Positions 1-64,000 of a stretch of 64,000 nucleotides of DNA are shown here, one piece after another (the first letter of the stretch is position 1; each line of letters begins with the position of its first letter). The notes beneath the pieces were generated by a model, which saw only the letters and a list, made by a program, of their open reading frames with translations, was not told where the DNA came from and searched no databases. A program made the position numbers and the translations under genes. This stretch comes from Dehalococcoidia bacterium (GTDB lineage Bacteria; Chloroflexota; Dehalococcoidia; Lucifugimonadales; UBA3495): the NCBI GenBank assembly GCA_963665735.1, contig OY762444.1, positions 3,787,547 through 3,851,546 on the forward strand. Reading direction: 5' to 3'.

Positions 1-1317
1 GGCAATCCAGGTATAGATGTTCAAGGTGCCGAACCCTTCGCCGTTGGGGTAGCCGGCCCGGGCCAGCAGTTCCCTGGCTCGCTCCGGGTTGTAGGGGATG
101 GGGTCAATGTCGGAACTGTAACCCAGGGTGCTGGGGGTGGCGTAGTTGTACCCGCAAACGCAGGCCCCTTCCTCGGTGTAGAGGCCGTACATGATTGCCT
201 CTTTGTCAATGGCGTAGTCCAGGGCGAAGCGCACGTCCCGATTATGGCAGGGAAACTCTTGGTTCTGGCAGCCTTGCAGAATCATCCAAACGTAGGTGGA
301 TTCCCGGCCGAAGATAATGCGGCCACCCGAATCCTCAATCTGCTTGCGCACGGCTACGTTGGCTTCGATGATGTCGGCGTCGCCGGCGCGGAGAGCGGCT
401 ACCCTGGTGGAGGCTTCCGGCACCAGCCTCATGTCCAGGGTTTGGAACTTGGCCCTGCGGTCCTCATCGAAACCGTTGTCGGGATGGTAGTAGAAATCGT
501 CGAACCGCTCGAAGAGCATTTTCTCGCTGCGCAGGAATTCCACCATCTGGAAAGGCCCGGCGCCGGTGGGCTTCAGGTTATAACCGTCGCTCCCCTCCGC
601 CTGGAAATACGCGTCGGGGATGATTGGCCCGGTGGTGCCGGGGGCGCTTTCCGCGCTGAGGAAGGCGAAGTTGGCCTGGATTTCCTTGTGGGTGATTTTG
701 ACGGTGTTGCCCTCGGCGGGGTGCACCATTTCGGTCAAGCGGGCCTGGCCGGACTGGCCGGGGCTGAGGGAGTTTTCGATGGCTTCGGGGCCGTACATAT
801 ACTCGAAGGTGAAAGCGCCGTCCTCCGCGGTCAGGGGCTCCCCGTCGTGGAAAGTAACCCCTTCCCGGAGGTTGAAAGTCCAGGTCAACCCGTCGGGGGA
901 AATGTCCCAAGCCGTCGCCACGCCCGGAATCAACTCGTAATTTTCGTTGCTGTTAATCCAGAAGGCGTGGAGCGCCCGGTGGAAATTGAGTCCCTCGCCG
1001 ACCTGGTCTCTGGGGTCGAAATACTCGTTGCCCCAAACGGCGTTCATTATCGTGACCATTCCCGGGCTGACTTCCACCTCGGCCGGCATCACGGCGGCGG
1101 CGGGGGTGGCCGTGGGCGCGGGAGCGGGCGCGGATGAACTGCCCGACGCCGCCGGGGCCTGGGGCGCGGCGGCGGGAGCGGCCGCTGGCGCGGGAGCCGT
1201 GGTGGTGGTATCCGCCGGGGCGGAAGTGCCGCAAGCGGCGGCTAACGTCAGGGTCAAGGCCAACGCCAGGTACAGGGTTACGTTCATTTTGGCTGCAAGA
1301 TACTTCGTAAATTTCAT
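1..1317 (-). CDS. ABC transporter substrate-binding protein, family 5 (peptide/nickel type); C-terminus cut by window edge
   Basis: Own translation of the minus frame (absent from the ORF track because it runs off the window). MKFTKYLAAKMNVTLYLALALTLTLAAACG lipoprotein-type signal, Ala/Pro-rich linker, then WDISPDGLTWTFNLREGVTFHDGEPLTAED and KPTGAGPFQMVEF, typical of SBP family 5. Alternative ATG at 1287. Confidence 0.85.
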   Translation of the reverse strand, partial: MKFTKYLAAKMNVTLYLALALTLTLAAACGTSAPADTTTTAPAPAAAPAAAPQAPAASGSSSAPAPAPTATPAAAVMPAEVEVSPGMVTIMNAVWGNEYFDPRDQVGEGLNFHRALHAFWINSNENYELIPGVATAWDISPDGLTWTFNLREGVTFHDGEPLTAEDGAFTFEYMYGPEAIENSLSPGQSGQARLTEMVHPAEGNTVKITHKEIQANFAFLSAESAPGTTGPIIPDAYFQAEGSDGYNLKPTGAGPFQMVEFLRSEKMLFERFDDFYYHPDNGFDEDRRAKFQTLDMRLVPEASTRVAALRAGDADIIEANVAVRKQIEDSGGRIIFGRESTYVWMILQGCQNQEFPCHNRDVRFALDYAIDKEAIMYGLYTEEGACVCGYNYATPSTLGYSSDIDPIPYNPERARELLARAGYPNGEGFGTLNIYTWIA

Positions 1318-1615
1318 TTCCGGCCTCTTTCAGGTCCATAAACGTACAAGTTACCGCGATAGACGTTGCTTTGGCGTCATAGGCTAGCAAAGCGGTATGT
1401 TATTGTCAACAACCGGATAATTGAGCCAATGAATTGTGGTGAAACGTCGCCAATGGGCGCGCGAAAATACGCGAATGCCGTTACGGCTGGTGGGATTGCG
1501 TGGCGTAAACCGTAATCGGGTGGTGAGTTGTACGGGCAATGGGAGGCGGGGTTATTGCTGTCTGAAAACGTCTCTGGGGTGTAGAATGTCGGTATCGCAG
1601 AACGCCAGGTGCAGA

Positions 1616-2452
1616 ATGACCACACCCGACACCTTCGCCAAAACATCCCAGCTCACGGGCCAGTTCCGGCTGCCCGACCCGCCGGAAGACCCGGAAGACA
1701 AGATGACCAGTTTCGACCACCTGACCATCAACGGCAACGCCTACCACCTCCGGCAGCACTTGCTGGCCCAACAGTTGGGCGACCCCGAAACCACCCTGGT
1801 GGCCGGGGATCGCTACATGGTGGTACGCCCCACCCGTTCCCTGGCGGGCAGCCGCTACCCCGACCTGCTGGTGGCCTTTGACGCGGACCCGGCGGCCTAC
1901 AAGGACAGCAACGGATACATCATAGAGGAGCAGGGCAAGTCGCCGGACTTCGCTATGGAAATCGCCTCCCGCAGCACCGGACGGACCGACGCAACGGAGA
2001 AGCGGGAGGACTACGCGGCCCTGGGCATTGGTGAATACTGGCGGTTTGACGAGACGGGGGAGCATCACGGGACGCGGCTGGCCGGGGACATTCTGGTGGA
2101 TGGGATGTACCAACCTATTGCCCTTGAGGAACTGGCCGACGGCAGTTTGCAGGGCTACAGCCCCGTCCTGAATCTATACCTGCGCTGGGATGCTGGTGAG
2201 TTGCTGTTTTACGACCCGGCCACCGGCCGGCCCATAGCTACGATGGAACACGAACGCGCCCGCGCTGATGCCGAGCGGGAAGCCCGGCTGTCCGCCGATG
2301 CGGAACGCACCACTGAGCGGGAGGCTCGCCTGGCTGCCGAGGCGGAACGCACCGCCGCCGAATCCGAACGCACCGCCGAGCGGGAGGCTCGCCTGGCTGC
2401 CGAGGCGCGCGTTCGCGAGTTGGAAGAACAGTTGCGACGGCGGCAACTCTGA
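1616..2452 (+). CDS. Uma2 (DUF820) family endonuclease with C-terminal Ala/Glu/Arg-rich coiled-coil repeats
   Basis: ORF 1436..2452. SPDFAMEIASRSTGRTDATEKREDYAALGIGEYWRFD matches the Uma2 PD-(D/E)XK core. Start moved to ATG 1616 (MTTPDTF). C-terminus is (EREARLAAEAERTA)n. Confidence 0.8.
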   Translation: MTTPDTFAKTSQLTGQFRLPDPPEDPEDKMTSFDHLTINGNAYHLRQHLLAQQLGDPETTLVAGDRYMVVRPTRSLAGSRYPDLLVAFDADPAAYKDSNGYIIEEQGKSPDFAMEIASRSTGRTDATEKREDYAALGIGEYWRFDETGEHHGTRLAGDILVDGMYQPIALEELADGSLQGYSPVLNLYLRWDAGELLFYDPATGRPIATMEHERARADAEREARLSADAERTTEREARLAAEAERTAAESERTAEREARLAAEARVRELEEQLRRRQL

Positions 2453-2471
2453 CCACACCCCCACCCGCAAC

Positions 2472-2507
2472 CCGTCGTTCCCGGCATACGCCGGAATCCA
2501 AGAATCC
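2472..2507 (-). repeat. A-type hairpin repeat; the only inverted copy seen
   Basis: Plus strand reads CCGTCGTTCCCGGCATACGCCGGAATCCAAGAATCC, matching the reverse complement of the A consensus including its GGATTTCTGG leader. Confidence 0.8.
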
Positions 2508-2624
2508 TTGTTTGGGCCGGGGGAACGTCGGCCCAGGCATTACCCCCAACCCCCAGGCCCTTTTGCCTTTTAATCGTTTCCCTGCACGTTTTTTACCCTG
2601 GCCCAAAATCTCCGGGCAAGGGGA

Positions 2625-2702
2625 CTCCTTCGGTTATGCTCAGGGCGGGGTTGGCAATGGCGAGGATTTTGGATTCTTCGCTTTGGTCAGAATGACATGG
2701 GG
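2625..2702 (+). repeat. A-prime composite repeat
   Basis: CTCCTTCGGTTATGCTCAGGGCGGGGTTGGCAATGGCGAGGATTTTGGATTCTTCGCTTTGGTCAGAATGACATGGGG. A near copy lies at 4142-4220. Confidence 0.85.
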
Positions 2703-2790
2703 ACTGCTCAGGATGATAAGGAAAGGCCAGGGATGAATGCTAAAAGACATTGCCCTTGCCAGCTTTATCGGGCAGGGCTATGATAGGGGC

Positions 2791-3315
2791 ATGGAACAAC
2801 GGCGGGTGAAATTGTCGCTGGGGCCGGTTTCCTCGGTGGACCCGGAGACTTTCGGGGAACCGGGCAGGCGCACTTTCCGGCTGGCTCTTAATGCCGGGGC
2901 GGCGCAGGCTTACGTCTGGCTGGAAAAGGAACAGCTTTTCCAGTTGGGGGTTTACCTGCGGGAGGCTATCCGCACGCTGTCCGACGAAGACCGGCAAAAG
3001 GAAGTCAGGCCCGGCGAGTCCCAATGGGCCGGCGGGGAAGAGACGGTTGAGTTCAAGGCTCGCCAGATGTTCCTGAACTACGACGTGGCGGGCAACTCTT
3101 TCTCCTTGTGGGCTTACGAAGATGAGGAAGGGACGGAGGATGCCCAGTCGGTCAGTTTCTGGGTGTCTCCGGAACAGGCGGAGACGCTTTCCAGGGAGGC
3201 GCTGCGTATCTGCGCCGCCGGCCGTCCGCCTTGCTTCCTTTGCGGCCAGCCCATAGACCCGCAAGGCCACGTCTGCCCCCGGGCCAACGGCCACGCCGTT
3301 TTTGAGAGCGGCTGA
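2791..3315 (+). CDS. DUF3090-family protein
   Basis: ORF 2737..3315. VDPETFGEPGRRTFRL...VWLEKEQL...CFLCGQPIDPQGHVCPRANGH is the pattern I associate with DUF3090 (TIGR03847-like). Internal ATG 2791 (MEQRRVKL) preferred as start. Confidence 0.7.
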   Translation: MEQRRVKLSLGPVSSVDPETFGEPGRRTFRLALNAGAAQAYVWLEKEQLFQLGVYLREAIRTLSDEDRQKEVRPGESQWAGGEETVEFKARQMFLNYDVAGNSFSLWAYEDEEGTEDAQSVSFWVSPEQAETLSREALRICAAGRPPCFLCGQPIDPQGHVCPRANGHAVFESG

Positions 3316-3341
3316 TTGCCGCCGCGGTTGAAGGGTTCAAG

Positions 3342-4043
3342 TTGAGCTTCGACCGTTCCACCTACGATTTTCTGACCCGGGGGGAGTTCCTGTCCTGTGA
3401 ACTGACCCCGGCGGGTTCCAACTACACGTTCTTATCCAAAATCCGCTACGGCGACCATACCGGGCTGGCTATCTACAAGCCTCGGGATGGGGAAGTTCCT
3501 TTGTGGGACTTTCCTTCCGGCACCCTTTACAAGCGGGAATACGCCGCCTACCTGCTGAGCGAAATTTTGGGGTGGGACTTCATTCCCTTGACGGTCATCC
3601 GCGATGGCCCTTATGGAATCGGCTCGGTCCAGCAATTCATTGAACACGACCCGCGGGAAAATTACTACACGCTGAACGAAGGCAACGCCGACGCCCTGCG
3701 GTGCATCGCCTGTTACGACCTGGTTGCCAACAACACCGACCGCAAGGCCGGCCACATCATCATGGACCACCAGGGCAAACTTTGGGGCATTGACCAGGGT
3801 TTGACTTTTCACGCCGATACCAAGATTCGCACCTGCATCTGGGACTTTTGCGGCGAACCCATCCCCCAGGAACACCTGTCCCGGCTGGCCGGGTTCGCCA
3901 ACGAATTGGCCGCGCCGGGGGAGCGGCTGCGGGAGCTGCTGGCCCTGTTGCGCCCGGAAGAAGTCACTTCGCTGCACCATCGGCTGGGGTGGGTGCTGCG
4001 GGAACGGGTTTACCCCGGTTCCCGGCCCCGGCGGCGGCGTTAG
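3342..4043 (+). CDS. SCO1664-family protein (PI3/PI4-kinase-like fold)
   Basis: TTG start. LAIYKPRDGEVPLWDFPSGTLYKREYAAYLLSE...NNTDRKAGHII..GIDQGLTFH resembles TIGR03843/SCO1664 proteins, which usually follow DUF3090. Confidence 0.7.
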   Translation: MSFDRSTYDFLTRGEFLSCELTPAGSNYTFLSKIRYGDHTGLAIYKPRDGEVPLWDFPSGTLYKREYAAYLLSEILGWDFIPLTVIRDGPYGIGSVQQFIEHDPRENYYTLNEGNADALRCIACYDLVANNTDRKAGHIIMDHQGKLWGIDQGLTFHADTKIRTCIWDFCGEPIPQEHLSRLAGFANELAAPGERLRELLALLRPEEVTSLHHRLGWVLRERVYPGSRPRRRR

Positions 4044-4064
4044 GTTGGTCTCAGGCGGGGATGT

Positions 4065-4091
4065 GGATTCCGGCCTTCGCGGGAATGACGG
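4065..4091 (+). repeat. A-type hairpin repeat
   Basis: GGATTCCGGCCTTCGCGGGAATGACGG. Confidence 0.9.
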
Positions 4092-4141
4092 GTTGGGGGC
4101 GGTAGCGGCACGCCGGTATGACGGTGCGGTTTTTGCCCCTA

Positions 4142-4220
4142 TTCCTTCGGCTACGCTTAGGACGGGGTTGGCTGCGGCAAGAATTTTGGATTCTTCGCTG
4201 CGCTCAGAATGACATGGGGG
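4142..4220 (+). repeat. A-prime composite repeat
   Basis: TTCCTTCGGCTACGCTTAGGACGGGGTTGGCTGCGGCAAGAATTTTGGATTCTTCGCTGCGCTCAGAATGACATGGGGG. Confidence 0.85.
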
Positions 4221-4262
4221 ATTCCTTAACGGCAAGTAGGTTGTTTTTCGCTTGGGTTTTCT

Positions 4263-4288
4263 GGATTCCGGCCTTCGCCGGAATGACG
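4263..4288 (+). repeat. A-type hairpin repeat
   Basis: GGATTCCGGCCTTCGCCGGAATGACG. Confidence 0.9.
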
Positions 4289-4329
4289 AATTACCTTTGG
4301 AAGGGCCTCGGGGAAAAAGGGCGGTGCGC

Positions 4330-4359
4330 TTGACAATGCGTGGGATTCGCTAGTATTGT
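4330..4359 (+). promoter_or_regulatory. candidate sigma70-type promoter for the ABC importer operon
   Basis: TTGACA (4330-4335), 18-nt spacer, TATTGT (4354-4359). About 190 nt upstream of GTG 4549. Confidence 0.35.
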
Positions 4360-4548
4360 ACGCCAGTCTTGCGGCGCAAAACCAAGGGCAGACCTCTCGG
4401 TATGCACCTGTTTGACGCTTTGCGGCGTAAACCCAGCTTAATCCGTACTCTAAACGGCGCAAGTCGCTAGATAATGTTCAGGGGGTGATGGAACGCCCCC
4501 GTTGGCTGCCCCGGAAAAATCAGGTTGCTTACGGAGGAGGTAAGGAAA

Positions 4549-6321
4549 GTGAAACCCGTTGTATTTCTTTTGGCAGGTCTGTTGACCCTTGGCCTTATCG
4601 TCGCTTGTGGTTCCGCCGCCGAACCCCAGATCGTCGAAGTCGAAAAGGTGGTGGAAAAAGAAGTCGTAGTTGAAAAGGAAGTCCAAGTTCCCGGGGAGGT
4701 GGTGGAGAAGATAGTCGAAAAAGAAGTCCAGGTGGAAGTCGAGAAGGAGGTCGAAAGGCTGGTAGTGGCCACGCCCACGCCGGTGCCGACGCCTTCGGCA
4801 GTTGAAGCCGGGCCTCGCGGGGAACTCATCGCCTCCGCCGACGACCTGGTGAACATGAGCACCGACAACCTGGGCCTGCTGTCGGTTCCCCAGTCCAGCA
4901 TCTACATGGAAGAGATGTTCGACTTCCTGATTGACCTGGATTTCGACAACAAACTGGTGCCGGGCCTGGCGGAAAGCTGGGAACTGTCCGATGACCAGTT
5001 GACCTGGACGTTCAAGATTCGGGACGGGGTACAGTTCCACGACGGCTCCGACGTGACTGCCGAAGACGTGGCTTACAGTTGGAACCGGACGTTCTTTGAC
5101 CCCAGGTCGGAGAACAGCACCGCTCTGGAATTGGCCAACCAAACCGAGTCCTTGACCGGGGTGGGGGACCAGTTCGTTATCAAGACCCACGAACCGCAGG
5201 CCAACGCCGGGATTTGGGGCAGTTTCCCCTTCCTGAGTTCCGGCTCGTTTACCTACTCCAAGGCCCAGATTGAGGCCGGGGAGGATGCTTTCCGGGAAGC
5301 GCCCATCGGCACCGGCCCCTACCAGTTTGACAGCCGGATTCCCAACCAGTTCATCACCATGACCTCCTCGGAAGTTGGTCACTGGCGGAAGGACCCGGGG
5401 TTCCAGACAGTGACCGTCCTGGAGATACCGGAACTGGCTACCCGCATTGCCCTGCTCAAGACCGGGGCCGCGGACATCATCGGCGCGTCCATTGCGGTGA
5501 AGGAGGACATCCTGGCGAATGGCCTCCAGGTTAAGACCGCTCCCGCTACTACGGTCAGCGTGGTCTGGTGCTGGTACCAGTGGTCGCCGGGCCACCCCTG
5601 TCATGACCCCAAGATTCGGGAGGCCATTGCCATATCCATTGACCGGCAGACCATCGCCGACCGGCTCTACTTCGGGGAAGCCTTCCCCATCGGCAACTTC
5701 GTGTCGGCTCGGGACACCTTCGGCTACGACCCGGACCTGGAGCCGCAGCCCTACGACCCGGAGCGGGCCAAGCAGTTGATGTCCGAATCCACCTTCCCGG
5801 ACGGGTTTGAAGTCCAGATTGAGACCTATCTTAATGACTCGGACTTCCCGGCTTTGCCCACTTTGGCCGAGGCGGTGCTGGGCTACCTGAACGAAATCGG
5901 CATCACCGGCGAAGTCAAGGTCTTTGACTGGACCAACCTTTCCGGCACACTCCGGTCCAGGGGTATGGACCCCACCCCCGAGGAGCGGCCCTACCCGCTG
6001 GTGATTCGGGGCAACGACTCCCGTTACTCCGGCCTGCGGTGGATGCGGGGCTGGTATCACTCCACCCGCAGCGTCCGGCCGGTGGTGGGGGATTCCACCC
6101 CTCACGTTGACGAACTCATCGAAAAGGCAGGCTCCGCGTTCGACGCGGACGAGCAGGAGGAATATATTCGGGAATTCAACCGGCTGCTGACCAACGAATT
6201 CCGCCACGCTCCCCTGATTTCCGCCAACGCGGTGTTTGGAATCTCCAACAAGGTGAAGGAATGGACTCCCATAAGCGGGCGTCCCTTCCCGCATAACTTC
6301 TGGTCGGCCCGGCCGCATTAA
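4549..6321 (+). CDS. ABC transporter substrate-binding lipoprotein, family 5 (peptide/nickel/opine type)
   Basis: ORF 4525..6321. GGAGGAGG at 4533-4540 favours GTG 4549. Lipobox LIVAC, (V/I)VEKEV repeat linker, then SBP_bac_5-like body (WTFKIRDGVQFHDGSDVTAEDV, GTGPYQF). Confidence 0.9.
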   Translation: MKPVVFLLAGLLTLGLIVACGSAAEPQIVEVEKVVEKEVVVEKEVQVPGEVVEKIVEKEVQVEVEKEVERLVVATPTPVPTPSAVEAGPRGELIASADDLVNMSTDNLGLLSVPQSSIYMEEMFDFLIDLDFDNKLVPGLAESWELSDDQLTWTFKIRDGVQFHDGSDVTAEDVAYSWNRTFFDPRSENSTALELANQTESLTGVGDQFVIKTHEPQANAGIWGSFPFLSSGSFTYSKAQIEAGEDAFREAPIGTGPYQFDSRIPNQFITMTSSEVGHWRKDPGFQTVTVLEIPELATRIALLKTGAADIIGASIAVKEDILANGLQVKTAPATTVSVVWCWYQWSPGHPCHDPKIREAIAISIDRQTIADRLYFGEAFPIGNFVSARDTFGYDPDLEPQPYDPERAKQLMSESTFPDGFEVQIETYLNDSDFPALPTLAEAVLGYLNEIGITGEVKVFDWTNLSGTLRSRGMDPTPEERPYPLVIRGNDSRYSGLRWMRGWYHSTRSVRPVVGDSTPHVDELIEKAGSAFDADEQEEYIREFNRLLTNEFRHAPLISANAVFGISNKVKEWTPISGRPFPHNFWSARPH

Positions 6322-6466
6322 CAACGGCCCCAAAACGGCCCAAGCCAGACGCACCAAAGGACAGGCTGCCTGGATTATCGGGGGGCCTGTCCTCCCAAAG
6401 GTTCCGTGAAAACCCCCGTTTCATTGCCAAGCCACGGGCAAAGGTGACGCGAGAAGGGAATCGGCC

Positions 6467-7390
6467 ATGCTCGGCTACATCGCCGGACGGATTCTTCAAG
6501 GTATAATCAACATCCTTTTCATCACGGTGCTGGTGTTCCTGCTGGCCCGGGCCAGCGGGGACCCGGTGGAGGCTTTCGTCCCAGACGAAGCCAGCGCAGC
6601 TACCGTGGAGTTAATCAAGGAGCGGATGGGGCTTAACGACCCGCTCCACGTGCAGTATTGGATTTTCTTCAAAGGTCTGCTGGTGGGCGACCTGGGCGAC
6701 TCCAAAATCCTGAAAGAGCCGGTGACCAAGCTGCTGGTGGAACGGCTGCCGGCCACTTTTTCCCTGGCCGCCACTGCCATGTTCATCGCGATGGTCATGG
6801 CCCTGCCGTTGGGGGTGCTGAGCGCGGTTTACCGCGACACCTGGATTGACCGGGTGGCCAAGATAGTTGCCTTCCTGGGGCAATCCAGCCCCCAGTTCTG
6901 GATTGGCATCATGCTGATGATTCTGTTCGCCGTGCTGCTGGGGTGGTTGCCGGTAGCCGGGCGTTCCGGGCCGTCCAGCTATATCCTGCCCGGTTTCGTC
7001 ATGGGTTGGTTTGTGATTGCCGGGCTGGTGCGGTTGACCCGTTCCAGTATGCTGGACGTGCTGGACAGCGACTACATAACCATGGCGCGGGGAAAGGGAC
7101 TGCCGGAAAGAACGGTTATCTGGAAACACGCCCTACGCAACGCCATGATTCCGGTGCTGACCTATTCGGGGTTAATCTTGGGCGGGTTTATGAACGGGTC
7201 GGTGGTGGTGGAGGCGGTCTTTGCCTGGCCCGGCATCGGACGGCTGGCCCTGGACGCGGTGCAGGGACGGGATTTCCCGGTGGTGCAGGGCGTGGTCATC
7301 ATGGTGGGAGCCTTCTTCGTGGTAATCAACCTGCTGGTTGACATTACCTACGCCATCGTCAATCCTCGCATCAAGTACTCCTCCAACTAG
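6467..7390 (+). CDS. ABC transporter permease (DppB/OppB-like)
   Basis: 307 aa, multi-TM. N-terminal MLGYIAGRILQGIINILFITVLVFLLAR and an EAA-like region MARGKGLPERTVIWKHALRNA. Confidence 0.9.
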   Translation: MLGYIAGRILQGIINILFITVLVFLLARASGDPVEAFVPDEASAATVELIKERMGLNDPLHVQYWIFFKGLLVGDLGDSKILKEPVTKLLVERLPATFSLAATAMFIAMVMALPLGVLSAVYRDTWIDRVAKIVAFLGQSSPQFWIGIMLMILFAVLLGWLPVAGRSGPSSYILPGFVMGWFVIAGLVRLTRSSMLDVLDSDYITMARGKGLPERTVIWKHALRNAMIPVLTYSGLILGGFMNGSVVVEAVFAWPGIGRLALDAVQGRDFPVVQGVVIMVGAFFVVINLLVDITYAIVNPRIKYSSN

Positions 7391-7407
7391 CAGGAAAGGA
7401 GCGGTCT

Positions 7408-8313
7408 ATGGCTCAGGCTACAAGCCAGCCCGTATTGGAAACTCAAAGCCTGTCCTTGCGACGGCGGGCCTACGCCATCGTTGACGGTCTGCGGCGCGCG
7501 CCTTTGATTCCCACCATCGGCCTCGCAATCATAATCATCTGCGCCTTGTTCGCCCCCTGGATTGCGCCTTTTGAACCGACCAAGAATGACATAATCAACA
7601 ACTTCGTCCCCCCGGCCTGGCACGAGGGCGGCAGTTGGAAGAACGCCCTGGGTACGGACAAACTGGGCCGGGATATGCTCAGCCGGATTATCCACGGCAC
7701 CCGGGTATCCCTGAGCCTGTCCATCGCCGTTATCCTGCTGGGCGGCACGGCGGGGACTTTCTTCGGCCTGGCATCCGGGTTCATGGGGGGCAAGACGGAC
7801 GCGGTGGTGCAACGGGGCGTAGAAGCCATTTTGGCCTTGCCGCTAATCCTGGTGGCGCTGGTGTTTATGAGCGCCTTCGGGACCAGTTTCACCAACGTCA
7901 TTTTCATCTTATCGCCATTTGTGGCCGCCCGGTTCGCGCGGATGGTGCGGGGGGAGGCGTTGGCGATTAAGGAACTGGACTACGTGGCCCTGGCCCGGGT
8001 GGTCGGCTCGCCCACGCATCGGATTGTGGCCAAGCACATCCTGCCCAACGTATTCAACACGGTGATAGTGCTGTCAACGCTGGAAGTGGGCCACCTGATT
8101 CTGGTGGAATCGTCGCTGAGCTTCCTGGGTGTGGGGATTCCGCCGCCCCGTCCGGCCTGGGGGTTGATGGTGGCCGACGGGCGGGACTTTATCCAGAGCC
8201 ATTACTGGCTGACGCTGTTCCCCGGCCTGGCGATTCTGGTTTCGGTAATGTGCCTCAACCTGTTCGGGGACTGGTTGCGGGATACTCTTGACCCCCGGCG
8301 GCGGCAACTTTAA
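7408..8313 (+). CDS. ABC transporter permease (DppC/OppC-like)
   Basis: 301 aa. GTDKLGRDMLSRIIHGTRVSL and ARVVGSPTHRIVAKHILPN motifs typical of OppC/DppC. Confidence 0.9.
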   Translation: MAQATSQPVLETQSLSLRRRAYAIVDGLRRAPLIPTIGLAIIIICALFAPWIAPFEPTKNDIINNFVPPAWHEGGSWKNALGTDKLGRDMLSRIIHGTRVSLSLSIAVILLGGTAGTFFGLASGFMGGKTDAVVQRGVEAILALPLILVALVFMSAFGTSFTNVIFILSPFVAARFARMVRGEALAIKELDYVALARVVGSPTHRIVAKHILPNVFNTVIVLSTLEVGHLILVESSLSFLGVGIPPPRPAWGLMVADGRDFIQSHYWLTLFPGLAILVSVMCLNLFGDWLRDTLDPRRRQL

Positions 8314-8331
8314 GGGGCGGCTTACGGCCCG

Positions 8332-9333
8332 GTGGATATGCAGAACGAAAGCAACAACCAGAACATCCTGCTCAAGGTTGACGGCCTGAAGACCTACTTC
8401 TTCCAACGCCACGGCGTGCTGAAGGCGGTGGATGGGGTAAGTTTCACCATCCACGAGGGCGAGGCTGTGGGGTTGGTGGGCGAGTCGGGCAGCGGCAAGA
8501 CCATGACCTGCCTTTCCCTGATGCGGCTGGTTCCCCGGCCCGGCGCGCAGATTGTAGAGGGGGAGGTCTGGTTCAAGGGGGAGAACCTGCTGGAACTGCC
8601 GGAAAGCCGGATGCGGGAGTACCGGGGTCACCGCATGGCGATAATCATGCAGGACCCCCAAACGTCGCTGAATCCGGTTTACACGGTCGGGGAGCAGGTG
8701 GCGGAGCCGGTGCGGTTGCACCTGCACGAACACGGCCAGCAGGCGTTGGAACGGGTGCTGGACTCCCTGCGGGCGGTGCGGATTCCCCGCCCGGAACTGC
8801 GATTAAAGCAATACCCCCACCAGTTCAGCGGCGGCATGAGGCAAAGGGTGGTGGCGGCTATGGGCTTAACCACGGAGCCGGAGCTGCTGATTGCCGACGA
8901 GCCTACCACCTCGCTTGACGTTACGATTCAAGCCCAATTCCTGGGGTTAATTCGGGAGTTGCAGCGGGAAAGCGGCACCAGCGTTATCTGGGTGACGCAC
9001 GACCTGGGCATTGTCGCGCAGATGTGCGACCGGGTTAACGTGATGTACGCCGGGCGCATCGTGGAAAGCGGCGGCGTCCGCCAGATATACAAGGAACCCC
9101 AGCATCCCTACACGCGCGCGCTGCTGGATTCGGTGCCGGTGATGGGAGACAAGCGGGAGCGGCTGTACCAGATTGAGGGCCAGCCGCCGGACTTGCGGGA
9201 CATTCCCCAGGGCTGTCCCTTCTGGCCGCGCTGCCCGGAGGCGATGGACAAGTGCAAGGAGGAGTACCCGCCGCGCACATCTTTGGGTGGCGAGGACTTC
9301 GTGCATTGCTGGCTGGCGGAGCCGGGGGGGTAA
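8332..9333 (+). CDS. ABC transporter ATP-binding protein (DppD/OppD-like)
   Basis: Walker A GESGSGKT, signature FSGGMRQRV, Walker B LLIADEPTTSLD, C-terminal oligopeptide-type Cys-rich tail. Confidence 0.9.
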   Translation: MDMQNESNNQNILLKVDGLKTYFFQRHGVLKAVDGVSFTIHEGEAVGLVGESGSGKTMTCLSLMRLVPRPGAQIVEGEVWFKGENLLELPESRMREYRGHRMAIIMQDPQTSLNPVYTVGEQVAEPVRLHLHEHGQQALERVLDSLRAVRIPRPELRLKQYPHQFSGGMRQRVVAAMGLTTEPELLIADEPTTSLDVTIQAQFLGLIRELQRESGTSVIWVTHDLGIVAQMCDRVNVMYAGRIVESGGVRQIYKEPQHPYTRALLDSVPVMGDKRERLYQIEGQPPDLRDIPQGCPFWPRCPEAMDKCKEEYPPRTSLGGEDFVHCWLAEPGG

Positions 9334-9334
9334 T

Positions 9335-10318
9335 TTGGCTGACCGATTGCTGGAAGTAGAAGGACTGGTCAAGCACTTCCGCGGCAGCGGGGGCCTGCTG
9401 GGACGAAACGCCGAGGCAATCCGCGCGGTTGACGGCGTTAACTTTTCCATTGGGGAGGGCGAGACTTTCGCCTTGGTGGGAGAAAGCGGCTGCGGCAAGA
9501 CTACCGTAGCCAAGATGATCCTGCTGTTGGAGCGGCCCACCGGGGGACTAATCCGGTTCAAGGGCCAGGACGTTAACGGACTGCGGGGCGGCGGCCTGAA
9601 GGAATACAAACGGTTGGTGCAGGCGGTTTTCCAGGACCCGTACAGTTCCCTTAACCCGCGGATGCAGGTTTTGGACATAATCGGGGAACCGTTGCAAGTT
9701 CACCAGGGGATGCGGGGCCGGGAACTGCGGATGCGGGTGGGGGAGTTGCTGGAAAACGTGGGGTTAAGCCCGGTAACCGGGTCCTTCTTTCCGCACCAGT
9801 TCAGCGGCGGCCAGCGTCAGCGCATCGCCATTGCCCGCGCTCTGGCGTTGCGGCCTCAGTTGATTGTGCTTGATGAGCCGGTGTCGGGGTTGGACGTTTC
9901 CATCCGCGCCCAGATTCTCAACCTGCTGGTTGACCTGCAAAGCGACCTGGGGTTGAGCTACCTGCTCATCTCCCACGACCTGGCCATCGTGGAGCACATG
10001 AGCCACCGGGTAGGGGTGATGTACGTAGGCAAGATGGTGGAGTTGGCGGACAAAGAAGACCTGTACGCCAACACGCTGCACCCGTACAGCCGGGCCTTGC
10101 TGGCCTCGGTTCCCCAGCCGGACCCGGACATACCGATGGGAGAAACCATCAGCGGCGAAGTTGCCAGCCCCATCAACCCGCCCACCGGCTGCCGGTTCCA
10201 TCCCCGTTGCCCTATCTATATGGAAACGGGAATGTGCCGGGAGGTGGAACCGCAATGGCGGGAAATCGAGGCGGAACACTTGACCGCGTGCCACAAGGTT
10301 GAGCCGGCGGTGGTCTAA
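9335..10318 (+). CDS. ABC transporter ATP-binding protein (DppF/OppF-like)
   Basis: ORF 9173..10318 trimmed to TTG 9335, directly after the upstream stop. GESGCGKTT, FSGGQRQRIAIARAL, LIVLDEPVSGLD. Confidence 0.85.
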   Translation: MADRLLEVEGLVKHFRGSGGLLGRNAEAIRAVDGVNFSIGEGETFALVGESGCGKTTVAKMILLLERPTGGLIRFKGQDVNGLRGGGLKEYKRLVQAVFQDPYSSLNPRMQVLDIIGEPLQVHQGMRGRELRMRVGELLENVGLSPVTGSFFPHQFSGGQRQRIAIARALALRPQLIVLDEPVSGLDVSIRAQILNLLVDLQSDLGLSYLLISHDLAIVEHMSHRVGVMYVGKMVELADKEDLYANTLHPYSRALLASVPQPDPDIPMGETISGEVASPINPPTGCRFHPRCPIYMETGMCREVEPQWREIEAEHLTACHKVEPAVV

Positions 10319-10374
10319 GAAGGTGTGCTGAAAGTCCCTTCTTCGTTGCTTTCCCAACAGGATGCCAACCCCAA

Positions 10375-10397
10375 CCCTCCCCCTCGCAGGGGGAGGG
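10375..10397 (+). repeat. B-type hairpin repeat
   Basis: CCCTCCCCC tcgca GGGGGAGGG. Its left flank (10321-10374) is shared with the copy at 35083-35143. Confidence 0.9.
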
Positions 10398-10484
10398 GAT
10401 TCATCACACACCCTCTAGCCTGGCAGTTGGGAACGGGACGATTCCCATTGGAATTGCCGAAAATTGCGGTAACGCCGTCGCCAG

Positions 10485-11144
10485 TCAGCCGTCGCGGAGT
10501 AGGGAGTAGTCGAACTGTTCCAGGCTGTCCAGGATTACGTGGGCCTGGCTGATGTCCATGTTGCGGGTGGAGTGGGTGCGGACGGCGATGGTGTAGGCGC
10601 CGGATCCTACGGCGGCTTGAATCCCCACCGGCGAATCCTCGATGGCGATGCAGGAATGGGGGGGCAGACCCAGGCATTGCGCCGCCAGCCGGTAAATGTC
10701 CGGGTGGGGTTTCCCGTTGACCACGTCGTCCCCACCCAGCACCACGTCAAAGGCGTCTTGCAGCTTGATGGTTTCCAACTTCAACCGCACCCACTTTCTC
10801 AGGGACGACGACGCGACGGCCCTGGGCAGCCCGCGGCGGACACATTCGTCAATGAGTTGCTTGACCCCCGGTTGGGGTTGCAGTTCCTCCCGCAGCACTT
10901 GGCGCACCATGCCGTCGTACTCGTCAATGTAGCCCTGGATTGAGCCGGGCAGGTTCCGCATTTGTTTCAGTCGCACCCAAGTCTCTTCCACGGTGGTTCC
11001 CAGCAGACGCGCTTCATTTTCCTCTTCGGAGATGGGAGCTTCGCCGTGGCCGGTGACCAGGCGGTTGATGGCGACCAGGAACAGCGGTTCGCTGTCCACC
11101 AGCACGCCGTCCATGTCAAAAATGATTCCCTGGTAGTCTCCCAT
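10485..11144 (-). CDS. HAD-IA family hydrolase (phosphatase/beta-phosphoglucomutase-like)
   Basis: N-terminal IIFDMDGVLVDSE motif I. GGDDVVNGKPHPDIY and IAIEDSPVGIQAA motifs. Confidence 0.85.
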   Translation of the reverse strand: MGDYQGIIFDMDGVLVDSEPLFLVAINRLVTGHGEAPISEEENEARLLGTTVEETWVRLKQMRNLPGSIQGYIDEYDGMVRQVLREELQPQPGVKQLIDECVRRGLPRAVASSSLRKWVRLKLETIKLQDAFDVVLGGDDVVNGKPHPDIYRLAAQCLGLPPHSCIAIEDSPVGIQAAVGSGAYTIAVRTHSTRNMDISQAHVILDSLEQFDYSLLRDG

Positions 11145-11178
11145 TCGTTCTTCCTTCCCGCGCCGATATGGGCGCAGC

Positions 11179-12297
11179 CTAATCCGCCGTGTTTTCCTCT
11201 GCCACCATGAAGCAGGAGGACGCCTTGAACACGGCCCATAAATTCATGCCGGGCCGGATTCCCATTTCCGACAGGGACCGGCCGGTAATGTGGCACCGGA
11301 AAGGGACGCCGTGACATTCCAATGCTACCTGATACCCTGGCGGGCGCAACTCGACGCCGGTGACGGTTCCTTGCAACTGGTTGCGGGCCGACGAACTGGC
11401 TAGTCTATCGCCGGCCAGTATAACGTCGGAGGCCCGGATGCCTACCAGCAACGGTTGGCCGATTTCCAGGTCGGTCAAAGGCACTTCCAGCCGCAATGCC
11501 GGATGTCCCGGCGGCGGGTCGTCTGCCGACACGCAGACCATTGAACCATCCTGGGGATAGCGTTGCTCCACCCGCATGGGCAGCACGTTTTCGACGCCCA
11601 CCAAGCGGGCAACCCGACCCTGGCCCGGCTGGCCCAGCATCCGCAACGGCTCTCCCCGGTCGAGGGTTCGGCCCCGGTCAAGGACTTGCACTTCGTCGCC
11701 CAAGGCCAGAGCCTCCTCCCGGTCGTGAGTAACCAGGACTACCGGGATATTGGCTTGTTCCAGTATAGCCCGGATTTGTCCGCGAAGGGTTCGTCTTAAC
11801 TCGGCGTCCAATGAGGAAAACGGTTCGTCCAGCAGCAGGGCAGCCGGCTGGACGGCCAAGGCGCGGGCCAAGGCCACCCGCTGCTGCTGCCCGCCGGAGA
11901 GTTCCCAGGTGCGTCGTTCTTCCAGACCCTCCAACCGGAAAACGCTGACAAGTTCTTCCACCCTGGTCTGACGTTCTTGCCGGGTTTCGCCCCCCATGCC
12001 GTAGCGGATGTTGCCGCTGACGGTCAGGTGCGGGAAAAGGTTGTATTGCTGGGTCAGGTAGCCGACGTTTCTTTTGTGGGGCGGCGTCCAGACCCGGCGC
12101 GCTCCGTCGTAAACCACCCGTTCCCCAACCTCGATGCGGCCCTGGTCGGGGCGCAGCAGCCCGGCTATGGCGCGCAAAGCGGTGGTCTTGCCGGCGCCGG
12201 ACGGGCCGTAAAGGACCAGCACCTGACCGGGAGACGCTTCCCATTCGGTTTCCAGGACGAAATCGGCCAGACTGCAACGCACCCAACCGCGGGTCAT
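11179..12297 (-). CDS. modC: molybdate ABC transporter ATP-binding protein with C-terminal TOBE/Mop domain
   Basis: ORF 11179..12576 trimmed to ATG 12297 (ATGA overlap with the modB stop). GPSGAGKTT, LSGGQQQRVALARAL, LLLDEPFSSLD. C-terminal NQLQGTVTGVE TOBE-like segment. Confidence 0.85.
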   Translation of the reverse strand: MTRGWVRCSLADFVLETEWEASPGQVLVLYGPSGAGKTTALRAIAGLLRPDQGRIEVGERVVYDGARRVWTPPHKRNVGYLTQQYNLFPHLTVSGNIRYGMGGETRQERQTRVEELVSVFRLEGLEERRTWELSGGQQQRVALARALAVQPAALLLDEPFSSLDAELRRTLRGQIRAILEQANIPVVLVTHDREEALALGDEVQVLDRGRTLDRGEPLRMLGQPGQGRVARLVGVENVLPMRVEQRYPQDGSMVCVSADDPPPGHPALRLEVPLTDLEIGQPLLVGIRASDVILAGDRLASSSARNQLQGTVTGVELRPPGYQVALECHGVPFRCHITGRSLSEMGIRPGMNLWAVFKASSCFMVAEENTAD

Positions 12298-13109
12298 AGC
12301 CGGCCCTCCCAACGCCGCCGGGCCAGGACGCCAAGGATGGCGAGTACCGCCAAGGAACCGGCCAGCAACAGGGCGGACATGGCCAGGGCAGAACCGATGT
12401 CGGTTTCCATTGCGGTCAGGATGGCCAGGGGCATGGTCTGGGTGCGTCCGGTCAGGTTGCCGGCGAACATGATGGTTGCGCCGAACTCGGAGATGGCCCG
12501 CGCCCAGGCCAAGGCGAGTCCGCCCAGAATGGACGGGGCGGCCAAGGGCAGGGTCAACCGCCAGAAGGTTGACCAAGGGGAAACTCCTAGCGTCTGGGAA
12601 ACGTCCTCAAATTCCTTGCCGATGGACTGGAATCCCAGCTTGGCGGCCCGGATGTAGAAGGGAGCGGCCACAAAGACCTGGGCGAAAATCACGGCTATGG
12701 CGGTGAAGGGCAGATGTATGCCCATGCCGGTCAGGGCCGGGCCGACGATGCCCTGCCGTCCGAAAGCCATCAGCATGGCAACGCCGGCCACCACCGGGGG
12801 CAGGACGATGGGGAGTTCGACCACGGCGTCCACCGCTTTGAGCGCTACTGAATCGCCGCGGGCCAGCAGGTAGGCCAACGGCGTCCCAAAAACCACCACC
12901 ACGGCCATGCTGACCGCGCTGGTGATTAAGGAAAGTTGCAAAGCCTGCACCGTCAAGCTGCTGGTCAGGCTGGCGGCAAAGTCGCTTTGCTGGCCGGCCC
13001 GAACCAGCATCGCCAACACCGGCAGCCCGATGAAAACCAGGTACAGGACGGTGGCGGCCCACCCGGCTGGCGCCCACGGGTTGGAAGGGTTGATGACTTT
13101 GCGAAACAT
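12294..13109 (-). CDS. modB: molybdate ABC transporter permease
   Basis: 271 aa, multi-TM. EFGATIMFAGNLTGRTQTMPLAI is the ModB/CysTW signature region. Confidence 0.9.
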   Translation of the reverse strand: MFRKVINPSNPWAPAGWAATVLYLVFIGLPVLAMLVRAGQQSDFAASLTSSLTVQALQLSLITSAVSMAVVVVFGTPLAYLLARGDSVALKAVDAVVELPIVLPPVVAGVAMLMAFGRQGIVGPALTGMGIHLPFTAIAVIFAQVFVAAPFYIRAAKLGFQSIGKEFEDVSQTLGVSPWSTFWRLTLPLAAPSILGGLALAWARAISEFGATIMFAGNLTGRTQTMPLAILTAMETDIGSALAMSALLLAGSLAVLAILGVLARRRWEGRL

Positions 13110-13130
13110 GGGTCGGCGGTTGGTGACTGC

Positions 13131-13976
13131 TCAGGGATTCCCGGGGACGTTTGCCGGAACGGCGGCGCTGTCGGATACCGGGGTGAATCCGTGGCGTTCC
13201 AAAATGCCTTGGCCCTGGGGCGACAACAGGAATCCTATGAATTGGCGGGCCGTTTCCGGCTGGCGGGCGTCGGCCAACGCAACGGCGGGATATTCGGCGG
13301 CGATGTTGCAGTCCTCGGGTATGGCGACGACTTCGACGCGGGGGGCAATATCTGCGGAAAGGGCATCGCTTTGGTAAACTAGCCCCGCGTCGGCGTCGCC
13401 CAACGCGACTTTCTGGGCCACGCTGCGGACGCTGGGTTCTTCAGATACTAGGTTGGCAAGGACTCGGGCGGCGAATCCGGGGCCGAACCCGTCTTTTGAG
13501 TCCAGGTTTTGCAGGACTTGCCGGGCATAGGCGCCGGCGGGAACGGCGGGTTGGGCAACTACCAGTTTTATTCCGGGCCGGGCCAGTTCGTCCAGGGCAA
13601 TTTTCTTGGAGGCGTGGCGGGAGTTTATCAACGCCAATCGGTTGATGGCGAAAACCGTCGGTTCTCCCCGGGTCAGTCCCGCCTCCGTCACGGCATCCGT
13701 CTGCCGCATATCCGCCGAGGCGAAAACGTCGGCCTTGGCCCCGTGTTCCAGTTGGGTACGCAGTTTTTGGCTGCCGGCGAAATTCAGGACGACGTTGACC
13801 TCCGGGTTGTCGGACTCAAACCGGGCGGCGATTTCGCGGAAAGCGTCGGTCAGGGATGAGGCCGCGAATACCACCAATTCAGTCCTACCGGCCCGTTGGG
13901 AAGTGTCGGCGGCGCAACCCGCTCCGGCCAAGAGGGTTGCGGCCCCAAGGGCCAGCGCAACGGCGATTTTGAGCAA
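13131..13976 (-). CDS. modA: molybdate ABC transporter substrate-binding lipoprotein
   Basis: TTG start. Lipobox LLAGAGC, then VFAASSLTDAFREIAARFE...NFAGSQKLRTQLEHGAKADVFASAD, typical ModA. Confidence 0.9.
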   Translation of the reverse strand: MLKIAVALALGAATLLAGAGCAADTSQRAGRTELVVFAASSLTDAFREIAARFESDNPEVNVVLNFAGSQKLRTQLEHGAKADVFASADMRQTDAVTEAGLTRGEPTVFAINRLALINSRHASKKIALDELARPGIKLVVAQPAVPAGAYARQVLQNLDSKDGFGPGFAARVLANLVSEEPSVRSVAQKVALGDADAGLVYQSDALSADIAPRVEVVAIPEDCNIAAEYPAVALADARQPETARQFIGFLLSPQGQGILERHGFTPVSDSAAVPANVPGNP

Positions 13977-14203
13977 AACAGAGCCAGCGACAGATTATTG
14001 CGCGGTGTGTGATGGGGGTATTTTAAGCCTGTCGCGTCGGAAAATCGCCCCTGCCGGGAGACAAGGGTTTTCGATTTTGCACCAAGGGCGTAATCCCCAA
14101 GGCTATCGCACATGAAGTTGTAACCCGGTCACTGCGGCGAAAGCAGAACCGATAGCGGGAAATGCGGCTTATTTTCGCAACCGGGCCACCGATTGGGGTT
14201 ACT

Positions 14204-14230
14204 GGATTCCGGCCTTCGCAGGAATGACGG
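14204..14230 (+). repeat. A-type hairpin repeat
   Basis: GGATTCCGGCCTTCGCAGGAATGACGG. Confidence 0.9.
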
Positions 14231-14273
14231 TAGCTCAACCGCCGATATGGGATTGCCCTGGCCTAATCTCCAA

Positions 14274-14431
14274 GACGATTGCAAAGTCCATGTCCCAACG
14301 ATGGGGAGGTGTCCAAGATGGGGATACATTTCCTTGACGTGGCAGTCACCCCCATCCTAACCTTCCCCCGTCAAGGGGGAAGGGACTATTGAACGCCTCC
14401 CAATACTGTTCCTACCGACTTTGCAATCGTC
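14274..14431. mobile_element. MITE-like element with perfect 15-bp terminal inverted repeats; carries a B-type hairpin
   Basis: GACGATTGCAAAGTC (14274-14288) and GACTTTGCAATCGTC (14417-14431) are exact reverse complements. GCCTAATCTC occurs just outside both ends (14261-14270 and 14434-14443). Confidence 0.5.
14361..14383 (+). repeat. B-type hairpin repeat (CCTTCCCCC/GGGGGAAGG variant)
   Basis: CCTTCCCCC gtcaa GGGGGAAGG. Both arms changed relative to consensus, keeping the pairing. Confidence 0.9.
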
Positions 14432-14452
14432 CTGCCTAATCTCAATAGGGTG

Positions 14453-14481
14453 TTGACGTTGCCGACGGGCTGGCGTTTAAT
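14453..14481 (+). promoter_or_regulatory. candidate promoter for the Lin0512-like gene
   Basis: TTGACG (14453-14458), 17-nt spacer, TTTAAT (14476-14481). A second TTGACG lies at 14492. Confidence 0.3.
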
Positions 14482-14568
14482 GGCTAGCGGGTTGACGTTG
14501 GGAAAGGGGTTGCAGAGCAAGCGATTCCGGGTTTATTCGAAACTGCCGGTTGAGGGAGGCAAAGCGAT

Positions 14569-14913
14569 ATGGCTCTGGTGCGATGTGTGACTGAAATGGG
14601 GATGGGGGTTGACGTTCACGGGTTGGACTATACCAGCGCGGCGCAGCGGGCCGTGTTTGACGCGATTCACCACAGCAGCCTGGGTTTCCAGCGGATGTTG
14701 GGGAAGACCGCCGACGATATGCGGGTGGACGTAACCATCGGGGTGCCCCAGCCGGATAAGGTGGACGGCGACGCGGTGCTGTCGGTTCTGCCCCACGGCA
14801 CGGGCTACATCAACGTCGTTCCCGGCGGGCTGGAAGTCCTGAACGACGGCGGCGACGATGGGACGCTCATCGCCAACGCCATTATCATCGTCAGTTTTGA
14901 CGACGGGACTTAG
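14569..14913 (+). CDS. Lin0512-family small conserved protein (function unknown)
   Basis: GGGAGG RBS before the ATG. EMGMGVDVHGLDYTSAAQRAVFDAI...VTIGVPQP resembles the Lin0512 family (TIGR02058) as I recall it. Confidence 0.55.
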   Translation: MALVRCVTEMGMGVDVHGLDYTSAAQRAVFDAIHHSSLGFQRMLGKTADDMRVDVTIGVPQPDKVDGDAVLSVLPHGTGYINVVPGGLEVLNDGGDDGTLIANAIIIVSFDDGT

Positions 14914-14965
14914 CAGCGTCATTCCGGGGAAAGCTGGAACGACGGTTATTCGACCCCCACCCTAA

Positions 14966-14988
14966 CCCTCCCCCTCGTAGGGGGAGGG
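14966..14988 (+). repeat. B-type hairpin repeat
   Basis: CCCTCCCCC tcgta GGGGGAGGG followed by GATTTAT. Lies downstream of a plus-strand gene. Confidence 0.9.
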
Positions 14989-15005
14989 GATTTATCGCAC
15001 AGCCT

Positions 15006-15132
15006 CCTAAGAAACTATCTCAAGACAGAGCGGACATCCCCAAGTGGTAGGAAATCCCCCGCATTGAAAGCCCGGCCCGCTTTACAAAGGGGGAGACATT
15101 GGGCGATTCGCGTTTTGGGATAGTTTCTAAGG
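15006..15132. repeat. 14-bp inverted-repeat pair enclosing about 100 bp
   Basis: CCTAAGAAACTATC (15006-15019) versus GATAGTTTCTAAGG (15119-15132), 13/14 complementary. Confidence 0.6.
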
Positions 15133-15143
15133 GCGCCGGTTGT

Positions 15144-15255
15144 GGGTTCCCGCTTTCGCGGGAATGACGGTAGAGGTCAGGAATGATTTTCACCCAGGGC
15201 GGGAATGATATTCACCCAGGGTGGGAATGACGAATTACGAAATTGACGACACCCC
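15144..15255 (+). repeat. composite A-type module (hairpin plus two GGGAATGA half-units plus conserved tail)
   Basis: GGGTTCCCGCTTTCGCGGGAATGACGG...GAATGATTTTCACCCAGGGCGGGAATGATATTCACCCAGGGTGGGAATGACGAATTACGAAATTGACGACACCCC. A near copy lies at 33558-33630. Confidence 0.85.
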
Positions 15256-15379
15256 TTAGCGGAGGGTCTGCGAAACCGGACTGAACCGCTGTGACGGGAA
15301 AACCCGAAAGCCCCGGCCATTGACCGGGGCTTGGCTTTTGCGATGGTTCGGGGCGCCGATTCCGGCCCTTGTTGTTGGG

Positions 15380-15622
15380 TTAGTGTTCCTGGGGGGCGCG
15401 GGTGCTGAAGACCTTTTCGCCCTTCTTGAAGATGCAGCGGCGGATGTTGTTCTCCAACTCCGTGGGGTCGGTCACTGCTGGGTAGCGCTGGCGGGCCTCG
15501 TCGCTGCGCAGGTAGGCATACATCTTTTCCAGGACATCGTCTTCCGAGTCTCCCGTGATGATGGTCTTGTCGCGGGAGTCGGACAGAAAGTTGCTGGCCC
15601 TGGCGTAGAAAACGTCTGGCAT
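15380..15622 (-). CDS. hypothetical small protein (80 aa)
   Basis: Strong GGAGGAG RBS before the ATG, and codon usage like neighbouring genes. I recognise no family. Confidence 0.55.
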   Translation of the reverse strand: MPDVFYARASNFLSDSRDKTIITGDSEDDVLEKMYAYLRSDEARQRYPAVTDPTELENNIRRCIFKKGEKVFSTRAPQEH

Positions 15623-15695
15623 AATCTCCTCCTCGACTTGCTTGGCCGGGCCGTGGTTCCCGTTTCAACCCCGGCATAGCCTAAAGTGCGCCAAC

Positions 15696-15724
15696 ATTAT
15701 ACGACATTTCCCGCCGTCTGGCAC
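15696..15724 (-). promoter_or_regulatory. candidate promoter for the 80-aa ORF
   Basis: Minus strand reads GTGCCA, 17-nt spacer, TATAAT (perfect -10; plus coordinates 15696-15701). Confidence 0.3.
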
Positions 15725-15786
15725 AGGTTTTGCGGGTTTCCAGGGCAATTGCCGGAAATTCCCCGGTTCCCGGCCCTGTCGGCGGG

Positions 15787-17382
15787 TCAGGGTTCTTCGT
15801 CCTGGGGGCGGCCCCAACCGCCACCGCCGGGGGTGCGGATGCTCAGAATATCCCCGGGCTCCACGTCCAGGGTTTCTTTGCCCTTGAGTTGGACTTCTTC
15901 GTAGCCGCCGCGGAACAGCACGTTTTCGCCGGGGTGTCCGTGGTGGCCGCCGTGGTAGCCGGGCGGGGGAAACTTGCGCCGCTCGGAAAGGACCGTCACC
16001 CGGGCCGGGCTGAGAAACTCCACGTCCCTGACCATCCCGTCGCCGCCGTGATGCTGGCCGCGCCCCCCAGAACCCCGGCGCAGGGCATACCGTTTCAACC
16101 GCAGGGGGAAGGCAAATTCCATCGCCTCGATGGGGGTGTTCATGGTGTTGGTCATGTGGGTATGGATTCCCGAAATGCCGTCCTGGGCGGGCCGGGCGCC
16201 CATGCCGCCGCCGATGGTTTCGTAATAGACGAAGGGCTTGTCGCGGGTCAAGTCGTGGCCGCCAATCAGCAGGTTGTTCATGGTTCCCTGGCTGGCTGCC
16301 GGCATCACGTCCGGGAGGGCTTGGGCCAAGGCCGCGAAAAGGACGTCGGTGATGCGCTGGGAGGTTTCCACGTTGCCGCCGGCGACGCCCCGTTGGGGTT
16401 GGGGATTGACCAGCGTTCCCAAGGGGGTGATGATTTCCACGGGGCGGAGGCAGCCCTGGTTGGCCGGGGCGTCATCGCCGACGATGCACCGGACGGCGTA
16501 GAGGGAGGCCGACACGGTTACGGCCTGGGGAGCGTTGATGCAGCCGGGCCGTTGGGGGGAGGTGCCGGTGAAGTCAATGGTCATTTGGTCGCCGGCGACG
16601 GTGATGGTTACGGCGATGGGAACCGGCTCATCGGTCAAGCCGTCGTCGTCCATGTAGTCCACAACCCGGTATGCGCCGTCGGGGATGCGGTCAATGGCCC
16701 GGCGGGTTACTCTTTCCGAGTAGTCCAGCAGGGCGGCCATGTGTTCCAGGGTGTCGGCGACGCCGTAGGTTTCGACGACTTCCTGCAATCGCTTTTCGCC
16801 GACGCGGATGGCGGCAATCTGGGCGGCCAGGTCGCCCTTGCGTTCCTCCGGGGTGCGGGAGTTGCGGCAGATGAGTTGCACTACTTCCTGGTTCAGCCGG
16901 CCCGACCGGGCCAGCTTGAGGGGGGGCAAAATCAGCCCTTCCTGGTAAAGCTCGGTGGACAGGGGCAGGGACCCGGGGGTCATGCCGCCCACGTCGGCGT
17001 GGTGGCCGCGGTTGGACACGAACCCGGCCAACTGCCGTTCCCGGCCTTGGCCGGTATAGACCGGGGCAACCAGGGTAATGTCGGGCAGGTGGGTGCCGCC
17101 CAGGTACGGGTCGTTGAGGACTACCATATCCCCCGGACGCAGGGCGTTGGGGAAGGTGTCGAGGGCGGCCTGCACCGAGGCGGGCATGGCGCCCAAATGC
17201 ACCGGCTGATGGGCGGCCTGGGCCACCATTTGCCCGTCGCGGTCAAAGACGGCGCAGGAAAAATCCCGCCGTTCCTTGATGTTGGGGGAATAAGCGGTTC
17301 GTTGCAGGGCGACGCCCATCTCTTCGGAGACGGAGATAAACATATTCTTGAAAACTTCGAGGCTTATGGGGTCAACGGGCAT
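15787..17382 (-). CDS. hyuB: hydantoinase B/oxoprolinase family protein
   Basis: 531 aa. DPISLEVFKNMFISVSEEMG...RTAYSPNIKERRDFSCAVFD is typical of the HyuB N-terminus. Confidence 0.9.
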   Translation of the reverse strand: MPVDPISLEVFKNMFISVSEEMGVALQRTAYSPNIKERRDFSCAVFDRDGQMVAQAAHQPVHLGAMPASVQAALDTFPNALRPGDMVVLNDPYLGGTHLPDITLVAPVYTGQGRERQLAGFVSNRGHHADVGGMTPGSLPLSTELYQEGLILPPLKLARSGRLNQEVVQLICRNSRTPEERKGDLAAQIAAIRVGEKRLQEVVETYGVADTLEHMAALLDYSERVTRRAIDRIPDGAYRVVDYMDDDGLTDEPVPIAVTITVAGDQMTIDFTGTSPQRPGCINAPQAVTVSASLYAVRCIVGDDAPANQGCLRPVEIITPLGTLVNPQPQRGVAGGNVETSQRITDVLFAALAQALPDVMPAASQGTMNNLLIGGHDLTRDKPFVYYETIGGGMGARPAQDGISGIHTHMTNTMNTPIEAMEFAFPLRLKRYALRRGSGGRGQHHGGDGMVRDVEFLSPARVTVLSERRKFPPPGYHGGHHGHPGENVLFRGGYEEVQLKGKETLDVEPGDILSIRTPGGGGWGRPQDEEP

Positions 17383-17414
17383 TGCTTATAACAACCTTCT
17401 TTCTCACACAGAGG

Positions 17415-17429
17415 CACGGAGACTCAGAG
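17415..17429 (+). repeat. left inverted repeat flanking the GxxExxY cassette
   Basis: CACGGAGACTCAGAG, within a CACAGAG-rich stretch (17405-17440). Confidence 0.7.
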
Positions 17430-17451
17430 GGGCACAGAGATTTTTTGAGAT

Positions 17452-17847
17452 TCAGAGTTTGTCACCTTGCCGCGGCACATTTATGAGACGCTTGATGCCG
17501 TTTCTTAGCACGGGTACGTTGAAGTTCATCAACAAACCGAGGGGCCAGCCGCCCATTTTGATATAGGTAAGCAATTGAGCGGAGTGGACGGGTAGAAGTG
17601 TGTCGGTTGCTTTAAGTTCGACTACCACTTGGTCGGCTACCAGGAGGTCAACCCGAAACCCTGTGTTCAATTGTAATCCTTTGTAAGTGACAGGCAAGGG
17701 CAACTGCCGTTGGAAAGTCAGCCCGCGCAAGTTCAGTTCGTGGCAAAGACATTCCTCATAAGCGGACTCCAATAGACCCGGCCCCAACGCTCGATGAACT
17801 TCAATGCCGGCCCCGATGATGGATTCCGTTAGTTCGTTAAGCTCCAT
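17452..17847 (-). CDS. GxxExxY protein (PD-(D/E)XK nuclease superfamily)
   Basis: [29 protein letters not shown]...[15 protein letters not shown]...QLLTYIK is the GxxExxY family pattern. GC looks lower than in the neighbours. Confidence 0.85.
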
Positions 17848-17855
17848 ATCTCCCC

Positions 17856-18746
17856 CTATTCTTTCCCTGACTCCGCGCTCTCTGCGTCTCCGTGTTGAAA
17901 GCGCGTCAATGTCCCCAAGAAATCAGATTCCGAAGAGGGGTTTTCCGGGAGGGCCAGGGAAAAATACTCGAGCCGCATATATTCCCGGCTGAGGTCTTCG
18001 GGGAGTTGGGCGAAGGGGCCGTTGGGGTCCAGTTGGGTCTGGTGGCAGTTCAGGGAGGCGATTTTAACGTCCACGTAATCGGTCACGTCCACGGTGGCGG
18101 TCACTTCGTCGTCGGGCGTTCCCAGGGAGTCTATGTCCAGGCTGGCGAAGGGGGGCGTGATTCCCAAGTCCAGCATTTCCCGCCACATCCGCCGGAAGTT
18201 GCTGCGGGGAAAGCAGACGTAGTACAGGGACATGGACGTTGCGGCGGCGTCCTTGCTTTCCGCGTCGTTGACTTGTTGGAAAGCGGCGGTGACGTGGCGG
18301 CAGACGGCGATATGGTCGGGATGGCCGTAACCCCCGGACGGGTCATGGGTCAAAACCAGGTTGGGGCGGTTCTCCCGCATAATGTCCGCCAGCCGGGAAA
18401 CCACTGTCTCAGCGGGGGCTTGGTGCAAGGAATTGGGATGCTGGTTGTCGGCAGTGCCAGCCATACCGGAATCGCGATAGTCCAGGAAACGGAGGTCGTT
18501 AACCCCGGTGACTGCCATTGCCCGGCGCAGTTCCTCTTGCCGCACCTGGGGCAGCGTTTCCGGGGTTGCCAAGGCCGGGTCGCTGATTTCGCCCACGTCG
18601 CCGTTGGTGGCGCAGACCAGGGTTACCGCCGCGCCGCGGGCAACCAGCATGGCCAAGGTTCCGCCGCAGCCGAAACCTTCGTCGTCCGGGTGGGCGAAGA
18701 CGGCCAGGACGGAAAGGGCCTTTAGGTCGTTGCGGTTGGTGGGCAT
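17856..18746 (-). CDS. PIG-L (LmbE-like) family deacetylase
   Basis: [18 protein letters not shown] and [15 protein letters not shown] zinc-site motifs. The last residues ([12 protein letters not shown]) are encoded by the cassette inverted repeat. Confidence 0.85.
17880..17894 (-). repeat. right inverted repeat flanking the GxxExxY cassette
   Basis: Plus strand CTCTGCGTCTCCGTG is the reverse complement of CACGGAGACGCAGAG. 14/15 match to 17415-17429. Confidence 0.7.
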
Positions 18747-18805
18747 AAATTTACGCTGTGTGTAACGGTTGGGTTGATGGTTTGACCGGAAAACCCGTCA
18801 TACCG

Positions 18806-19005
18806 GCGCGGGCCGGGGTTCGGGGTTCCTTGCCCAATGGGTGTTGGTCTGTGCCGGGATTTCTGGATTCCGGCTTTCGCCGGAATGACGGTATATCCTG
18901 GCGCGGGCCGGGGTTCGGGATTCCTTGCCCCAATGGGTGTTGGTCTGAGCCGGGATTTCTGGATTCCGGCTTTCGCCGGAATGACGGTATATCCTGGCGT
19001 GGGCG
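18806..19005 (+). repeat. tandem duplication (95/96-bp unit, about 2.1 copies), each unit containing an A-type hairpin
   Basis: Units 18806-18900 and 18901-18996, plus a partial third. A-type cores at 18865-18891 and 18961-18987. Confidence 0.9.
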
Positions 19006-19027
19006 TCATTTCGGTTACGTTGCGCTG

Positions 19028-21028
19028 CTATTGGCGTTCCAGCAGGATGTTGCCAAGGGCGTCAACGCGGCCGGCCCAGCCCGGCGAGATTACCACCGTG
19101 GCATCAAGCTGCAAGACCAGGGCCGGCCCGGAAATCCGGTTGCCCGATTGCAGCAGTTCCCGGTCGTAAAGGCTGGTCAACAAGTTGCCTTCCGGGAAGG
19201 TTACTTCCACCCGTTCCAGCAGAGCCGCCGCCGGGTCGAGGCCGACTTCCGGCTGGGGTTGGGGGGCCGGCTTTTCCACCGGCACTTCCAGTTTCAAGCG
19301 AAGGTTGACGATTTCCACCGATTCCTGCCGGTCGGCGTAACCGAACCGTTGGCGGTGGGCCCGGAAAAACCGGCTGCCGATGGTGGCGGTCAAGTCTCCC
19401 CGGCGGGCCAGGTTGGGGCAGTCAACGGTTAACTCAAAGGACTGGCCCACGTAGCGAACATCGAGGAACCGGCGGGCCTTCATGCTGGTTTCCGGCAGCC
19501 CCTCGGCGGCTAATTCCCGGCGGGCCAGGTTCTCCATGCCGTGAAATTCCTCTTCCAAACGGGACTGGTTGATGTCGTCGCCCTGGAGCATCACGGTCCG
19601 GGAGTAATCTTTCACCACGTCGGCCACCGCCACGCCCAGGGCGGACAAAATTCCGGGATGGGGCGGAATCAACACCCGGGGAATGGCTAAGGATTGGGCT
19701 AACTCGCAACAGTGCATCGGCCCGGCGCCGCCGAAGGGAATCAAGGTGAACCGGCGGGGGTCGTAACCCCGTTCCAGGGAAATGGCGCGGATGGCCCGCT
19801 CCATTTTGGCGTTGACGACGCGGATGATGCCCAAGGCGGTTTCGCCGGCGGTGGCGGCAATGTCGGCGGCCAACTCTTCCATCAGCTCACGGGAACGGGA
19901 CAGGTCAAGGGTCATCCGCCCGCCGAGGAAACGGTCGGGCCGGAGGCGTCCAAGGACCAGGTTGGCGTCGGTAACGGTGATGCGGTCGCCCTTGCCGTAG
20001 CAAGCCGGGCCGGGGTCGGCGCCGGCCGACTGCGGCCCCACCACCAGCGCGCCGCCGGAGTCCAGGCGGGCGATGGAACCGCCGCCGGCGCCGACGGTGT
20101 GAATTTCTATCATGGGGACGCTGATGGAATAGCCGCCGACGTTGGCTGAGGTGGTTTCCTTTATGCGTCCGGGGCACAGGGAAACGTCGGTGGAAGTGCC
20201 GCCCATGTCCAGGGTTATGATGTCGGGGAAACTGGCCTGGCAGCCGGTATGGAAGGCGCCCACCACACCGCCGGCCGGGCCGGATAGAATCGTCCGCACC
20301 GGCTGTTCGGCGGCAAGATGGGCGGTGATGCTGCCGCCCGACGATTGCATGATGCGAAGGTCACGGCCCAGGGCCTCTTCCAATTCGCGCAGGTAGCGGG
20401 CCATGACCGGGCCGACGTAGGAATTAACGACGACGGTGCTGGTGCGTTCGTATTCCCGGAACTCCGGCAAGACCCGGCTGGACAGGGAAATGAAGGGCGG
20501 GCCGGGCAACTGCTGCAAGGCCCGCAGCGTCATTTCTTCATGGGCCGGGTTCAGGAAGGAAAACAGGAAGGACACGGCAACCCCGTCAACCCCGGCCTCG
20601 GCAATCAGGGACATGAGCGCGGTCAGGGCCTCCGGGGAAAGGTCTTCCAGGATGTTGCCGTTGGGTTCCACCCGCTCCGGCAGCCCGAACCGCAGTTCCC
20701 ACGGGGCCAGGGCCGGCGGGCGTTCCAGGTTCAGGTTGTAAAGTTCAGCGCGGCTTTGCCGGCCTATATCCAGAACGTCCTCAAACCCCAGGGTTGTGAC
20801 CAGGGCGGTTCGGCCACCCTTGCCCTCCAGCAGGGCGTTGGTGGCAACCGTGGTGCCGTGGACGAAACCGGCGCCGGCAACGTCCAGTTCCGACACCGCT
20901 TGCTGCACGCCGCGGGAAGGGTTGTCCGGCGTGGAGGGCAGCTTGTGGACGCTCAGCCGGCCGTCGGTCAAGACTGCAACGTCGGTGAAGGTGCCGCCAA
21001 CATCAATGCCGACTACGGTGTTGGACAT
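19028..21028 (-). CDS. hyuA: hydantoinase A/oxoprolinase family protein
   Basis: 666 aa. VGIDVGGTFTDVAV N-terminus and DMGGTSTDVSL ATPase motifs. Confidence 0.9.
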   Translation of the reverse strand: MSNTVVGIDVGGTFTDVAVLTDGRLSVHKLPSTPDNPSRGVQQAVSELDVAGAGFVHGTTVATNALLEGKGGRTALVTTLGFEDVLDIGRQSRAELYNLNLERPPALAPWELRFGLPERVEPNGNILEDLSPEALTALMSLIAEAGVDGVAVSFLFSFLNPAHEEMTLRALQQLPGPPFISLSSRVLPEFREYERTSTVVVNSYVGPVMARYLRELEEALGRDLRIMQSSGGSITAHLAAEQPVRTILSGPAGGVVGAFHTGCQASFPDIITLDMGGTSTDVSLCPGRIKETTSANVGGYSISVPMIEIHTVGAGGGSIARLDSGGALVVGPQSAGADPGPACYGKGDRITVTDANLVLGRLRPDRFLGGRMTLDLSRSRELMEELAADIAATAGETALGIIRVVNAKMERAIRAISLERGYDPRRFTLIPFGGAGPMHCCELAQSLAIPRVLIPPHPGILSALGVAVADVVKDYSRTVMLQGDDINQSRLEEEFHGMENLARRELAAEGLPETSMKARRFLDVRYVGQSFELTVDCPNLARRGDLTATIGSRFFRAHRQRFGYADRQESVEIVNLRLKLEVPVEKPAPQPQPEVGLDPAAALLERVEVTFPEGNLLTSLYDRELLQSGNRISGPALVLQLDATVVISPGWAGRVDALGNILLERQ

Positions 21029-21095
21029 ATCTACCCGGCTACCGGAAAGACCGGAATCAAGGAAATGGCGGCGGGAATGCGACGGCGGTTGACCA

Positions 21096-21620
<525 letters not shown>

Positions 21621-21644
21621 GTTCGATTCCCAAGTCCGGCGGCC

Positions 21645-22355
21645 CTAACTTTCCAGGGCGATGCGGAGACGTTTGTTGGAGCGCCCTTTGCTTTCGTGGC
21701 CCATGACCTTGATGGGGCCGACTTCGCGGGTGTTGGCGACGTGGGTGCCGCCGTCGGCCTGCAAGTCCAGCCCGCTAATGTCAATGGTTCTGACCTCGGT
21801 GACGGCGGCGGGCAGCAGGTTGATTTTGGTGCGAATCAAGTCCGGGTGCTGGTCGGCTTCGGCGCGGGCCAGGTTGCCAACGTGAATATCCCGCGCGGCG
21901 CCGACTTCGGCGTTGATGCGGTCCTGGACTTCCTGGGCGAACTCGGCGGTCATGTTTTCCAACTCGAAGTCCATGCGGGCCGCGCCGGGCTGCATATCGC
22001 CGCCGGTGACTTTGGCGCCGTAATCCCGCCAGACCACGCCGCAAAGGATATGCAGCGCGGTGTGCGTCCGCATCAGCAGGTAACGGCGTTCCCAGTCAAT
22101 GCGGCCCTGCACCTGGGCGCCCACCGGGGGCAAAGGGCCGTCAATGCGGTGGACGATTTTGCCTTCCGAGCGTCCTACCCGGGTCACCGGGTACTCTTCG
22201 CCGTTGCTGACCAGCAGTCCGGTGTCGCAGGGCTGGCCGCCGCCGCCGATGTAAAAGGCGGTGCGGTCGAGCACTACGCCGTCCTCGGTGGATTCGACCA
22301 CCGTGGCGTCAAATTCTTGCAGGTAACTGTCCTCGTGGAACAATAGCTCAGTCAT
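21645..22355 (-). CDS. alaX: alanyl-tRNA editing protein (AlaX-M type)
   Basis: FYIGGGGQPCDTG, HTALHIL and GGTHV motifs of the Ala/Thr-tRNA synthetase editing (second additional) domain. Confidence 0.85.
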   Translation of the reverse strand: MTELLFHEDSYLQEFDATVVESTEDGVVLDRTAFYIGGGGQPCDTGLLVSNGEEYPVTRVGRSEGKIVHRIDGPLPPVGAQVQGRIDWERRYLLMRTHTALHILCGVVWRDYGAKVTGGDMQPGAARMDFELENMTAEFAQEVQDRINAEVGAARDIHVGNLARAEADQHPDLIRTKINLLPAAVTEVRTIDISGLDLQADGGTHVANTREVGPIKVMGHESKGRSNKRLRIALES

Positions 22356-22454
22356 GGATTGTCTGACTCCGAACTTTGGAAAGGTTAGCCAGGGACTATT
22401 ATAGCAAACCCAGCGTTAATCCAATGCGTTTCCCTTGCTTATGACTCCGCAAAG

Positions 22455-22483
22455 TTGTCATACTATCCGCGCGGTGCCATAAT
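22455..22483 (+). promoter_or_regulatory. candidate promoter for dnaN
   Basis: TTGTCA (22455-22460), 17-nt spacer, CATAAT (22478-22483). Confidence 0.35.
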
Positions 22484-22514
22484 ACCGCCTACTAAAATTA
22501 CGGTGCATTAGACG

Positions 22515-23654
22515 ATGAAACTTGCTTGCCTTCGAGACAACCTGAGCCGCGCCCTGGCCGTGGTGGGCCGGGCAGTCGCTACCCGGGCCACGCTGCCCAT
22601 TACGCAGAATGTCCTGCTGACCACCAATCAATCCATGCTCAAGTTGTCGGCGACGAACCTGGAAATGGCTATGACCACGTGGATACTGGCCGACATCCAG
22701 GAAGAAGGTTCCATCACCGTTCCGGCCCGGCTGCTTACCGAGTTCGTCAACTCCCTGTCGGGGAACCAGGTTGACCTGGAAGTTTCCCCGGACAGCGGCG
22801 TATTGCAAGTGACCTGCGGTTCGGCCAACGCCCGGATTCACGGCGCGGACGCCAGCGAGTTTCCGCCCATCCCAACGGTTGATGAGGGGGTGGCGGCCAA
22901 CATAGACCCCCACACCTTCCGCTCGGCGATAACCCGCGTTGCTTTTGCCGCCGCCACCGAGGAATCGCGGCCCGTCCTGACCGGCGTGGAGGTCAAGCTG
23001 GAGGGCAGCAAGTTCACCTTGGCCGCCGCCGACGGGTTCCGGCTGGCGGTGCAGCATGGCCCGCTGGCTTTCCCGGTGGAGTCGGAGACGGTGGTAATTG
23101 TGCCGGCCCGCGCCTTGAACGAACTCAACCGCCTGCTGTCGGACCAGGAGGACACGGTGCATATCACCATGACCCCGGCCAAGGGGCAGGTGATGTTCCG
23201 CACCGGGGGGGTTGAGCTGGTTTCCCAGCTGCTCCAGGGTTCTTTCCCCAACTATGAGCAGTTGATTCCCCAGAGCTACCAGACCCGCGCCGTCTTTGAC
23301 CTCCAGAACCTGTTGGGGGCCACCCGCACCGCGGCCATATTCGCCCGGGACGGCAGCAACATCATCCGGCTTCAACTGGAGGCTGAGGCCGAGGGTGAGA
23401 TGGCCGGCAAGGCGATAATCTCGGCCCGTTCAGAGGAAGTGGGGGACAACCAGAACGAAGTTATGGCTGAAACCCTGGAAGGCGGGGAGGCCAAGATCGC
23501 GTTCAACAGCCGCTATCTCCAGGATGTTTTGGCAGTGTTGGAACGGGGCCAGGTGGCCGTGGAAACGACCACGCCGTCCAGCCCCGGCGTGTTCAAGCCC
23601 ACCGACTCGGAAGACTACGTTCACGTGGTAATGCCCATGTTCGTCCAGTGGTAG
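22515..23654 (+). CDS. dnaN: DNA polymerase III beta sliding clamp
   Basis: 379 aa. MKLACLRDNLSRALAVVGRAV..RATLPITQNVLL and later segments are typical of the three-domain clamp. Confidence 0.9.
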   Translation: MKLACLRDNLSRALAVVGRAVATRATLPITQNVLLTTNQSMLKLSATNLEMAMTTWILADIQEEGSITVPARLLTEFVNSLSGNQVDLEVSPDSGVLQVTCGSANARIHGADASEFPPIPTVDEGVAANIDPHTFRSAITRVAFAAATEESRPVLTGVEVKLEGSKFTLAAADGFRLAVQHGPLAFPVESETVVIVPARALNELNRLLSDQEDTVHITMTPAKGQVMFRTGGVELVSQLLQGSFPNYEQLIPQSYQTRAVFDLQNLLGATRTAAIFARDGSNIIRLQLEAEAEGEMAGKAIISARSEEVGDNQNEVMAETLEGGEAKIAFNSRYLQDVLAVLERGQVAVETTTPSSPGVFKPTDSEDYVHVVMPMFVQW

Positions 23655-23676
23655 CGGGCGCTTGGGGGAACCCCGT

Positions 23677-24225
23677 ATGACTGTTTTACCCGTGCCGCTC
23701 TTGCCGGACCCGGTGGGGGCCGGACGATTACAAAGCGCCGAAAAACGCCGGGAAATGAGCCGGCGGTTCATCATACAGGCCCGCAACGAATTGGCCGAGG
23801 GCAATCGGTTGCAGGCCGGGGAAAAGGCTTGGGGCGCCGTCGCCCAGCACTTGAAGATAGTTGGCCAGGAAAGAGGGTGGATGCATACGTCCCACCGCCA
23901 ACTGGAAAGCATCGGACGGCATATCCGGGCGGAGTATCCTGACTTGGCGAACGGCGAACTGGCCGATGCCCTATCGGACGCGTACTATGTCGGGTACATC
24001 AACTCGTTCCGTGACCAGGAAGACCACGAGCGGATAGAGGAACTGGTGGATGACGTTGAACAGATGTTGCCCCTCTTGGAACGCCTGGCTACGGAAGCCG
24101 CCGAAAACCCGCGCGCCTTTGAAATCGAGAGCATTGGGCAGCGCAGGCAATTGCGGGAAGTGACCGGGGATAGGACGCTGGACGTTGGCAGCCAGTCCGC
24201 CGTTGGTTTTTCTCTGCGCCATTAG
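23677..24225 (+). CDS. PaREP1-like (HEPN-superfamily-like) protein, function unknown
   Basis: GEKAWGAVAQHLKIVGQERGWMHTSHRQLESIGRHI resembles the PaREP1 core (GEKxWGA....GW.H.SHR) as I remember it. Start uncertain (TTG 23662, ATG 23677 or ATG 23755). Confidence 0.45.
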   Translation: MTVLPVPLLPDPVGAGRLQSAEKRREMSRRFIIQARNELAEGNRLQAGEKAWGAVAQHLKIVGQERGWMHTSHRQLESIGRHIRAEYPDLANGELADALSDAYYVGYINSFRDQEDHERIEELVDDVEQMLPLLERLATEAAENPRAFEIESIGQRRQLREVTGDRTLDVGSQSAVGFSLRH

Positions 24226-24281
24226 GCATCGGCGCTGTTGAGGCCGCCCCATCCCCATCGCCAAACTCGTCCGGCCGGGAA

Positions 24282-24557
24282 TTGAGCATGAATAATAACT
24301 ACCAGTGGTACCACCGGGCAAAGCAGCGGGTTGAGGAATTTCTGCCCGAACTGGATGGGGAACTGGAGGTTGAAGTGGAAGAGACTTCCATCACCCTCCA
24401 CGAAGGCGGGGACGAATACCGCACCTTCGCCCTGAGTTTTTCCCACGCTTCCAACCCCATGCTTTACTGGACGATGGAGGTTGAAACCTCCGACGACTTT
24501 ATTGACAACCAACTGGAAGACGTGGTGCGCCGCATATACTTTCAACGGGTTGAATGA
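24282..24557 (+). CDS. hypothetical small acidic protein (91 aa)
   Basis: Compositionally coding-like and co-directional, 56 nt after the PaREP1-like gene. I recognise no family. Confidence 0.45.
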   Translation: MSMNNNYQWYHRAKQRVEEFLPELDGELEVEVEETSITLHEGGDEYRTFALSFSHASNPMLYWTMEVETSDDFIDNQLEDVVRRIYFQRVE

Positions 24558-24647
24558 CGGCCCGGCAACGGCCCGGGTCTTTGTCCTTCCCCGCCGCCGG
24601 GCATATACTGTACCCACTAACCAGAACGGGAAAGGCAAGGTGTTGAT

Positions 24648-25475
24648 ATGCCGGAGGAATCGGGCCGGCTGGCCGGCAAGGTCTGCATCGTAACCGGGGC
24701 CGGGGCCACCGCCAGCGGCGACTTCGTGGGCATCGGCCAGGCGATTTCCATACTGTTCGCGCGACAGGGTGCCAAGGTGCTGCTGGTTGACCGGGACGAA
24801 CCCAACGGCCAGACTACCCTGGCTTCCATCCGGGAAGAAGGCGGCGAGGCCTCCCTGTTTGTCGGCGACGTGACCAGCAGCGACGATTGCCTTGAAATGG
24901 TCAACGCTGCGGTGTCCCAATTCGGGCAGGTCAACGTGCTGATTAACAACGTGGGCATCAGCGGCCCCGGCTCCGTCACCGAGGTTGAGGAAGACCTGTG
25001 GGATACCGTCATTGACGTGAACCTGAAAAGCGTCATGCTGACCAGCAAGCACGCCATCCCGAAGATGATTGAATCCGGCGGCGGGTCCATCGTCAACCTT
25101 TCCTCAATTGTCGGGCTGCGGGCCGGCAGCGGCCGCCCCAGCCATCCTTACGCCGCATCCAAGGGCGGAATCATCGGGTTGAGCAATTCAATGGCGGTGC
25201 ATTACGGGCGGGACAACGTGCGGGTGAACTGCATCGCGCCCGGCCACGTCCACAGCCCGATGGTGGCCCGGCACACTTCCCAGGAAATGCTGGACTTGCG
25301 CCGCAGGGCCGGGCCGTTGGGCACCGAAGGCACACCTTGGGACGTGGCTTATGCCGCCCTTTTCCTGGCGTCGGACGAGGCCCGCTGGATTTCCGGCGTA
25401 ACCCTGCCGGTGGACGCCGGGCTGCTGGCGGCTACGCCCCTGGCGATGTTTCCCCACCTGCGCGACCCGGAATAG
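24648..25475 (+). CDS. SDR family oxidoreductase
   Basis: TGAGATASGDFVGIG Rossmann motif, NNVG, and the catalytic Y..K region (PYAASKGG). Confidence 0.9.
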   Translation: MPEESGRLAGKVCIVTGAGATASGDFVGIGQAISILFARQGAKVLLVDRDEPNGQTTLASIREEGGEASLFVGDVTSSDDCLEMVNAAVSQFGQVNVLINNVGISGPGSVTEVEEDLWDTVIDVNLKSVMLTSKHAIPKMIESGGGSIVNLSSIVGLRAGSGRPSHPYAASKGGIIGLSNSMAVHYGRDNVRVNCIAPGHVHSPMVARHTSQEMLDLRRRAGPLGTEGTPWDVAYAALFLASDEARWISGVTLPVDAGLLAATPLAMFPHLRDPE

Positions 25476-25580
25476 GCATAAACGTCCCTAACCCCTAGCG
25501 CATGGTGAAAAATCATTCCGGCGCAGGCCGGTATGCAGGACTCTGGCCGTTGAGTATGCTGTTTTGCGCTTGGCATTTCT

Positions 25581-25632
25581 GGATTCCGGCCCCGTATCGT
25601 GGTACGGGGCGGGCTTTTCGCCGGAATGACGG
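25581..25632 (+). repeat. A-type hairpin with an expanded loop (inner hairpin CCCCGTAtcgtgGTACGGGG)
   Basis: GGATTCCGGC[cccgtatcgtggtacggggcgggcttttc]GCCGGAATGACGG. Confidence 0.85.
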
Positions 25633-25710
25633 ATTGGGGGCAAAAACTCCCTCTCCCTATGGGGGTGAGGGTGGAAACCCCGGTAGTTTAGTCTCAAAGA
25701 GGGAATTTCG

Positions 25711-26469
25711 ATGGACGGACAAAGGAAGGTGGCGATTGTCACCGGGGCCGGCACCGGCATCGGGCAACGGTCGGCCTTGGCCCTGCTGGCCGAGGGCTAC
25801 GCCGTAACCCTGGCCGGACGCCGCGCCGCCCTGCTGGAGGAGACGGCAACGCAAGCCGGCCCCCTGGCTTCCAACGCTTTGGTGGTTCCCACCGACGTTG
25901 CCGACCCCGATTCGGTGGCGGCCCTGTTCGCCCAGACCGTCGAGGCTTTCGGGCGGGTGGACGTGGTTTTCAACAACGCCGGAATCAGTGCGCCGCCTAT
26001 ACCCCTGGAAGAGCTGACCGTTGACCAGTGGAAAGCGGTGGTGGACGTGAACCTGACCGGGGCGTTTCTCTGCACCCAGGAAGCCTTCCGAATTATGAAA
26101 GACCAGGAACCACGGGGCGGACGCATCATCAACAACGGCTCGGTTTCGGCCTACGTTCCCCGGCCCAATACCGCGCCCTACACCGCCACCAAGCACGCCA
26201 TGACCGGGCTGACCCGCTCAACGTCGCTGGATGGGCGCAAGTATGACATCGCCTGCGGCCAGATTGACATTGGCAACGCCGACACCGACATGGCCGCCGT
26301 GTTCAAGACCGGGGTTCCGCAGGCCAACGGTCAAATCGCCGTTGAGCCGGTGATGGACGCGGACAACGTGGCGCAGGCCGTGGTGTATATGGCCGGCCTG
26401 CCCCTGGACGCCAACGTGCAGTTTATGACCGTCATGGCTACCAAAATGCCCTTTATCGGGCGCGGCTAG
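25711..26469 (+). CDS. SDR family oxidoreductase
   Basis: [14 protein letters not shown] and YTATKHA motifs. Confidence 0.9.
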
Positions 26470-26529
26470 GCGTGAAATTTCCTCGTCCGATTAGACCCTC
26501 GGAGACCGCATCCGTGGAGGTGAATTCCC

Positions 26530-27399
26530 ATGCTGGTTGACCTGATTGATTTCCAGACCGCCGACGGCGTGACCCTGGACGGGATTTTCTGCGCCCCGGC
26601 GGAGGACGCAACGCCGTCCGGCCCGGTGGACGCCGTTTTGCTGGTTCACGGTAGCGGGGGAAACTTCTACCGCGGCACCACCAAGGCGATGGCCGCCGAC
26701 CTCTCCGCCCAAGGTTATGCCTGTCTAGCCATCAACACCAAGGGCCACGACACCGTTTGGCTTAACCAAGCCGACGGCCAATATCACGGCAACGCCAACG
26801 AAATCCTGGATAACAGCCGCCTGGACTTGAAAGCTGGCGTTGACTGGCTTTGGGAACGCGGCTACCGGCGCATCGCCCTGTTGGGTCACAGCATGGGGGC
26901 GGTCAAGGTGGCTTACTATGCCGCCGCCGAGCAGGACCCACGGGTTGCGACGGTCATCCCCGTTTCGCCGGTGCGCCTGTCCTATACCTACTACATGGAA
27001 TCGGAGGCGGCGGAGGAATTTCAGGCCAACATCCAACGGGCCGATGAAATGGAAGCGGAAGACCGGGCATTGGATTTGATGGCGGTCAAATTTCCCATCC
27101 CGCAGATGTTCAGCGCGGCGTCGTACCTGGATAAGCACGGCCCGGCGGAGCGGTACAACCTGGTTACGCTGGCGCCCCGGATAACCGTTCCCATGCTTAT
27201 CATCGCCGGGGAGTTGGAAACCCACGTCCGGCTGCGGGACTGCGCCAGGGACGTGGCGACGGCGGCCATCAACAGCCCGCGGGCCGAGTACGTCATCATT
27301 CCCGGCGGCGACCACGCCTTGAACAACAACACCGCTGCGGCGTCGGCAGCGGCTCTGCGCTGGTTGGCGGAGCTTTCGCTGGAAACGGCGGGGGTGTAA
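26530..27399 (+). CDS. alpha/beta hydrolase
   Basis: LLVHGSGGNFY and the nucleophile elbow GHSMGA. Confidence 0.8.
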   Translation: MLVDLIDFQTADGVTLDGIFCAPAEDATPSGPVDAVLLVHGSGGNFYRGTTKAMAADLSAQGYACLAINTKGHDTVWLNQADGQYHGNANEILDNSRLDLKAGVDWLWERGYRRIALLGHSMGAVKVAYYAAAEQDPRVATVIPVSPVRLSYTYYMESEAAEEFQANIQRADEMEAEDRALDLMAVKFPIPQMFSAASYLDKHGPAERYNLVTLAPRITVPMLIIAGELETHVRLRDCARDVATAAINSPRAEYVIIPGGDHALNNNTAAASAAALRWLAELSLETAGV

Positions 27400-27443
27400 G
27401 TCCCTCGTCGTCCCTTCCCCAATGGACGTCACCCCCACCCTAG

Positions 27444-27466
27444 CCCTCCCCCTTCGAGGGGGAGGG
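27444..27466 (+). repeat. B-type hairpin repeat
   Basis: CCCTCCCCC ttcga GGGGGAGGG followed by GATTTCTT. Lies just downstream of a plus-strand gene. Confidence 0.9.
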
Positions 27467-27930
27467 GATTTCTTGCAGGCGCCTTGACTCATCCCAAAGG
27501 ATGTATCGTTATACTGGCGCAGGCCAGCATCCGGGATTCCTTGCCCGTTTGGACGTTGTTGCAGGCTTAGGATTTCTGGATTCCGGCTTTCGCCGGAATG
27601 ACGGTAGTTGCGGCGAGGGTAGGGGATTTTTTGCGGGGAGCTTTGGCCCATCAGAAAGGATGTATCGTCATGCCGGCGCGGGTTGGTATCCAGGATTCCT
27701 TGCCCGTTTGGACGTTGTTGCAGGCTTAGGATTTCTGGATTCCGGCTTTCGCCGGAATGACGGTAGTTGCGGCGAGGGTAAGGGATTTTTTGCGGGGAGC
27801 TTTGGGCCATCAGAAAGGATGTATCGTCATGCCGGCGCGGTCTGGTGTCCAGGATTCCTTGCCCGTTTGGACGTTGTTGCGGGCTTAGGATTTCTGGATT
27901 CCGGCTTTCGCCGGAATGACGGGTTGGAGA
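27460..27930 (+). repeat. tandem array, 159-bp unit, about 3 copies, each unit containing an A-type hairpin
   Basis: Unit starts (GGATGTATCG) at 27499, 27658 and 27817, an exact 159-bp period. A-type cores at 27578, 27737 and 27896. Confidence 0.9.
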
Positions 27931-27964
27931 CGCTGGAATGACGGTGGTTCGACCCCCACCCTAA

Positions 27965-27988
27965 CCCTCCCCCTAGACAGGGGGAGGG
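27965..27988 (+). repeat. B-type hairpin repeat
   Basis: CCCTCCCCC tagaca GGGGGAGGG followed by GATTTTGC. Confidence 0.9.
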
Positions 27989-28072
27989 GATTTTGCAGCG
28001 GAAGGGCAAGATGAGAGTAAAAGCTTACCCTTCTCCCTTGGGAAAGAGAGCCGGGGTGAGTGCGAAAAGTTT

Positions 28073-28522
28073 TCAGCGCTCGAACTCTACGCCGGCGCCG
28101 ACAATCTCTATCTGCATCTCGCGGACGCTGGCGGCGTTGTAGTCGAACACCACGCCTACGGTGATGTTGACGCCCTTTTCCACCTCCGGGGTGTCCGGCA
28201 CGTCGAAGCGTGCGTCCAGGTGGTTGCCCTTGAGGTCAATGTCCATGTGTTCGGCGATGCGTTTTTCGCCGTCGTAAACGATGACCTCTTTGACCATCGC
28301 TTTGCCCTGGGTGCGGAAGCTGACCATAGCGGCGTTGGCTTTGACCTTTTCCCCGCCCATAACGGTGGGCGTGGCGATGGGGAAGTGAACCCAGGTGTTT
28401 TGCCCTTCCGACCCTTCGATGCGGACGAAGGGGCCGCAATGCCGCACTGCGGTGATGCGGTTGGCGTATTCCACCTGCATACTGGACCCGTGGACCCAGG
28501 AAGTGAAAGTGTTTTCTGGCAT
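28073..28522 (-). CDS. hypothetical protein (149 aa, beta-rich)
   Basis: Clean ORF with host-like codon usage (WVHGSSMQVEY...VIVYDGEKRIAEH...). I cannot place the family with confidence. Confidence 0.55.
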   Translation of the reverse strand: MPENTFTSWVHGSSMQVEYANRITAVRHCGPFVRIEGSEGQNTWVHFPIATPTVMGGEKVKANAAMVSFRTQGKAMVKEVIVYDGEKRIAEHMDIDLKGNHLDARFDVPDTPEVEKGVNITVGVVFDYNAASVREMQIEIVGAGVEFER

Positions 28523-28609
28523 TTGACTAACTCCCTTTTCAGTCGGTTGGGGGGGCCTTCCCCGGTCAAAGGGGAAGGCCGGGATGTCGCGCTTGGGGGG
28601 CCGGTTTCC

Positions 28610-29410
28610 TTACTCTCCGGGCTGCAAGAAGTCCAGCAGGGCATCCACGAAAGCCTCCGGGTCTTCAATCTGGGGTATGTGGCCCAACCCCGGCAGCACG
28701 GTCTTGCTGGCGTTGACGATGTTGTTGTGCAGCAGCTCCTCCCCGTCCCGCAGGCGGTCATGCTCCCCGTACATCACCAGGGTTGAGGACGCCTTGACCT
28801 GGGGCAGCCGGGACATGATGTCGTAGTGGGCCAAGGATTCCATCAGGTTCTTGACCCAGACGCCGGCCTGGGCGCGGGTCTGGTTGGTGGCGTCCACCCA
28901 TTCCTGGCGGGGTTCGGCGAAGGTGGTCTGTTCCTTCATCTGCTCCAGCGTCCGGGGCTGAGGCAGTCCGTCGTCGTCAAAGTTGGCGGCGCCTTCGGCC
29001 AATCGCTGGGCGGCGGTGCGGGGGTCCCAGACCGGACAGCCCACCAGCACCAGCTTGTCCAGCCGTTCCGGGTAGCTGGCGGCCATTTCGGTGGCTAGGC
29101 AAGCTCCCACCGAGTTGCCGACATAGTGGCCGCGGTGGATGTTCATAAGCTGGCAAGCCTCGTCCAGCGCTCTGGCGTAGTCGGGAAGGTTGAAGTGGCG
29201 GGTGGGCTTGTCGGATTCGCCATGCCCCAGCATATCGAAGGCGTAACAGGTGTAGTGCTGGCTCAGGGCGTCAATGACGGTATGCCAGGCCCAGGTGGAA
29301 GTTCCCAGGGGGTGCAGCATCACCAGGGGGAACCCGCTCCCCTGCTTGACGAAGTGCATCCGGCCTTCCGGCGTGGGAACGGAATCGGTCAGGTCGCGGC
29401 GGACGAACAT
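28610..29410 (-). CDS. alpha/beta hydrolase
   Basis: LVMLHPLGTS, GHGESDKP and the nucleophile elbow GNSVGA. Confidence 0.85.
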   Translation of the reverse strand: MFVRRDLTDSVPTPEGRMHFVKQGSGFPLVMLHPLGTSTWAWHTVIDALSQHYTCYAFDMLGHGESDKPTRHFNLPDYARALDEACQLMNIHRGHYVGNSVGACLATEMAASYPERLDKLVLVGCPVWDPRTAAQRLAEGAANFDDDGLPQPRTLEQMKEQTTFAEPRQEWVDATNQTRAQAGVWVKNLMESLAHYDIMSRLPQVKASSTLVMYGEHDRLRDGEELLHNNIVNASKTVLPGLGHIPQIEDPEAFVDALLDFLQPGE

Positions 29411-29476
29411 AAGCCCTCCTTCGTTGTTCTGCGGTTGTGGTGGTTAGGGTTGGCCGCCGTTGCAACCGGCGGCTGC

Positions 29477-29513
29477 TTGACGCAATCCTAATCAACCCGT
29501 AGTTGCGTGTCAA
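29477..29513. promoter_or_regulatory. imperfect palindrome in a divergent intergenic region (possible operator)
   Basis: TTGACGCAA (29477-29485) ... TTGCGTGTCAA (29503-29513). Confidence 0.2.
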
Positions 29514-29695
29514 TTGAAGGGCGTCACTAATGCGGAGGATAGAAAACTACCGGGGACGACTGGCGGCCTAGTGACAAAGTGCGGTGGAACCGGCGCGGTT
29601 TGATCGTTATCATTTGAGGGAAACAGCCAAACCACATTGGCGGGCTGCCGGCATAAAGCTCCGCCGCCTATGTTGGATGGAAGAAGAGGGACATT

Positions 29696-30055
29696 GTGGG
29701 AAGGTTTGCAGTAACTATCGGAGTGGGGCACCCTTACCGGGGAGTATTGGCCGAGGTGGAAGCGGTGGTTGATACCGGGGCTACCCATTCCATGATTCCG
29801 GCGTCTTTGCTGGAGGCTTTGGGAGTTCAGGCTTATACGGATCGAATGGTGGGGTTTGCCAACGGCACCGTTGAAACGCGCCCTCTGGGGGTTGCGCGGA
29901 TTGCCTACGGGGGCGAGGAGTGGCCCTGTCCGGTGTTCTTTGGCCCGGAAGACCAGTACCTTTTGGGAGCTACTGCGTTGGAAGCCTTGGGCCTGGTGGT
30001 TGACCCTACCGGGGAGAGGTTGGTTCCGGTGATTTACGTCGCCCGACCGTTTTGA
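29696..30055 (+). CDS. retropepsin-like (clan AA) aspartyl protease family protein
   Basis: GTG start. VVDTGATHSMIP active-site-like DTG motif. About 119 aa, the size of single-domain bacterial retropepsin-like proteins. Confidence 0.65.
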   Translation: MGRFAVTIGVGHPYRGVLAEVEAVVDTGATHSMIPASLLEALGVQAYTDRMVGFANGTVETRPLGVARIAYGGEEWPCPVFFGPEDQYLLGATALEALGLVVDPTGERLVPVIYVARPF

Positions 30056-30083
30056 CGGCAACTCGTCCCAACTGCTGGCCCTT

Positions 30084-30302
30084 TTAGTCGGGAATCCGCT
30101 CCAGGGGCATATTTTCGATGGTCACGTTGACCAGGGATTCAATGCCGAACTTGGCGCTGGCGTCAATGATTTCCAGCCCCACTATATGCCCGTCGTCCAG
30201 GTCAACGGTGACGCCTTCTTCGATGTCCAGGTTGCCGCCGGGGAAGGCCGGCCGGAAGGTGATATACAAGGCGTCAGCTTCCCGGTCATATTCAATCTTC
30301 AT
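30084..30302 (-). CDS. DUF2283 domain protein
   Basis: ORF 30084..30377 trimmed to ATG 30302. MKIEYDREADALYITF...GHIVGLEI is the DUF2283 pattern. Confidence 0.7.
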   Translation of the reverse strand: MKIEYDREADALYITFRPAFPGGNLDIEEGVTVDLDDGHIVGLEIIDASAKFGIESLVNVTIENMPLERIPD

Positions 30303-30475
30303 GGCGTCGTTCCTAATGGTCATAGCCGCTTTATCGCTGCCGTCACGACAATTATAACGCACCGTTCTTCCAACCACGTCACCCGCAAATGCCCCCCGGC
30401 AACCGGAAAGCTACGCGCCCAAATGTGAATCCAACGCATCCGGTATATTTTTGATGGATTTTACCCCCAACCCAA

Positions 30476-30498
30476 CCCTCCCCCTGCCAGGGGGAGGG
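30476..30498 (+). repeat. B-type hairpin repeat
   Basis: CCCTCCCCC tgcca GGGGGAGGG followed by GGTTTTGC. Both flanking genes are on the minus strand. Confidence 0.9.
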
Positions 30499-30560
30499 GG
30501 TTTTGCTCTTTGGCGGGAATGATGGAGCAGATGCCAAGGTCGGCGCTAGCTAGGATTTCT

Positions 30561-30587
30561 GGATTCCGGCCTACGCCGGAATGACGG
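30561..30587 (+). repeat. A-type hairpin repeat
   Basis: GGATTCCGGCCTACGCCGGAATGACGG. Confidence 0.9.
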
Positions 30588-30625
30588 GTTGGATTGAGCG
30601 GGGAGAGGGATTGGATAGGCAGGGG

Positions 30626-32140
30626 TTAGCTTACCCCACGGGAGCGGTACTGGAGGGCCTCGGCCAGGTGGGCTACCCGGATTTCTTCTTCGTTGCCCAG
30701 GTCGGCGATGGTGCGGGACACTTTCAGAATTCGGTGGAAGGCGCGGGCCGACAATCCGAGTTGCTTGGTGGCGGCCTGGAGCAGGTCTTTGGCCGCCGGT
30801 TCCAGGGGGCAGTGCTTCCAGACCTCGGCGGGGCCCATCTCGGAGTTGCAGAGCAGGTCGCCGCCGCAGAATCTTTCCCGCTGGGTGTCCCGGACTTTTT
30901 GCACCCGCCGGCGGACTGCCGACGAATCTTCCGACGGAATTTCGTCCACCAGCTTTTCGTACTCCACCGGGGGAACCTCGACGAAAATGTCTATCCGGTC
31001 CAGTAGAGGGCCGCTGATTTTCTTCTGGTAGCGGCTTACCGTTGGCGGGGTGCAGGTACATTCCTGACGGGGGTGGGAGTAATACCCGCAGGGGCAGGGG
31101 TTCTGGGCGGCCACCAGCATGAAACTGGCCGGGTAGGTGACGCTGCCGGTGACCCGGCTGATGGTCACAACCTTGTCTTCCAGGGGCTGGCGAAGGGATT
31201 CCAGGGCGTTGTGGTTGAATTCCGGCAGTTCGTCGAGGAACAGGACTCCCCGATGGCTGAGGGTGATCTCGCCGGGGCGGAGAGTCCGCCCGCCGCCCAC
31301 CAGCCCGGCGTTGGAAATGGTGTAGTGGGGAGCGCGGAAAGGACGCTGGGATATGAGGGGGCAATCCGATGGGAGGGAGCCGCTGACGCTGTAAATCTTG
31401 GTGGCGTCCAGGGCTTCCCCCGGCGTCATGGGGGGCAGAATTGAAGGCAATGACCGGGCCAGCATGGTCTTGCCGCTGCCCGGAGGCCCGTTGAAAAGCA
31501 GGTTATGGAATCCGGCGGCGGCGACTTCCAAGGCCCGCTTGGCGTGTTCCTGCCCCTTGATGTCGGACAGATTGGGGCCGGCGCAGTCCGATTGGGCGTA
31601 TTGCCCGTCGCTCTCGGTGGGAACGATTAAAATCTCCCCGTCCAGGTGTTGCAGCAACTCTTGGAGAGTGCCCACCGCGTAAACCTGGATGCCTTCCACC
31701 AGGGCGGCTTCCTGGGCGTCGGCGGCGGGGACGTACACCGATTCATAACCCTGGTCTTTGGCTACCGACACCATTGGCAGTATTCCGTTGGTGTGGCGCA
31801 GGCTGCCATCCAGGGAAAGTTCGCCCAGGAATATGGCGGACTCCCGGGGCAGAATCACCCGCCCGCAGCCAATCAACAACGCCACCGCGATGGACAGGTC
31901 GTAGGACGGGCCATTCTTTTTCAAGTCCGCCGGGGCCAGGTTCACGGTAATGCGGCGCAGGGGGAACTCGCACCCGCTGTTGCGGAGGGCAGCCCGTACC
32001 CGCTCCCTGGATTCCTGTACCGCCGCATCGGGCAGACCGACGATGTTGAAGGCCGGCAGCCCTTGGGATATGTCCACTTCGACTTGGACGATGTAACCGT
32101 CCAGCCCCACCACAGCGCAACTTTGAGCAACAGCTAACAC
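30626..32140 (-). CDS. comM: YifB/ComM family Mg-chelatase-like AAA+ ATPase
   Basis: ORF 30626..32173. GTG 32140 is preceded by AGGAGGG. AVVGLDGYIVQVEVD, GPPGSGKTM and VLFLDELPEF. Confidence 0.9.
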   Translation of the reverse strand: MLAVAQSCAVVGLDGYIVQVEVDISQGLPAFNIVGLPDAAVQESRERVRAALRNSGCEFPLRRITVNLAPADLKKNGPSYDLSIAVALLIGCGRVILPRESAIFLGELSLDGSLRHTNGILPMVSVAKDQGYESVYVPAADAQEAALVEGIQVYAVGTLQELLQHLDGEILIVPTESDGQYAQSDCAGPNLSDIKGQEHAKRALEVAAAGFHNLLFNGPPGSGKTMLARSLPSILPPMTPGEALDATKIYSVSGSLPSDCPLISQRPFRAPHYTISNAGLVGGGRTLRPGEITLSHRGVLFLDELPEFNHNALESLRQPLEDKVVTISRVTGSVTYPASFMLVAAQNPCPCGYYSHPRQECTCTPPTVSRYQKKISGPLLDRIDIFVEVPPVEYEKLVDEIPSEDSSAVRRRVQKVRDTQRERFCGGDLLCNSEMGPAEVWKHCPLEPAAKDLLQAATKQLGLSARAFHRILKVSRTIADLGNEEEIRVAHLAEALQYRSRGVS

Positions 32141-32271
32141 GACAACCCTCCTGCTTCCGATTCTTGCGGTCATTGACCGGCAAGAACTATAAGCGGAGGG
32201 TTCCGGGCTGCGCTACCGGCTGCTGACAGTAACCCGGCGCAATCGCATTTGGGGGTTTACCCCCATCCTAA

Positions 32272-32294
32272 CCCTCCCCCTGATAGGGGGAGGG
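32272..32294 (+). repeat. B-type hairpin repeat
   Basis: CCCTCCCCC tgata GGGGGAGGG. Both flanking genes are on the minus strand. Confidence 0.9.
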
Positions 32295-32316
32295 GGTTTC
32301 CTGGTTGGGAGGCGGG

Positions 32317-33279
32317 TCAGTCCTCCGGGGTTATGAGGGATTCGGGTTCCTGGCCGTCCAGGACGCGCAGGATGTTGGAGTAGGCGAAGTCGCCGGCCCG
32401 CAGGTCGGTTTCGTGGCTGGTGCCGGCCATGTGGGGCGTGATTACCACGTTTTCCAGGTCGAAAAGAGGGTTGTCGGTTGGGGTGGGTTCTTCTTCCAGC
32501 ACATCCAGCCCGGCGCCGGCGATGACGTTATCCCGCAAAGCCTGGTACAGGGCGGCCTCGTCCACCACCGGGCCGCGGCAAGCGTTAATCAGGTAGGCGG
32601 TGGGTTTCATCCTGGCCAGTTCCGGGTGGGAAATCATGCCGCGGGTTTGGCGGTTCAGGGGTACGTGCAGGGAAACGATGTCGGACTCCCGCAGCAGTTC
32701 GTCCAGGGACACGGCCTCGGCGTTCAACTCCCGTTCCACGTCTTCGGGGATGGCAACTACGTCGTTGTAAAGGGTGCGGGTGTTGAAACCTTTGAGCCGC
32801 TGGGCCACCTGCCGTCCGATGCGGCCCAAGCCCACGATGCCAACGGTCTTGTCGGTAATCTCAAACATCCGGCGGCGGCCCAGGTCGCCGCGCCAAGCCC
32901 GCTGGCGGACGGCGCTATCCCAGTGGAGCATGGTCTTTTTGGAGACGGCAATCATCAGGGCGATGGTCTGTTCGGAGACGGCGATGGCGTTGGCGCCGCC
33001 GTTGTTGGCGATGGGTATGCCCATTTCGCCGATGGCGGCGATGTCCAGCCGGTCGAAACCGGCGCTGAGGGTCTGAATGAGCTTGACCTTGGGACATTCT
33101 TTCAGCACGTCCACGGTGACGTAGGAAGAGATTATGGCGTCGGCGTCGCGGCAAAGCTCGGTCTGTTCCTGGGATGAAAGGGCCAAGTCAACCAGGGTGA
33201 CCTCCAGTTCGGGGGGCGCCAGGGTTTGGATGAAATTGGCCCGCTCGGTGAGGGCGGTTACGAAAGCTACCTTGGGCAT
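32317..33279 (-). CDS. D-isomer-specific 2-hydroxyacid dehydrogenase family protein
   Basis: ORF 32317..33429 trimmed to ATG 33279 (GGAAAGGTGG RBS). GIVGLGRIGRQVA NAD motif and INACRGPVVDE...LDV...EP. Confidence 0.85.
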   Translation of the reverse strand: MPKVAFVTALTERANFIQTLAPPELEVTLVDLALSSQEQTELCRDADAIISSYVTVDVLKECPKVKLIQTLSAGFDRLDIAAIGEMGIPIANNGGANAIAVSEQTIALMIAVSKKTMLHWDSAVRQRAWRGDLGRRRMFEITDKTVGIVGLGRIGRQVAQRLKGFNTRTLYNDVVAIPEDVERELNAEAVSLDELLRESDIVSLHVPLNRQTRGMISHPELARMKPTAYLINACRGPVVDEAALYQALRDNVIAGAGLDVLEEEPTPTDNPLFDLENVVITPHMAGTSHETDLRAGDFAYSNILRVLDGQEPESLITPED

Positions 33280-33352
33280 GGGCGTTGACCACCTTTCCGG
33301 GGATGGTGTGACCACCGGGCCGGGGCCGGGCGGCGTTGGCCGGGATTCAACG

Positions 33353-33381
33353 ATGATACCCGGCCCAGTTCCCGGTGACAA
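33353..33381 (-). promoter_or_regulatory. candidate promoter for the 2-hydroxyacid dehydrogenase gene
   Basis: Minus strand reads TTGTCA, 17-nt spacer, TATCAT. Confidence 0.3.
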
Positions 33382-33477
33382 GTTGGAAACCGACGGCGGG
33401 ATACGTCGGTTCACGCTGGAATTACGCAAAAGTTGAAAATAATTTGATACTTTTACGGAAAGACTGACTTTTCCCGG

Positions 33478-33507
33478 TTGTGTATCCGTACTGATGTTCG
33501 CTATATT
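33478..33507 (+). promoter_or_regulatory. candidate promoter for the imuB-dnaE2 cassette
   Basis: TTGTGT (33478-33483), 18-nt spacer, TATATT (33502-33507). An AT-rich stretch lies upstream (33431-33470). Confidence 0.3.
33488..33499. promoter_or_regulatory. candidate LexA (SOS) box, one mismatch to GAAC-N4-GTTC
   Basis: GTACtgatGTTC lies inside the spacer of the candidate promoter. Confidence 0.3.
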
Positions 33508-33557
33508 TGGGGCAGCGTTCCGTTTCGGGTGGTTGGGATAGCCGACGATGGCGCTGT

Positions 33558-33630
33558 GGATTCCCGCTTTCGCGGGAATGATTTTTCACCCAGGGCGGGA
33601 ATGACGAATTATGAAATTGACGACACTCCC
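33558..33630 (+). repeat. composite A-type module (near copy of 15144-15255)
   Basis: GGATTCCCGCTTTCGCGGGAATGATTTTTCACCCAGGGCGGGAATGACGAATTATGAAATTGACGACACTCCC. Confidence 0.85.
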
Positions 33631-33664
33631 TAACCGGCAAGGATAACCGCCGGCAAAGACTGGC

Positions 33665-34846
33665 ATGAAAATAGCTTGCGTTCTGATAACTCATTTGCCT
33701 ATCAAGGTGGAATTGCGCCGCTACCCGGAGGCCGGGGGCAAGCCCATCATCATCGCCGAGGAATACGGCTCCCGGCAGGTGGTTCTGGACAGTTCGCCGG
33801 AGGCCAAGGGAGTAGTGGGCGGTATGCCATTGCAAGAGGCCCTTTCCCGATGCAAGGAGGCGGCGCTGCTGCCGGCCGACCGTCCTTTCTACCAGGCGGC
33901 TTTCGACCAGGTGATTGACGCACTGTTGCAGCGCAGTCCGTTGGTGGAAAAGGGCGATCTGGGATGCGCCTACGTGGGGCTGGACGGCCTGGAAGAGTTG
34001 TACCGGGGCGAGGCGCGGCTCATTACCTCCCTGCTGGGAGCGGCGCCGGCCAGCTTTAACCCCCGGGTCGGCGTGGCGTCGGGCAAGTTTCCGGCCTACG
34101 TGGCCGCAGTGACCACCGACGGCGGTCAAGCTACCCGGGTGCCGGAGGACGCCGCCGGGTTTCTGAAAGACTTGCCGGTGGACTTGCTGCCCTGGACTTT
34201 TGGGGATAAGACCCGGCTGCATGGTTTCGGACTGCGTACCTTGGGACAGTTGGCCCAACTGCCGGTGGGGGCGGCGCAGGCTCAGTTCGGCCCGGCGGGA
34301 AGGCGGGCCTGGGAGTTGGCCCGCGGCGTTGATTCCAGCCCCTTGATTCCATATCAGCCGGAAGTCGAGGTCAGCGAAGGGCTTACTTTCCCCGCGCCGG
34401 CCGTCACCCGGCAGGAAATCCTTACCGCCGTGGAGTCCCTGCTGGGCCGGACGTTCAACCGGGGGGAAATGCGGGGCAAGTACGTCCGCAGCGTCACCCT
34501 GGAAAGCGCCGTCCTGGGCCGGGCGCCCTGGACCAAGCGGCTGGCGTTCAAGAACGCCGTCGGCAGCAAGGATAAGGCCCTGTTCATCGTCAAGAACGCT
34601 ATTGAGTCGGCCAGTCTGCCCGGCCCGCTGGAGGATTTGACGCTGACGCTTACCGGCCTGACCGGGGAGTCGGGGACGCAGAGCAGCCTGTTTTCCAACG
34701 TGCGCCGGCGGGAGCAGCTGCGGGAGATGATGCGGCAGTTGGAGACGCAACTGGGACGCAAGCCGCCAATTTATCAAGTGAGGGATATTGAGCCGTGGTC
34801 GAGAATCCCGGAACGGCGTCAAGCTCTGGTCATATTCGACCCCTGA
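33665..34846 (+). CDS. imuB: ImuB-like Y-family DNA polymerase homolog (mutasome subunit)
   Basis: 393 aa. MKIACVLITHLPIKVELRR N-terminus of the ImuB/DinB-like type, positioned directly upstream of dnaE2. Confidence 0.7.
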   Translation: MKIACVLITHLPIKVELRRYPEAGGKPIIIAEEYGSRQVVLDSSPEAKGVVGGMPLQEALSRCKEAALLPADRPFYQAAFDQVIDALLQRSPLVEKGDLGCAYVGLDGLEELYRGEARLITSLLGAAPASFNPRVGVASGKFPAYVAAVTTDGGQATRVPEDAAGFLKDLPVDLLPWTFGDKTRLHGFGLRTLGQLAQLPVGAAQAQFGPAGRRAWELARGVDSSPLIPYQPEVEVSEGLTFPAPAVTRQEILTAVESLLGRTFNRGEMRGKYVRSVTLESAVLGRAPWTKRLAFKNAVGSKDKALFIVKNAIESASLPGPLEDLTLTLTGLTGESGTQSSLFSNVRRREQLREMMRQLETQLGRKPPIYQVRDIEPWSRIPERRQALVIFDP

Positions 34847-35082
34847 ACCTGCCCAAGCCGGTGACGGTGGAAGAGAGTCCTGGGGGACACCCGGCGGCTT
34901 TCACTGCGGATAGACGCCGCTACGAAGTAACCGGCATTGCCGAAGTGTGGCAAGTTGACAACGAATGGTGGCGGCCCAGTCCGGTAAGCCGGCTCTATTA
35001 CCGAGTGACTACCCAGTCCGGGGCCAGCGTGACCCTGTTCCGGGATTTGATTCGGGGCGGGTGGTATCGGCATAACGCTTGA
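34795..35082 (+). CDS. small Trp-rich protein between imuB and dnaE2 (function unknown)
   Basis: GTG 34795 is preceded by GAGGGA (34780-34785) and overlaps the imuB 3' end in another frame. Alternative GTG at 34861. AEVWQVDNEWWRPSPVSRLYYRVTTQSGASVTLFRDLIRGGWYRH. Confidence 0.45.
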   Translation: MVENPGTASSSGHIRPLNLPKPVTVEESPGGHPAAFTADRRRYEVTGIAEVWQVDNEWWRPSPVSRLYYRVTTQSGASVTLFRDLIRGGWYRHNA

Positions 35083-35143
35083 GAGGGTGTGTTGAAAATC
35101 CCTTCTTCTGGTCTTTCCCAACAGGATACCACCCCCTCCCTAA

Positions 35144-35166
35144 CCCTCCCCCTGGCAGGGGGAGGG
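35144..35166 (+). repeat. B-type hairpin repeat
   Basis: CCCTCCCCC tggca GGGGGAGGG. Its left flank is shared with the copy at 10321-10374. Confidence 0.9.
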
Positions 35167-35170
35167 GACT

Positions 35171-35198
35171 GGATACCGGCCTACGCCGGTATGACAGG
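35171..35198 (+). repeat. A-type hairpin, compensatory variant
   Basis: GGATACCGGCCTACGCCGGTATGACAGG. ATACCGGC/GCCGGTAT replaces ATTCCGGC/GCCGGAAT. Confidence 0.85.
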
Positions 35199-35231
35199 CT
35201 GAAGACCAGCCATTTTCACACACCTTTTGAT

Positions 35232-38200
35232 ATGGCCATGACCTACGCTGAATTGCACTGCCATAGCTGTTTTTCTTTCCACGAGGGGGCCTCGCTCATC
35301 GGGGAATTGCTGGAACGGGCGCGGGAATTGGGCTACCCGGCGCTGGCCCTGACCGACCACGACAACCTTTGCGGGGCGATGGAGTTTGCCCAGGCGGCCC
35401 AGACCGCCGGAATCCAGCCCATAACCGGGGCGGAGGTTACGCTTACAGACGGTTCCCACCTTACCCTGCTGGCCGAGACGCGCCAAGGGTACACCAACCT
35501 TTGCAACCTGATTACCTACGCCCATATCAACCGGCGTCGGCAACCCCGGCTGGACATCGGCAGCCTGGCAAACCACGCCGAGGGGTTGATTCTGCTTACC
35601 GGGTGCCGCCGGGGTAAACTCTCCGTCCTGACGGAGGAAGGACGCGACGGGGAGGCCCAGGCGCTTTTGCGCCAGTACCAGGACTGGTTCGGTACGGGCA
35701 ACGTCTTTGTCGAGTTGCAGCAAAACCTGGTGCAGGGAGACATTGGGCGGAACCGGGGGCTGATTGACCTGGCGCGCCGGGCCGGCGTTGACGTAGTGGC
35801 GACCAACAACGCCCATTATCACCTTCCCGACCGCCGCCGGTTGCAGGACGCCCTGGTTGCCATCGGCCATAACAAGAGCCTGGAAGAGACGCAGCGGGAG
35901 CGGCGTCCCAACGGCCACTTCTACCTCAAGTCGGCGGAAGAAATGGCCTTCCTTTTCAAGAGCTGCCCCGAAGCGGTTAGCAACGTCATGCGGATAGTGG
36001 AGCGGTGCGGGTTTGACCTGGTGCGGGATTTGGATTACCGATTCCCGGACTACCCGGTTCCCGAGGGCTACACCCCGGAGAGTTACCTGTGGGAACTTTG
36101 CTGGCAGGCGGCGGAGCGGCGTTACGGCGGCGGCGTCAATGAACGGGTGCGGCGGCGGCTGGAGGAAGAGTTTGCTCTGATTCGCAAGCATAACCTGGCC
36201 GGGTTCTTCCTGATTTACTACGAAGTAATCCAGATAGCCCGGGACATAATGATTGAGATGGGTCTCAGCGACCCGGAGATACCGTTGGAGGAACGTCCGC
36301 CGGGCCGGGGCCGGGGGTCTTCGGTGGCGATGCTGATTGGCTACCTGATTGGCCTGTCGCACATTGACCCGTTGCAGTTCAACCTGTCGCTGGACCGTTT
36401 TCTGCCCAGCGAAATTGCCACCGTGCCGGACATTGACCTGGACTTTCCCCGCAACATCCGGGAGGAACTGATTGAGCGGGTGCATGACAAGTACGGCTGG
36501 GACCACGCCGCCCTGACCGGGATGATTGGGACGTACAAGATGAAGGGGGCCATCCGCGACCTGGGCAAGGCGTTGGGTCTGCCCAAGCCTGACCTGGACC
36601 AGCTAGCCAAGCGGGTGGGCGCGCGTCACGCCGGAGACCTGGGACATGAGATGCGGAGCCTGCCGGAGTTTCGCGACAAGGTGGACGCTCCCGGCTGGCG
36701 GGAACTGGTTGACCTGGCGGCCCAGTTGGATGGATTTCCCAAGTATGTGGCCCAGCACTGCGGCGGCATGATTATCGGCTCCACACCCTTGACGGATTTG
36801 GTTCCGGTGCAGCCGGGGGCGATTCCCAACCGTTACATCTGCCATTGGGACAAGGACTCGATAGACGCGGCGGGGTTCGTCAAGATTGACTTCCTGGCCC
36901 TGGGCGCGTTGTCCCAGATGCAGGAGGCGTTGCAGCTTATCGAGGAACGCACCGGCGAGCATATTGACCTGAGCCGCATTGACCACGAAGACCAGTATGT
37001 TTATCGAAAGCTGCATGAGGCGGACACGGTGGGAATCTTCCAGGTGGAATCGGCGGCGCAGATGCAGACCATTACCCGAATCAAGCCCAAAAACTTGACG
37101 GAAATGGCCTATGAGGTGGCCTCGGTGCGGCCCGGCGTGGGGGCCAACAACGGGGTTAACCAGTTCATTCAACGCCACGTTTATGGGGAACCCTGGGCCT
37201 TTGAGCATCCATTGGAAGAGCGTTCTCTGGCGCGGACTTACGGGGTCATCCTGTTCCAGGACCAGGTTAACCAACTGGCGATGGACGTGGCCGGGTTCAG
37301 CGCGGTGGAGGCGGACAAGCTGCGGCGGGCCTTCGTCTTCCGGCGGGACCGGTCGCTGCTCAACCTGCACTGGGACCGCTTTCGCGACGGGGCCGCCGCC
37401 AACGGGGTGCCGGAGGAGACGGCGGAACGAATCTTCAAGAAGTTCAACGGCCAGTATATGTTCCCGGAGTCCCATGCCTTTGCCTTTGGCGTGACCGCCT
37501 ATCAAATGGCATGGCTGAAGTATCGGTATCCGCTGGAGTTCTTCGTGGCAATCTTCAACCAGCAGCCGATGGGGTTTTACAACCTGGAAACGCTGAAAGA
37601 GGACGCTAAACTCTGGGGCATTGCGGTGTTGAATCCCGACATCAACGCCAGCGATGAGCTATGCCGAATCAAGGATGAGTCCCTGCTGCTGGGGTTCCTG
37701 AACGTGAGGGACGTGGGCCGGGCGGGAGCGGCGGCTATTGTAGCGGCGCGGCGGATGGGAGGCCCCTTCACCAGCCTGGCGGACGTTATTGAGCGGGCCG
37801 GCCTGCGGCGGGAGGCCCTGGAAAAGCTGGCTGTCGGCGGGGCTTTCGACGCTCTGACCCCGGATAGAAGGACGGCCCTTTGGGAGATTGGCCTGCGTTA
37901 CCGCCCCGGGGGAAACCAGCGGCCCCTTTCGCTGCCGGTGGCGCAGGACATGGCCCAACTGCCCATGTTCAGCGAGTGGGAGACGATGACCGGGGAGTAT
38001 TATACCCTGGGGCTGTACCCTGGTGGGCATCTGATGGGCTTTCTAAGGCAGTACCTTCCGCCCCACGTGCTCAACAGCGAGCAGGTCTTGGCGTTTGACG
38101 AGGGCGACGAGGTGACGGTGGCCGGTCTGGTGGTGCGGCGGCAGCAGCCCCACGCCAAGGCGGTGTTCATCACCCTGGAGGATGAGTGGGGCCACGTTTC

Positions 38201-38375
38201 GCTGGTGGTGTGGCCGTCGGTTTATGAGCAGTACCGGCTGGTGTTGAGGGAGCCGGTGCTGATAATGCGGGGGGAGGTGTCGCGCCGGGATGATATGTTC
38301 AACATAATCGTCAAGCAGGTGGAGAGGGTGCCCGTTCTCCGGCGCAACGTACCGCAGTCGAAGGACTGGCAGTAA
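35232..38375 (+). CDS. dnaE2: error-prone DNA polymerase III alpha-subunit paralog
   Basis: ORF 35079..38375 trimmed to ATG 35232, because the upstream part is repeat-derived. YAELHCHSCFSFHEGAS PHP domain. About 1047 aa and adjacent to imuB. Confidence 0.9.
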   Translation: MAMTYAELHCHSCFSFHEGASLIGELLERARELGYPALALTDHDNLCGAMEFAQAAQTAGIQPITGAEVTLTDGSHLTLLAETRQGYTNLCNLITYAHINRRRQPRLDIGSLANHAEGLILLTGCRRGKLSVLTEEGRDGEAQALLRQYQDWFGTGNVFVELQQNLVQGDIGRNRGLIDLARRAGVDVVATNNAHYHLPDRRRLQDALVAIGHNKSLEETQRERRPNGHFYLKSAEEMAFLFKSCPEAVSNVMRIVERCGFDLVRDLDYRFPDYPVPEGYTPESYLWELCWQAAERRYGGGVNERVRRRLEEEFALIRKHNLAGFFLIYYEVIQIARDIMIEMGLSDPEIPLEERPPGRGRGSSVAMLIGYLIGLSHIDPLQFNLSLDRFLPSEIATVPDIDLDFPRNIREELIERVHDKYGWDHAALTGMIGTYKMKGAIRDLGKALGLPKPDLDQLAKRVGARHAGDLGHEMRSLPEFRDKVDAPGWRELVDLAAQLDGFPKYVAQHCGGMIIGSTPLTDLVPVQPGAIPNRYICHWDKDSIDAAGFVKIDFLALGALSQMQEALQLIEERTGEHIDLSRIDHEDQYVYRKLHEADTVGIFQVESAAQMQTITRIKPKNLTEMAYEVASVRPGVGANNGVNQFIQRHVYGEPWAFEHPLEERSLARTYGVILFQDQVNQLAMDVAGFSAVEADKLRRAFVFRRDRSLLNLHWDRFRDGAAANGVPEETAERIFKKFNGQYMFPESHAFAFGVTAYQMAWLKYRYPLEFFVAIFNQQPMGFYNLETLKEDAKLWGIAVLNPDINASDELCRIKDESLLLGFLNVRDVGRAGAAAIVAARRMGGPFTSLADVIERAGLRREALEKLAVGGAFDALTPDRRTALWEIGLRYRPGGNQRPLSLPVAQDMAQLPMFSEWETMTGEYYTLGLYPGGHLMGFLRQYLPPHVLNSEQVLAFDEGDEVTVAGLVVRRQQPHAKAVFITLEDEWGHVSLVVWPSVYEQYRLVLREPVLIMRGEVSRRDDMFNIIVKQVERVPVLRRNVPQSKDWQ

Positions 38376-38452
38376 GCCGGGGTTCCCAGTAGTCTTTCCG
38401 GGGAATGGAAACGTCTAAATCCCCGGTTTTCCCAACCGGGTTTCCATGCAAT

Positions 38453-38851
38453 TTAGGCGGTTACCCGGTCGAGTTTATCCAACTCTTGCAGCAACGTCTT
38501 GTCCGGGAGGGTTTTGCTGGTTGGGTAGGGCTTCCGCCAGTTGTTGCGGTCTATCTCGCCGGAGCAATGGGCGGAGCCGTCCGGCTTCAACGTAATAAGA
38601 ATCCCGTCGGGCTGCTTACCCCGAATGTCTATGGCGATTGTACCGTCGGGCATTAGATAGGGGGCGTAGTCCCTTGGCTTTTTCTGATACAGGTCATGCA
38701 GGATTCGGCGGGCTTCGCTGACCAGCTTGCCGGATGGAGCCGGAATGCCGAACTCATGCGCCGCGGTGGGCAGTTCGGCCAGACTTTCGAGAGCGTCGGC
38801 CAGTTGGGGCGAAGGAGATTCCGGCGTCATTTCGGTTCGTTTCCCATTCAT
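38453..38851 (-). CDS. hypothetical protein (132 aa)
   Basis: Protein-like composition (DGTIAIDIRGKQPDGILITLKPDGSAHC), but no clear RBS and no family I recognise. Confidence 0.4.
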   Translation of the reverse strand: MNGKRTEMTPESPSPQLADALESLAELPTAAHEFGIPAPSGKLVSEARRILHDLYQKKPRDYAPYLMPDGTIAIDIRGKQPDGILITLKPDGSAHCSGEIDRNNWRKPYPTSKTLPDKTLLQELDKLDRVTA

Positions 38852-38901
38852 TGACGTGGTACGGAGCAGGCTTTTCGCTGGAGTGATTTTTCACCCAGAG
38901 G

Positions 38902-38930
38902 GTAGGGGCAGGTTTCAAACCTGCCCCTAC
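38902..38930 (+). repeat. C-type hairpin repeat (variant stem)
   Basis: GTAGGGGCAGGTTtcaAACCTGCCCCTAC. Confidence 0.85.
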
Positions 38931-38984
38931 GGTTTAGGCGGGGAGTTTTCGGAGATGGCAACGGGCTTGGCGGTCAGGATTTCT

Positions 38985-39010
38985 GGATTCCGGCTTTCGC
39001 CGGAATGACG
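38985..39010 (+). repeat. A-type hairpin repeat
   Basis: GGATTCCGGCTTTCGCCGGAATGACG. Confidence 0.9.
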
Positions 39011-39066
39011 ATATATCCCTCGCCAGTCATACGTTCAATTGAGTTGCCCTACTCACGTCGGCCCGG

Positions 39067-39972
39067 TTACATCATGCGGCGGATTATGCCTTGGGCTTGT
39101 TCTTCGGTCAGGCCGAGGGGGCTGCGGGCTACGGGGCCGTCGTCGAGGACGGGTTCGCGGGCGTCCAGGCTTTCCTGGGAGCCTACCTGGAGGAAGAGGC
39201 CGGTGTAGATGGTGTCGCCCCAAAGCATGGCCTTTTCGCAGGCGGTCTTCCAGTCGGTAGGGTCGTGGCCCTCGTCTTCCAGCTTGGTCACGCGGTCTTT
39301 GAAGAAGGGATGGCCGTTGTCGTGGTTGAAGGTGACGCAGGGGCTGAAAACGTCAATGAGGGCAAAGCCGCGGTGCTGGATGCCGCCCTTGATGAGTTCG
39401 GTCAGGTGGCGGATGTCGCCGCTGTAGCCGCGGGCAACGTAGGTGGCGCCGTTCATAATGGCGGAAGTGATGGGGTTGATGGGCATTTCGACGCTGCCGA
39501 AGGGGGTGCTCTTGGTCTTCATGCCGTCGCGGCTGGTGGGGGAAATCTGGCCGGTGGTGAGGCCGTAAATCTGGTTGTTCATCACCACGTAGGTCAAGTC
39601 AACATTGCGGCGGGCGGTGTGAGTGAAGTGGTTGCCGCCGATGCCGTAACCGTCGCCGTCGCCGCCAGTGGCGATGACGTGGAGGCGGTGATTGGCCATT
39701 TTGGCGCCGGTGGCTACGGCCAGGGCGCGCCCGTGAAGGGTGTGCATACCGTAGGCGTTGATGTAGCCTGGGAGGTTGGATGAGCAACCGATGCCGCTGA
39801 CGACCAGGATTTCGTGGGGGCGGAGGCCGAGTTCGGCGCAGGAACGCTGCAAGCTGTTGAGGACGCCGAAGTCGCCGCAACCGGGGCACCAGTCGGGGTC
39901 AACCTTGCCTTTGAAGTCCCGGGCCGTCAGGGGTGCCGGGGTCTGTTGTCCGGCTGCCGTTGTGGTGGTCAT
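39067..39972 (-). CDS. korB: 2-oxoacid:ferredoxin oxidoreductase beta subunit
   Basis: WCPGCGDFG and the TPP-binding GGDGDGYGIGGNH motif. Confidence 0.9.
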   Translation of the reverse strand: MTTTTAAGQQTPAPLTARDFKGKVDPDWCPGCGDFGVLNSLQRSCAELGLRPHEILVVSGIGCSSNLPGYINAYGMHTLHGRALAVATGAKMANHRLHVIATGGDGDGYGIGGNHFTHTARRNVDLTYVVMNNQIYGLTTGQISPTSRDGMKTKSTPFGSVEMPINPITSAIMNGATYVARGYSGDIRHLTELIKGGIQHRGFALIDVFSPCVTFNHDNGHPFFKDRVTKLEDEGHDPTDWKTACEKAMLWGDTIYTGLFLQVGSQESLDAREPVLDDGPVARSPLGLTEEQAQGIIRRMM

Positions 39973-39995
39973 GCAATCACCTCGTTTAGACCGTG

Positions 39996-41774
39996 TTAGA
40001 CGATGACTTCCTGGTAGGGAACGTAAATTTCGGTTTTGTCCGCCAATTGCTCCATGACCCCGTTGACGATGTGGTGGGGCATAAAGGGTTCTCCGTCGTA
40101 CTTGCGGATGTGACCGTCAGCGGCGAAACCGCTTTCGCTGCGGAGGTAGCGGGCGAACTGGCCGGAATAGTTGTTTTCGACGATGATGGTGCGCTTGGTG
40201 CCGGAAAGGGTTTCGGCGATGGCGTCGCCGTTGAGGGGTATGAGCCACTTGACGGGCAACTGGTTGGCGGTGACGCCCTTATCGGCCAGTTGTTCGATGG
40301 CTTCCTTAATAACGCCGTAGGTGGAACCCCAGCCGATAAGGGTGACGTCGGCGTCGGCGGGGCCTTCCAGTTGGGGCGGGGCGACGGCCTTGGCGACGTG
40401 GAGGAACTTGCGGGCGCGCTTTTCGACCATCTGGCGGCGCTTGTGGGGGTGGGTAAATTCGTCGCTGATAAGGACGCCGTCCTCGTCGTGTTCGTCGGTG
40501 GCGGCGACGTGGACGTAGCCTTCGGTGCCGGGGACGGCGCGGGGGGATATGCCGGTTTCGGTGTCCAGGTAGCGCTGGTAGCCGTTGGCGGCGCTATGCT
40601 CGGTGATTAGCTGTCCCCGGTCAATGGGGGGGTGCATATCCACGTCGTCGGGGTCGAAGGAAAAGCGGCCTTCGGAAATGAGCAGGTCGGAAATGACGAT
40701 GCCGGGACACTGGCCTTCGTCCACCAGGTTGAAGAGTTCGGGGATGGTGTTGTAAGCGTCGAGGGCGTCCTTGGGGGCAACGACGAAACGCTCGAAGTCG
40801 CCCTGGCTGGCGCCGAGGGCCTGCCAGAGGTCGCCCTGCTCGGTCTTGGTGGGTACGCCGGTGGAGGGGCCGGCGCGTTGGACGTTGACGAAAACGGCGG
40901 GAATTTCCATCATGCCGGCGCTGCCGACGGCTTCGGTCATCAGGGCGAAACCGCCGCCGGAGGTGCCGCACATGGCGCGGGTTCCGGTGGCGGCGGCGCC
41001 GATGACCATGTTGGCGACGCCGATTTCATCTTCAACCTGGCGAACCATGATTCCCAACTGCCGGGCGTTGAGGGCCATCCAGTGGAGGATGCCGCTGGAG
41101 GGACTCATGGGGTAGGCGGCGTAGAACTTGACTCCGGCGGCGGCGGCGCCCATAGCAATGGCGTCGTTGCCGGCCCAGACGCCGAGGGGCTTGGCGGGTT
41201 CGGGCAAGGATTCGGCGAAAGGCTCAAAGTTGTCCTGGGCGTAGTCGAAACCGGCGCGGGCGACGTTGACGTTTTCGGTCATAATGGCCTCGCCCTGGCG
41301 CTGGAAACGGAGGCGGAGGCTGTCTTCAAGCACCTGGAAGTCCAGGCCCATGAGGGAGGCGACGACGCCGACGGCGACGGTGTTCTGCACCAAGCGGTTG
41401 CGGCTCTGGGTGAGTTCGGCGACGGGGATGGGGCAAAGGTGGGCGCCGGGGTTGACCTCTCCGGGGGTGATGGAGTCGGCGTTGAACACCACGCGGCTAC
41501 CGTCGCCCATGAGGTTGAGGTGGCGGTTCATGGTGTCCTGGTTGAGGCAGAGGAGGAGGTCGAGTTGGTCGCCGTGGGTGTAGATGGGTTCGTCGCTGAT
41601 GCGGACGGTCAGGAAGATATGTCCGCCGCGGATGATGGACTGGTAGGCGTTGTAGGTGTTGAGGTGGAGGCCCCGCCGGACGAAGATGCGGGCGAGGATG
41701 TCGCCGGGGGTGGCGATACCCTGTCCGGCTTCACCACCGATACCGATAGCCAGATCGTACTTGGCTGGACCCAT
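39996..41774 (-). CDS. korA: 2-oxoacid:ferredoxin oxidoreductase alpha subunit (fused gamma-alpha type)
   Basis: 592 aa. IGGEAGQGI gamma-domain start followed by an alpha domain (AAYPMSPSS). Confidence 0.9.
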   Translation of the reverse strand: MGPAKYDLAIGIGGEAGQGIATPGDILARIFVRRGLHLNTYNAYQSIIRGGHIFLTVRISDEPIYTHGDQLDLLLCLNQDTMNRHLNLMGDGSRVVFNADSITPGEVNPGAHLCPIPVAELTQSRNRLVQNTVAVGVVASLMGLDFQVLEDSLRLRFQRQGEAIMTENVNVARAGFDYAQDNFEPFAESLPEPAKPLGVWAGNDAIAMGAAAAGVKFYAAYPMSPSSGILHWMALNARQLGIMVRQVEDEIGVANMVIGAAATGTRAMCGTSGGGFALMTEAVGSAGMMEIPAVFVNVQRAGPSTGVPTKTEQGDLWQALGASQGDFERFVVAPKDALDAYNTIPELFNLVDEGQCPGIVISDLLISEGRFSFDPDDVDMHPPIDRGQLITEHSAANGYQRYLDTETGISPRAVPGTEGYVHVAATDEHDEDGVLISDEFTHPHKRRQMVEKRARKFLHVAKAVAPPQLEGPADADVTLIGWGSTYGVIKEAIEQLADKGVTANQLPVKWLIPLNGDAIAETLSGTKRTIIVENNYSGQFARYLRSESGFAADGHIRKYDGEPFMPHHIVNGVMEQLADKTEIYVPYQEVIV

Positions 41775-41944
41775 TGTTTGCTCCTGGAGAAGGTTTGGCT
41801 GTTAATGCTCAATACTACTACTCCCGGAAAGTTAGCACAAGGTTATATGGCGGCAAAGGGCGGGGAATGGGAAGTTGGGGCTGGCCCCCGGACTTGGGCG
41901 GGCGGAAGGCGTCGCGCCTACCGGGGGGCGCACCCCCTCCCCAA

Positions 41945-41968
41945 CCCTCCCCCTGAGTAGGGGGCGGG
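41945..41968 (+). repeat. B-type hairpin repeat
   Basis: CCCTCCCCC tgagta GGGGGCGGG followed by GGTTTTGAG. Confidence 0.85.
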
Positions 41969-42029
41969 GGTTTTGAGTTTCGCGGCGACGGTTTCGCCAA
42001 GGCGAAGGTCGGCTTTGGCTGGGATTTCT

Positions 42030-42056
42030 GGATTCCGGCTTTCGCCGGAATGACGG
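42030..42056 (+). repeat. A-type hairpin repeat
   Basis: GGATTCCGGCTTTCGCCGGAATGACGG. Confidence 0.9.
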
Positions 42057-42082
42057 GTTGGGGGCAAGGTTGTTATGAAGAT

Positions 42083-42102
42083 GGCAACCACAAGGGTTGC
42101 CC
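42083..42102 (+). repeat. C-type hairpin repeat
   Basis: GGCAACCacaagGGTTGCC(CC). Confidence 0.85.
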
Positions 42103-42249
42103 CTACATGGTGGCGTTCCTTCGTGAGCGGAGGGGGTTGGCTGGAAAAAGGTTGGTTGCGGGGGTGATGGCGCGGTTCAATTGGGGGCGGGCGCTGGTAT
42201 AATGGGGTTAGCTTGGCCCGGGTATGGGCCATTGGTTCCGAGGTATGGG

Positions 42250-42852
42250 ATGCCCCGCAATTTCTGGATGGTTGTCTGCAACCGGGAAAATTACGAAATC
42301 ACCAAGGGCCTGAATTTTACGGTTCAGGGCTTGAAGGCGGAACACCGGCGCAAGGTGCAGCGGGTGGAGGCGGGAGACCGTTTGCTGTATTACGTTTCGG
42401 GTATCCGGCGTTTTGCGGCCACGGCTACGTTGACTTCGACCTACCGGGAGGAAGAGACGGAGGTTTGGAAGAAGGAGGGTAGCGTCAATTGGCTGTACCG
42501 GATTGACATAACTCCGGAGGTAGTGCTGGAAGAGGATGAGTATATCCAGGCGGGGCTGCTGGCGCACCGGCTGGACTATATTCGGCGGTGGCCGCCGGAG
42601 AACTGGTACATGGCTTTCCAGGGGAACTTGCATCTGCTTCCCAAGAACGATTTTTTCCTCATCGAAGAGGAAATGAAGAAGTTGAAGTATGGGCCGGATT
42701 ACACTCCGCCGGAGGAGCCGGCGCCGGAGAAGGTGAAGGCGCGGCCCCGGCGACACCGGGGCGGCGGTGCCCGGAAGGGGCCGGCGGGCCGGGAGGACGG
42801 CGGCGGGCCGGAGCGTCCGCAAGCGGCGGCTTCCAGCCGGCGAGAAGGATGA
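42250..42852 (+). CDS. EVE (PUA-like) domain protein with a basic, disordered C-terminal tail
   Basis: ORF 42181..42852 trimmed to ATG 42250. NFWMVVCNRENYEI...VEAGDRLLYYVSG...WLYRIDI is an EVE-like pattern. The tail is rich in R/G/P. Confidence 0.6.
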   Translation: MPRNFWMVVCNRENYEITKGLNFTVQGLKAEHRRKVQRVEAGDRLLYYVSGIRRFAATATLTSTYREEETEVWKKEGSVNWLYRIDITPEVVLEEDEYIQAGLLAHRLDYIRRWPPENWYMAFQGNLHLLPKNDFFLIEEEMKKLKYGPDYTPPEEPAPEKVKARPRRHRGGGARKGPAGREDGGGPERPQAAASSRREG

Positions 42853-42880
42853 TGGTTTGGGATTTTGACCCCCTCCCTAA

Positions 42881-42911
42881 CCCTCCCCCTACCAGGGGGA
42901 GGGAGTTTTTT
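42881..42911 (+). terminator. B-type hairpin plus T-run; candidate intrinsic terminator for the EVE gene
   Basis: CCCTCCCCC tacca GGGGGAGGG AG TTTTTT, 29 nt after the stop codon. The queG stop codon (minus strand) lies in the loop. Confidence 0.4.
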
Positions 42912-44184
42912 CTGGAGGGTTTTCAGTCCCGCGCTGGCCTTCGGTCTTGCGGGGATGTGGATTCCCGCTTTCGCGGGAATGACGGGTTGAATGGCTACGG
43001 GAAGGGGCTTTTTTGACGCCTGCTTTTACTTCTGCGGCGGCGGTTAGGGCGGCGCGGATTTCTTGTTGGACTTGGGGTTCTTGTTCGTGAGAGGCGGCTT
43101 GTTGGAGGGCGGCGGTGGCATCGGTTCCGCCGATTTGGCCCAAGGCCCAGGCGGCATGGCTTCTGACCAGGGGTTCGGCGTGTAACAGGGCTTCGCTCAG
43201 GGCGGGAATAGCTATGGGGTCTTGGCGGTTGCCGATGGCTACGCAGGCGTTGCGCTGCATTCCGACGCGCTTGGCCCGCATGATGGGGGTGCCGCGAAAC
43301 CTGTCCAGAAACCCGGCGTCGGAGAGTTGCAACAGGGTTATCAAGTCCACCGTTGCTAGTTCCTGACGGCCCAAGTCGGTGTTGGCAGTGGGCTTGGCTT
43401 TGCGGTTGACCGGGCAAACTTCCTGGCAAATGTCGCATCCGAAAACCCAGTCTCCCATCAGGGGGCGCAGTTCCGGGGGAATGGGGCCGCGGTTTTCGAT
43501 GGTCAGGTGGGAAATGCAGCGGGAGTTGTCAATGACGTAGGGGGCGACGATGGCGCCGGTGGGACAGGCGGGGATGCAGCGGGCGCAGTTGCCGCAGGTC
43601 TTGTTCAGGGGCGGGTCGGGAGGAATCGCCAGGTTGGTGATGACCTGGCCGAGGAATACCCAGGAACCGAGTTGGGGGGTGAGGATGTTGGAGTTCTTGC
43701 CGAACCAGCCGAGGCCGGCGCGGTTGGCGGCGGCGCGGTCGAGCATGGGGCCGTCGTCCACGTACCAGCGGGCGGCGATTTCCTGACCCGTATATCCGTC
43801 CGTGGCGGCGCAGTTTTCCCGCAGGACGGCGACGTACTTTTTCATGCGGGACTTGATTAGTCGGTGGTAGTCACGGCCCCGGGCGTAGCGGGCGATTTTC
43901 CCAGTGGGTTCGTCCCCGGCGGGGGGCGGGTCTTCTCCGGGGTAGTAGTTGAGGCCGAGGCAGATGACGGAACGGGCGCCGGGCAGCAATTCCTGGGGTT
44001 GGCTGCCCCGGATGACTCGCTGTGGGGTGTACCAGGGAAGGCCGTCCATTTGGCCGGACTGGATGCGCTCCAAGGCGGCCTGGCGGTCGGCGGTAAATTC
44101 CTGGGCGGTGGTTACGCGCACCAGGTCGAACCCCATTTCCAAGGCCAGGGACTTGACGGTTTCTTTCAGGTCGGGGTGTGGCAT
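42889..44184 (-). CDS. queG: epoxyqueuosine reductase
   Basis: GWFGKNSNILTP, two 4Fe-4S Cys clusters (CGNCARCIPACPTGA, CDICQEVCP) and a HEAT-like C-terminus. The last roughly 45 codons run through A- and B-type repeats. Confidence 0.9.
   Translation of the reverse strand: MPHPDLKETVKSLALEMGFDLVRVTTAQEFTADRQAALERIQSGQMDGLPWYTPQRVIRGSQPQELLPGARSVICLGLNYYPGEDPPPAGDEPTGKIARYARGRDYHRLIKSRMKKYVAVLRENCAATDGYTGQEIAARWYVDDGPMLDRAAANRAGLGWFGKNSNILTPQLGSWVFLGQVITNLAIPPDPPLNKTCGNCARCIPACPTGAIVAPYVIDNSRCISHLTIENRGPIPPELRPLMGDWVFGCDICQEVCPVNRKAKPTANTDLGRQELATVDLITLLQLSDAGFLDRFRGTPIMRAKRVGMQRNACVAIGNRQDPIAIPALSEALLHAEPLVRSHAAWALGQIGGTDATAALQQAASHEQEPQVQQEIRAALTAAAEVKAGVKKAPSRSHSTRHSRESGNPHPRKTEGQRGTENPPEKTPSPW
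42959..42985 (+). repeat. A-type hairpin (CCCGC/GCGGG stem variant), inside the queG 3' end
   Basis: GGATTCCCGCTTTCGCGGGAATGACGG. Confidence 0.9.
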
Positions 44185-44311
44185 GGGCTTATTGTATATC
44201 TAAACGGGGTTTTTGTTTCCGCCCTCTTTTCGTCTTCAATGTCTCCACGAAGGGAACGGCATACCGCGCTCCTATAAGGCAAGGCCAACGTCGGTATCGG
44301 CAAGGATTTCT

Positions 44312-44362
44312 GGATTCCGGCTCCTTCGGCTATGCTCAGGACAGGTTTCGCCGGAATGACGG
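44312..44362 (+). repeat. A-type hairpin with a 24-nt loop insertion
   Basis: GGATTCCGGC[tccttcggctatgctcaggacaggtttc]GCCGGAATGACGG. Confidence 0.85.
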
Positions 44363-44425
44363 GTTGGGAGCGTCGGAAGGATTTTTCACTCCAGGGGAAG
44401 GGATTGTGGGCATGGTTGTGGTTGG

Positions 44426-44965
44426 TTAGAGGTTTTCTCCCTGGTAGCGGCCTTGGTAGCCGGGGCCGGTGGGGTCGTCCAGCCGGAAGAACACCAGTTG
44501 CACTAGCCGGGCGCCTTTCTGCACCCGGAATCCGTGGTGGTTGTGGACTACCAGGAGGGCTTGGGAACGCCCGGAGTAGCCGGCGTCCCAGACGCCGGTG
44601 GGGACGCTGACGCCGCTGCGGAGCAGGCTGGTGCGGGATTGGCCGAGGGCGGCCAGTCCCGGGGGCAGGGATACGATTTCGGAGAAGGTGATGGAGTAGT
44701 GGCCGGGGGGAAGGTCGGCCCAACCATCGGGGTCGAAAGGGATGGGGGATAGTTGGGAGACGGTACGGTCTGACGGGTCGGCGCCGAGTATGCCGGGGGT
44801 TTCCAGGCGGCTGATTTGTTGCAGGGTCAAGTCAAAGCCGTTGGGCTGCAACTGGTCTTTCAGGGAAAGGAAGTCGCGCACCAGGGGCGGGTCGGCGGCG
44901 ATGAGTTGGGCGATGGAGTTTTGGCTCAGCACGGGCGGCGGGCCTTTCGATGGGTGGTTCACCAT
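44426..44965 (-). CDS. dCTP deaminase/dUTPase-fold protein, probable dUTP diphosphatase
   Basis: ORF 44426..45100 trimmed to ATG 44965, because the upstream part is repeat-derived. LQPNGFDLTL, GQSRTSLLRSG and VWDAGYSG motifs of the trimeric dUTPase fold. Confidence 0.65.
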   Translation of the reverse strand: MVNHPSKGPPPVLSQNSIAQLIAADPPLVRDFLSLKDQLQPNGFDLTLQQISRLETPGILGADPSDRTVSQLSPIPFDPDGWADLPPGHYSITFSEIVSLPPGLAALGQSRTSLLRSGVSVPTGVWDAGYSGRSQALLVVHNHHGFRVQKGARLVQLVFFRLDDPTGPGYQGRYQGENL

Positions 44966-45009
44966 CAATGTGTCCACCGGGGCCGATGTCGGTATTGGCA
45001 AGGATTTCT

Positions 45010-45062
45010 GGATTCCGGCCCGTTCGGCGATGCTCAGGGCAGGCTCTACGCCGGAATGACGG
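45010..45062 (+). repeat. A-type hairpin with a loop insertion (same subfamily as 44312)
   Basis: GGATTCCGGC[ccgttcggcgatgctcagggcaggctctac]GCCGGAATGACGG. Shares the upstream GTCGGTATYGGCAAGGATTTCT with 44290-44311. Confidence 0.85.
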
Positions 45063-45142
45063 GTTGGGGTATGCCGGAATGGTTTTTTTGCCAGGCGCAA
45101 GGGGGATGGAATTTTGAGAAAGGGTTTTTACCCCCACCCCAA

Positions 45143-45165
45143 CCCTCCCCCTACCAGGGGGAGGG
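45143..45165 (+). repeat. B-type hairpin repeat
   Basis: CCCTCCCCC tacca GGGGGAGGG. Confidence 0.9.
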
Positions 45166-45182
45166 AGATTTTCGTGGGGTGA

Positions 45183-46808
45183 TTAGTCGTGCATGAAGTC
45201 CTGGATGTCGGCGGGTAGGGGTTCGTGCTTGGGGATTTCGGTTACGACCGCCTCGGTGGTCAGCATCATGCCTGCAACGCTGCCGGCGTTCTGGAGGGCA
45301 GAGCGGGTGACTTTGGCCGGGTCAATGATGCCGCGGTCAACCAGATTGGTGTATTCGCCCTTGTCGGCGTCGAAACCCCAATCGCCTTCGCCGTTGCGGA
45401 CGCGGTCAAGGACCACCTGGCCGGGATAGCCGGCGTTGTCGGCGATGACGGTCAGTGGGGCGCTCAAGGCTTGGCGGACGATGCGGACGCCGATGCTTTC
45501 GTCACCCCGGAGTTGGCTTTCCAGGTCTTCCAGGACTTGCTCGGCGCGAATCAGGGGGACGCCGCCGCCGGGGACGATGCCCTCTTCCACGGCGGCGCGG
45601 GTGGCGGCCAGCGCGTCCTCGGTGCGGGACTTTCTTTCGTTCAACTCGGGTTCGGTGGCGGCGCCGACTTTGATGACGGCGACGCCGCCGGCCAGGGCGG
45701 CCAAGCGTTCCTGGAGCTTTTCCCGGTCGTAGTCGGAGGTGGTGTCGGTAATCTGGACGCGGAGTTGTTCGATGCGCCCGTGGATGTCGTCTTCTTCGCC
45801 GGCGCCTTCGACGATGGTGGACTCGTCTTTGAGGGCCAGCAGACGGCGGGCGGAACCAAGGTGTTCCAGTTCGACGCTTTCCAGGCTGAGGCCGGTGTCG
45901 GCGCTGATGACGGTGCCGCCGGTCATTATGGCCATGTCTTCCAAGAGGGCCTTGCGGCGGTCGCCAAAGCCGGGGGCCTTGATGGCGACGCAGTTGAGGG
46001 TGCCGCGGAGCTTGTTGACCACCATCGTAGCTAGGGCTTCGCCGTCCACGTCTTCGGCGATGACCACCAAGGGGCGGCGGCCGGCCTGGGCCACCTTTTC
46101 CAGGGTGGGGATGATGTCGTTGGCGGAGCTGAGCTTCTGGTCGGTAATCATAAAGAGGGGCTGCTCCAGGGCCACTTCCATGCGCTGGGCGTCGGTGACG
46201 AAATGGGGGGAGAGGTAGCCGCGGTCGAGGCGCATACCTTCCACCACGTCCAGGTCGTCCAGCAGGCTCTTGGATTCCTCGACGGTAATGACGCCTTCGC
46301 GGCCCACCTTGTCCATAGCTTCGGCGATTAGGTCGGCGATGGCTTCTTCGTGGGCGGAGAGGGCGGCGACGCGGGCAACCTGGTCGCGGTTTTCGACGGG
46401 GACGGACATTTTGCCGATTTCGGCGACCACGGCGTCAACGGCTTTGCTGATGCCGGACTTGAGGCTGGTGCCGCTGGCGCCGGCGGCCACGTCGCGGAAA
46501 CCGTGGCGGACGATGGACTGGGCGAGGACGACGGAGGTGGTGGTGCCGTCGCCAACCACGTCGTTGGTCTTGGCGGCGGCTTCTTTGACCAACTGGGCGC
46601 CCATGTTTTCGTAGGGGTCGGGGAGGACTACTTCTTTGGCAACGGTAACGCCGTCCGAGCAAACGACGGGCAAGGCCCAGACGCGGGCCAAGAGGACGTT
46701 GCGGCCGCTGGGGCCAAGGGTGAGGCTGACCACCCGTCCGAGTTCGTCAACGCCGCGCATAAGGCTGGAACGAGCTTCTTCGTCGAAGGCTAATTGTTTT
46801 TCGGGCAT
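45183..46808 (-). CDS. groEL: chaperonin GroEL paralog (no adjacent groES)
   Basis: 541 aa. [20 protein letters not shown]. The C-terminus lacks the GGM repeat tail. Confidence 0.9.
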
Positions 46809-46841
46809 TCTTGACCCACCTCGCTTTGGTATCTGGTTTGG

Positions 46842-46868
46842 GCCGGCATTCGCAGGGGAAATGCCGGC
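46842..46868 (-). other. 9-bp stem hairpin in the groEL 5' leader
   Basis: GCCGGCATT cgcagggga AATGCCGGC, 34-60 nt upstream of the start codon. Confidence 0.4.
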
Positions 46869-47161
46869 GGATCAGGACAATTTTCCGACTAACAAATATG
46901 CGATAGGGCGGGCGGATTGTCAACCGGGGGATTGGGTGGGGAGTTCAGGTTGGAGGAGTGACAAGTTGGCGTTGCGTGGGTTTGATTCCCGGTTTTAGAA
47001 TGGCGGTGGATTCTCAAGTTGGGTATGTTAGTCCGGGGTGGGCGGAAAGCGGTTTACTTTGGCGCGATTGGTCAAGACAATCTGCCGGGATGTGATGTTG
47101 GGCCGCTTGTGCCGGTCTTGAAGATGCCTGACAACAGATTGAGGGCCAAAATGGAGGAAGC

Positions 47162-47470
47162 ATGACACCGCGAAAATGGCCGAAGTTGTGGTACGACGAG
47201 CCTGATTGTCTCAAAATCAGGCTGGAACCGGGCGAGGCGCGAATCTCAATCCTTGACCACGACACCATTATTGTCAAGAAGATTAACGGCAAGGCAATGG
47301 AGGCGCTGGTTCCGACTCATTCTTTGCCGGAAAGCCTTGATTGGGCCCCGGTTCAGTTGGCCGGCCGGCATGAAGGCTGCGTCATCCTGTACTTTCCGGT
47401 CAGCAATGAAGGGAGGCCAACCTGGATGATTCCAGAGGATGAGTTCAACAAAATCCTCATCAGGGACTAA
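47162..47470 (+). CDS. hypothetical protein (102 aa)
   Basis: GGAGGA RBS. Visibly lower GC than surrounding genes. I recognise no family. Confidence 0.5.
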   Translation: MTPRKWPKLWYDEPDCLKIRLEPGEARISILDHDTIIVKKINGKAMEALVPTHSLPESLDWAPVQLAGRHEGCVILYFPVSNEGRPTWMIPEDEFNKILIRD

Positions 47471-47513
47471 CCGGCGGAATCGGACGTAGCGACCAAAGGA
47501 GGGGCCGTCAGTC

Positions 47514-48056
47514 ATGCTTTTGTCTGACCGTGAAATCAGGCTTGCCCTGGAAAGCGGTGACTTGGTTATTGACCCGCCGCCCCCGGTGGAAAGCGACATG
47601 ATTCAACCCGCGTCAATTGACCTTCATCTCCACCCCATTGTACGGACATACAAAGAAGACGTGAACCGGGACGCTACGACCCTCGATATAGGCTTGTTGG
47701 ATGTAGAGGCTTACCTTGCAGCCAATACGGACGAACATGACATTTCCCAAAGGGCTTTGGGCCTGCGACCGGGTGACTTCGTAATCGGGCAGACTCTTGA
47801 GAGAGTGCGCTTGAGCAACATTCTTGCCGGGCGCGTTGAAGGGAGGAGCCGATTGGCCCGGATGGGCATAGGGGTGCATTTGACTGCGCCTAAAATTGAC
47901 CCCGGTTTCGATAACCGAATCACCCTGGAAATTTTTCACGTAGGAAAACGGCGGGTGGAAATCCCGAACGGCATGGCGATTTGCACTCTGCTTTTGGAGC
48001 GGTTGGGATTCCCGGCCAGTCATTCGTACTCGGGAGTATTCCAGGGAGAGACCTGA
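47514..48056 (+). CDS. dcd: dCTP deaminase
   Basis: AAGGAGGGG RBS. MLLSDREI..., QPASIDLHL, GRSRLARMG and ITLEIFH match the Dcd motifs, including the catalytic Ser/Arg/Glu positions as I recall them. Confidence 0.85.
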   Translation: MLLSDREIRLALESGDLVIDPPPPVESDMIQPASIDLHLHPIVRTYKEDVNRDATTLDIGLLDVEAYLAANTDEHDISQRALGLRPGDFVIGQTLERVRLSNILAGRVEGRSRLARMGIGVHLTAPKIDPGFDNRITLEIFHVGKRRVEIPNGMAICTLLLERLGFPASHSYSGVFQGET

Positions 48057-48080
48057 TGGGCATTGATGATTGGGATTTCT

Positions 48081-48107
48081 GGATTCCGGCTTTCGCCGGA
48101 ATCGCGG
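48081..48107 (+). repeat. A-type hairpin repeat
   Basis: GGATTCCGGCTTTCGCCGGAATCGCGG. Confidence 0.9.
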
Positions 48108-48162
48108 GTTGAGCAAGGGGGAAGGGCCTTTTCCCGCAGTCTTTGGTTGGTAAAATCCCCCT

Positions 48163-48705
48163 TTACAAAGGGGAGTTATGTGGGTTGGTTCTTGGGAGTG
48201 GGGGTGGAGCCAGATAGAGTTGGACGCCTTCTTTGCCGGGTACGGCGGCGGTTAGGGTTTTTATGGCGGCGTTTTGGATGGGGTGATTCAGGTCGGGGGC
48301 GATTTCGGCCAGGGGGATTAGGACGAAGGCCCTTTCGTGCATCCGGGCGTGGGGGATTTGCAGGTCGGGTTGGGTTTCCAGGATGACGTGGTTTCCGTAT
48401 AAGAGGATGTCCACGTCTATGGCGCGGGGGCCGTAGCGGAAGGTGGGCTGGCGTCCAACGGTCTGCTCGACTTGTTGGGCCAGTTCCAGCAGGGGAACGG
48501 GCGGCAGCCGGGTTTCAACGGCGATTACGCAGTTCAAGAATTGGGGTTGGTCGAGGTAGCCCCAGGGGGCGGTTTCGTAGATTGAGGAACAGCGGAGGAG
48601 GCGCAGGGCGTCGGATTGGGACAAGAGGGCCAAGGCCAGGCTGAGGTTGTCTGGACGGCGGCCCTGGTTAGACCCCAATCCCAAGTAGGCGGTTATCCAT
48701 TCCAA
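48163..48705 (-). CDS. folK: 2-amino-4-hydroxy-6-hydroxymethyldihydropteridine diphosphokinase
   Basis: YLGLGSNQG, YETAPWGY and RAIDVDILLYG motifs. Confidence 0.9.
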   Translation of the reverse strand: MEWITAYLGLGSNQGRRPDNLSLALALLSQSDALRLLRCSSIYETAPWGYLDQPQFLNCVIAVETRLPPVPLLELAQQVEQTVGRQPTFRYGPRAIDVDILLYGNHVILETQPDLQIPHARMHERAFVLIPLAEIAPDLNHPIQNAAIKTLTAAVPGKEGVQLYLAPPPLPRTNPHNSPL

Positions 48706-49556
48706 TGCGGGGGCCTCCAGCCGCGGATGATGGCGTCGGTCATGCGGCAGACGCGCGCCATTTCCTTCACGTCATGGACTCGCACGATGTCGGCGCCGGC
48801 GGCGATGGACAGGGCGACGGTGGCGGCGGTGCCTTCCAGCCGTTCTTCCACGGGCAAGTCCAGCACCAGGCCGATGGTGGACTTGCGGGAAGTCCCAACC
48901 AGCAGGGGATAGCCCAATTCCTGAAATTCCGACAGCCGTTGCAGGACTTCCAGGTTGTGGTCCGGGGTCTTGCCGAACCCGATGCCGGGGTCAAGGATGA
49001 TGTTATGGGCGGGAACGCCGGCGTCCAGGGCGAGTTGGGCCGATTGGGTTAGACTGGCGAAGATTTGGGCCAGCAAGTCATCGTAGTCGCGGGAATGGCG
49101 GTTGTGCATAAGTATCAGCGGGGCGCCAAAGTCGGCGGCGACTTGGGCAAGGGCAGGATCAGCCTGCAAGCCCCATATATCGTTGATGATGACGGCCCCG
49201 GCGTCCAGGGCGCGGCGGGCGACCTGGCTTTTGCAGGTGTCAACGCTGATGGGCAGGCGGGTAGCCGCGGCCAAGGCTTCCAGGGCAGGCAGCAGGCGGC
49301 GCAGTTCCTCGTCCGGGGTGATGGGTTGATGGCCGGGGCGGGTGGATTCGGCGCCCACGTCGAGGAAGTCGGCGCCGTCAGCCTCGAAACGGAGGGCCTG
49401 CTCTACGATGGCGGGAACGTCGCCGGCCAAGCCGTCGCCGGAAAAGGAATCGGGGGTTACGTTGATGATGCCCATGACGTAGGTGCGGCGGCCCCATTGG
49501 AGGGGTTCGCCGTTGGCGACGGTCAGGTTGGGCAGAGATTTGGCGGCGCTGGTCAT
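48693..49556 (-). CDS. folP: dihydropteroate synthase
   Basis: MGIINVTPDSFSGDG and DVGAESTRPG motifs. 13-nt overlap with folK. Confidence 0.9.
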   Translation of the reverse strand: MTSAAKSLPNLTVANGEPLQWGRRTYVMGIINVTPDSFSGDGLAGDVPAIVEQALRFEADGADFLDVGAESTRPGHQPITPDEELRRLLPALEALAAATRLPISVDTCKSQVARRALDAGAVIINDIWGLQADPALAQVAADFGAPLILMHNRHSRDYDDLLAQIFASLTQSAQLALDAGVPAHNIILDPGIGFGKTPDHNLEVLQRLSEFQELGYPLLVGTSRKSTIGLVLDLPVEERLEGTAATVALSIAAGADIVRVHDVKEMARVCRMTDAIIRGWRPPHWNG

Positions 49557-49665
49557 GGTTGGACTCGGTTGAGGGGTTCAACGGCATTTTACACTGACGG
49601 GGTGCGCCTTGCATGGGTGTTGAAGGCTCTGCTAGCATGGGCGCACCTATGGAGAATGGGAAGGT

Positions 49666-49760
49666 GGATTCCCTCGAAAGCAGGAATGACGGTAGGGGGC
49701 GGAGATTTCTCGATTCCGGCTCCTTCGGCTATGCTCAGGACAGGTTTCGCGGGAATGACG
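49666..49760 (+). repeat. two A-type units (one with a reversed loop, one with a loop insertion)
   Basis: GGATTCCCTCGAAAGCAGGAATGACGG, then CGATTCCGGC[tccttcggctatgctcaggacaggtttc]GCGGGAATGACG. Confidence 0.85.
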
Positions 49761-49779
49761 ACGGTAAAGTTTCGGGATT

Positions 49780-51372
49780 ATGGCAGCGGAAAAGCGGCTG
49801 ATTGACGAAAAGTTAGAAGCCCTGGGAGAGATGCGGCTGAAGGCCCAGCAGGGTGGGGGTCAGCAGCGGATTGACCAGCAGCACGGGCGGGGGAAGTTGA
49901 CCGCGCGGGAGCGGCTGGCCCGGCTGGCGGATGAAGGTTCGTTCCAGGAAATTGATTCCTTTGTGACGCACCGGGCGACGGAGTTCGGCTTGGCGGAGCG
50001 GAAGTTCCTGGGGGATGCGGTGGTTACGGGGTTCGGGACGGTGCAGGGGCGGCGGATTTTCGCTTACGCCCAGGACTTTACGGTTTTCGGCGGGTCGCTG
50101 TCGGAAGTGGTGGGGCAGAAGATTTGCAAGGTGATGGACCTGGCGGGCAAGACGGGCTGCCCGGTAGTGGGTCTGAACGATTCCGGGGGGGCGCGTATCC
50201 AGGAAGGAGCGGACAGCCTGGCGGCTTACGGCGATATTTTCCTGCGGAATACGCGGTATTCGGGGGTGGTGCCGCAGATTTCGGTAATCATGGGGCCTTC
50301 GGCCGGGGGAGCAGTGTATTCGCCGGCGATTACGGACTTTATTTTTATGGTGCAGGGGACGGGCCAGATGTACATTACCGGCCCGGACGTGGTGCAGGCG
50401 GTGACCGGGGCGCAAGTCACCCACGAAGAGTTGGGGGGCGCGGATTCCCACGCCACCCGCAGCGGGGTAGCGCATTTCGTCTATCCCAATGAAGAGGGAT
50501 GTTTGGAGGAAGTGCGGCGTCTGCTGGGCTACCTACCTTCCAACAGCGCGGAAGACCCGCCCATCTACCGGACGGTTGACCCGCCGGACCGGGCGGAGCC
50601 GGGGTTGCGCTACCTGATTCCCGATGAGGCCAACCGGCCCTATGACATCCGGGACGTGATACGACTGGTGGTTGACCGGGAGGAAACGGACGGCGGGGAA
50701 TGGCAGGACGACTTCATGGAGGTGCAGGAGCATTACGCCCCTAACGTAGTGGTGGGTTTTGCCCGCATCGCCGGGCGGTCGGTAGGGATAATCGGGAACC
50801 AGCCGGCTTACCTGGCGGGGGTGCTGGACATCAACGCATCGGCCAAGGCGGCGCGTTTCGTGCGGTTCTGCGACTGTTTCAACATTCCGCTGATTACGCT
50901 GGTGGACGTGCCGGGGTTCATGCCGGGGGTTGACCAGGAATACGGGGGGATTATCCGGCACGGGGCCAAGCTGATTTACGCCTATGCCGAGGCCACGGTG
51001 CCGAAGATAAGCGTCATCACCCGGAAGGCTTACGGTGGGGCGTATATCGTGATGAGCAGCAAGCACCTGAGTTCGGACATTAACCTGGCGTGGCCGTCGG
51101 CCGAGATTGCAGTGATGGGGCCGGACGGCGCGGTCAACATAATCTACCGGGAGCGGATTTCGCAGTCGGAGGACCCGGAGCAAACGCGACAAGAATTGAC
51201 GCGGGATTACCAGGAACGGTTCACGAATCCCTACGTTGCCGCCAGCCGGGGATACCTGGATGACGTGATTGACCCGGCGGAGACGCGGGCCAAGATTGTG
51301 CAGGCGTTGACGATTTTGCCGGATAAGAGGGACACGCTGCCGGCGAAGAAGCACGGGAATATACCGTTATAG
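49780..51372 (+). CDS. acyl-CoA carboxylase carboxyltransferase (beta) subunit, propionyl-CoA/methylmalonyl-CoA type
   Basis: 530 aa. GKLTARERL..., [26 protein letters not shown] and [11 protein letters not shown]. Confidence 0.9.
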
Positions 51373-51378
51373 GGATGT

Positions 51379-51505
51379 GGATTCCCGCTTTCGCGGGAAT
51401 GACGGTAGTTGTAACGGGGAAGGGTCTGGATTCCCGTTTTTGCGGGAATGACGGTAGTTGTGTAACGGGGAATGGTCTGGATTCCGGATTTCGCCGGAAT
51501 GACGG
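51379..51505 (+). repeat. three tandem A-type units (about 50-bp period)
   Basis: Cores at 51379-51405, 51428-51454 and 51479-51505, with stems CCCGC/GCGGG, CCCGT/GCGGG and CCGGA/GCCGG. Confidence 0.9.
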
Positions 51506-51544
51506 GCTAGTGGCGGGGAGAGTTTTGGACGCTGAGGGACTTTG

Positions 51545-52552
51545 ATGGAATTTGGGTTGTTTGACCAGTTGCCTTGCGCCGCTACGCAGGATGCGGCGGC
51601 CCGGTATGAGGACATAATCGCCCAGGGGCAGTTGGCGGACCGGCTGGGGTTGGACTCGATTTGGCTGGCCGAGTACCACTTCAACCCGCGATTTTCGATA
51701 ATGCCGTCGCCGTGGCTGCCGGCTACGGCCATTGCCCGGAGTACGCAGAACATCAAAATCGGTACGGCGGTGAACCTGCTGCCGCTGCACCAGCCGGTGC
51801 GGTTGGCGGAAGAGGTGGCGACGTTTGACGTTTTGTCCCAAGGTCGGGCGATTTTCGGGATTGGCCGGGGTTCCAACCCCGACCACTACGAAGGGATGGG
51901 CATCGCCACCGAGGAAGGGCGGCCCCGGTTCCAGGAAGCGCTGGGGCTGGTGTTGAAGTGCTGGACGGAGGAAACTGTCAACCACCGGGGAGAGTTTTAC
52001 CACGCCGAAGGGGTGCCGGTGGTGCCGAAGCCGCTGCAACAGCCCCATCCGCCGGTTTACATCGCCGCCAACAGCGCGGAGACGTTTACGATGGTGGGCG
52101 CGTTGGGTCACAATATCCTGGTTACGCCGCTCATCATTACCAACGATGGGGTGAGGGAAGGTCTGGCGGAGTACCGGGCGCAACTGGCCTTGGGAAACCA
52201 CGATGCGGGGGCGGTGAAGATACTGCCGACGCTGGCTTGCTGCGTGGCGGAGACTCGGAAAAAGGCGGAGGCGGTGCTGGAGCCGACTATCAATAACTAC
52301 CTGGGCGTACTGCGGGGCGGACGTTCCCGGGGTTCGGCGCGGGTAGCCAGCCTGACTTGCGAGGAGTTTCTGCGGGACTACGCCATCGTCGGCGACCCGG
52401 AGGAATGCGCCGATAAAGTCCGTGAGATTGGGGAGATGTTCGGGTGCCAGGGGATAATTTTCTGGCACAACATCGGGGGGATGGTTCCCCACGGGGAGAT
52501 TCAGAAGTCGCTGGAGCTTTTTGCGGATAAGGTTTTGCCGCAGTTTCGGTAG
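51545..52552 (+). CDS. LLM-class (luciferase-like) flavin-dependent oxidoreductase
   Basis: LGLDSIWLAEYHF and FGIGRGS motifs. ATG 51545 (TTG 51542 is also possible). Confidence 0.85.
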   Translation: MEFGLFDQLPCAATQDAAARYEDIIAQGQLADRLGLDSIWLAEYHFNPRFSIMPSPWLPATAIARSTQNIKIGTAVNLLPLHQPVRLAEEVATFDVLSQGRAIFGIGRGSNPDHYEGMGIATEEGRPRFQEALGLVLKCWTEETVNHRGEFYHAEGVPVVPKPLQQPHPPVYIAANSAETFTMVGALGHNILVTPLIITNDGVREGLAEYRAQLALGNHDAGAVKILPTLACCVAETRKKAEAVLEPTINNYLGVLRGGRSRGSARVASLTCEEFLRDYAIVGDPEECADKVREIGEMFGCQGIIFWHNIGGMVPHGEIQKSLELFADKVLPQFR

Positions 52553-52611
52553 GGGATTGGGGGATGGGTCAAGGGTTTGTCAGTCCGAAGTCGTACCTGA
52601 CAGGGATTTCT

Positions 52612-52638
52612 GTATTCCGGCCTGCGCCGGAATAACGG
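52612..52638 (+). repeat. A-type hairpin repeat (extended stem variant)
   Basis: GTATTCCGGCCTGCGCCGGAATAACGG. Confidence 0.85.
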
Positions 52639-52659
52639 GTTGGAGACGGGGCAAGGGAT

Positions 52660-54018
52660 TTGGGAGATGGGTTTTTGACGTTGTTTGAGCAGGGCGGCCA
52701 GCGGTTTGCCCAGGAAAACGCCCCCTTGCCGGAGCGGGTGCGTCCGCGGACTTTTGAGGAACTGGTGGGGCAGCAGCACGTCTTGGGGCCGGAGCGGGCG
52801 TTGCGCAAGGCCATTGAGGCCGACCGGATGCCGTCGTTCATACTTTGGGGGCCGCCGGGTAGCGGAAAGACGACCATCGCGCGACTGGTGGCCGGGGTTT
52901 CGGAGGCGCACTTTGAGGCGGTCAGCGCAGTAACGTCGGGGGTGGCGGACTTGCGCCGCATCGTGGCCGAGGCCAAAGACCGGCAGGGGATGTACCAACG
53001 TCCTACCATCCTGTTCGTTGATGAAATTCACCGTTTCAACAAGGCTCAGCAGGACGTGATTCTGCCCCACGTAGAGGACGGAACGGTGACGTTCATCGGG
53101 GCCACTACGGAAAACCCGTCGTTTGAGGTCAACGCTCCGCTGCTGTCGCGCTGCCGGGTGGTGACGCTGCGGGCGCTGGAACCGGAGGAAATGAAACTAG
53201 TCGTCCGGCGGGCGTTGTCAGACCGGGAACGGGGATTGGGGACACTGGACGCTAAGCTGGCCGAGGATGCTCTGGAGCATCTGGTCAATATCGCCAACGG
53301 GGACGCCAGGATTGCGCTGAACGCGCTGGAAACGGCGGCTTGGGCTACCAACCCCGGCGACGGGGGCAAGCGCGTCATCGCTTTAGAAACGGTTGCCGAC
53401 GCCCTCCAGCGACGGTCGCCGCGGTACGACAAGGGCGGGGACGAACACTACGACACCATATCGGCGTTCATCAAGTCGGTACGGGGTTCGTCGCCTGACG
53501 GGGCGCTTTACTGGCTGGCGCGGATGATTGAATCCGGGGAAGACCCCATGTTCATCGCGCGGCGGCTGGTGGTGCTGGCCGCCGAAGACGTTGGACTGGC
53601 GGAACCGCAAGCCCTGGCGGTGGCAGTGGCGGCGCAGCAGGCCGTCCATTTCGTCGGGATGCCAGAGGGCCGGATTCCGTTGGCGGAGGCCACGGTTTAC
53701 CTGGCTACTGCGCCGAAGAGCAACGCTGCGTACCTGGGAATCGAGCGGGCGTTGGAGGACGTGCGGCAACGTCCCAATGACCCGGTGCCGCTGCACCTGC
53801 GGAACGCCGTTACCGGGTTGCAACGGCAAATGGAACACGGCAAGGGTTACAAGTACGCCCACGATTTTGCGGGTCACTTTGCGGAGCAGGAATACCTGCC
53901 GCCGGCCCTGCAAGACCGGCGTTATTACCAGCCTTCCCGGGAGGGGAAAGAGGCGGAAATCGAGGAACGGCTGGGGCGTTGGTGGGGCCGGGATCCGGAC
54001 GGAGTCCGCGGGGATTAG
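52660..54018 (+). CDS. rarA: replication-associated recombination protein A (AAA+ ATPase)
   Basis: PLPERVRPRTFEELVGQQH, GPPGSGKTT, FVDEIHRFNK. The TTG start is uncertain. Confidence 0.9.
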   Translation: MGDGFLTLFEQGGQRFAQENAPLPERVRPRTFEELVGQQHVLGPERALRKAIEADRMPSFILWGPPGSGKTTIARLVAGVSEAHFEAVSAVTSGVADLRRIVAEAKDRQGMYQRPTILFVDEIHRFNKAQQDVILPHVEDGTVTFIGATTENPSFEVNAPLLSRCRVVTLRALEPEEMKLVVRRALSDRERGLGTLDAKLAEDALEHLVNIANGDARIALNALETAAWATNPGDGGKRVIALETVADALQRRSPRYDKGGDEHYDTISAFIKSVRGSSPDGALYWLARMIESGEDPMFIARRLVVLAAEDVGLAEPQALAVAVAAQQAVHFVGMPEGRIPLAEATVYLATAPKSNAAYLGIERALEDVRQRPNDPVPLHLRNAVTGLQRQMEHGKGYKYAHDFAGHFAEQEYLPPALQDRRYYQPSREGKEAEIEERLGRWWGRDPDGVRGD

Positions 54019-54602
54019 CCGGAAAGGGCCGCGATAACGTCCGGCGACTGCACCACGTCGGCCTGGCGGGGAAAGATGCGCTGGGTCAGGAAGTCGTGGA
54101 CTTCCGGGTCGGAATCGGAGCAGCAGTCTTCGACGATTATCAGGCGGTAGTCTGAATCGGCGGCGTAGCGGGTGGTGGAGAGCACGACGCCGCTGGTGGC
54201 GTAGCCCAGCAGGATGATGGTTTCGACGTTGTTGGCGCGGAGGGTCATGTCCAGGTCGGTGCCGTAGAGGGCGTTGACCCGGTGCTTGCCGACGACGACT
54301 TCCCCTTCGATGGGTCGGACGGCTTCGTGGATTACTGCCAAGGGGTCGCTGACGGCGGGTTGGCCGGAGGTCTTGCGCTGGCTGAAGGTCTTGTTGCGGT
54401 CGCTGATTTCGACGTAGCCGGGGCGGAAAACGGTGGCGGAGTAGCAGACCAGCAGGCCGGCGTCGCGGGCAGCTTGCTGCAACGCCTGGGTCTTTTCCAC
54501 CACGCCGCGGTCAACAGCGTGGGGTAGGGTGGTCATCATGTCCCGGTAGAAGTCGGCGATGAGCAGGGCGGTGGTTGGCTTGTCCAGGGTGATTTCGGGC
54601 AT
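54015..54602 (-). CDS. isochorismatase-family cysteine hydrolase
   Basis: ALLIADF, GKHRVNALYGTDL and GYATSGVVLST (catalytic Cys replaced or shifted; family-level call only). Confidence 0.8.
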   Translation of the reverse strand: MPEITLDKPTTALLIADFYRDMMTTLPHAVDRGVVEKTQALQQAARDAGLLVCYSATVFRPGYVEISDRNKTFSQRKTSGQPAVSDPLAVIHEAVRPIEGEVVVGKHRVNALYGTDLDMTLRANNVETIILLGYATSGVVLSTTRYAADSDYRLIIVEDCCSDSDPEVHDFLTQRIFPRQADVVQSPDVIAALSG

Positions 54603-54682
54603 TGGGGGCCTCCGGGTGTTGAGGGGTTAGAGTACGTTGGATGAGGAACTGGTTGAAGGCGAGGGCTTCACCCCCATCCTAA

Positions 54683-54705
54683 CCTTCCCCCGTCAAGGGG
54701 GAAGG
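54683..54705 (+). repeat. B-type hairpin repeat (CCTTCCCCC/GGGGGAAGG variant)
   Basis: Same double-compensated variant as at 14361. Confidence 0.9.
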
Positions 54706-54710
54706 GACTA

Positions 54711-54736
54711 GATTCCGACTTTCGCCGGAATGACGG
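54711..54736 (+). repeat. A-type hairpin repeat
   Basis: GATTCCGACTTTCGCCGGAATGACGG. Confidence 0.85.
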
Positions 54737-54751
54737 GTAGGAATCGGGTAA

Positions 54752-54772
54752 GGGCAACCACAAGGGTTGCCC
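54752..54772 (+). repeat. C-type hairpin repeat
   Basis: GGGCAACCacaagGGTTGCCC. Confidence 0.85.
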
Positions 54773-54795
54773 CTACGGTGGCTTCGCGGCATGGC

Positions 54796-55125
54796 TTAGA
54801 GTACCTCGGCCAAGAAGGTTACAACTGTGGACAGGATGGCGGCGGCCAACGTTATGCGTTGCAAGCGCAACATCAGTTTCAACTTGCGTTCTATCCTGTC
54901 CATACAGGCTTCGATACGGTCAAAACAGGCGTCCAGCCGTTCTGCGCTGGTTTCTGCCCGGCCTGTACGGGTTTCGAGGGGGCTTTTTGGTCGTCCCATG
55001 TGGTTGTGCATATCGGAGGACAGGGTTCTTACGTCCTGCTCGAGAGTGCCTAACCGCTGGTTGATTTGGCCGAAAGAGCCTTCAATGTTGGCGATGCGCT
55101 CTTCTGCTGTTGGGGGTGTGGTCAT
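54796..55125 (-). CDS. hypothetical tail-anchored coiled-coil protein
   Basis: ORF 54796..55155, ATG 55125 preferred. Heptad-like N-terminal part and a C-terminal hydrophobic helix ITLAAAILSTVVTFLAEVL. Confidence 0.4.
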   Translation of the reverse strand: MTTPPTAEERIANIEGSFGQINQRLGTLEQDVRTLSSDMHNHMGRPKSPLETRTGRAETSAERLDACFDRIEACMDRIERKLKLMLRLQRITLAAAILSTVVTFLAEVL

Positions 55126-55179
55126 GGCGATACTCCCGGCAGGTAAATTTATCAATCCGTTTGGGGTGTCGGTGTGACT

Positions 55180-56235
55180 TTAACCGGCCTGGCGCAATGC
55201 TGCTACGGCGTGGGAGACGCGGCCCAGGGCTTCGTCAATGTCGGCGCCGTCCACTTCACGGTGAGTAACTATGCGGATGGAATGGGGGCCGGGGGAACTG
55301 ACCAGCACGTCTTCCTCGGCCAAGGCGTTAATCAGGTCGGCGGCCAGCCCGACGGATTCGTCAACGTCGAAGATTACGATGTTGGTCTGGATGCTGTCGG
55401 GGTCAACGGTGAGGCCGTCAATGTTGGCCAGGCCGTGGGCCAGACGGCGGGCGTTGGCGTGGTCGTCGGCCAGGCGGTCAACCATGCTGTCCAGGGCGAC
55501 CAGACCGGCGGCGGCCAGGATTCCGGCCTGGCGCATTCCGCCGCCTACCATTTTGCGCCAGCGCAGGGCTTCCTCGATAAATTCCTCAGAGCCGCACAGG
55601 ACGGAACCAACCGGGCAGCTAAGGGCCTTGGACAGACAGAAGGAAACGTCGTCAACGTCCTTGACCAGTTCTCTGGCGGGGACTTCCAGGGACACCGCCG
55701 CGTTAAAGACGCGGGCGCCGTCCAGGTGGACTTTCGCCCCGGCGTCGTGGGCAACGGCGGAGACGGCGGCGGTGTCGGCGGGGGTCAGGACGCCGCCGCT
55801 GCAACGGTTATGGGTGTTTTCCAGGCAAACCAGGGTGGTGGGGGGCATATGGATGTTGCCCCGGGGCCGAATGACCTGGCGGAGGTCGTCGGGGGCGATT
55901 TCACCCTGGGGGCCGTTGGGGACGAGGCGAATCTGGGCGCCGGCCAAGGCGGAGGCTCCGGCGGACTCGTTCCAGAATATATGGGCCTGGTCGCCCATGA
56001 CGACTTCATCGCCCCGCTGGCAGTGGGCCAGGACGGCCACCAGGTTGCTCATGGTGCCGCTGGCGGTCAGCAAGCCGGCCTCTTTGCCCAGCATTTCGGA
56101 GGCCCGTTCCTGGAGTCGGTTGATGGAGGGGTCTTCGCGGTAAACGTCGTCGCCCACCTCGGCGTCGGCCATAGCGCGGCGCATGGCGTCGGTGGGCTTG
56201 GTTACGGTGTCGCTGCGGAGGTCAATAACGGTCAT
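55180..56235 (-). CDS. ltaE: low-specificity L-threonine aldolase (PLP-dependent)
   Basis: DLRSDTVTKPT, GTMSNL and the FCLSKALSCPVGS PLP-lysine region. Confidence 0.9.
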   Translation of the reverse strand: MTVIDLRSDTVTKPTDAMRRAMADAEVGDDVYREDPSINRLQERASEMLGKEAGLLTASGTMSNLVAVLAHCQRGDEVVMGDQAHIFWNESAGASALAGAQIRLVPNGPQGEIAPDDLRQVIRPRGNIHMPPTTLVCLENTHNRCSGGVLTPADTAAVSAVAHDAGAKVHLDGARVFNAAVSLEVPARELVKDVDDVSFCLSKALSCPVGSVLCGSEEFIEEALRWRKMVGGGMRQAGILAAAGLVALDSMVDRLADDHANARRLAHGLANIDGLTVDPDSIQTNIVIFDVDESVGLAADLINALAEEDVLVSSPGPHSIRIVTHREVDGADIDEALGRVSHAVAALRQAG

Positions 56236-56373
56236 GGCATCCTCTGGACGGTGGCGATTTGGCGCGGGAATGGGGTTGAAACGAGATGGAGTCCGTTCAG
56301 GATTCTACCAGTATTCCTTGCCAAACACTACCGGGTTAACTAAGATGGGCGTAGCCGGACGGAGGGACTGAAA

Positions 56374-57015
56374 GTGCGACAGAGCGCGGTTTCATTCAAA
56401 GCCAAGGGCCTGAATTTCGAGGGAGTCGTTGCCATGCCGGAGGATGCGGGGCCGGGGGTTCCCGGCGTGGTCATCTGCCATCCTCATCCGCTTTTCGGCG
56501 GCAACATGGACAACAACGTGGTGCTGGCGGTGTCGTATGCGCTGGCGCAGCAGGGGTTTGCCACGCTGCGGTTCAATTTCCGGGGGGTTGGCAACAGCGA
56601 CGGCGAACACGCCAAGGGGGAACAGGAACACCAGGAAGCGTTGGCGGCTATTGACTTGCTGCAAGCCTGGCCGGGGGTGGACGACAAGCGCATCGGGCTG
56701 GTGGGGTACTCCTTTGGGACGCGGGTGATTTGCAGCCACCGGGAACTGCACAAGAAGCCGAAGGTCTTTTCCCTGATTTCGCCGTCCTTCGAGACGCTGG
56801 AATCGGCGGCGTTGAAGAAGAACAAGCAGCCCAAGCTGATTATCACCGGAGACCGGGACAAGCTAATCCAGTCGGAGAACCTGCAACCCGTCCTGGATTC
56901 CTTTGCCACGCCGCCGACGTTCAAGCTGGTGCGAGGGGTGGACCACTTCTGGTTTGGCAAAGAGGAGCTGCTGGTGGAGCAGGTGACGCCGTTCTTCGTG
57001 GAGAACCTGACCTAG
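56374..57015 (+). CDS. alpha/beta hydrolase (COG2945-like)
   Basis: CHPHPLFGGNMDNNVV and GYSFG nucleophile elbow. Confidence 0.8.
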   Translation: MRQSAVSFKAKGLNFEGVVAMPEDAGPGVPGVVICHPHPLFGGNMDNNVVLAVSYALAQQGFATLRFNFRGVGNSDGEHAKGEQEHQEALAAIDLLQAWPGVDDKRIGLVGYSFGTRVICSHRELHKKPKVFSLISPSFETLESAALKKNKQPKLIITGDRDKLIQSENLQPVLDSFATPPTFKLVRGVDHFWFGKEELLVEQVTPFFVENLT

Positions 57016-57018
57016 CCC

Positions 57019-57681
57019 ATGTCCGGCCCGCCTTCGCCGCCGGAAGTTTCTCGCCCAGCGGGGCGGCGGCCCATTTACAAGGACTACAACGTAATCCAGT
57101 TGGCGCTGGTGGTCTTTCTGCTGGACCAACTGACCAAGTACGTCACGATTCAACTGCTGGCGGTGGGCCATTCTTTCCCTCTGCGGGGATTCTTCCGATT
57201 CACCCACGTTCACAACACCGGGAGCGCGTTTGGCATCCTGCAAGGGCTGAACACGCCCCTGATTTTTGTTTCGTTCATCGGAATAATCGTGCTGGCGTTG
57301 ATTTACCGCAGCCAGCCGCGGCCCAGCATTTGGCTGCGGTTGAGCCTTGGCCTCCAGTTAGGCGGGGCCTTCGGGAACCTGGTTGACCGGCTGCGGTTGG
57401 GATACGTTACGGACTTCATAGACATCGGGCCGTGGCCGGTGTTCAACCTGGCCGATGCCTCGATAGTGACCGGGCTGGTCTTGCTGGTGTGGATTTTCAC
57501 CCGTCCCAAGGGTGCGGAGAGTCCGGCGGAACCGGCGGGGGCGGCAGCGGAGTCGGGGCAATCCGGGGCAGGGGTGGAAGGCAGTCCCGTAGCCGAGCAA
57601 CCGGAAATCCCGGAGTCACAACCCCAGTCGGATGGAATCGGACTTGATGGGGAAACGCCGTCAGAGGGGAAGACCGACTGA
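57019..57681 (+). CDS. lspA: lipoprotein signal peptidase II with an acidic, low-complexity C-terminal tail
   Basis: NTGSAFG and FNLADASI motifs. Confidence 0.9.
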   Translation: MSGPPSPPEVSRPAGRRPIYKDYNVIQLALVVFLLDQLTKYVTIQLLAVGHSFPLRGFFRFTHVHNTGSAFGILQGLNTPLIFVSFIGIIVLALIYRSQPRPSIWLRLSLGLQLGGAFGNLVDRLRLGYVTDFIDIGPWPVFNLADASIVTGLVLLVWIFTRPKGAESPAEPAGAAAESGQSGAGVEGSPVAEQPEIPESQPQSDGIGLDGETPSEGKTD

Positions 57682-58664
57682 TGGCGGATTCTACGGTTAC
57701 AGGGAACAGTCAACGGGAACGGCGCTGGGAGTTCAGGGCGGGCCAGGAACAGGGACGGCTGGACCAGTTTCTGGCCGGCAAGGATACCGGCCTGACCCGG
57801 AGCCGCCTGCACGCTTTGATTGCGGAAGGGTACGCAACGCTGAACGGCAGCGTGGTCAAGCCTTCTCAGAAAGTCCGGGCCGGCGACACGGTGCGGTTAG
57901 TTGAGCCGCCACCACGGAGCCTGGACTTGTCACCGGAGGAAATCCCGCTGGAAATTCTTTACCAGGATGACGACATTATCGTCCTGGACAAGCCGGCGGG
58001 GTTGGCGGTGCATCCGGGGCCGGGCCACCCCGGGGGTACGCTGGTCAACGCTCTGCTGGCCCTTTGCCCGGATATGGAGGGCGTTGGAGGAGCGGTACGG
58101 CCGGGGATTGTTCACCGGCTGGACAAGGACACTTCCGGGTTGATGATGGCGGCCAAGAACGAAAGGGCGCATCACCGGCTTTCGGAACACATCAAGGCCC
58201 GGCAAGTGACCAAGGGCTACCTGGCGTTGGTCGTGGGGGAGTTGCCGGCGGAGGAAGGGGTGATTGACGCCCCGATAGCCCGCGACCCACGACACCGCAA
58301 GCGGATGGCGGTGGTTGAGGGGGGCAAGGCAGCCCGCACCGGCTACCGGGCGTTGGCAACGGCGGCGGGGGTGACGCTGTTGGAGTTGTACCTGGAATCG
58401 GGGCGGACGCATCAGATACGGGTTCACCTGGCGCACCTGGGCTACCCGTTGCTGGGGGATACGGTTTACGGCAAGGGCAGCCCGCTTATCGGCCGACAGG
58501 CGTTGTACGCGCATCACCTGGGGTTTGAGCATCCGGTTAGCGCGGAGTGGCTGGAGTTCCGGCGGGGGCTGCCGGCGGATATGGCGGCGGTTTGCCGACA
58601 GTTGGGTTGTCGTCCCCATTCTGACCGTTGCGTTGATGGGAAGGGATGGTTGTTGAGGGTCTAA
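57681..58664 (+). CDS. rluD: RluA-family 23S rRNA pseudouridine synthase (RluD-like)
   Basis: S4 domain, [12 protein letters not shown] and [16 protein letters not shown] overlap with lspA. Confidence 0.9.
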
Positions 58665-58746
58665 AGACCAAGGTTTGCCCCAATGCGGGTGTGCTAGAAT
58701 ACGGCTGGAAATCGTCGAATCATGGCAATCACAGGAACATGGCAGT

Positions 58747-60444
58747 ATGACGACCTCTGACACCGGGCAAGGGGCGGATTTTATCCGCTCTATCATTGCG
58801 ACGGACAACGAAACCGACAAGTACGGGCGGCGGGTAGTTACCCGGTTTCCGCCGGAACCCAACGGCTACCTGCATATCGGTCATGCCAAGTCCATTTGCC
58901 TGAATTTCGGGGTGGCGGAAGAGTTTTCCGGCGCCTGCCATATGCGTTTTGACGATACCAACCCGACGCGGGAGGATGTCGAGTACGTGGACTCGATTCT
59001 GGAGGATGTGCGTTGGCTGGGCTACGACTGGGGGCCGCATCTTTACTACGCATCGGACTACTTTGACCAACTGTATGAGTATGCGGTGGAGTTAGTGCGG
59101 CAAGGCAAAGCCTACGTGGACAGCTTGAGCGCCGAGGAAATCCGGCAATACCGGGGCACGCTGACCGAGCCGGGGCGGGAAAGTCCCTACCGGGACCGGA
59201 GCGTTGAGGAAAACCTGGACTTGTTCCAACGAATGAAGGCGGGGGAGTTCCCGGACGGTTCGCACGTGCTGCGGGCCAAGGTGGACATGGCCGCGCCGAA
59301 CATGAACATGAGAGACCCGACGCTGTACCGCATCCGGCAGGTGGAACACCACCGCACCGGGGACAAGTGGGCGATCTATCCGATGTACGACTTCGCTCAT
59401 TCGCTGTCGGATTCGATAGAGCGGATAACCCATTCGCTTTGTACGCTGGAATTTGAAGACCACCGGCCCCTTTACGATTGGTTCCTGGATGAGTTGGAGG
59501 TTTACCACGCCCAGCAGATAGAGTTCGCGCGGCTGAATTTGACGCATACGGTAATGAGCAAGCGGAAACTGCGAGCGCTGGTGGAAGGGGGTCACGTCAG
59601 CGGTTGGAACGACCCGCGGATGCCGACGATTTCGGGGTTGCGGCGGCGGGGATATACGCCGGAGGCGATTCGCAACTTCTGCCAACGGGTGGGGATTGCC
59701 CGTCGGGACACGGTAACGGAGTTGGCCCTGCTGGAACACTTATTGCGGGAGGACTTGAACCAAAGGGCGCAGCGGGTCATGGCGGTGCTGGACCCGTTGA
59801 AGGTGGTGATAACCAACTACCCGGAGGGCCAGGTTGAAGAGTTTGACGCCGTGAACAACCCGGAGGACGCCGGGATGGGCGCCCGGAAGGTTCCGTTTTC
59901 CCGGGAGTTGTACGTCGAGCGGGAGGACTTTCGGGAAGACCCGCCGGGGAGGTTTTACCGTCTGGCGCCGGGTCGGGAAGTGCGGCTGCGGTACGCCTAT
60001 CTCATCACCTGCGAGGAAGTGGTCAAGAACGACGCCGGGGAGGTGGTGGAGGTGCGCTGCTCATACGACCCGGAATCGCAGGGAGGGTCGGCGCCGGACG
60101 GACGGCGGGTGCGTGGTACGCTGCATTGGGTATCGGCGGCACATTCCATCCAGGCGGAAGTGCGGATTTACGACCATCTTTTCCTGAAAGCCAACCCGGA
60201 TGACGAAAGCGATGGGGGCGACTTCATCAGCGCGCTTAACCCTGACTCGCTGACCACGTTGACGGGCTGCCGGCTGGAACCGAGCCTGGCCCACGCCGCG
60301 GCGGGGGAACGCTACCAGTTTGAGCGCCAGGGGTATTTCTGCGTGGATACGGAGGACTCGGAGCCGGGGCGTCCGGTGTTTAACCGGACGGTGCCTTTGC
60401 GGGATAGCTGGGCGAGAATTCAGCGGGGGCAGCAGGGGAGTTAG
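58747..60444 (+). CDS. glnS: glutamine--tRNA ligase
   Basis: ORF 58675..60444 trimmed to ATG 58747. [17 protein letters not shown] (HIGH), VMSKRKL (KMSKS), and a GlnRS-type C-terminal anticodon-binding domain. Confidence 0.9.
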
Positions 60445-60449
60445 TTTCA

Positions 60450-61331
60450 GTGGCGATGGGCCATTACCAGCCAACGGAAAATTGGGCGGACGTGGGCGAA
60501 TTGCGGGTCAGGTTCCTGGACTGGGGCGGCGACGGGCCGCCGGTCCTGGCCCTGCACGGGTTGGCGTCGTCGGCCCATTGGTATGACCTGGTGGCGCGCA
60601 TCCTGCGGAGGGACTTCCGCATCGTGGCGCCTGACCAACGAGGACACGGACAGACCACGCAAGCGACTTCGGGATATGACTGGCAATCGCTGTCGGAGGA
60701 CGCCGCCGGTCTGCTGGACTACGTGGATATTCCCAGAGCGACGGTGTTGGGCCATTCCTGGGGCTGCAACGTGGCGATTAACCTGGCGGCCCGGTTCCCG
60801 GACCGGGTTGGGGCGCTAGTCTTGATTGACGGCGGCACGGGCAGAAACCAGGAATGGGAGGTTGGCGGCTGGGAGGCCTTTCGAGCCAGGGCCAGGCCAA
60901 GGGACGTTTCCGGCGCCAGGGAGGAATTTGTCGGGCGGCTGAAACGCCAGTTGTGGTTTTGCTGGAATCGGGAGATTGAGCGCATCGTGCAGACGATGGT
61001 GTATGAGGATGCGGATGGGCAGATGCAGGATATTCTGCGGCCCGAAAACCACGCGCAGGTTATGAAGGCAATGTACGAAGAACCGACTTCCAGCGTTTGG
61101 GCGCAGATTCATTGCCCGACGCTGCTGGTTCCGGCCGGGCCAAGGCCGGAGCAGGCGGGAACGGAGCGGGCCAGGATGAAAGTGGAGCGGGTGGAGGCGG
61201 CGGTTGCGGGAATCAAGGACTGCCGGGCGCGGTGGATTCCTGAAACCGTCCACGATATTGGCTACGACAAGCCGCAGGAATTGGCCCACGTAATACGGGA
61301 GTTTTTGTCGCAAGTGGGGCAATCGCCGTAG
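60450..61331 (+). CDS. alpha/beta hydrolase
   Basis: LALHGLASSAHWY, DQRGHGQT and GHSWG nucleophile elbow. Confidence 0.85.
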   Translation: MAMGHYQPTENWADVGELRVRFLDWGGDGPPVLALHGLASSAHWYDLVARILRRDFRIVAPDQRGHGQTTQATSGYDWQSLSEDAAGLLDYVDIPRATVLGHSWGCNVAINLAARFPDRVGALVLIDGGTGRNQEWEVGGWEAFRARARPRDVSGAREEFVGRLKRQLWFCWNREIERIVQTMVYEDADGQMQDILRPENHAQVMKAMYEEPTSSVWAQIHCPTLLVPAGPRPEQAGTERARMKVERVEAAVAGIKDCRARWIPETVHDIGYDKPQELAHVIREFLSQVGQSP

Positions 61332-61349
61332 GGTTTACCCCCTCCCCGG

Positions 61350-61372
61350 CCCTCCCCCTAACAGGGGGAGGG
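61350..61372 (+). repeat. B-type hairpin repeat
   Basis: CCCTCCCCC taaca GGGGGAGGG, 19 nt after the stop of the plus-strand hydrolase gene. Confidence 0.9.
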
Positions 61373-61443
61373 GGTTAATTCCGAACCCCCAAAGGTTGTT
61401 GTTTCGGGGAGACATTGATTCTTGGGGAGACAGGAGAAAGACA

Positions 61444-62910
61444 GTGACCGGCGCCGTTAGAGTCAGGTACGCCCCCAGCCCCACGGGTTTTCCGCACATT
61501 GGCAACATCCGCACGGCCCTTTTCAACTGGCTGTTCGCTCGCCGGAACGATGGGCAGTTCGTGGTGCGGGTAGAGGACACGGACCAGCAACGGCTGGTGC
61601 CGGGGGCGGTGGACGCCATCCTGGACGGACTGGAATGGCTGGGGATTGACTGGGACGAAGGCCCGCGGGTGGGCGGCCCATACGGGCCTTACTTGCAGTC
61701 GGAGCGGCTGGAGCTTTACCGGCAAGCGGCGGAAAAGTTGATTGCCCAGGGGGCAGCGTACCGCTGCTACTGCGACCGGGAACGGTTGGCCCAAGTGCGG
61801 AAGCAGCAGGAAGCGGAAAAACGGTCTATCGGGTACGACCGGCATTGCCGCAACCTGAGCGATGGGGAACGGCGGGAATTGGAGGCGGCCGGCTTGCCGT
61901 CGGTGGTGCGTTTCGCCATGCCAACGTCGGGGATTACCGAGGTGGACGACATCATCCGGGGTCACGTGGAGTGGCAGAACGACTTGGTGGACGATTTCAT
62001 ACTGCTGAAGTCGGACGGGTTTCCGACGTACCACTTGGCGGTGGTGGTGGATGACCACCTGATGGAGATAAGCCACGTTCTGCGGGCGGAAGAGTGGTTG
62101 TCCAGCACGCCGCGGCACTTGCAGCTTTACCGGGCGTTGGACTACCCGCCGGTGCAGTTCGGCCACCTGCCGATGATCCTGGGGCCGGACCGGGCCAAGT
62201 TGTCCAAGCGGCACGGGGCGACTTCGATACTGGAATACAAGGACGCCGGCTATCTGCCGGAGGCGCTGGAAAACTTCATGGCGCTGTTGGGATGGTCGCT
62301 GGACGACCATAGCGACGTGATGTCGCTGGAGGTGGTGAAGGAAAATTTCACCCTGGAACGGGTGGGCAAGCCGGCGGCCATTTTCGACATTGGGCGGCTG
62401 GACTGGATGAACGGGGTCTATATCCGGCAAATGGACGCGGAAACGCTGGCGGCGGCGATGCTGCCCTTCCTGGAAAGGGACTTGCCGGCGGAGTTGCTGC
62501 CGGTGGATTTTGATTACCTGGCGCGGATTGCGCCCTTGGTGCGGGAGCGGTTGAAGACGCTGGCGGAGGCGGCGGACATGACGGGCTACTTCTTTGCCGA
62601 GGAATTGGACTACGGCGGGGCCAACCTGGTGCAGCGGGGCATGGATGGCGCCGGGGCGGTTGATGCTCTGACCAAGGCGGGGGAGACGTTGGGCCGGGCG
62701 GAGTCTTTTGTATCGGCAGACCTGGAGCAAACTTTGCGGGCTTTGGGGGGGGAACTGGGACTGCGGCCCCGGGAATTTTTCGGGACGCTGCGGGAGGCAT
62801 TGACGGCCCGTTCCGCCACGCCTTCGCTGTTCGACGTTATGGAAGTCTTGGGGCGGGAGCGGGTTTTGGCGCGGATTGGGGCGGCGGTTGATTTCTTGAA
62901 GACCCAATGA
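61444..62910 (+). CDS. gltX: glutamate--tRNA ligase
   Basis: ORF 61396..62910. AGGAGAAAG RBS favours GTG 61444. RYAPSPTGFPHIGN (HIGH) and KLSKRHG (KMSKS). Confidence 0.9.
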   Translation: MTGAVRVRYAPSPTGFPHIGNIRTALFNWLFARRNDGQFVVRVEDTDQQRLVPGAVDAILDGLEWLGIDWDEGPRVGGPYGPYLQSERLELYRQAAEKLIAQGAAYRCYCDRERLAQVRKQQEAEKRSIGYDRHCRNLSDGERRELEAAGLPSVVRFAMPTSGITEVDDIIRGHVEWQNDLVDDFILLKSDGFPTYHLAVVVDDHLMEISHVLRAEEWLSSTPRHLQLYRALDYPPVQFGHLPMILGPDRAKLSKRHGATSILEYKDAGYLPEALENFMALLGWSLDDHSDVMSLEVVKENFTLERVGKPAAIFDIGRLDWMNGVYIRQMDAETLAAAMLPFLERDLPAELLPVDFDYLARIAPLVRERLKTLAEAADMTGYFFAEELDYGGANLVQRGMDGAGAVDALTKAGETLGRAESFVSADLEQTLRALGGELGLRPREFFGTLREALTARSATPSLFDVMEVLGRERVLARIGAAVDFLKTQ

Positions 62911-62952
62911 TGGGTTGGCGTTCCGCTGGGCGGGGTTTGACTCTCTCCCTGA

Positions 62953-62985
62953 CCCTCCCCCTTGCTAGGGGGAGGGGATTTTTTT
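62953..62985 (+). terminator. B-type hairpin plus T7 run; candidate intrinsic terminator for gltX
   Basis: CCCTCCCCC ttgcta GGGGGAGGG GA TTTTTTT, 43 nt after the stop codon. Confidence 0.45.
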
Positions 62986-63348
62986 GCCTACCCGGTTGGC
63001 AAGGGCAGCGTTCCGTTTCGGACGGTCTGGCTGGCGTCCAATGGTAGGGGGATTCTCGGTACAGAGGATTCTCGTTTTTGGGAGTCGCGGAGGGCCGGGT
63101 GGGGTTGGTTGAGGCCGCCCGGCGGTGATGTTGGGGTGATGTTTTGACGGTTTTGGTTGGGCATGGGGCGTTTTTGAGGCGGCAATCGGCGGAGCGTTGG
63201 GGCGGGCCATGACGGGTTGAGGATGGCCGGGGAACCCGGCCCGGCGAAATCAAGACCCGGTTGTATTTTGACGTTGCGGCCCTGTTTAGATACCAGAACT
63301 GGTATTAACAAGAAGTTAAAATTTTTACAAAACAACTACAAAAACGCC

Positions 63349-63377
63349 TTGACAGACTATCACATAACATCAGGTAT
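63349..63377 (+). promoter_or_regulatory. candidate promoter in an AT-rich island
   Basis: Perfect TTGACA (63349-63354) preceded by an A/T-rich, UP-like stretch (63305-63345). Only a weak -10 (AGGTAT) at 17-nt spacing. Confidence 0.3.
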
Positions 63378-63390
63378 CTTTGAGGGGTGG

Positions 63391-63584
63391 GGCGGTGGCA
63401 GGCCGGAAGGCCCCGGCAAGGTTTCGGTCTAAGCGGTTGGGAATCATGGGTCTGAATGGACAGGGTTTCAGGGTTGTAGGGAGGCCCGGATTCCGAACCA
63501 ATCGGGACGGCGTTGGGATAGGTTGACCGGACGGGAAGGCCGGCGACGGCCCCGGGTGTGGGTGGTGGATGCCCTGCCACCGTC
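63391..63584 (+). ncRNA. candidate structured RNA or cis-regulatory leader, class unknown
   Basis: GGCGGTGGCAGG (63391-63402) can pair with CCTGCCACCGTC (63573-63584): 12 bp with one G-U, enclosing about 170 GC-rich nt. Lies between the candidate promoter and the MBL-fold gene. Confidence 0.2.
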
Positions 63585-63736
63585 GCTAAATGTCGTAAAC
63601 ACGGGTTTGGCGGTAAATCACCTGATACGGAACGCTACCGGGCGGTTGCCCCGGCGGGATGATTCGCGCCGTTGCGGTTCTCTCGCACCATCACGGGGAT
63701 TTTTAGTGGGAAGTTTTGTTGAGGAGGTAGGGGCCT

Positions 63737-64000
63737 ATGATGTCAACGGCGGTGAAAGTTCTCAGCGACGGAGTGTTGAAGTTAGACGGCGGGTCGGTGT
63801 TTGGGCAAGTGCCCAAAGTTTCCTGGGAAAACAGCGTCAACACCGACCGGAAAAATCGGATAACTCTGGGTCTCAACTGCCTGCTGTTGCAGGTGGGCGG
63901 CAAAAACGTGCTGGTGGATACCGGAGTGGGTTCCAAAGACAATGACCGGGACAAGGAAACCCTGGGGCTGGTGCCCAGCCGCCTGCTGAAGGGCCTGAAG
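63737..64000 (+). CDS. MBL-fold metallo-hydrolase, N-terminal part (runs off the window)
   Basis: Own translation after a GAGGAGG RBS: MMSTAVKVLSDGVLKLDGGSVFGQVPKVSWE...NCLLLQVGGKNVLVDTGVG, typical of the N-terminus of one MBL-fold family. Confidence 0.65.
   Translation, partial: MMSTAVKVLSDGVLKLDGGSVFGQVPKVSWENSVNTDRKNRITLGLNCLLLQVGGKNVLVDTGVGSKDNDRDKETLGLVPSRLLKGLK

Follow-up and report, generated by a model that had tools for sequence, protein, structure and literature searches.

Intergenic hairpin repeats of known classes, with a probable replication-linked orientation, in a Dehalococcoidia chromosome

Why should the hairpin repeats between bacterial genes nearly all face the same way, whichever strand the neighboring genes occupy? 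The question is raised by a 64,000-nucleotide segment (hereafter, the window) of the 3.9-Mb chromosome of a Dehalococcoidia bacterium (Chloroflexota), to which the counts below refer unless stated otherwise. The original prediction described three hairpin families, A, B and C, and these repeats are real and lie where they had been placed. The A core, ATTCCGGC-N4-GCCGGAAT, was matched 22 times with at most 2 mismatches (0.03 expected), and the B core was found at 15 sites (0.37 expected). The C pattern gave only 2 matches, which by itself is not above chance; a symmetric relative lies at 38902-38930. To A we assigned 22 canonical copies, a further 4 whose loops hold a long insert, 2 D-type relatives and 7 degenerate reversed copies, a tally close to the approximately 28 cores counted earlier. 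The statement that nearly every spacer longer than about 100 bp is occupied was somewhat overstated, as 21 of the 29 spacers with a length of 100 bp or more contain a repeat.

Orientation had been judged by the arm that comes first on the plus strand. Because the stems of A, B and C are perfect inverted repeats, the same arm comes first in either orientation by construction, and the test is a tautology. Orientation was re-read from the loop and asymmetric flanks of A (consensus ggatttctGG-stem-TTTC-stem-GACGG) and from the asymmetric flanks of B (consensus ACCCCCAyCCTAA-hairpin-GAttt). The one-way bias survived this re-reading: A, with at most 3 mismatches, was forward in 22 cases and reversed in 1 (binomial p = 6e-6), or 16:1 with each spacer counted once (p = 3e-4), and B was 14:0 (p = 1e-4). 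The same orientation was seen in spacers between tandem genes of either strand and in those between convergent or divergent genes, so that its independence of gene strand holds in all four contexts, and the gene contexts earlier assigned to individual B copies were accurate. Most copies sit 3' of genes. A single exception (2472-2507) had been recognized, whereas there are seven reversed A copies (Table 1), all of them degenerate, with 3-5 core mismatches as compared with 0-2 in the 22 that face forward (Mann-Whitney p = 1e-4). The original observation was thus correct as to the repeats and their strand bias, but not as to the means of reading orientation or the number of exceptions.

The intergenic DNA of the window probably contains three already-known classes of non-coding hairpin repeat, recently multiplied and assembled into mosaics. 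Family A is, by sequence, the reverse complement of the NTS/SRM hairpin (a CGTC-1 REP; dRS3 in Neisseria). Its minus strand reads CCGTC-ATTCCGGC-GAAA-GCCGGAAT-CCAG, which is the published NTS, CGTCATTCCCGCGMAVGCGGGAATCYRG, save for one compensatory stem pair. The published SRM pattern was matched 16 times on the minus strand and never on the plus strand (~0.4 expected), and NTS, at 2 mismatches or fewer, 14 times versus 0. The copies retain both the GTC flank on which cleavage depends and the C required for binding, and A folded as DNA has a free energy of -8.8 to -9.0 kcal/mol (z = -3.9 to -4.5). The NTS/SRM hairpin is bound, in Neisseria and in other bacteria, by small GIY-YIG nucleases (Ssn), which make their cut a few bases to its 5' side; they act exclusively on the CGTC...CCAG strand, and on that strand only when it is single-stranded (PMC11893778). 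This strand specificity was established in Neisseria and a few homologues, outside the lineage of the window. The known function of NTS/SsnA is the control of transformation (PMC11893778). The A 28-mer was found in more than 119 loci from many phyla, and at one of them (L056) a GIY-YIG gene has A copies on its flanks.

Family B is, to judge by its layout, the BoxC/PIT intrastrand-triplex motif, the triplex-forming strand being the minus strand of the window. One strand of BoxC/PIT is able to fold back twice to form a purine-motif triplex (PMC4666352). The minus strand of B carries three blocks, CCCTCCCCC, GGGGGAGGG and TTA-GGGTGGGGG, in the layout of the TMECO type A motif (PMC4666352); 9 of 13 copies have 9/9 allowed triplets, stem and third block covary, and the third block is missing from the plus strand. 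Family C is, by its tag, a GTAG-tagged REP, present in only 2-3 copies.

Table 1. Hairpin repeats and arrays of the window, by position and strand.
Feature	Position	Strand	Remarks
A	4065..4089	+	plus strand GGATTCC..GAATGAC; NTS/SRM strand is minus
A	4263..4287	+	0 mismatches
A	14204..14228	+	in divergent spacer
A	15144..15168	+	followed by reiterated 3' half-sites, 15180-15230
A	18865..18889	+	right half of inverted doublet; within 96-bp array
A	18961..18985	+	96-bp array, second unit
A	27578..27602	+	159-bp array, unit 1
A	27737..27761	+	159-bp array, unit 2
A	27896..27920	+	159-bp array, unit 3
A	30561..30585	+	flanking genes on minus strand; lies downstream of B 30476
A	33558..33582	+	ATTCCCGC stem, dRS3-type
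A	35171..35195	+	stem variant ATACCGGC, compensatory change; abuts B 35144
A	38985..39009	+	sister L143 has A in matching spacer, downstream of OFOR-beta gene
A	42030..42054	+	in B-A-C composite
A	42959..42983	+	dRS3-type stem; overlaps 3' end of ORF 42889-44184
A	48081..48105	+	GAC flank mutated to CGC
A	49666..49690	+	GAAA loop, stem imperfect
A	51379..51403	+	51-bp array, unit 1
A	51428..51452	+	51-bp array, unit 2
A	51479..51503	+	51-bp array, unit 3
A	52612..52636	+	2 mismatches in flanks
A	54710..54734	+	in B-A-C composite
A variant	25581..25630	+	nested hairpin inside loop
A variant	44312..44360	+	long insert in loop, tccttcggctatgctcaggacagg
A variant	45010..45060	+	long insert in loop
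A variant	49712..49759 (start approximate)	+	long insert in loop
D-type A relative	2671..2696	+	GGATTCTTCGCT..TCAGAATGAC; polarity as A
D-type A relative	4188..4213	+	polarity as A
Reversed A	2477..2500	-	degenerate; the one exception recognized earlier
Reversed A	14918..14941	-	degenerate: 4 mismatches, 6 bp stem
Reversed A	18797..18820	-	degenerate; left half of doublet with 18865
Reversed A	25512..25536	-	lacks GTC flank and C after stem
Reversed A	27508..27531	-	degenerate; doublet 1, left half
Reversed A	27667..27690	-	degenerate; doublet 2, left half; forms one long hairpin together with 27737
Reversed A	27826..27849	-	degenerate; doublet 3, left half
B	10362..10397	-	third block weak, 6/9; B-like copy at same site in sister L128
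B	14348..14384	-	stem variant, third block covarying; 9/9 triplets
B	14953..14988	-	9/9 triplets
B	27431..27466	-	9/9 triplets
B	27952..27988	-	9/9 triplets
B	30463..30498	-	8/9 triplets
B	32259..32294	-	8/9 triplets
B	35131..35166	-	9/9 triplets
B	41932..41970	-	right arm imperfect
B	42868..42903	-	9/9 triplets
B	45130..45165	-	9/9 triplets; 17 nt downstream of groEL
B	54670..54706	-	stem variant, third block covarying; 9/9 triplets
B	61337..61372	-	9/9 triplets
B	62940..62976	-	7/9 triplets
B-like hairpin	25649..25671	.	CCCTCTCCC/GGGTGAGGG; no flank block
C	42082..42106	-	GTAG-tagged REP; minus strand GTAGGGGCAACCC..
C	54752..54776	-	GTAG-tagged REP
C-like hairpin	38902..38930	.	symmetric; GTAG..CTAC at both ends
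Array	27459..27922	+	159-bp x 2.9 tandem doublet units; NIME/BIME-like mosaic
Array	18805..19004	+	96-bp x 2.1; flanking genes only 7 nt apart in sister L132
Array	51378..51505	+	51-bp x 2.5, A units
Array	15180..15230	+	22-bp x 2.3, A 3' half-sites

On the plus strand, the third-codon GC skew (GC3 skew) is above zero whichever strand the genes occupy (+0.13 for plus-strand and +0.38 for minus-strand genes), the pattern to be expected if the plus strand is the leading one. With the skew as our sole guide to replication direction, the C-rich strand would be the leading-strand template, and it is this strand that carries both the Ssn-recognized sequence of A and the triplex-forming sequence of B. 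Related genomes, whose comparison the original prediction had proposed, agree with this assignment in part. In sister L132, collinear with the window from 2.7 to 20.5 kb, the GC3 skew is reversed (-0.21/-0.07) and the sole canonical A is flipped along with it. In sister L144 the skew is reversed or shifted in 5 of 5 orthologues and the A upstream of the OFOR-alpha gene is flipped relative to the gene, but an intact A at 5600 is discordant, not having flipped. When 33 further loci of the Chloroflexota type are pooled, the G-rich strand is favored by A in a ratio of 46:18 by copies and 19:5 by loci (p = 0.007), and of 13:1 by copies and 7:0 by loci where |skew| is at least 0.08; L012, L098, L102 and L103 are discordant. 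B-like elements are concordant with skew at 7 loci and discordant at 1. The corresponding count for A in other phyla is 94:90. Taken together, the gene-independent orientation, its tracking of the skew, and the difference between 46:18 and 94:90 argue for a polarity that arises at the level of DNA, is linked to replication and is peculiar to this lineage. A DNA-level link to replication was what the original prediction had deduced from orientation that ignores transcription, and this part of its interpretation is supported, unlike the enzyme class that it proposed. Relatives at 85-90% amino-acid identity carry no A in 21 kb, and the burst of A is, therefore, recent.

The explanation that we consider probable is that known hairpin classes are replication-oriented in this lineage, with their hazardous strands on the leading-strand template. 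The lagging-strand template, exposed as single-stranded DNA, would then carry the harmless complements of A and B, and copies with the hazardous strand on that template would have been lost or be decaying. Such loss or decay would explain why the reversed partners in A doublets are all degenerate. Intact inverted A doublets are common in other phyla, and so a cleavable strand on the lagging template is not strongly toxic in general. One could also envision strand-biased insertion, a tentative and rather unlikely alternative, in which NTS-strand ssDNA fragments, perhaps released by Ssn, enter the nascent lagging strand like Okazaki fragments, so that new copies would from the outset carry the NTS sequence on the C-rich strand. 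We infer that either selection or biased insertion caused the polarity; both predict what is observed and are, thus, not separable by these data. The recent burst fits biased insertion, as do the half-site reiteration and tandem arrays, which point to replication-associated copying. However, insertion leaves unexplained the selective degeneracy of the reversed doublet partners and the polarity common to B, which by sequence is no Ssn substrate, and no transposition intermediate or target duplication is definable, the window and L132 being too diverged.

The original prediction named, as one candidate, an HUH enzyme (RAYT or IS200/IS605 type) that recognizes ssDNA hairpins; in this model, a Y1 transposase would mobilize the hairpins via ssDNA on the lagging-strand template. 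IS608 and ISDra2 do have a replication-coupled orientation bias (PMC6006769), and the GTAG tag of C is typical of RAYT-linked REPs. We nevertheless consider the model quite improbable, given that A is CGTC-tagged, that RAYT genes were found not to be flanked by CGTC repeats (PMC3733652), that the A-associated protein is GIY-YIG, that B is a triplex motif and not a REP, and that the scanned window proteins contain no Y1_Tnp domain. Moreover, an IS608-type mechanism puts the recognized strand on the lagging-strand template, and the polarity of A is opposite because its Ssn-recognized strand is on the leading-strand template. The enzyme class is wrong for A (CGTC tag, NTS/SRM match, Ssn) and for B (triplex motif), but the notion of a strand-specific enzyme reading an ssDNA hairpin was right in spirit for A. 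It is very improbable that the repeats are a polar chromosome-organizing signal, selected from ori to ter and read by a translocase or loader (KOPS/FtsK-like, SMC loading), even though the polarity is uniform and gene-independent and the A-derived 8-mers are the most strand-skewed words of the window (TGGATTCC 28:2, GAATGACG 26:1). The same motifs have no polarity in other phyla, nor does BoxC in E. coli; the palindromic stem of B places GGGNAGGG on the two strands alike; and close relatives lack the repeats, which are, therefore, not an essential organizing code. A role at the RNA level, as terminators, mRNA stabilizers or small RNAs, would suit the terminator-like score of B plus its T-run on the plus strand and the 3' location of the majority of copies. 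Such a role is extremely improbable, however, as orientation does not follow gene strand and B after minus-strand genes offers transcripts no T-run. Terminator-like sites are not enriched (18 versus 24.5 expected), an Rfam search gave no matches, BoxC/PIT had no terminator or promoter activity in earlier work, and SsnA does not bind RNA.

Among known systems, REP/BIME/REPIN elements with their RAYTs are likewise high-copy intergenic hairpins, with doublets that fold into long hairpins and with mosaic arrays; here, C shares the GTAG tag but A and B do not, no RAYT is present in the window, and the partner enzyme family of A is GIY-YIG, not HUH. IS200/IS605 elements (IS608, ISDra2) have in common with our repeats a strand-specific ssDNA hairpin and an orientation that tracks fork direction, but the polarity here is the opposite one, and the window has neither transposase genes nor defined element ends. 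B follows the order of BoxC/PIT/TM (PMC4666352), namely pyrimidine block, purine block, TTA and reverse-Hoogsteen block, is also intergenic, and has the full set of allowed triplets in most copies. It differs in its stem (CCCTCCCCC versus CCCTCTCCC/CCCTCGCCCC in BoxC), in its polarity (14:0 versus 8:5, with no replichore bias, for E. coli BoxC as counted from Table 1 of PMC4666352), and in that A regularly comes after it. With CGTC-1 REPs, dRS3 and NIMEs (PMC3733652), A shares the CGTC tag, the 8-bp stem beginning with AT, the 4-nt loop and the CCA tail, as well as tandem mosaics in which hairpins bracket segments of 50-160 bp; the strict dRS3 pattern, ATTCCC-N8-GGGAAT, fits only 4 canonical A copies (33558, 42959, 51379, 51428). 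The CGTC-1 survey found mostly head-to-head dimers, whereas here one dimer partner has decayed each time, and Chloroflexi is not among the five phyla that it lists (PMC3733652). In the NTS/SRM-SsnA system (Nat Commun 2025, PMC11893778), the 28-nt NTS is A save for the one compensatory pair, GTC and C included, and A is likewise intergenic, multi-copy and clustered, with its 16 SRM-pattern matches. The host here belongs to Chloroflexota, whereas homologues occur mainly in Pseudomonadati (PMC11893778), and neither the window nor any Chloroflexota locus examined contained an ssnA-type gene. Most of the copies described here are singletons, and they have a strict polarity relative to the replication strands, a feature that PMC11893778 does not mention; for A and B alike, this polarity is new with respect to the literature consulted on these repeat classes.

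Pattern scans of the window found the repeats at the places where the original prediction had put them, and bore out their abundance above chance for A (22 core matches, 0.03 expected) and for B (15 sites, 0.37 expected); C gave 2 matches only. That the repeats fill nearly every longer spacer held in part, with 21 of the 29 spacers of at least 100 bp being occupied. The orientation test behind the prediction, in which the same arm was said always to come first on the plus strand, was faulty: the stems of all three families are perfect inverted repeats, in which the same arm is read first from either strand, and orientation must therefore be taken from asymmetric parts. We used the TTTC loop and the flanks ggatttctGG...GACGG(TAG/GTTGG) for A, and the upstream block ACCCCCAyCCTAA with the downstream GAttt for B. 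Read from these cues, orientation is indeed near-uniform, with 22 A copies forward and 1 reverse (p = 6e-6; 16:1 when each spacer is counted once) and B at 14:0, while the 2 oriented copies of C are too few for statistics. A-derived words are the most strand-skewed 8-mers of the window (TGGATTCC, 28:2; GAATGACG, 26:1). The orientation was equal in tandem(+), tandem(-), convergent and divergent spacers, and is thus independent of gene strand, as had been proposed.

A single reversed copy had been claimed, but we found seven reversed A-like copies in the window, every one degenerate, with 3-5 mismatches as compared with 0-2 in the forward copies (p = 1e-4). Four of the seven each form an inverted doublet with an intact A, the degenerate copy being on the left and the intact one on the right. 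Folded as a unit, a doublet of this kind gives one long hairpin (-26 kcal/mol, z = -5.7), and doublets are reiterated in tandem in 159-bp and 96-bp arrays. The spurious peptide of the 159-bp array, used as a query, retrieved 2 weak matches only. The 96-bp array separates two genes that are only 7 nt apart in L132, a sister locus, and it therefore probably lies inside an operon and should be transcribed.

Reiterated 3′ half-sites often trail the A hairpins, in the window as well as in loci L081, L105 and L127 from other genomes; the half-site GGAATGAY occurs 29 times forward and 3 times reverse in the window, some copies forming short tandem arrays. The module GAAATTGACGACACYCC follows A at two places, one of them directly upstream of an imuB-like gene, and the similar sequence 'tttgacgacactccctag' comes after A at two further loci from Dehalococcoidia (L040 and L083). 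The module, with its TTGACG hexamer, might carry an outward promoter.

GC skew is positive over the entire window; its magnitude roughly doubles in the right part, with the sign constant. The GC3 skew of the plus strand is +0.13 in plus-strand genes and +0.38 in minus-strand genes, with T exceeding A as well. Because third positions are G-rich on the plus strand for both gene strands, the asymmetry is strand-wide, as a leading strand would show. The link between repeat polarity and replication was assessed by three indirect tests. The first concerned the sister L132, whose ABC ATPase shares 93% amino-acid identity; this locus is collinear with part of the window, its genes pointing the same way. 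GC3 skew in L132 is reversed (-0.21/-0.07, as compared with +0.03/+0.25 for the corresponding window genes), and its sole canonical A is flipped and paired with an opposite copy broken by a loop insert. In the sister L144 (91% identity), coding-strand GC3 skew is reversed or strongly shifted in 5 of 5 orthologues (for example DnaE2, +0.12 vs -0.34), and the A copy that precedes OFOR-alpha, in its upstream spacer, has a flipped orientation with respect to that gene, which places it again on the G-rich strand; one intact A copy of L144 is discordant. That copy belongs to a large head-to-head arrangement in a long spacer, with NTS-forward copies in the C-rich left half and reverse copies in the G-rich right half.

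The third test pooled 33 Chloroflexota-type loci, with the window left out and the repeats masked. A lay on the locally G-rich strand in 46:18 copies and 19:5 loci (p = 0.007), and in 13:1 copies and 7:0 loci where |skew| was at least 0.08. B-like elements agreed with the skew in 7 loci and disagreed in 1. The corresponding ratios for A in other phyla were 94:90 copies and 31:27 loci. We rejected the possibility that the G-richness of the motif itself gives rise to the association, given that masking 80 or 300 nt per copy left the result unchanged; the agreeing GC3 skew and the lack of association in other phyla also oppose it. The polarity is real, and it tracks skew rather than genes in this lineage only. 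The skew data, the two sisters and the pooled loci lend indirect support to the proposal that the polarity of A and B is a DNA-level, replication-linked property.

The Neisseria Transformation Sequence (NTS) is defined as CGTCATTCCCGCGMAVGCGGGAATCYRG; it encompasses the older dRS3, and its degenerate form is the Ssn-related motif, SRM (PMC11893778). SsnA, a 94-aa GIY-YIG protein, binds NTS and cleaves a few bases 5′ of it, acting on ssDNA alone and on the NTS strand alone; the GTC that precedes the stem is important for cleavage, and the C that follows it for binding (PMC11893778). On the minus strand, A reads CCGTC-ATTCCGGC-GAAA-GCCGGAAT-CCAG, which differs from NTS by one compensatory stem pair. 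[quoted passage not shown] As ssDNA, the A hairpin has a folding energy of -8.8 to -9.0 kcal/mol (z = -3.9 to -4.5). Judged by its sequence, A is a member of the NTS/SRM class and a predicted Ssn target.

On the minus strand, every B copy consists of a pyrimidine block (CCCTCCCCC), a loop, a purine block (GGGGGAGGG), TTA and a third block (GGGTGGGGG) that can pair antiparallel with the purine block via G.G:C and T.A:T triplets; the plus strand of B has no third block. All 9 of 9 triplets are allowed in 9 of the 13 scored copies, and 8 of 9 in two. In the stem variant GGGGGAAGG, the third block covaries to GGATGGGGG. This layout identifies B as the BoxC / PIT / 'TM' intrastrand-triplex motif, class II, type A, with a predicted triplex. 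The motif was characterised in E. coli and is present in >260 genomes, and its triplex was examined by CD, NMR or footprinting (PMC4666352). We found the generic BoxC form in 5414 of 5426 E. coli genomes, the median number of places being 17 per genome. A reading of B as a G-quadruplex gave way to the better-fitting triplex layout. That B is an intrinsic terminator was also rejected, as its T-run is confined to the plus strand, yet 4 of 14 B copies lie between minus-strand genes; intrinsic-terminator-like sites (GC hairpin and U-run) show no overall enrichment in the window. C terminates in CCCCTAC, which reads GTAG on the opposite strand and hence assigns it, by sequence, to the GTAG-tagged REP class.

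One explanation for the polarity, offered in the original prediction, is hairpin recognition by an HUH or RAYT enzyme. GTAG at the hairpin foot is found in only 2-3 C copies and is missing from A and B, and no Y1_Tnp domain (RAYT, Y1 HUH) was matched among the window proteins scanned; for these reasons RAYT/HUH was rejected for A and B. An IS608-type mechanism is likewise not supported, since it predicts a polarity opposite to that seen and has the wrong tag and enzyme family. Neither a GIY-YIG gene (cd10448 Ssn type) nor a Y1 transposase was found in the window or the Chloroflexota loci examined. In L056, a locus from a gammaproteobacterial genome, a GIY-YIG gene (PF01541, E = 8.5e-14) is flanked by A copies in an NTS-GIY-YIG-NTS arrangement.

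Another hypothesis starts from the fork. Should the G-rich plus strand correspond to the leading strand, the lagging-strand template, exposed as ssDNA at the fork, would be the parental plus strand; it would carry the reverse NTS, which SsnA does not cleave (PMC11893778), and the pyrimidine-rich complement of B. Both the strand of A that Ssn can cleave and the strand of B that can form a triplex would be on the leading-strand template. In vitro, PIT elements stop DNA polymerase, and genomic instability is associated with the motif (PMC4666352). The simplest common explanation may be that copies with the hazardous strand on the lagging-strand template were lost or decayed, with which the selective degeneration of the reversed doublet partners is consistent. 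We tentatively suggest, with more doubt than confidence, that this lineage retains strand-unequal repeats only with the hazardous strand (Ssn-cleavable NTS, triplex-forming BoxC) on the leading-strand template. Against this model stand the frequency of intact doublets in other phyla and the polarity exceptions in L144 and a few other loci; also, ssnA was not seen in this lineage, in the window or the Chloroflexota loci examined. Strand-biased insertion is the chief rival, as when NTS-bearing single strands are built into the lagging strand.

In a scan with one genome per species, the 28-nt A pattern occurred at more than 119 loci among the matches listed, from Gamma-, Beta-, Alpha- and Deltaproteobacteria, many Dehalococcoidia, Terriglobia, Nitrospirae, Brocadiia and others; intact inverted pairs are the usual arrangement in Proteobacteria. 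A 33-nt extended pattern matched 7 short contigs of 34-65% GC in a metagenome scan, none of them suited to the replichore test. The extended motif, including the GGATTTCTGG flank, is unchanged in two of the metagenome contigs (L122 and L126; 34% and 43% GC), so that conservation extends beyond the published 28-nt NTS across very different genomes, and the 33-nt motif is not lineage-specific. No A occurs in the 21-kb syntenic regions of relatives with 85-90% amino-acid identity, which hence give no orientation data. Sisters at 91-94% identity have one or two A copies each, and the density in the window is about one every 3 kb, which together indicate that the expansion of A is recent. The window and locus L128 share a B, in the spacer that follows the second ABC ATPase gene. 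The spacers of L132 and the window, when compared as empty and filled sites, are too diverged to define insertion junctions.

The window itself, a piece of a bacterial chromosome, has a GC content of 62% and carries ordinary genes for housekeeping and catabolism, among them groEL, glnS, gltX, dnaN, dnaE2/imuB, yifB, a 2-oxoacid:acceptor oxidoreductase, hydantoinase/caprolactamase genes and peptide ABC transporters. The nearest relatives found are Dehalococcoidia/Chloroflexota metagenome-assembled genomes, and Rfam and tRNA scans of the window returned nothing. The PDDEXK_3 gene and its bracketing motifs may be a small mobile cassette; the syntenic L132 lacks the gene, its neighbours there being 14 nt apart. 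The dnaN gene encodes all three beta-clamp domains and has no adjacent dnaA, and the sign of the GC skew is unchanged there; the site is not an origin. No groES adjoins the groEL that lies between the dCTP-deaminase-like paralogues. Since the called start of one paralogue overlaps a long-loop A copy, its true start is probably further downstream.

Positions of features of the window and of one sister locus
Feature	Position	Strand	Remark
GC skew, left part	1-36000		0.03-0.10
Uma2-family gene (putative restriction endonuclease)	1436-2452		in-frame tandem repeat, 42-bp x 1.9, at 2273-2353
Region collinear with L132	2.7-20.5 kb		
3′ half-sites trailing A	15180-15230, 27913-27945, 30510-30525		
Module GAAATTGACGACACYCC	15239-15255, 33613-33629		
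PDDEXK_3 nuclease-family gene	17452-17847	minus	within 17383-17900
Inverted CACGGAGACnCAGAG-like motifs	~17405-17445 and 17870-17897		bracket the PDDEXK_3 gene
96-bp doublet array	18805-19004		between PIG-L and hydantoinase-A genes
dnaN	22515-23654		
Region syntenic with L144	32.3-41.8 kb		
Canonical A copies with the dRS3 pattern	33558, 42959, 51379, 51428		
GC skew, right part	36000-64000		0.15-0.23
dCTP-deaminase-like paralogues	44426-45100, 47514-48056	opposite	either side of groEL
Long-loop A copy	45010-45060		overlaps called start of 44426-45100 gene
Head-to-head spacer of L144	5470-6232 (L144)		763 nt

The near-absolute polarity of A and B relative to replication, flipping with skew in one or two sister blocks, is a testable handle. 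It predicts that the repeats are sensed as ssDNA at the fork, which strand does harm, and a change of orientation at ori and at ter. If the hazard reading is true, Ssn-type nucleases and triplex folding act on fork ssDNA in vivo and shape genome architecture, and the A and B repeats are replichore markers. We know of no accepted function for BoxC triplex motifs in 30 years. The Ssn nucleases were described in 2025, and their sole demonstrated role is in limiting transformation in Neisseria (PMC11893778).

All three families are of known kinds; what appears to be new is the strict replication-strand polarity in a Chloroflexota lineage, with both strand-specific hazards on the leading-strand template. 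For E. coli we take oriC to lie near 3.925 Mb and dif near 1.59 Mb. With these assumed positions, the 13 unpaired E. coli BoxC copies divide 8:5 by replichore (13 plus and 10 minus copies in all; PMC4666352, Table 1), and E. coli BoxC is without replichore bias. The dRS3 pattern, ATTCCC-N8-GGGAAT, is matched by 4 canonical A copies, and most A stems, unlike it, read ATTCCG..CGGAAT. A also has the CGTC tag, the 8-bp stem starting AT, the 4-nt loop and the CCA tail of the CGTC-1 REPs, a class in which RAYT association is reported to be absent and with Chloroflexi not then among its known hosts (PMC3733652). REP-like hairpins, contrary to the default assumption, need not imply a RAYT. CGTC-1 REPs are mostly head-to-head dimers, whereas A forms 4 doublets only, each with a degenerate partner, and otherwise stands as singletons.
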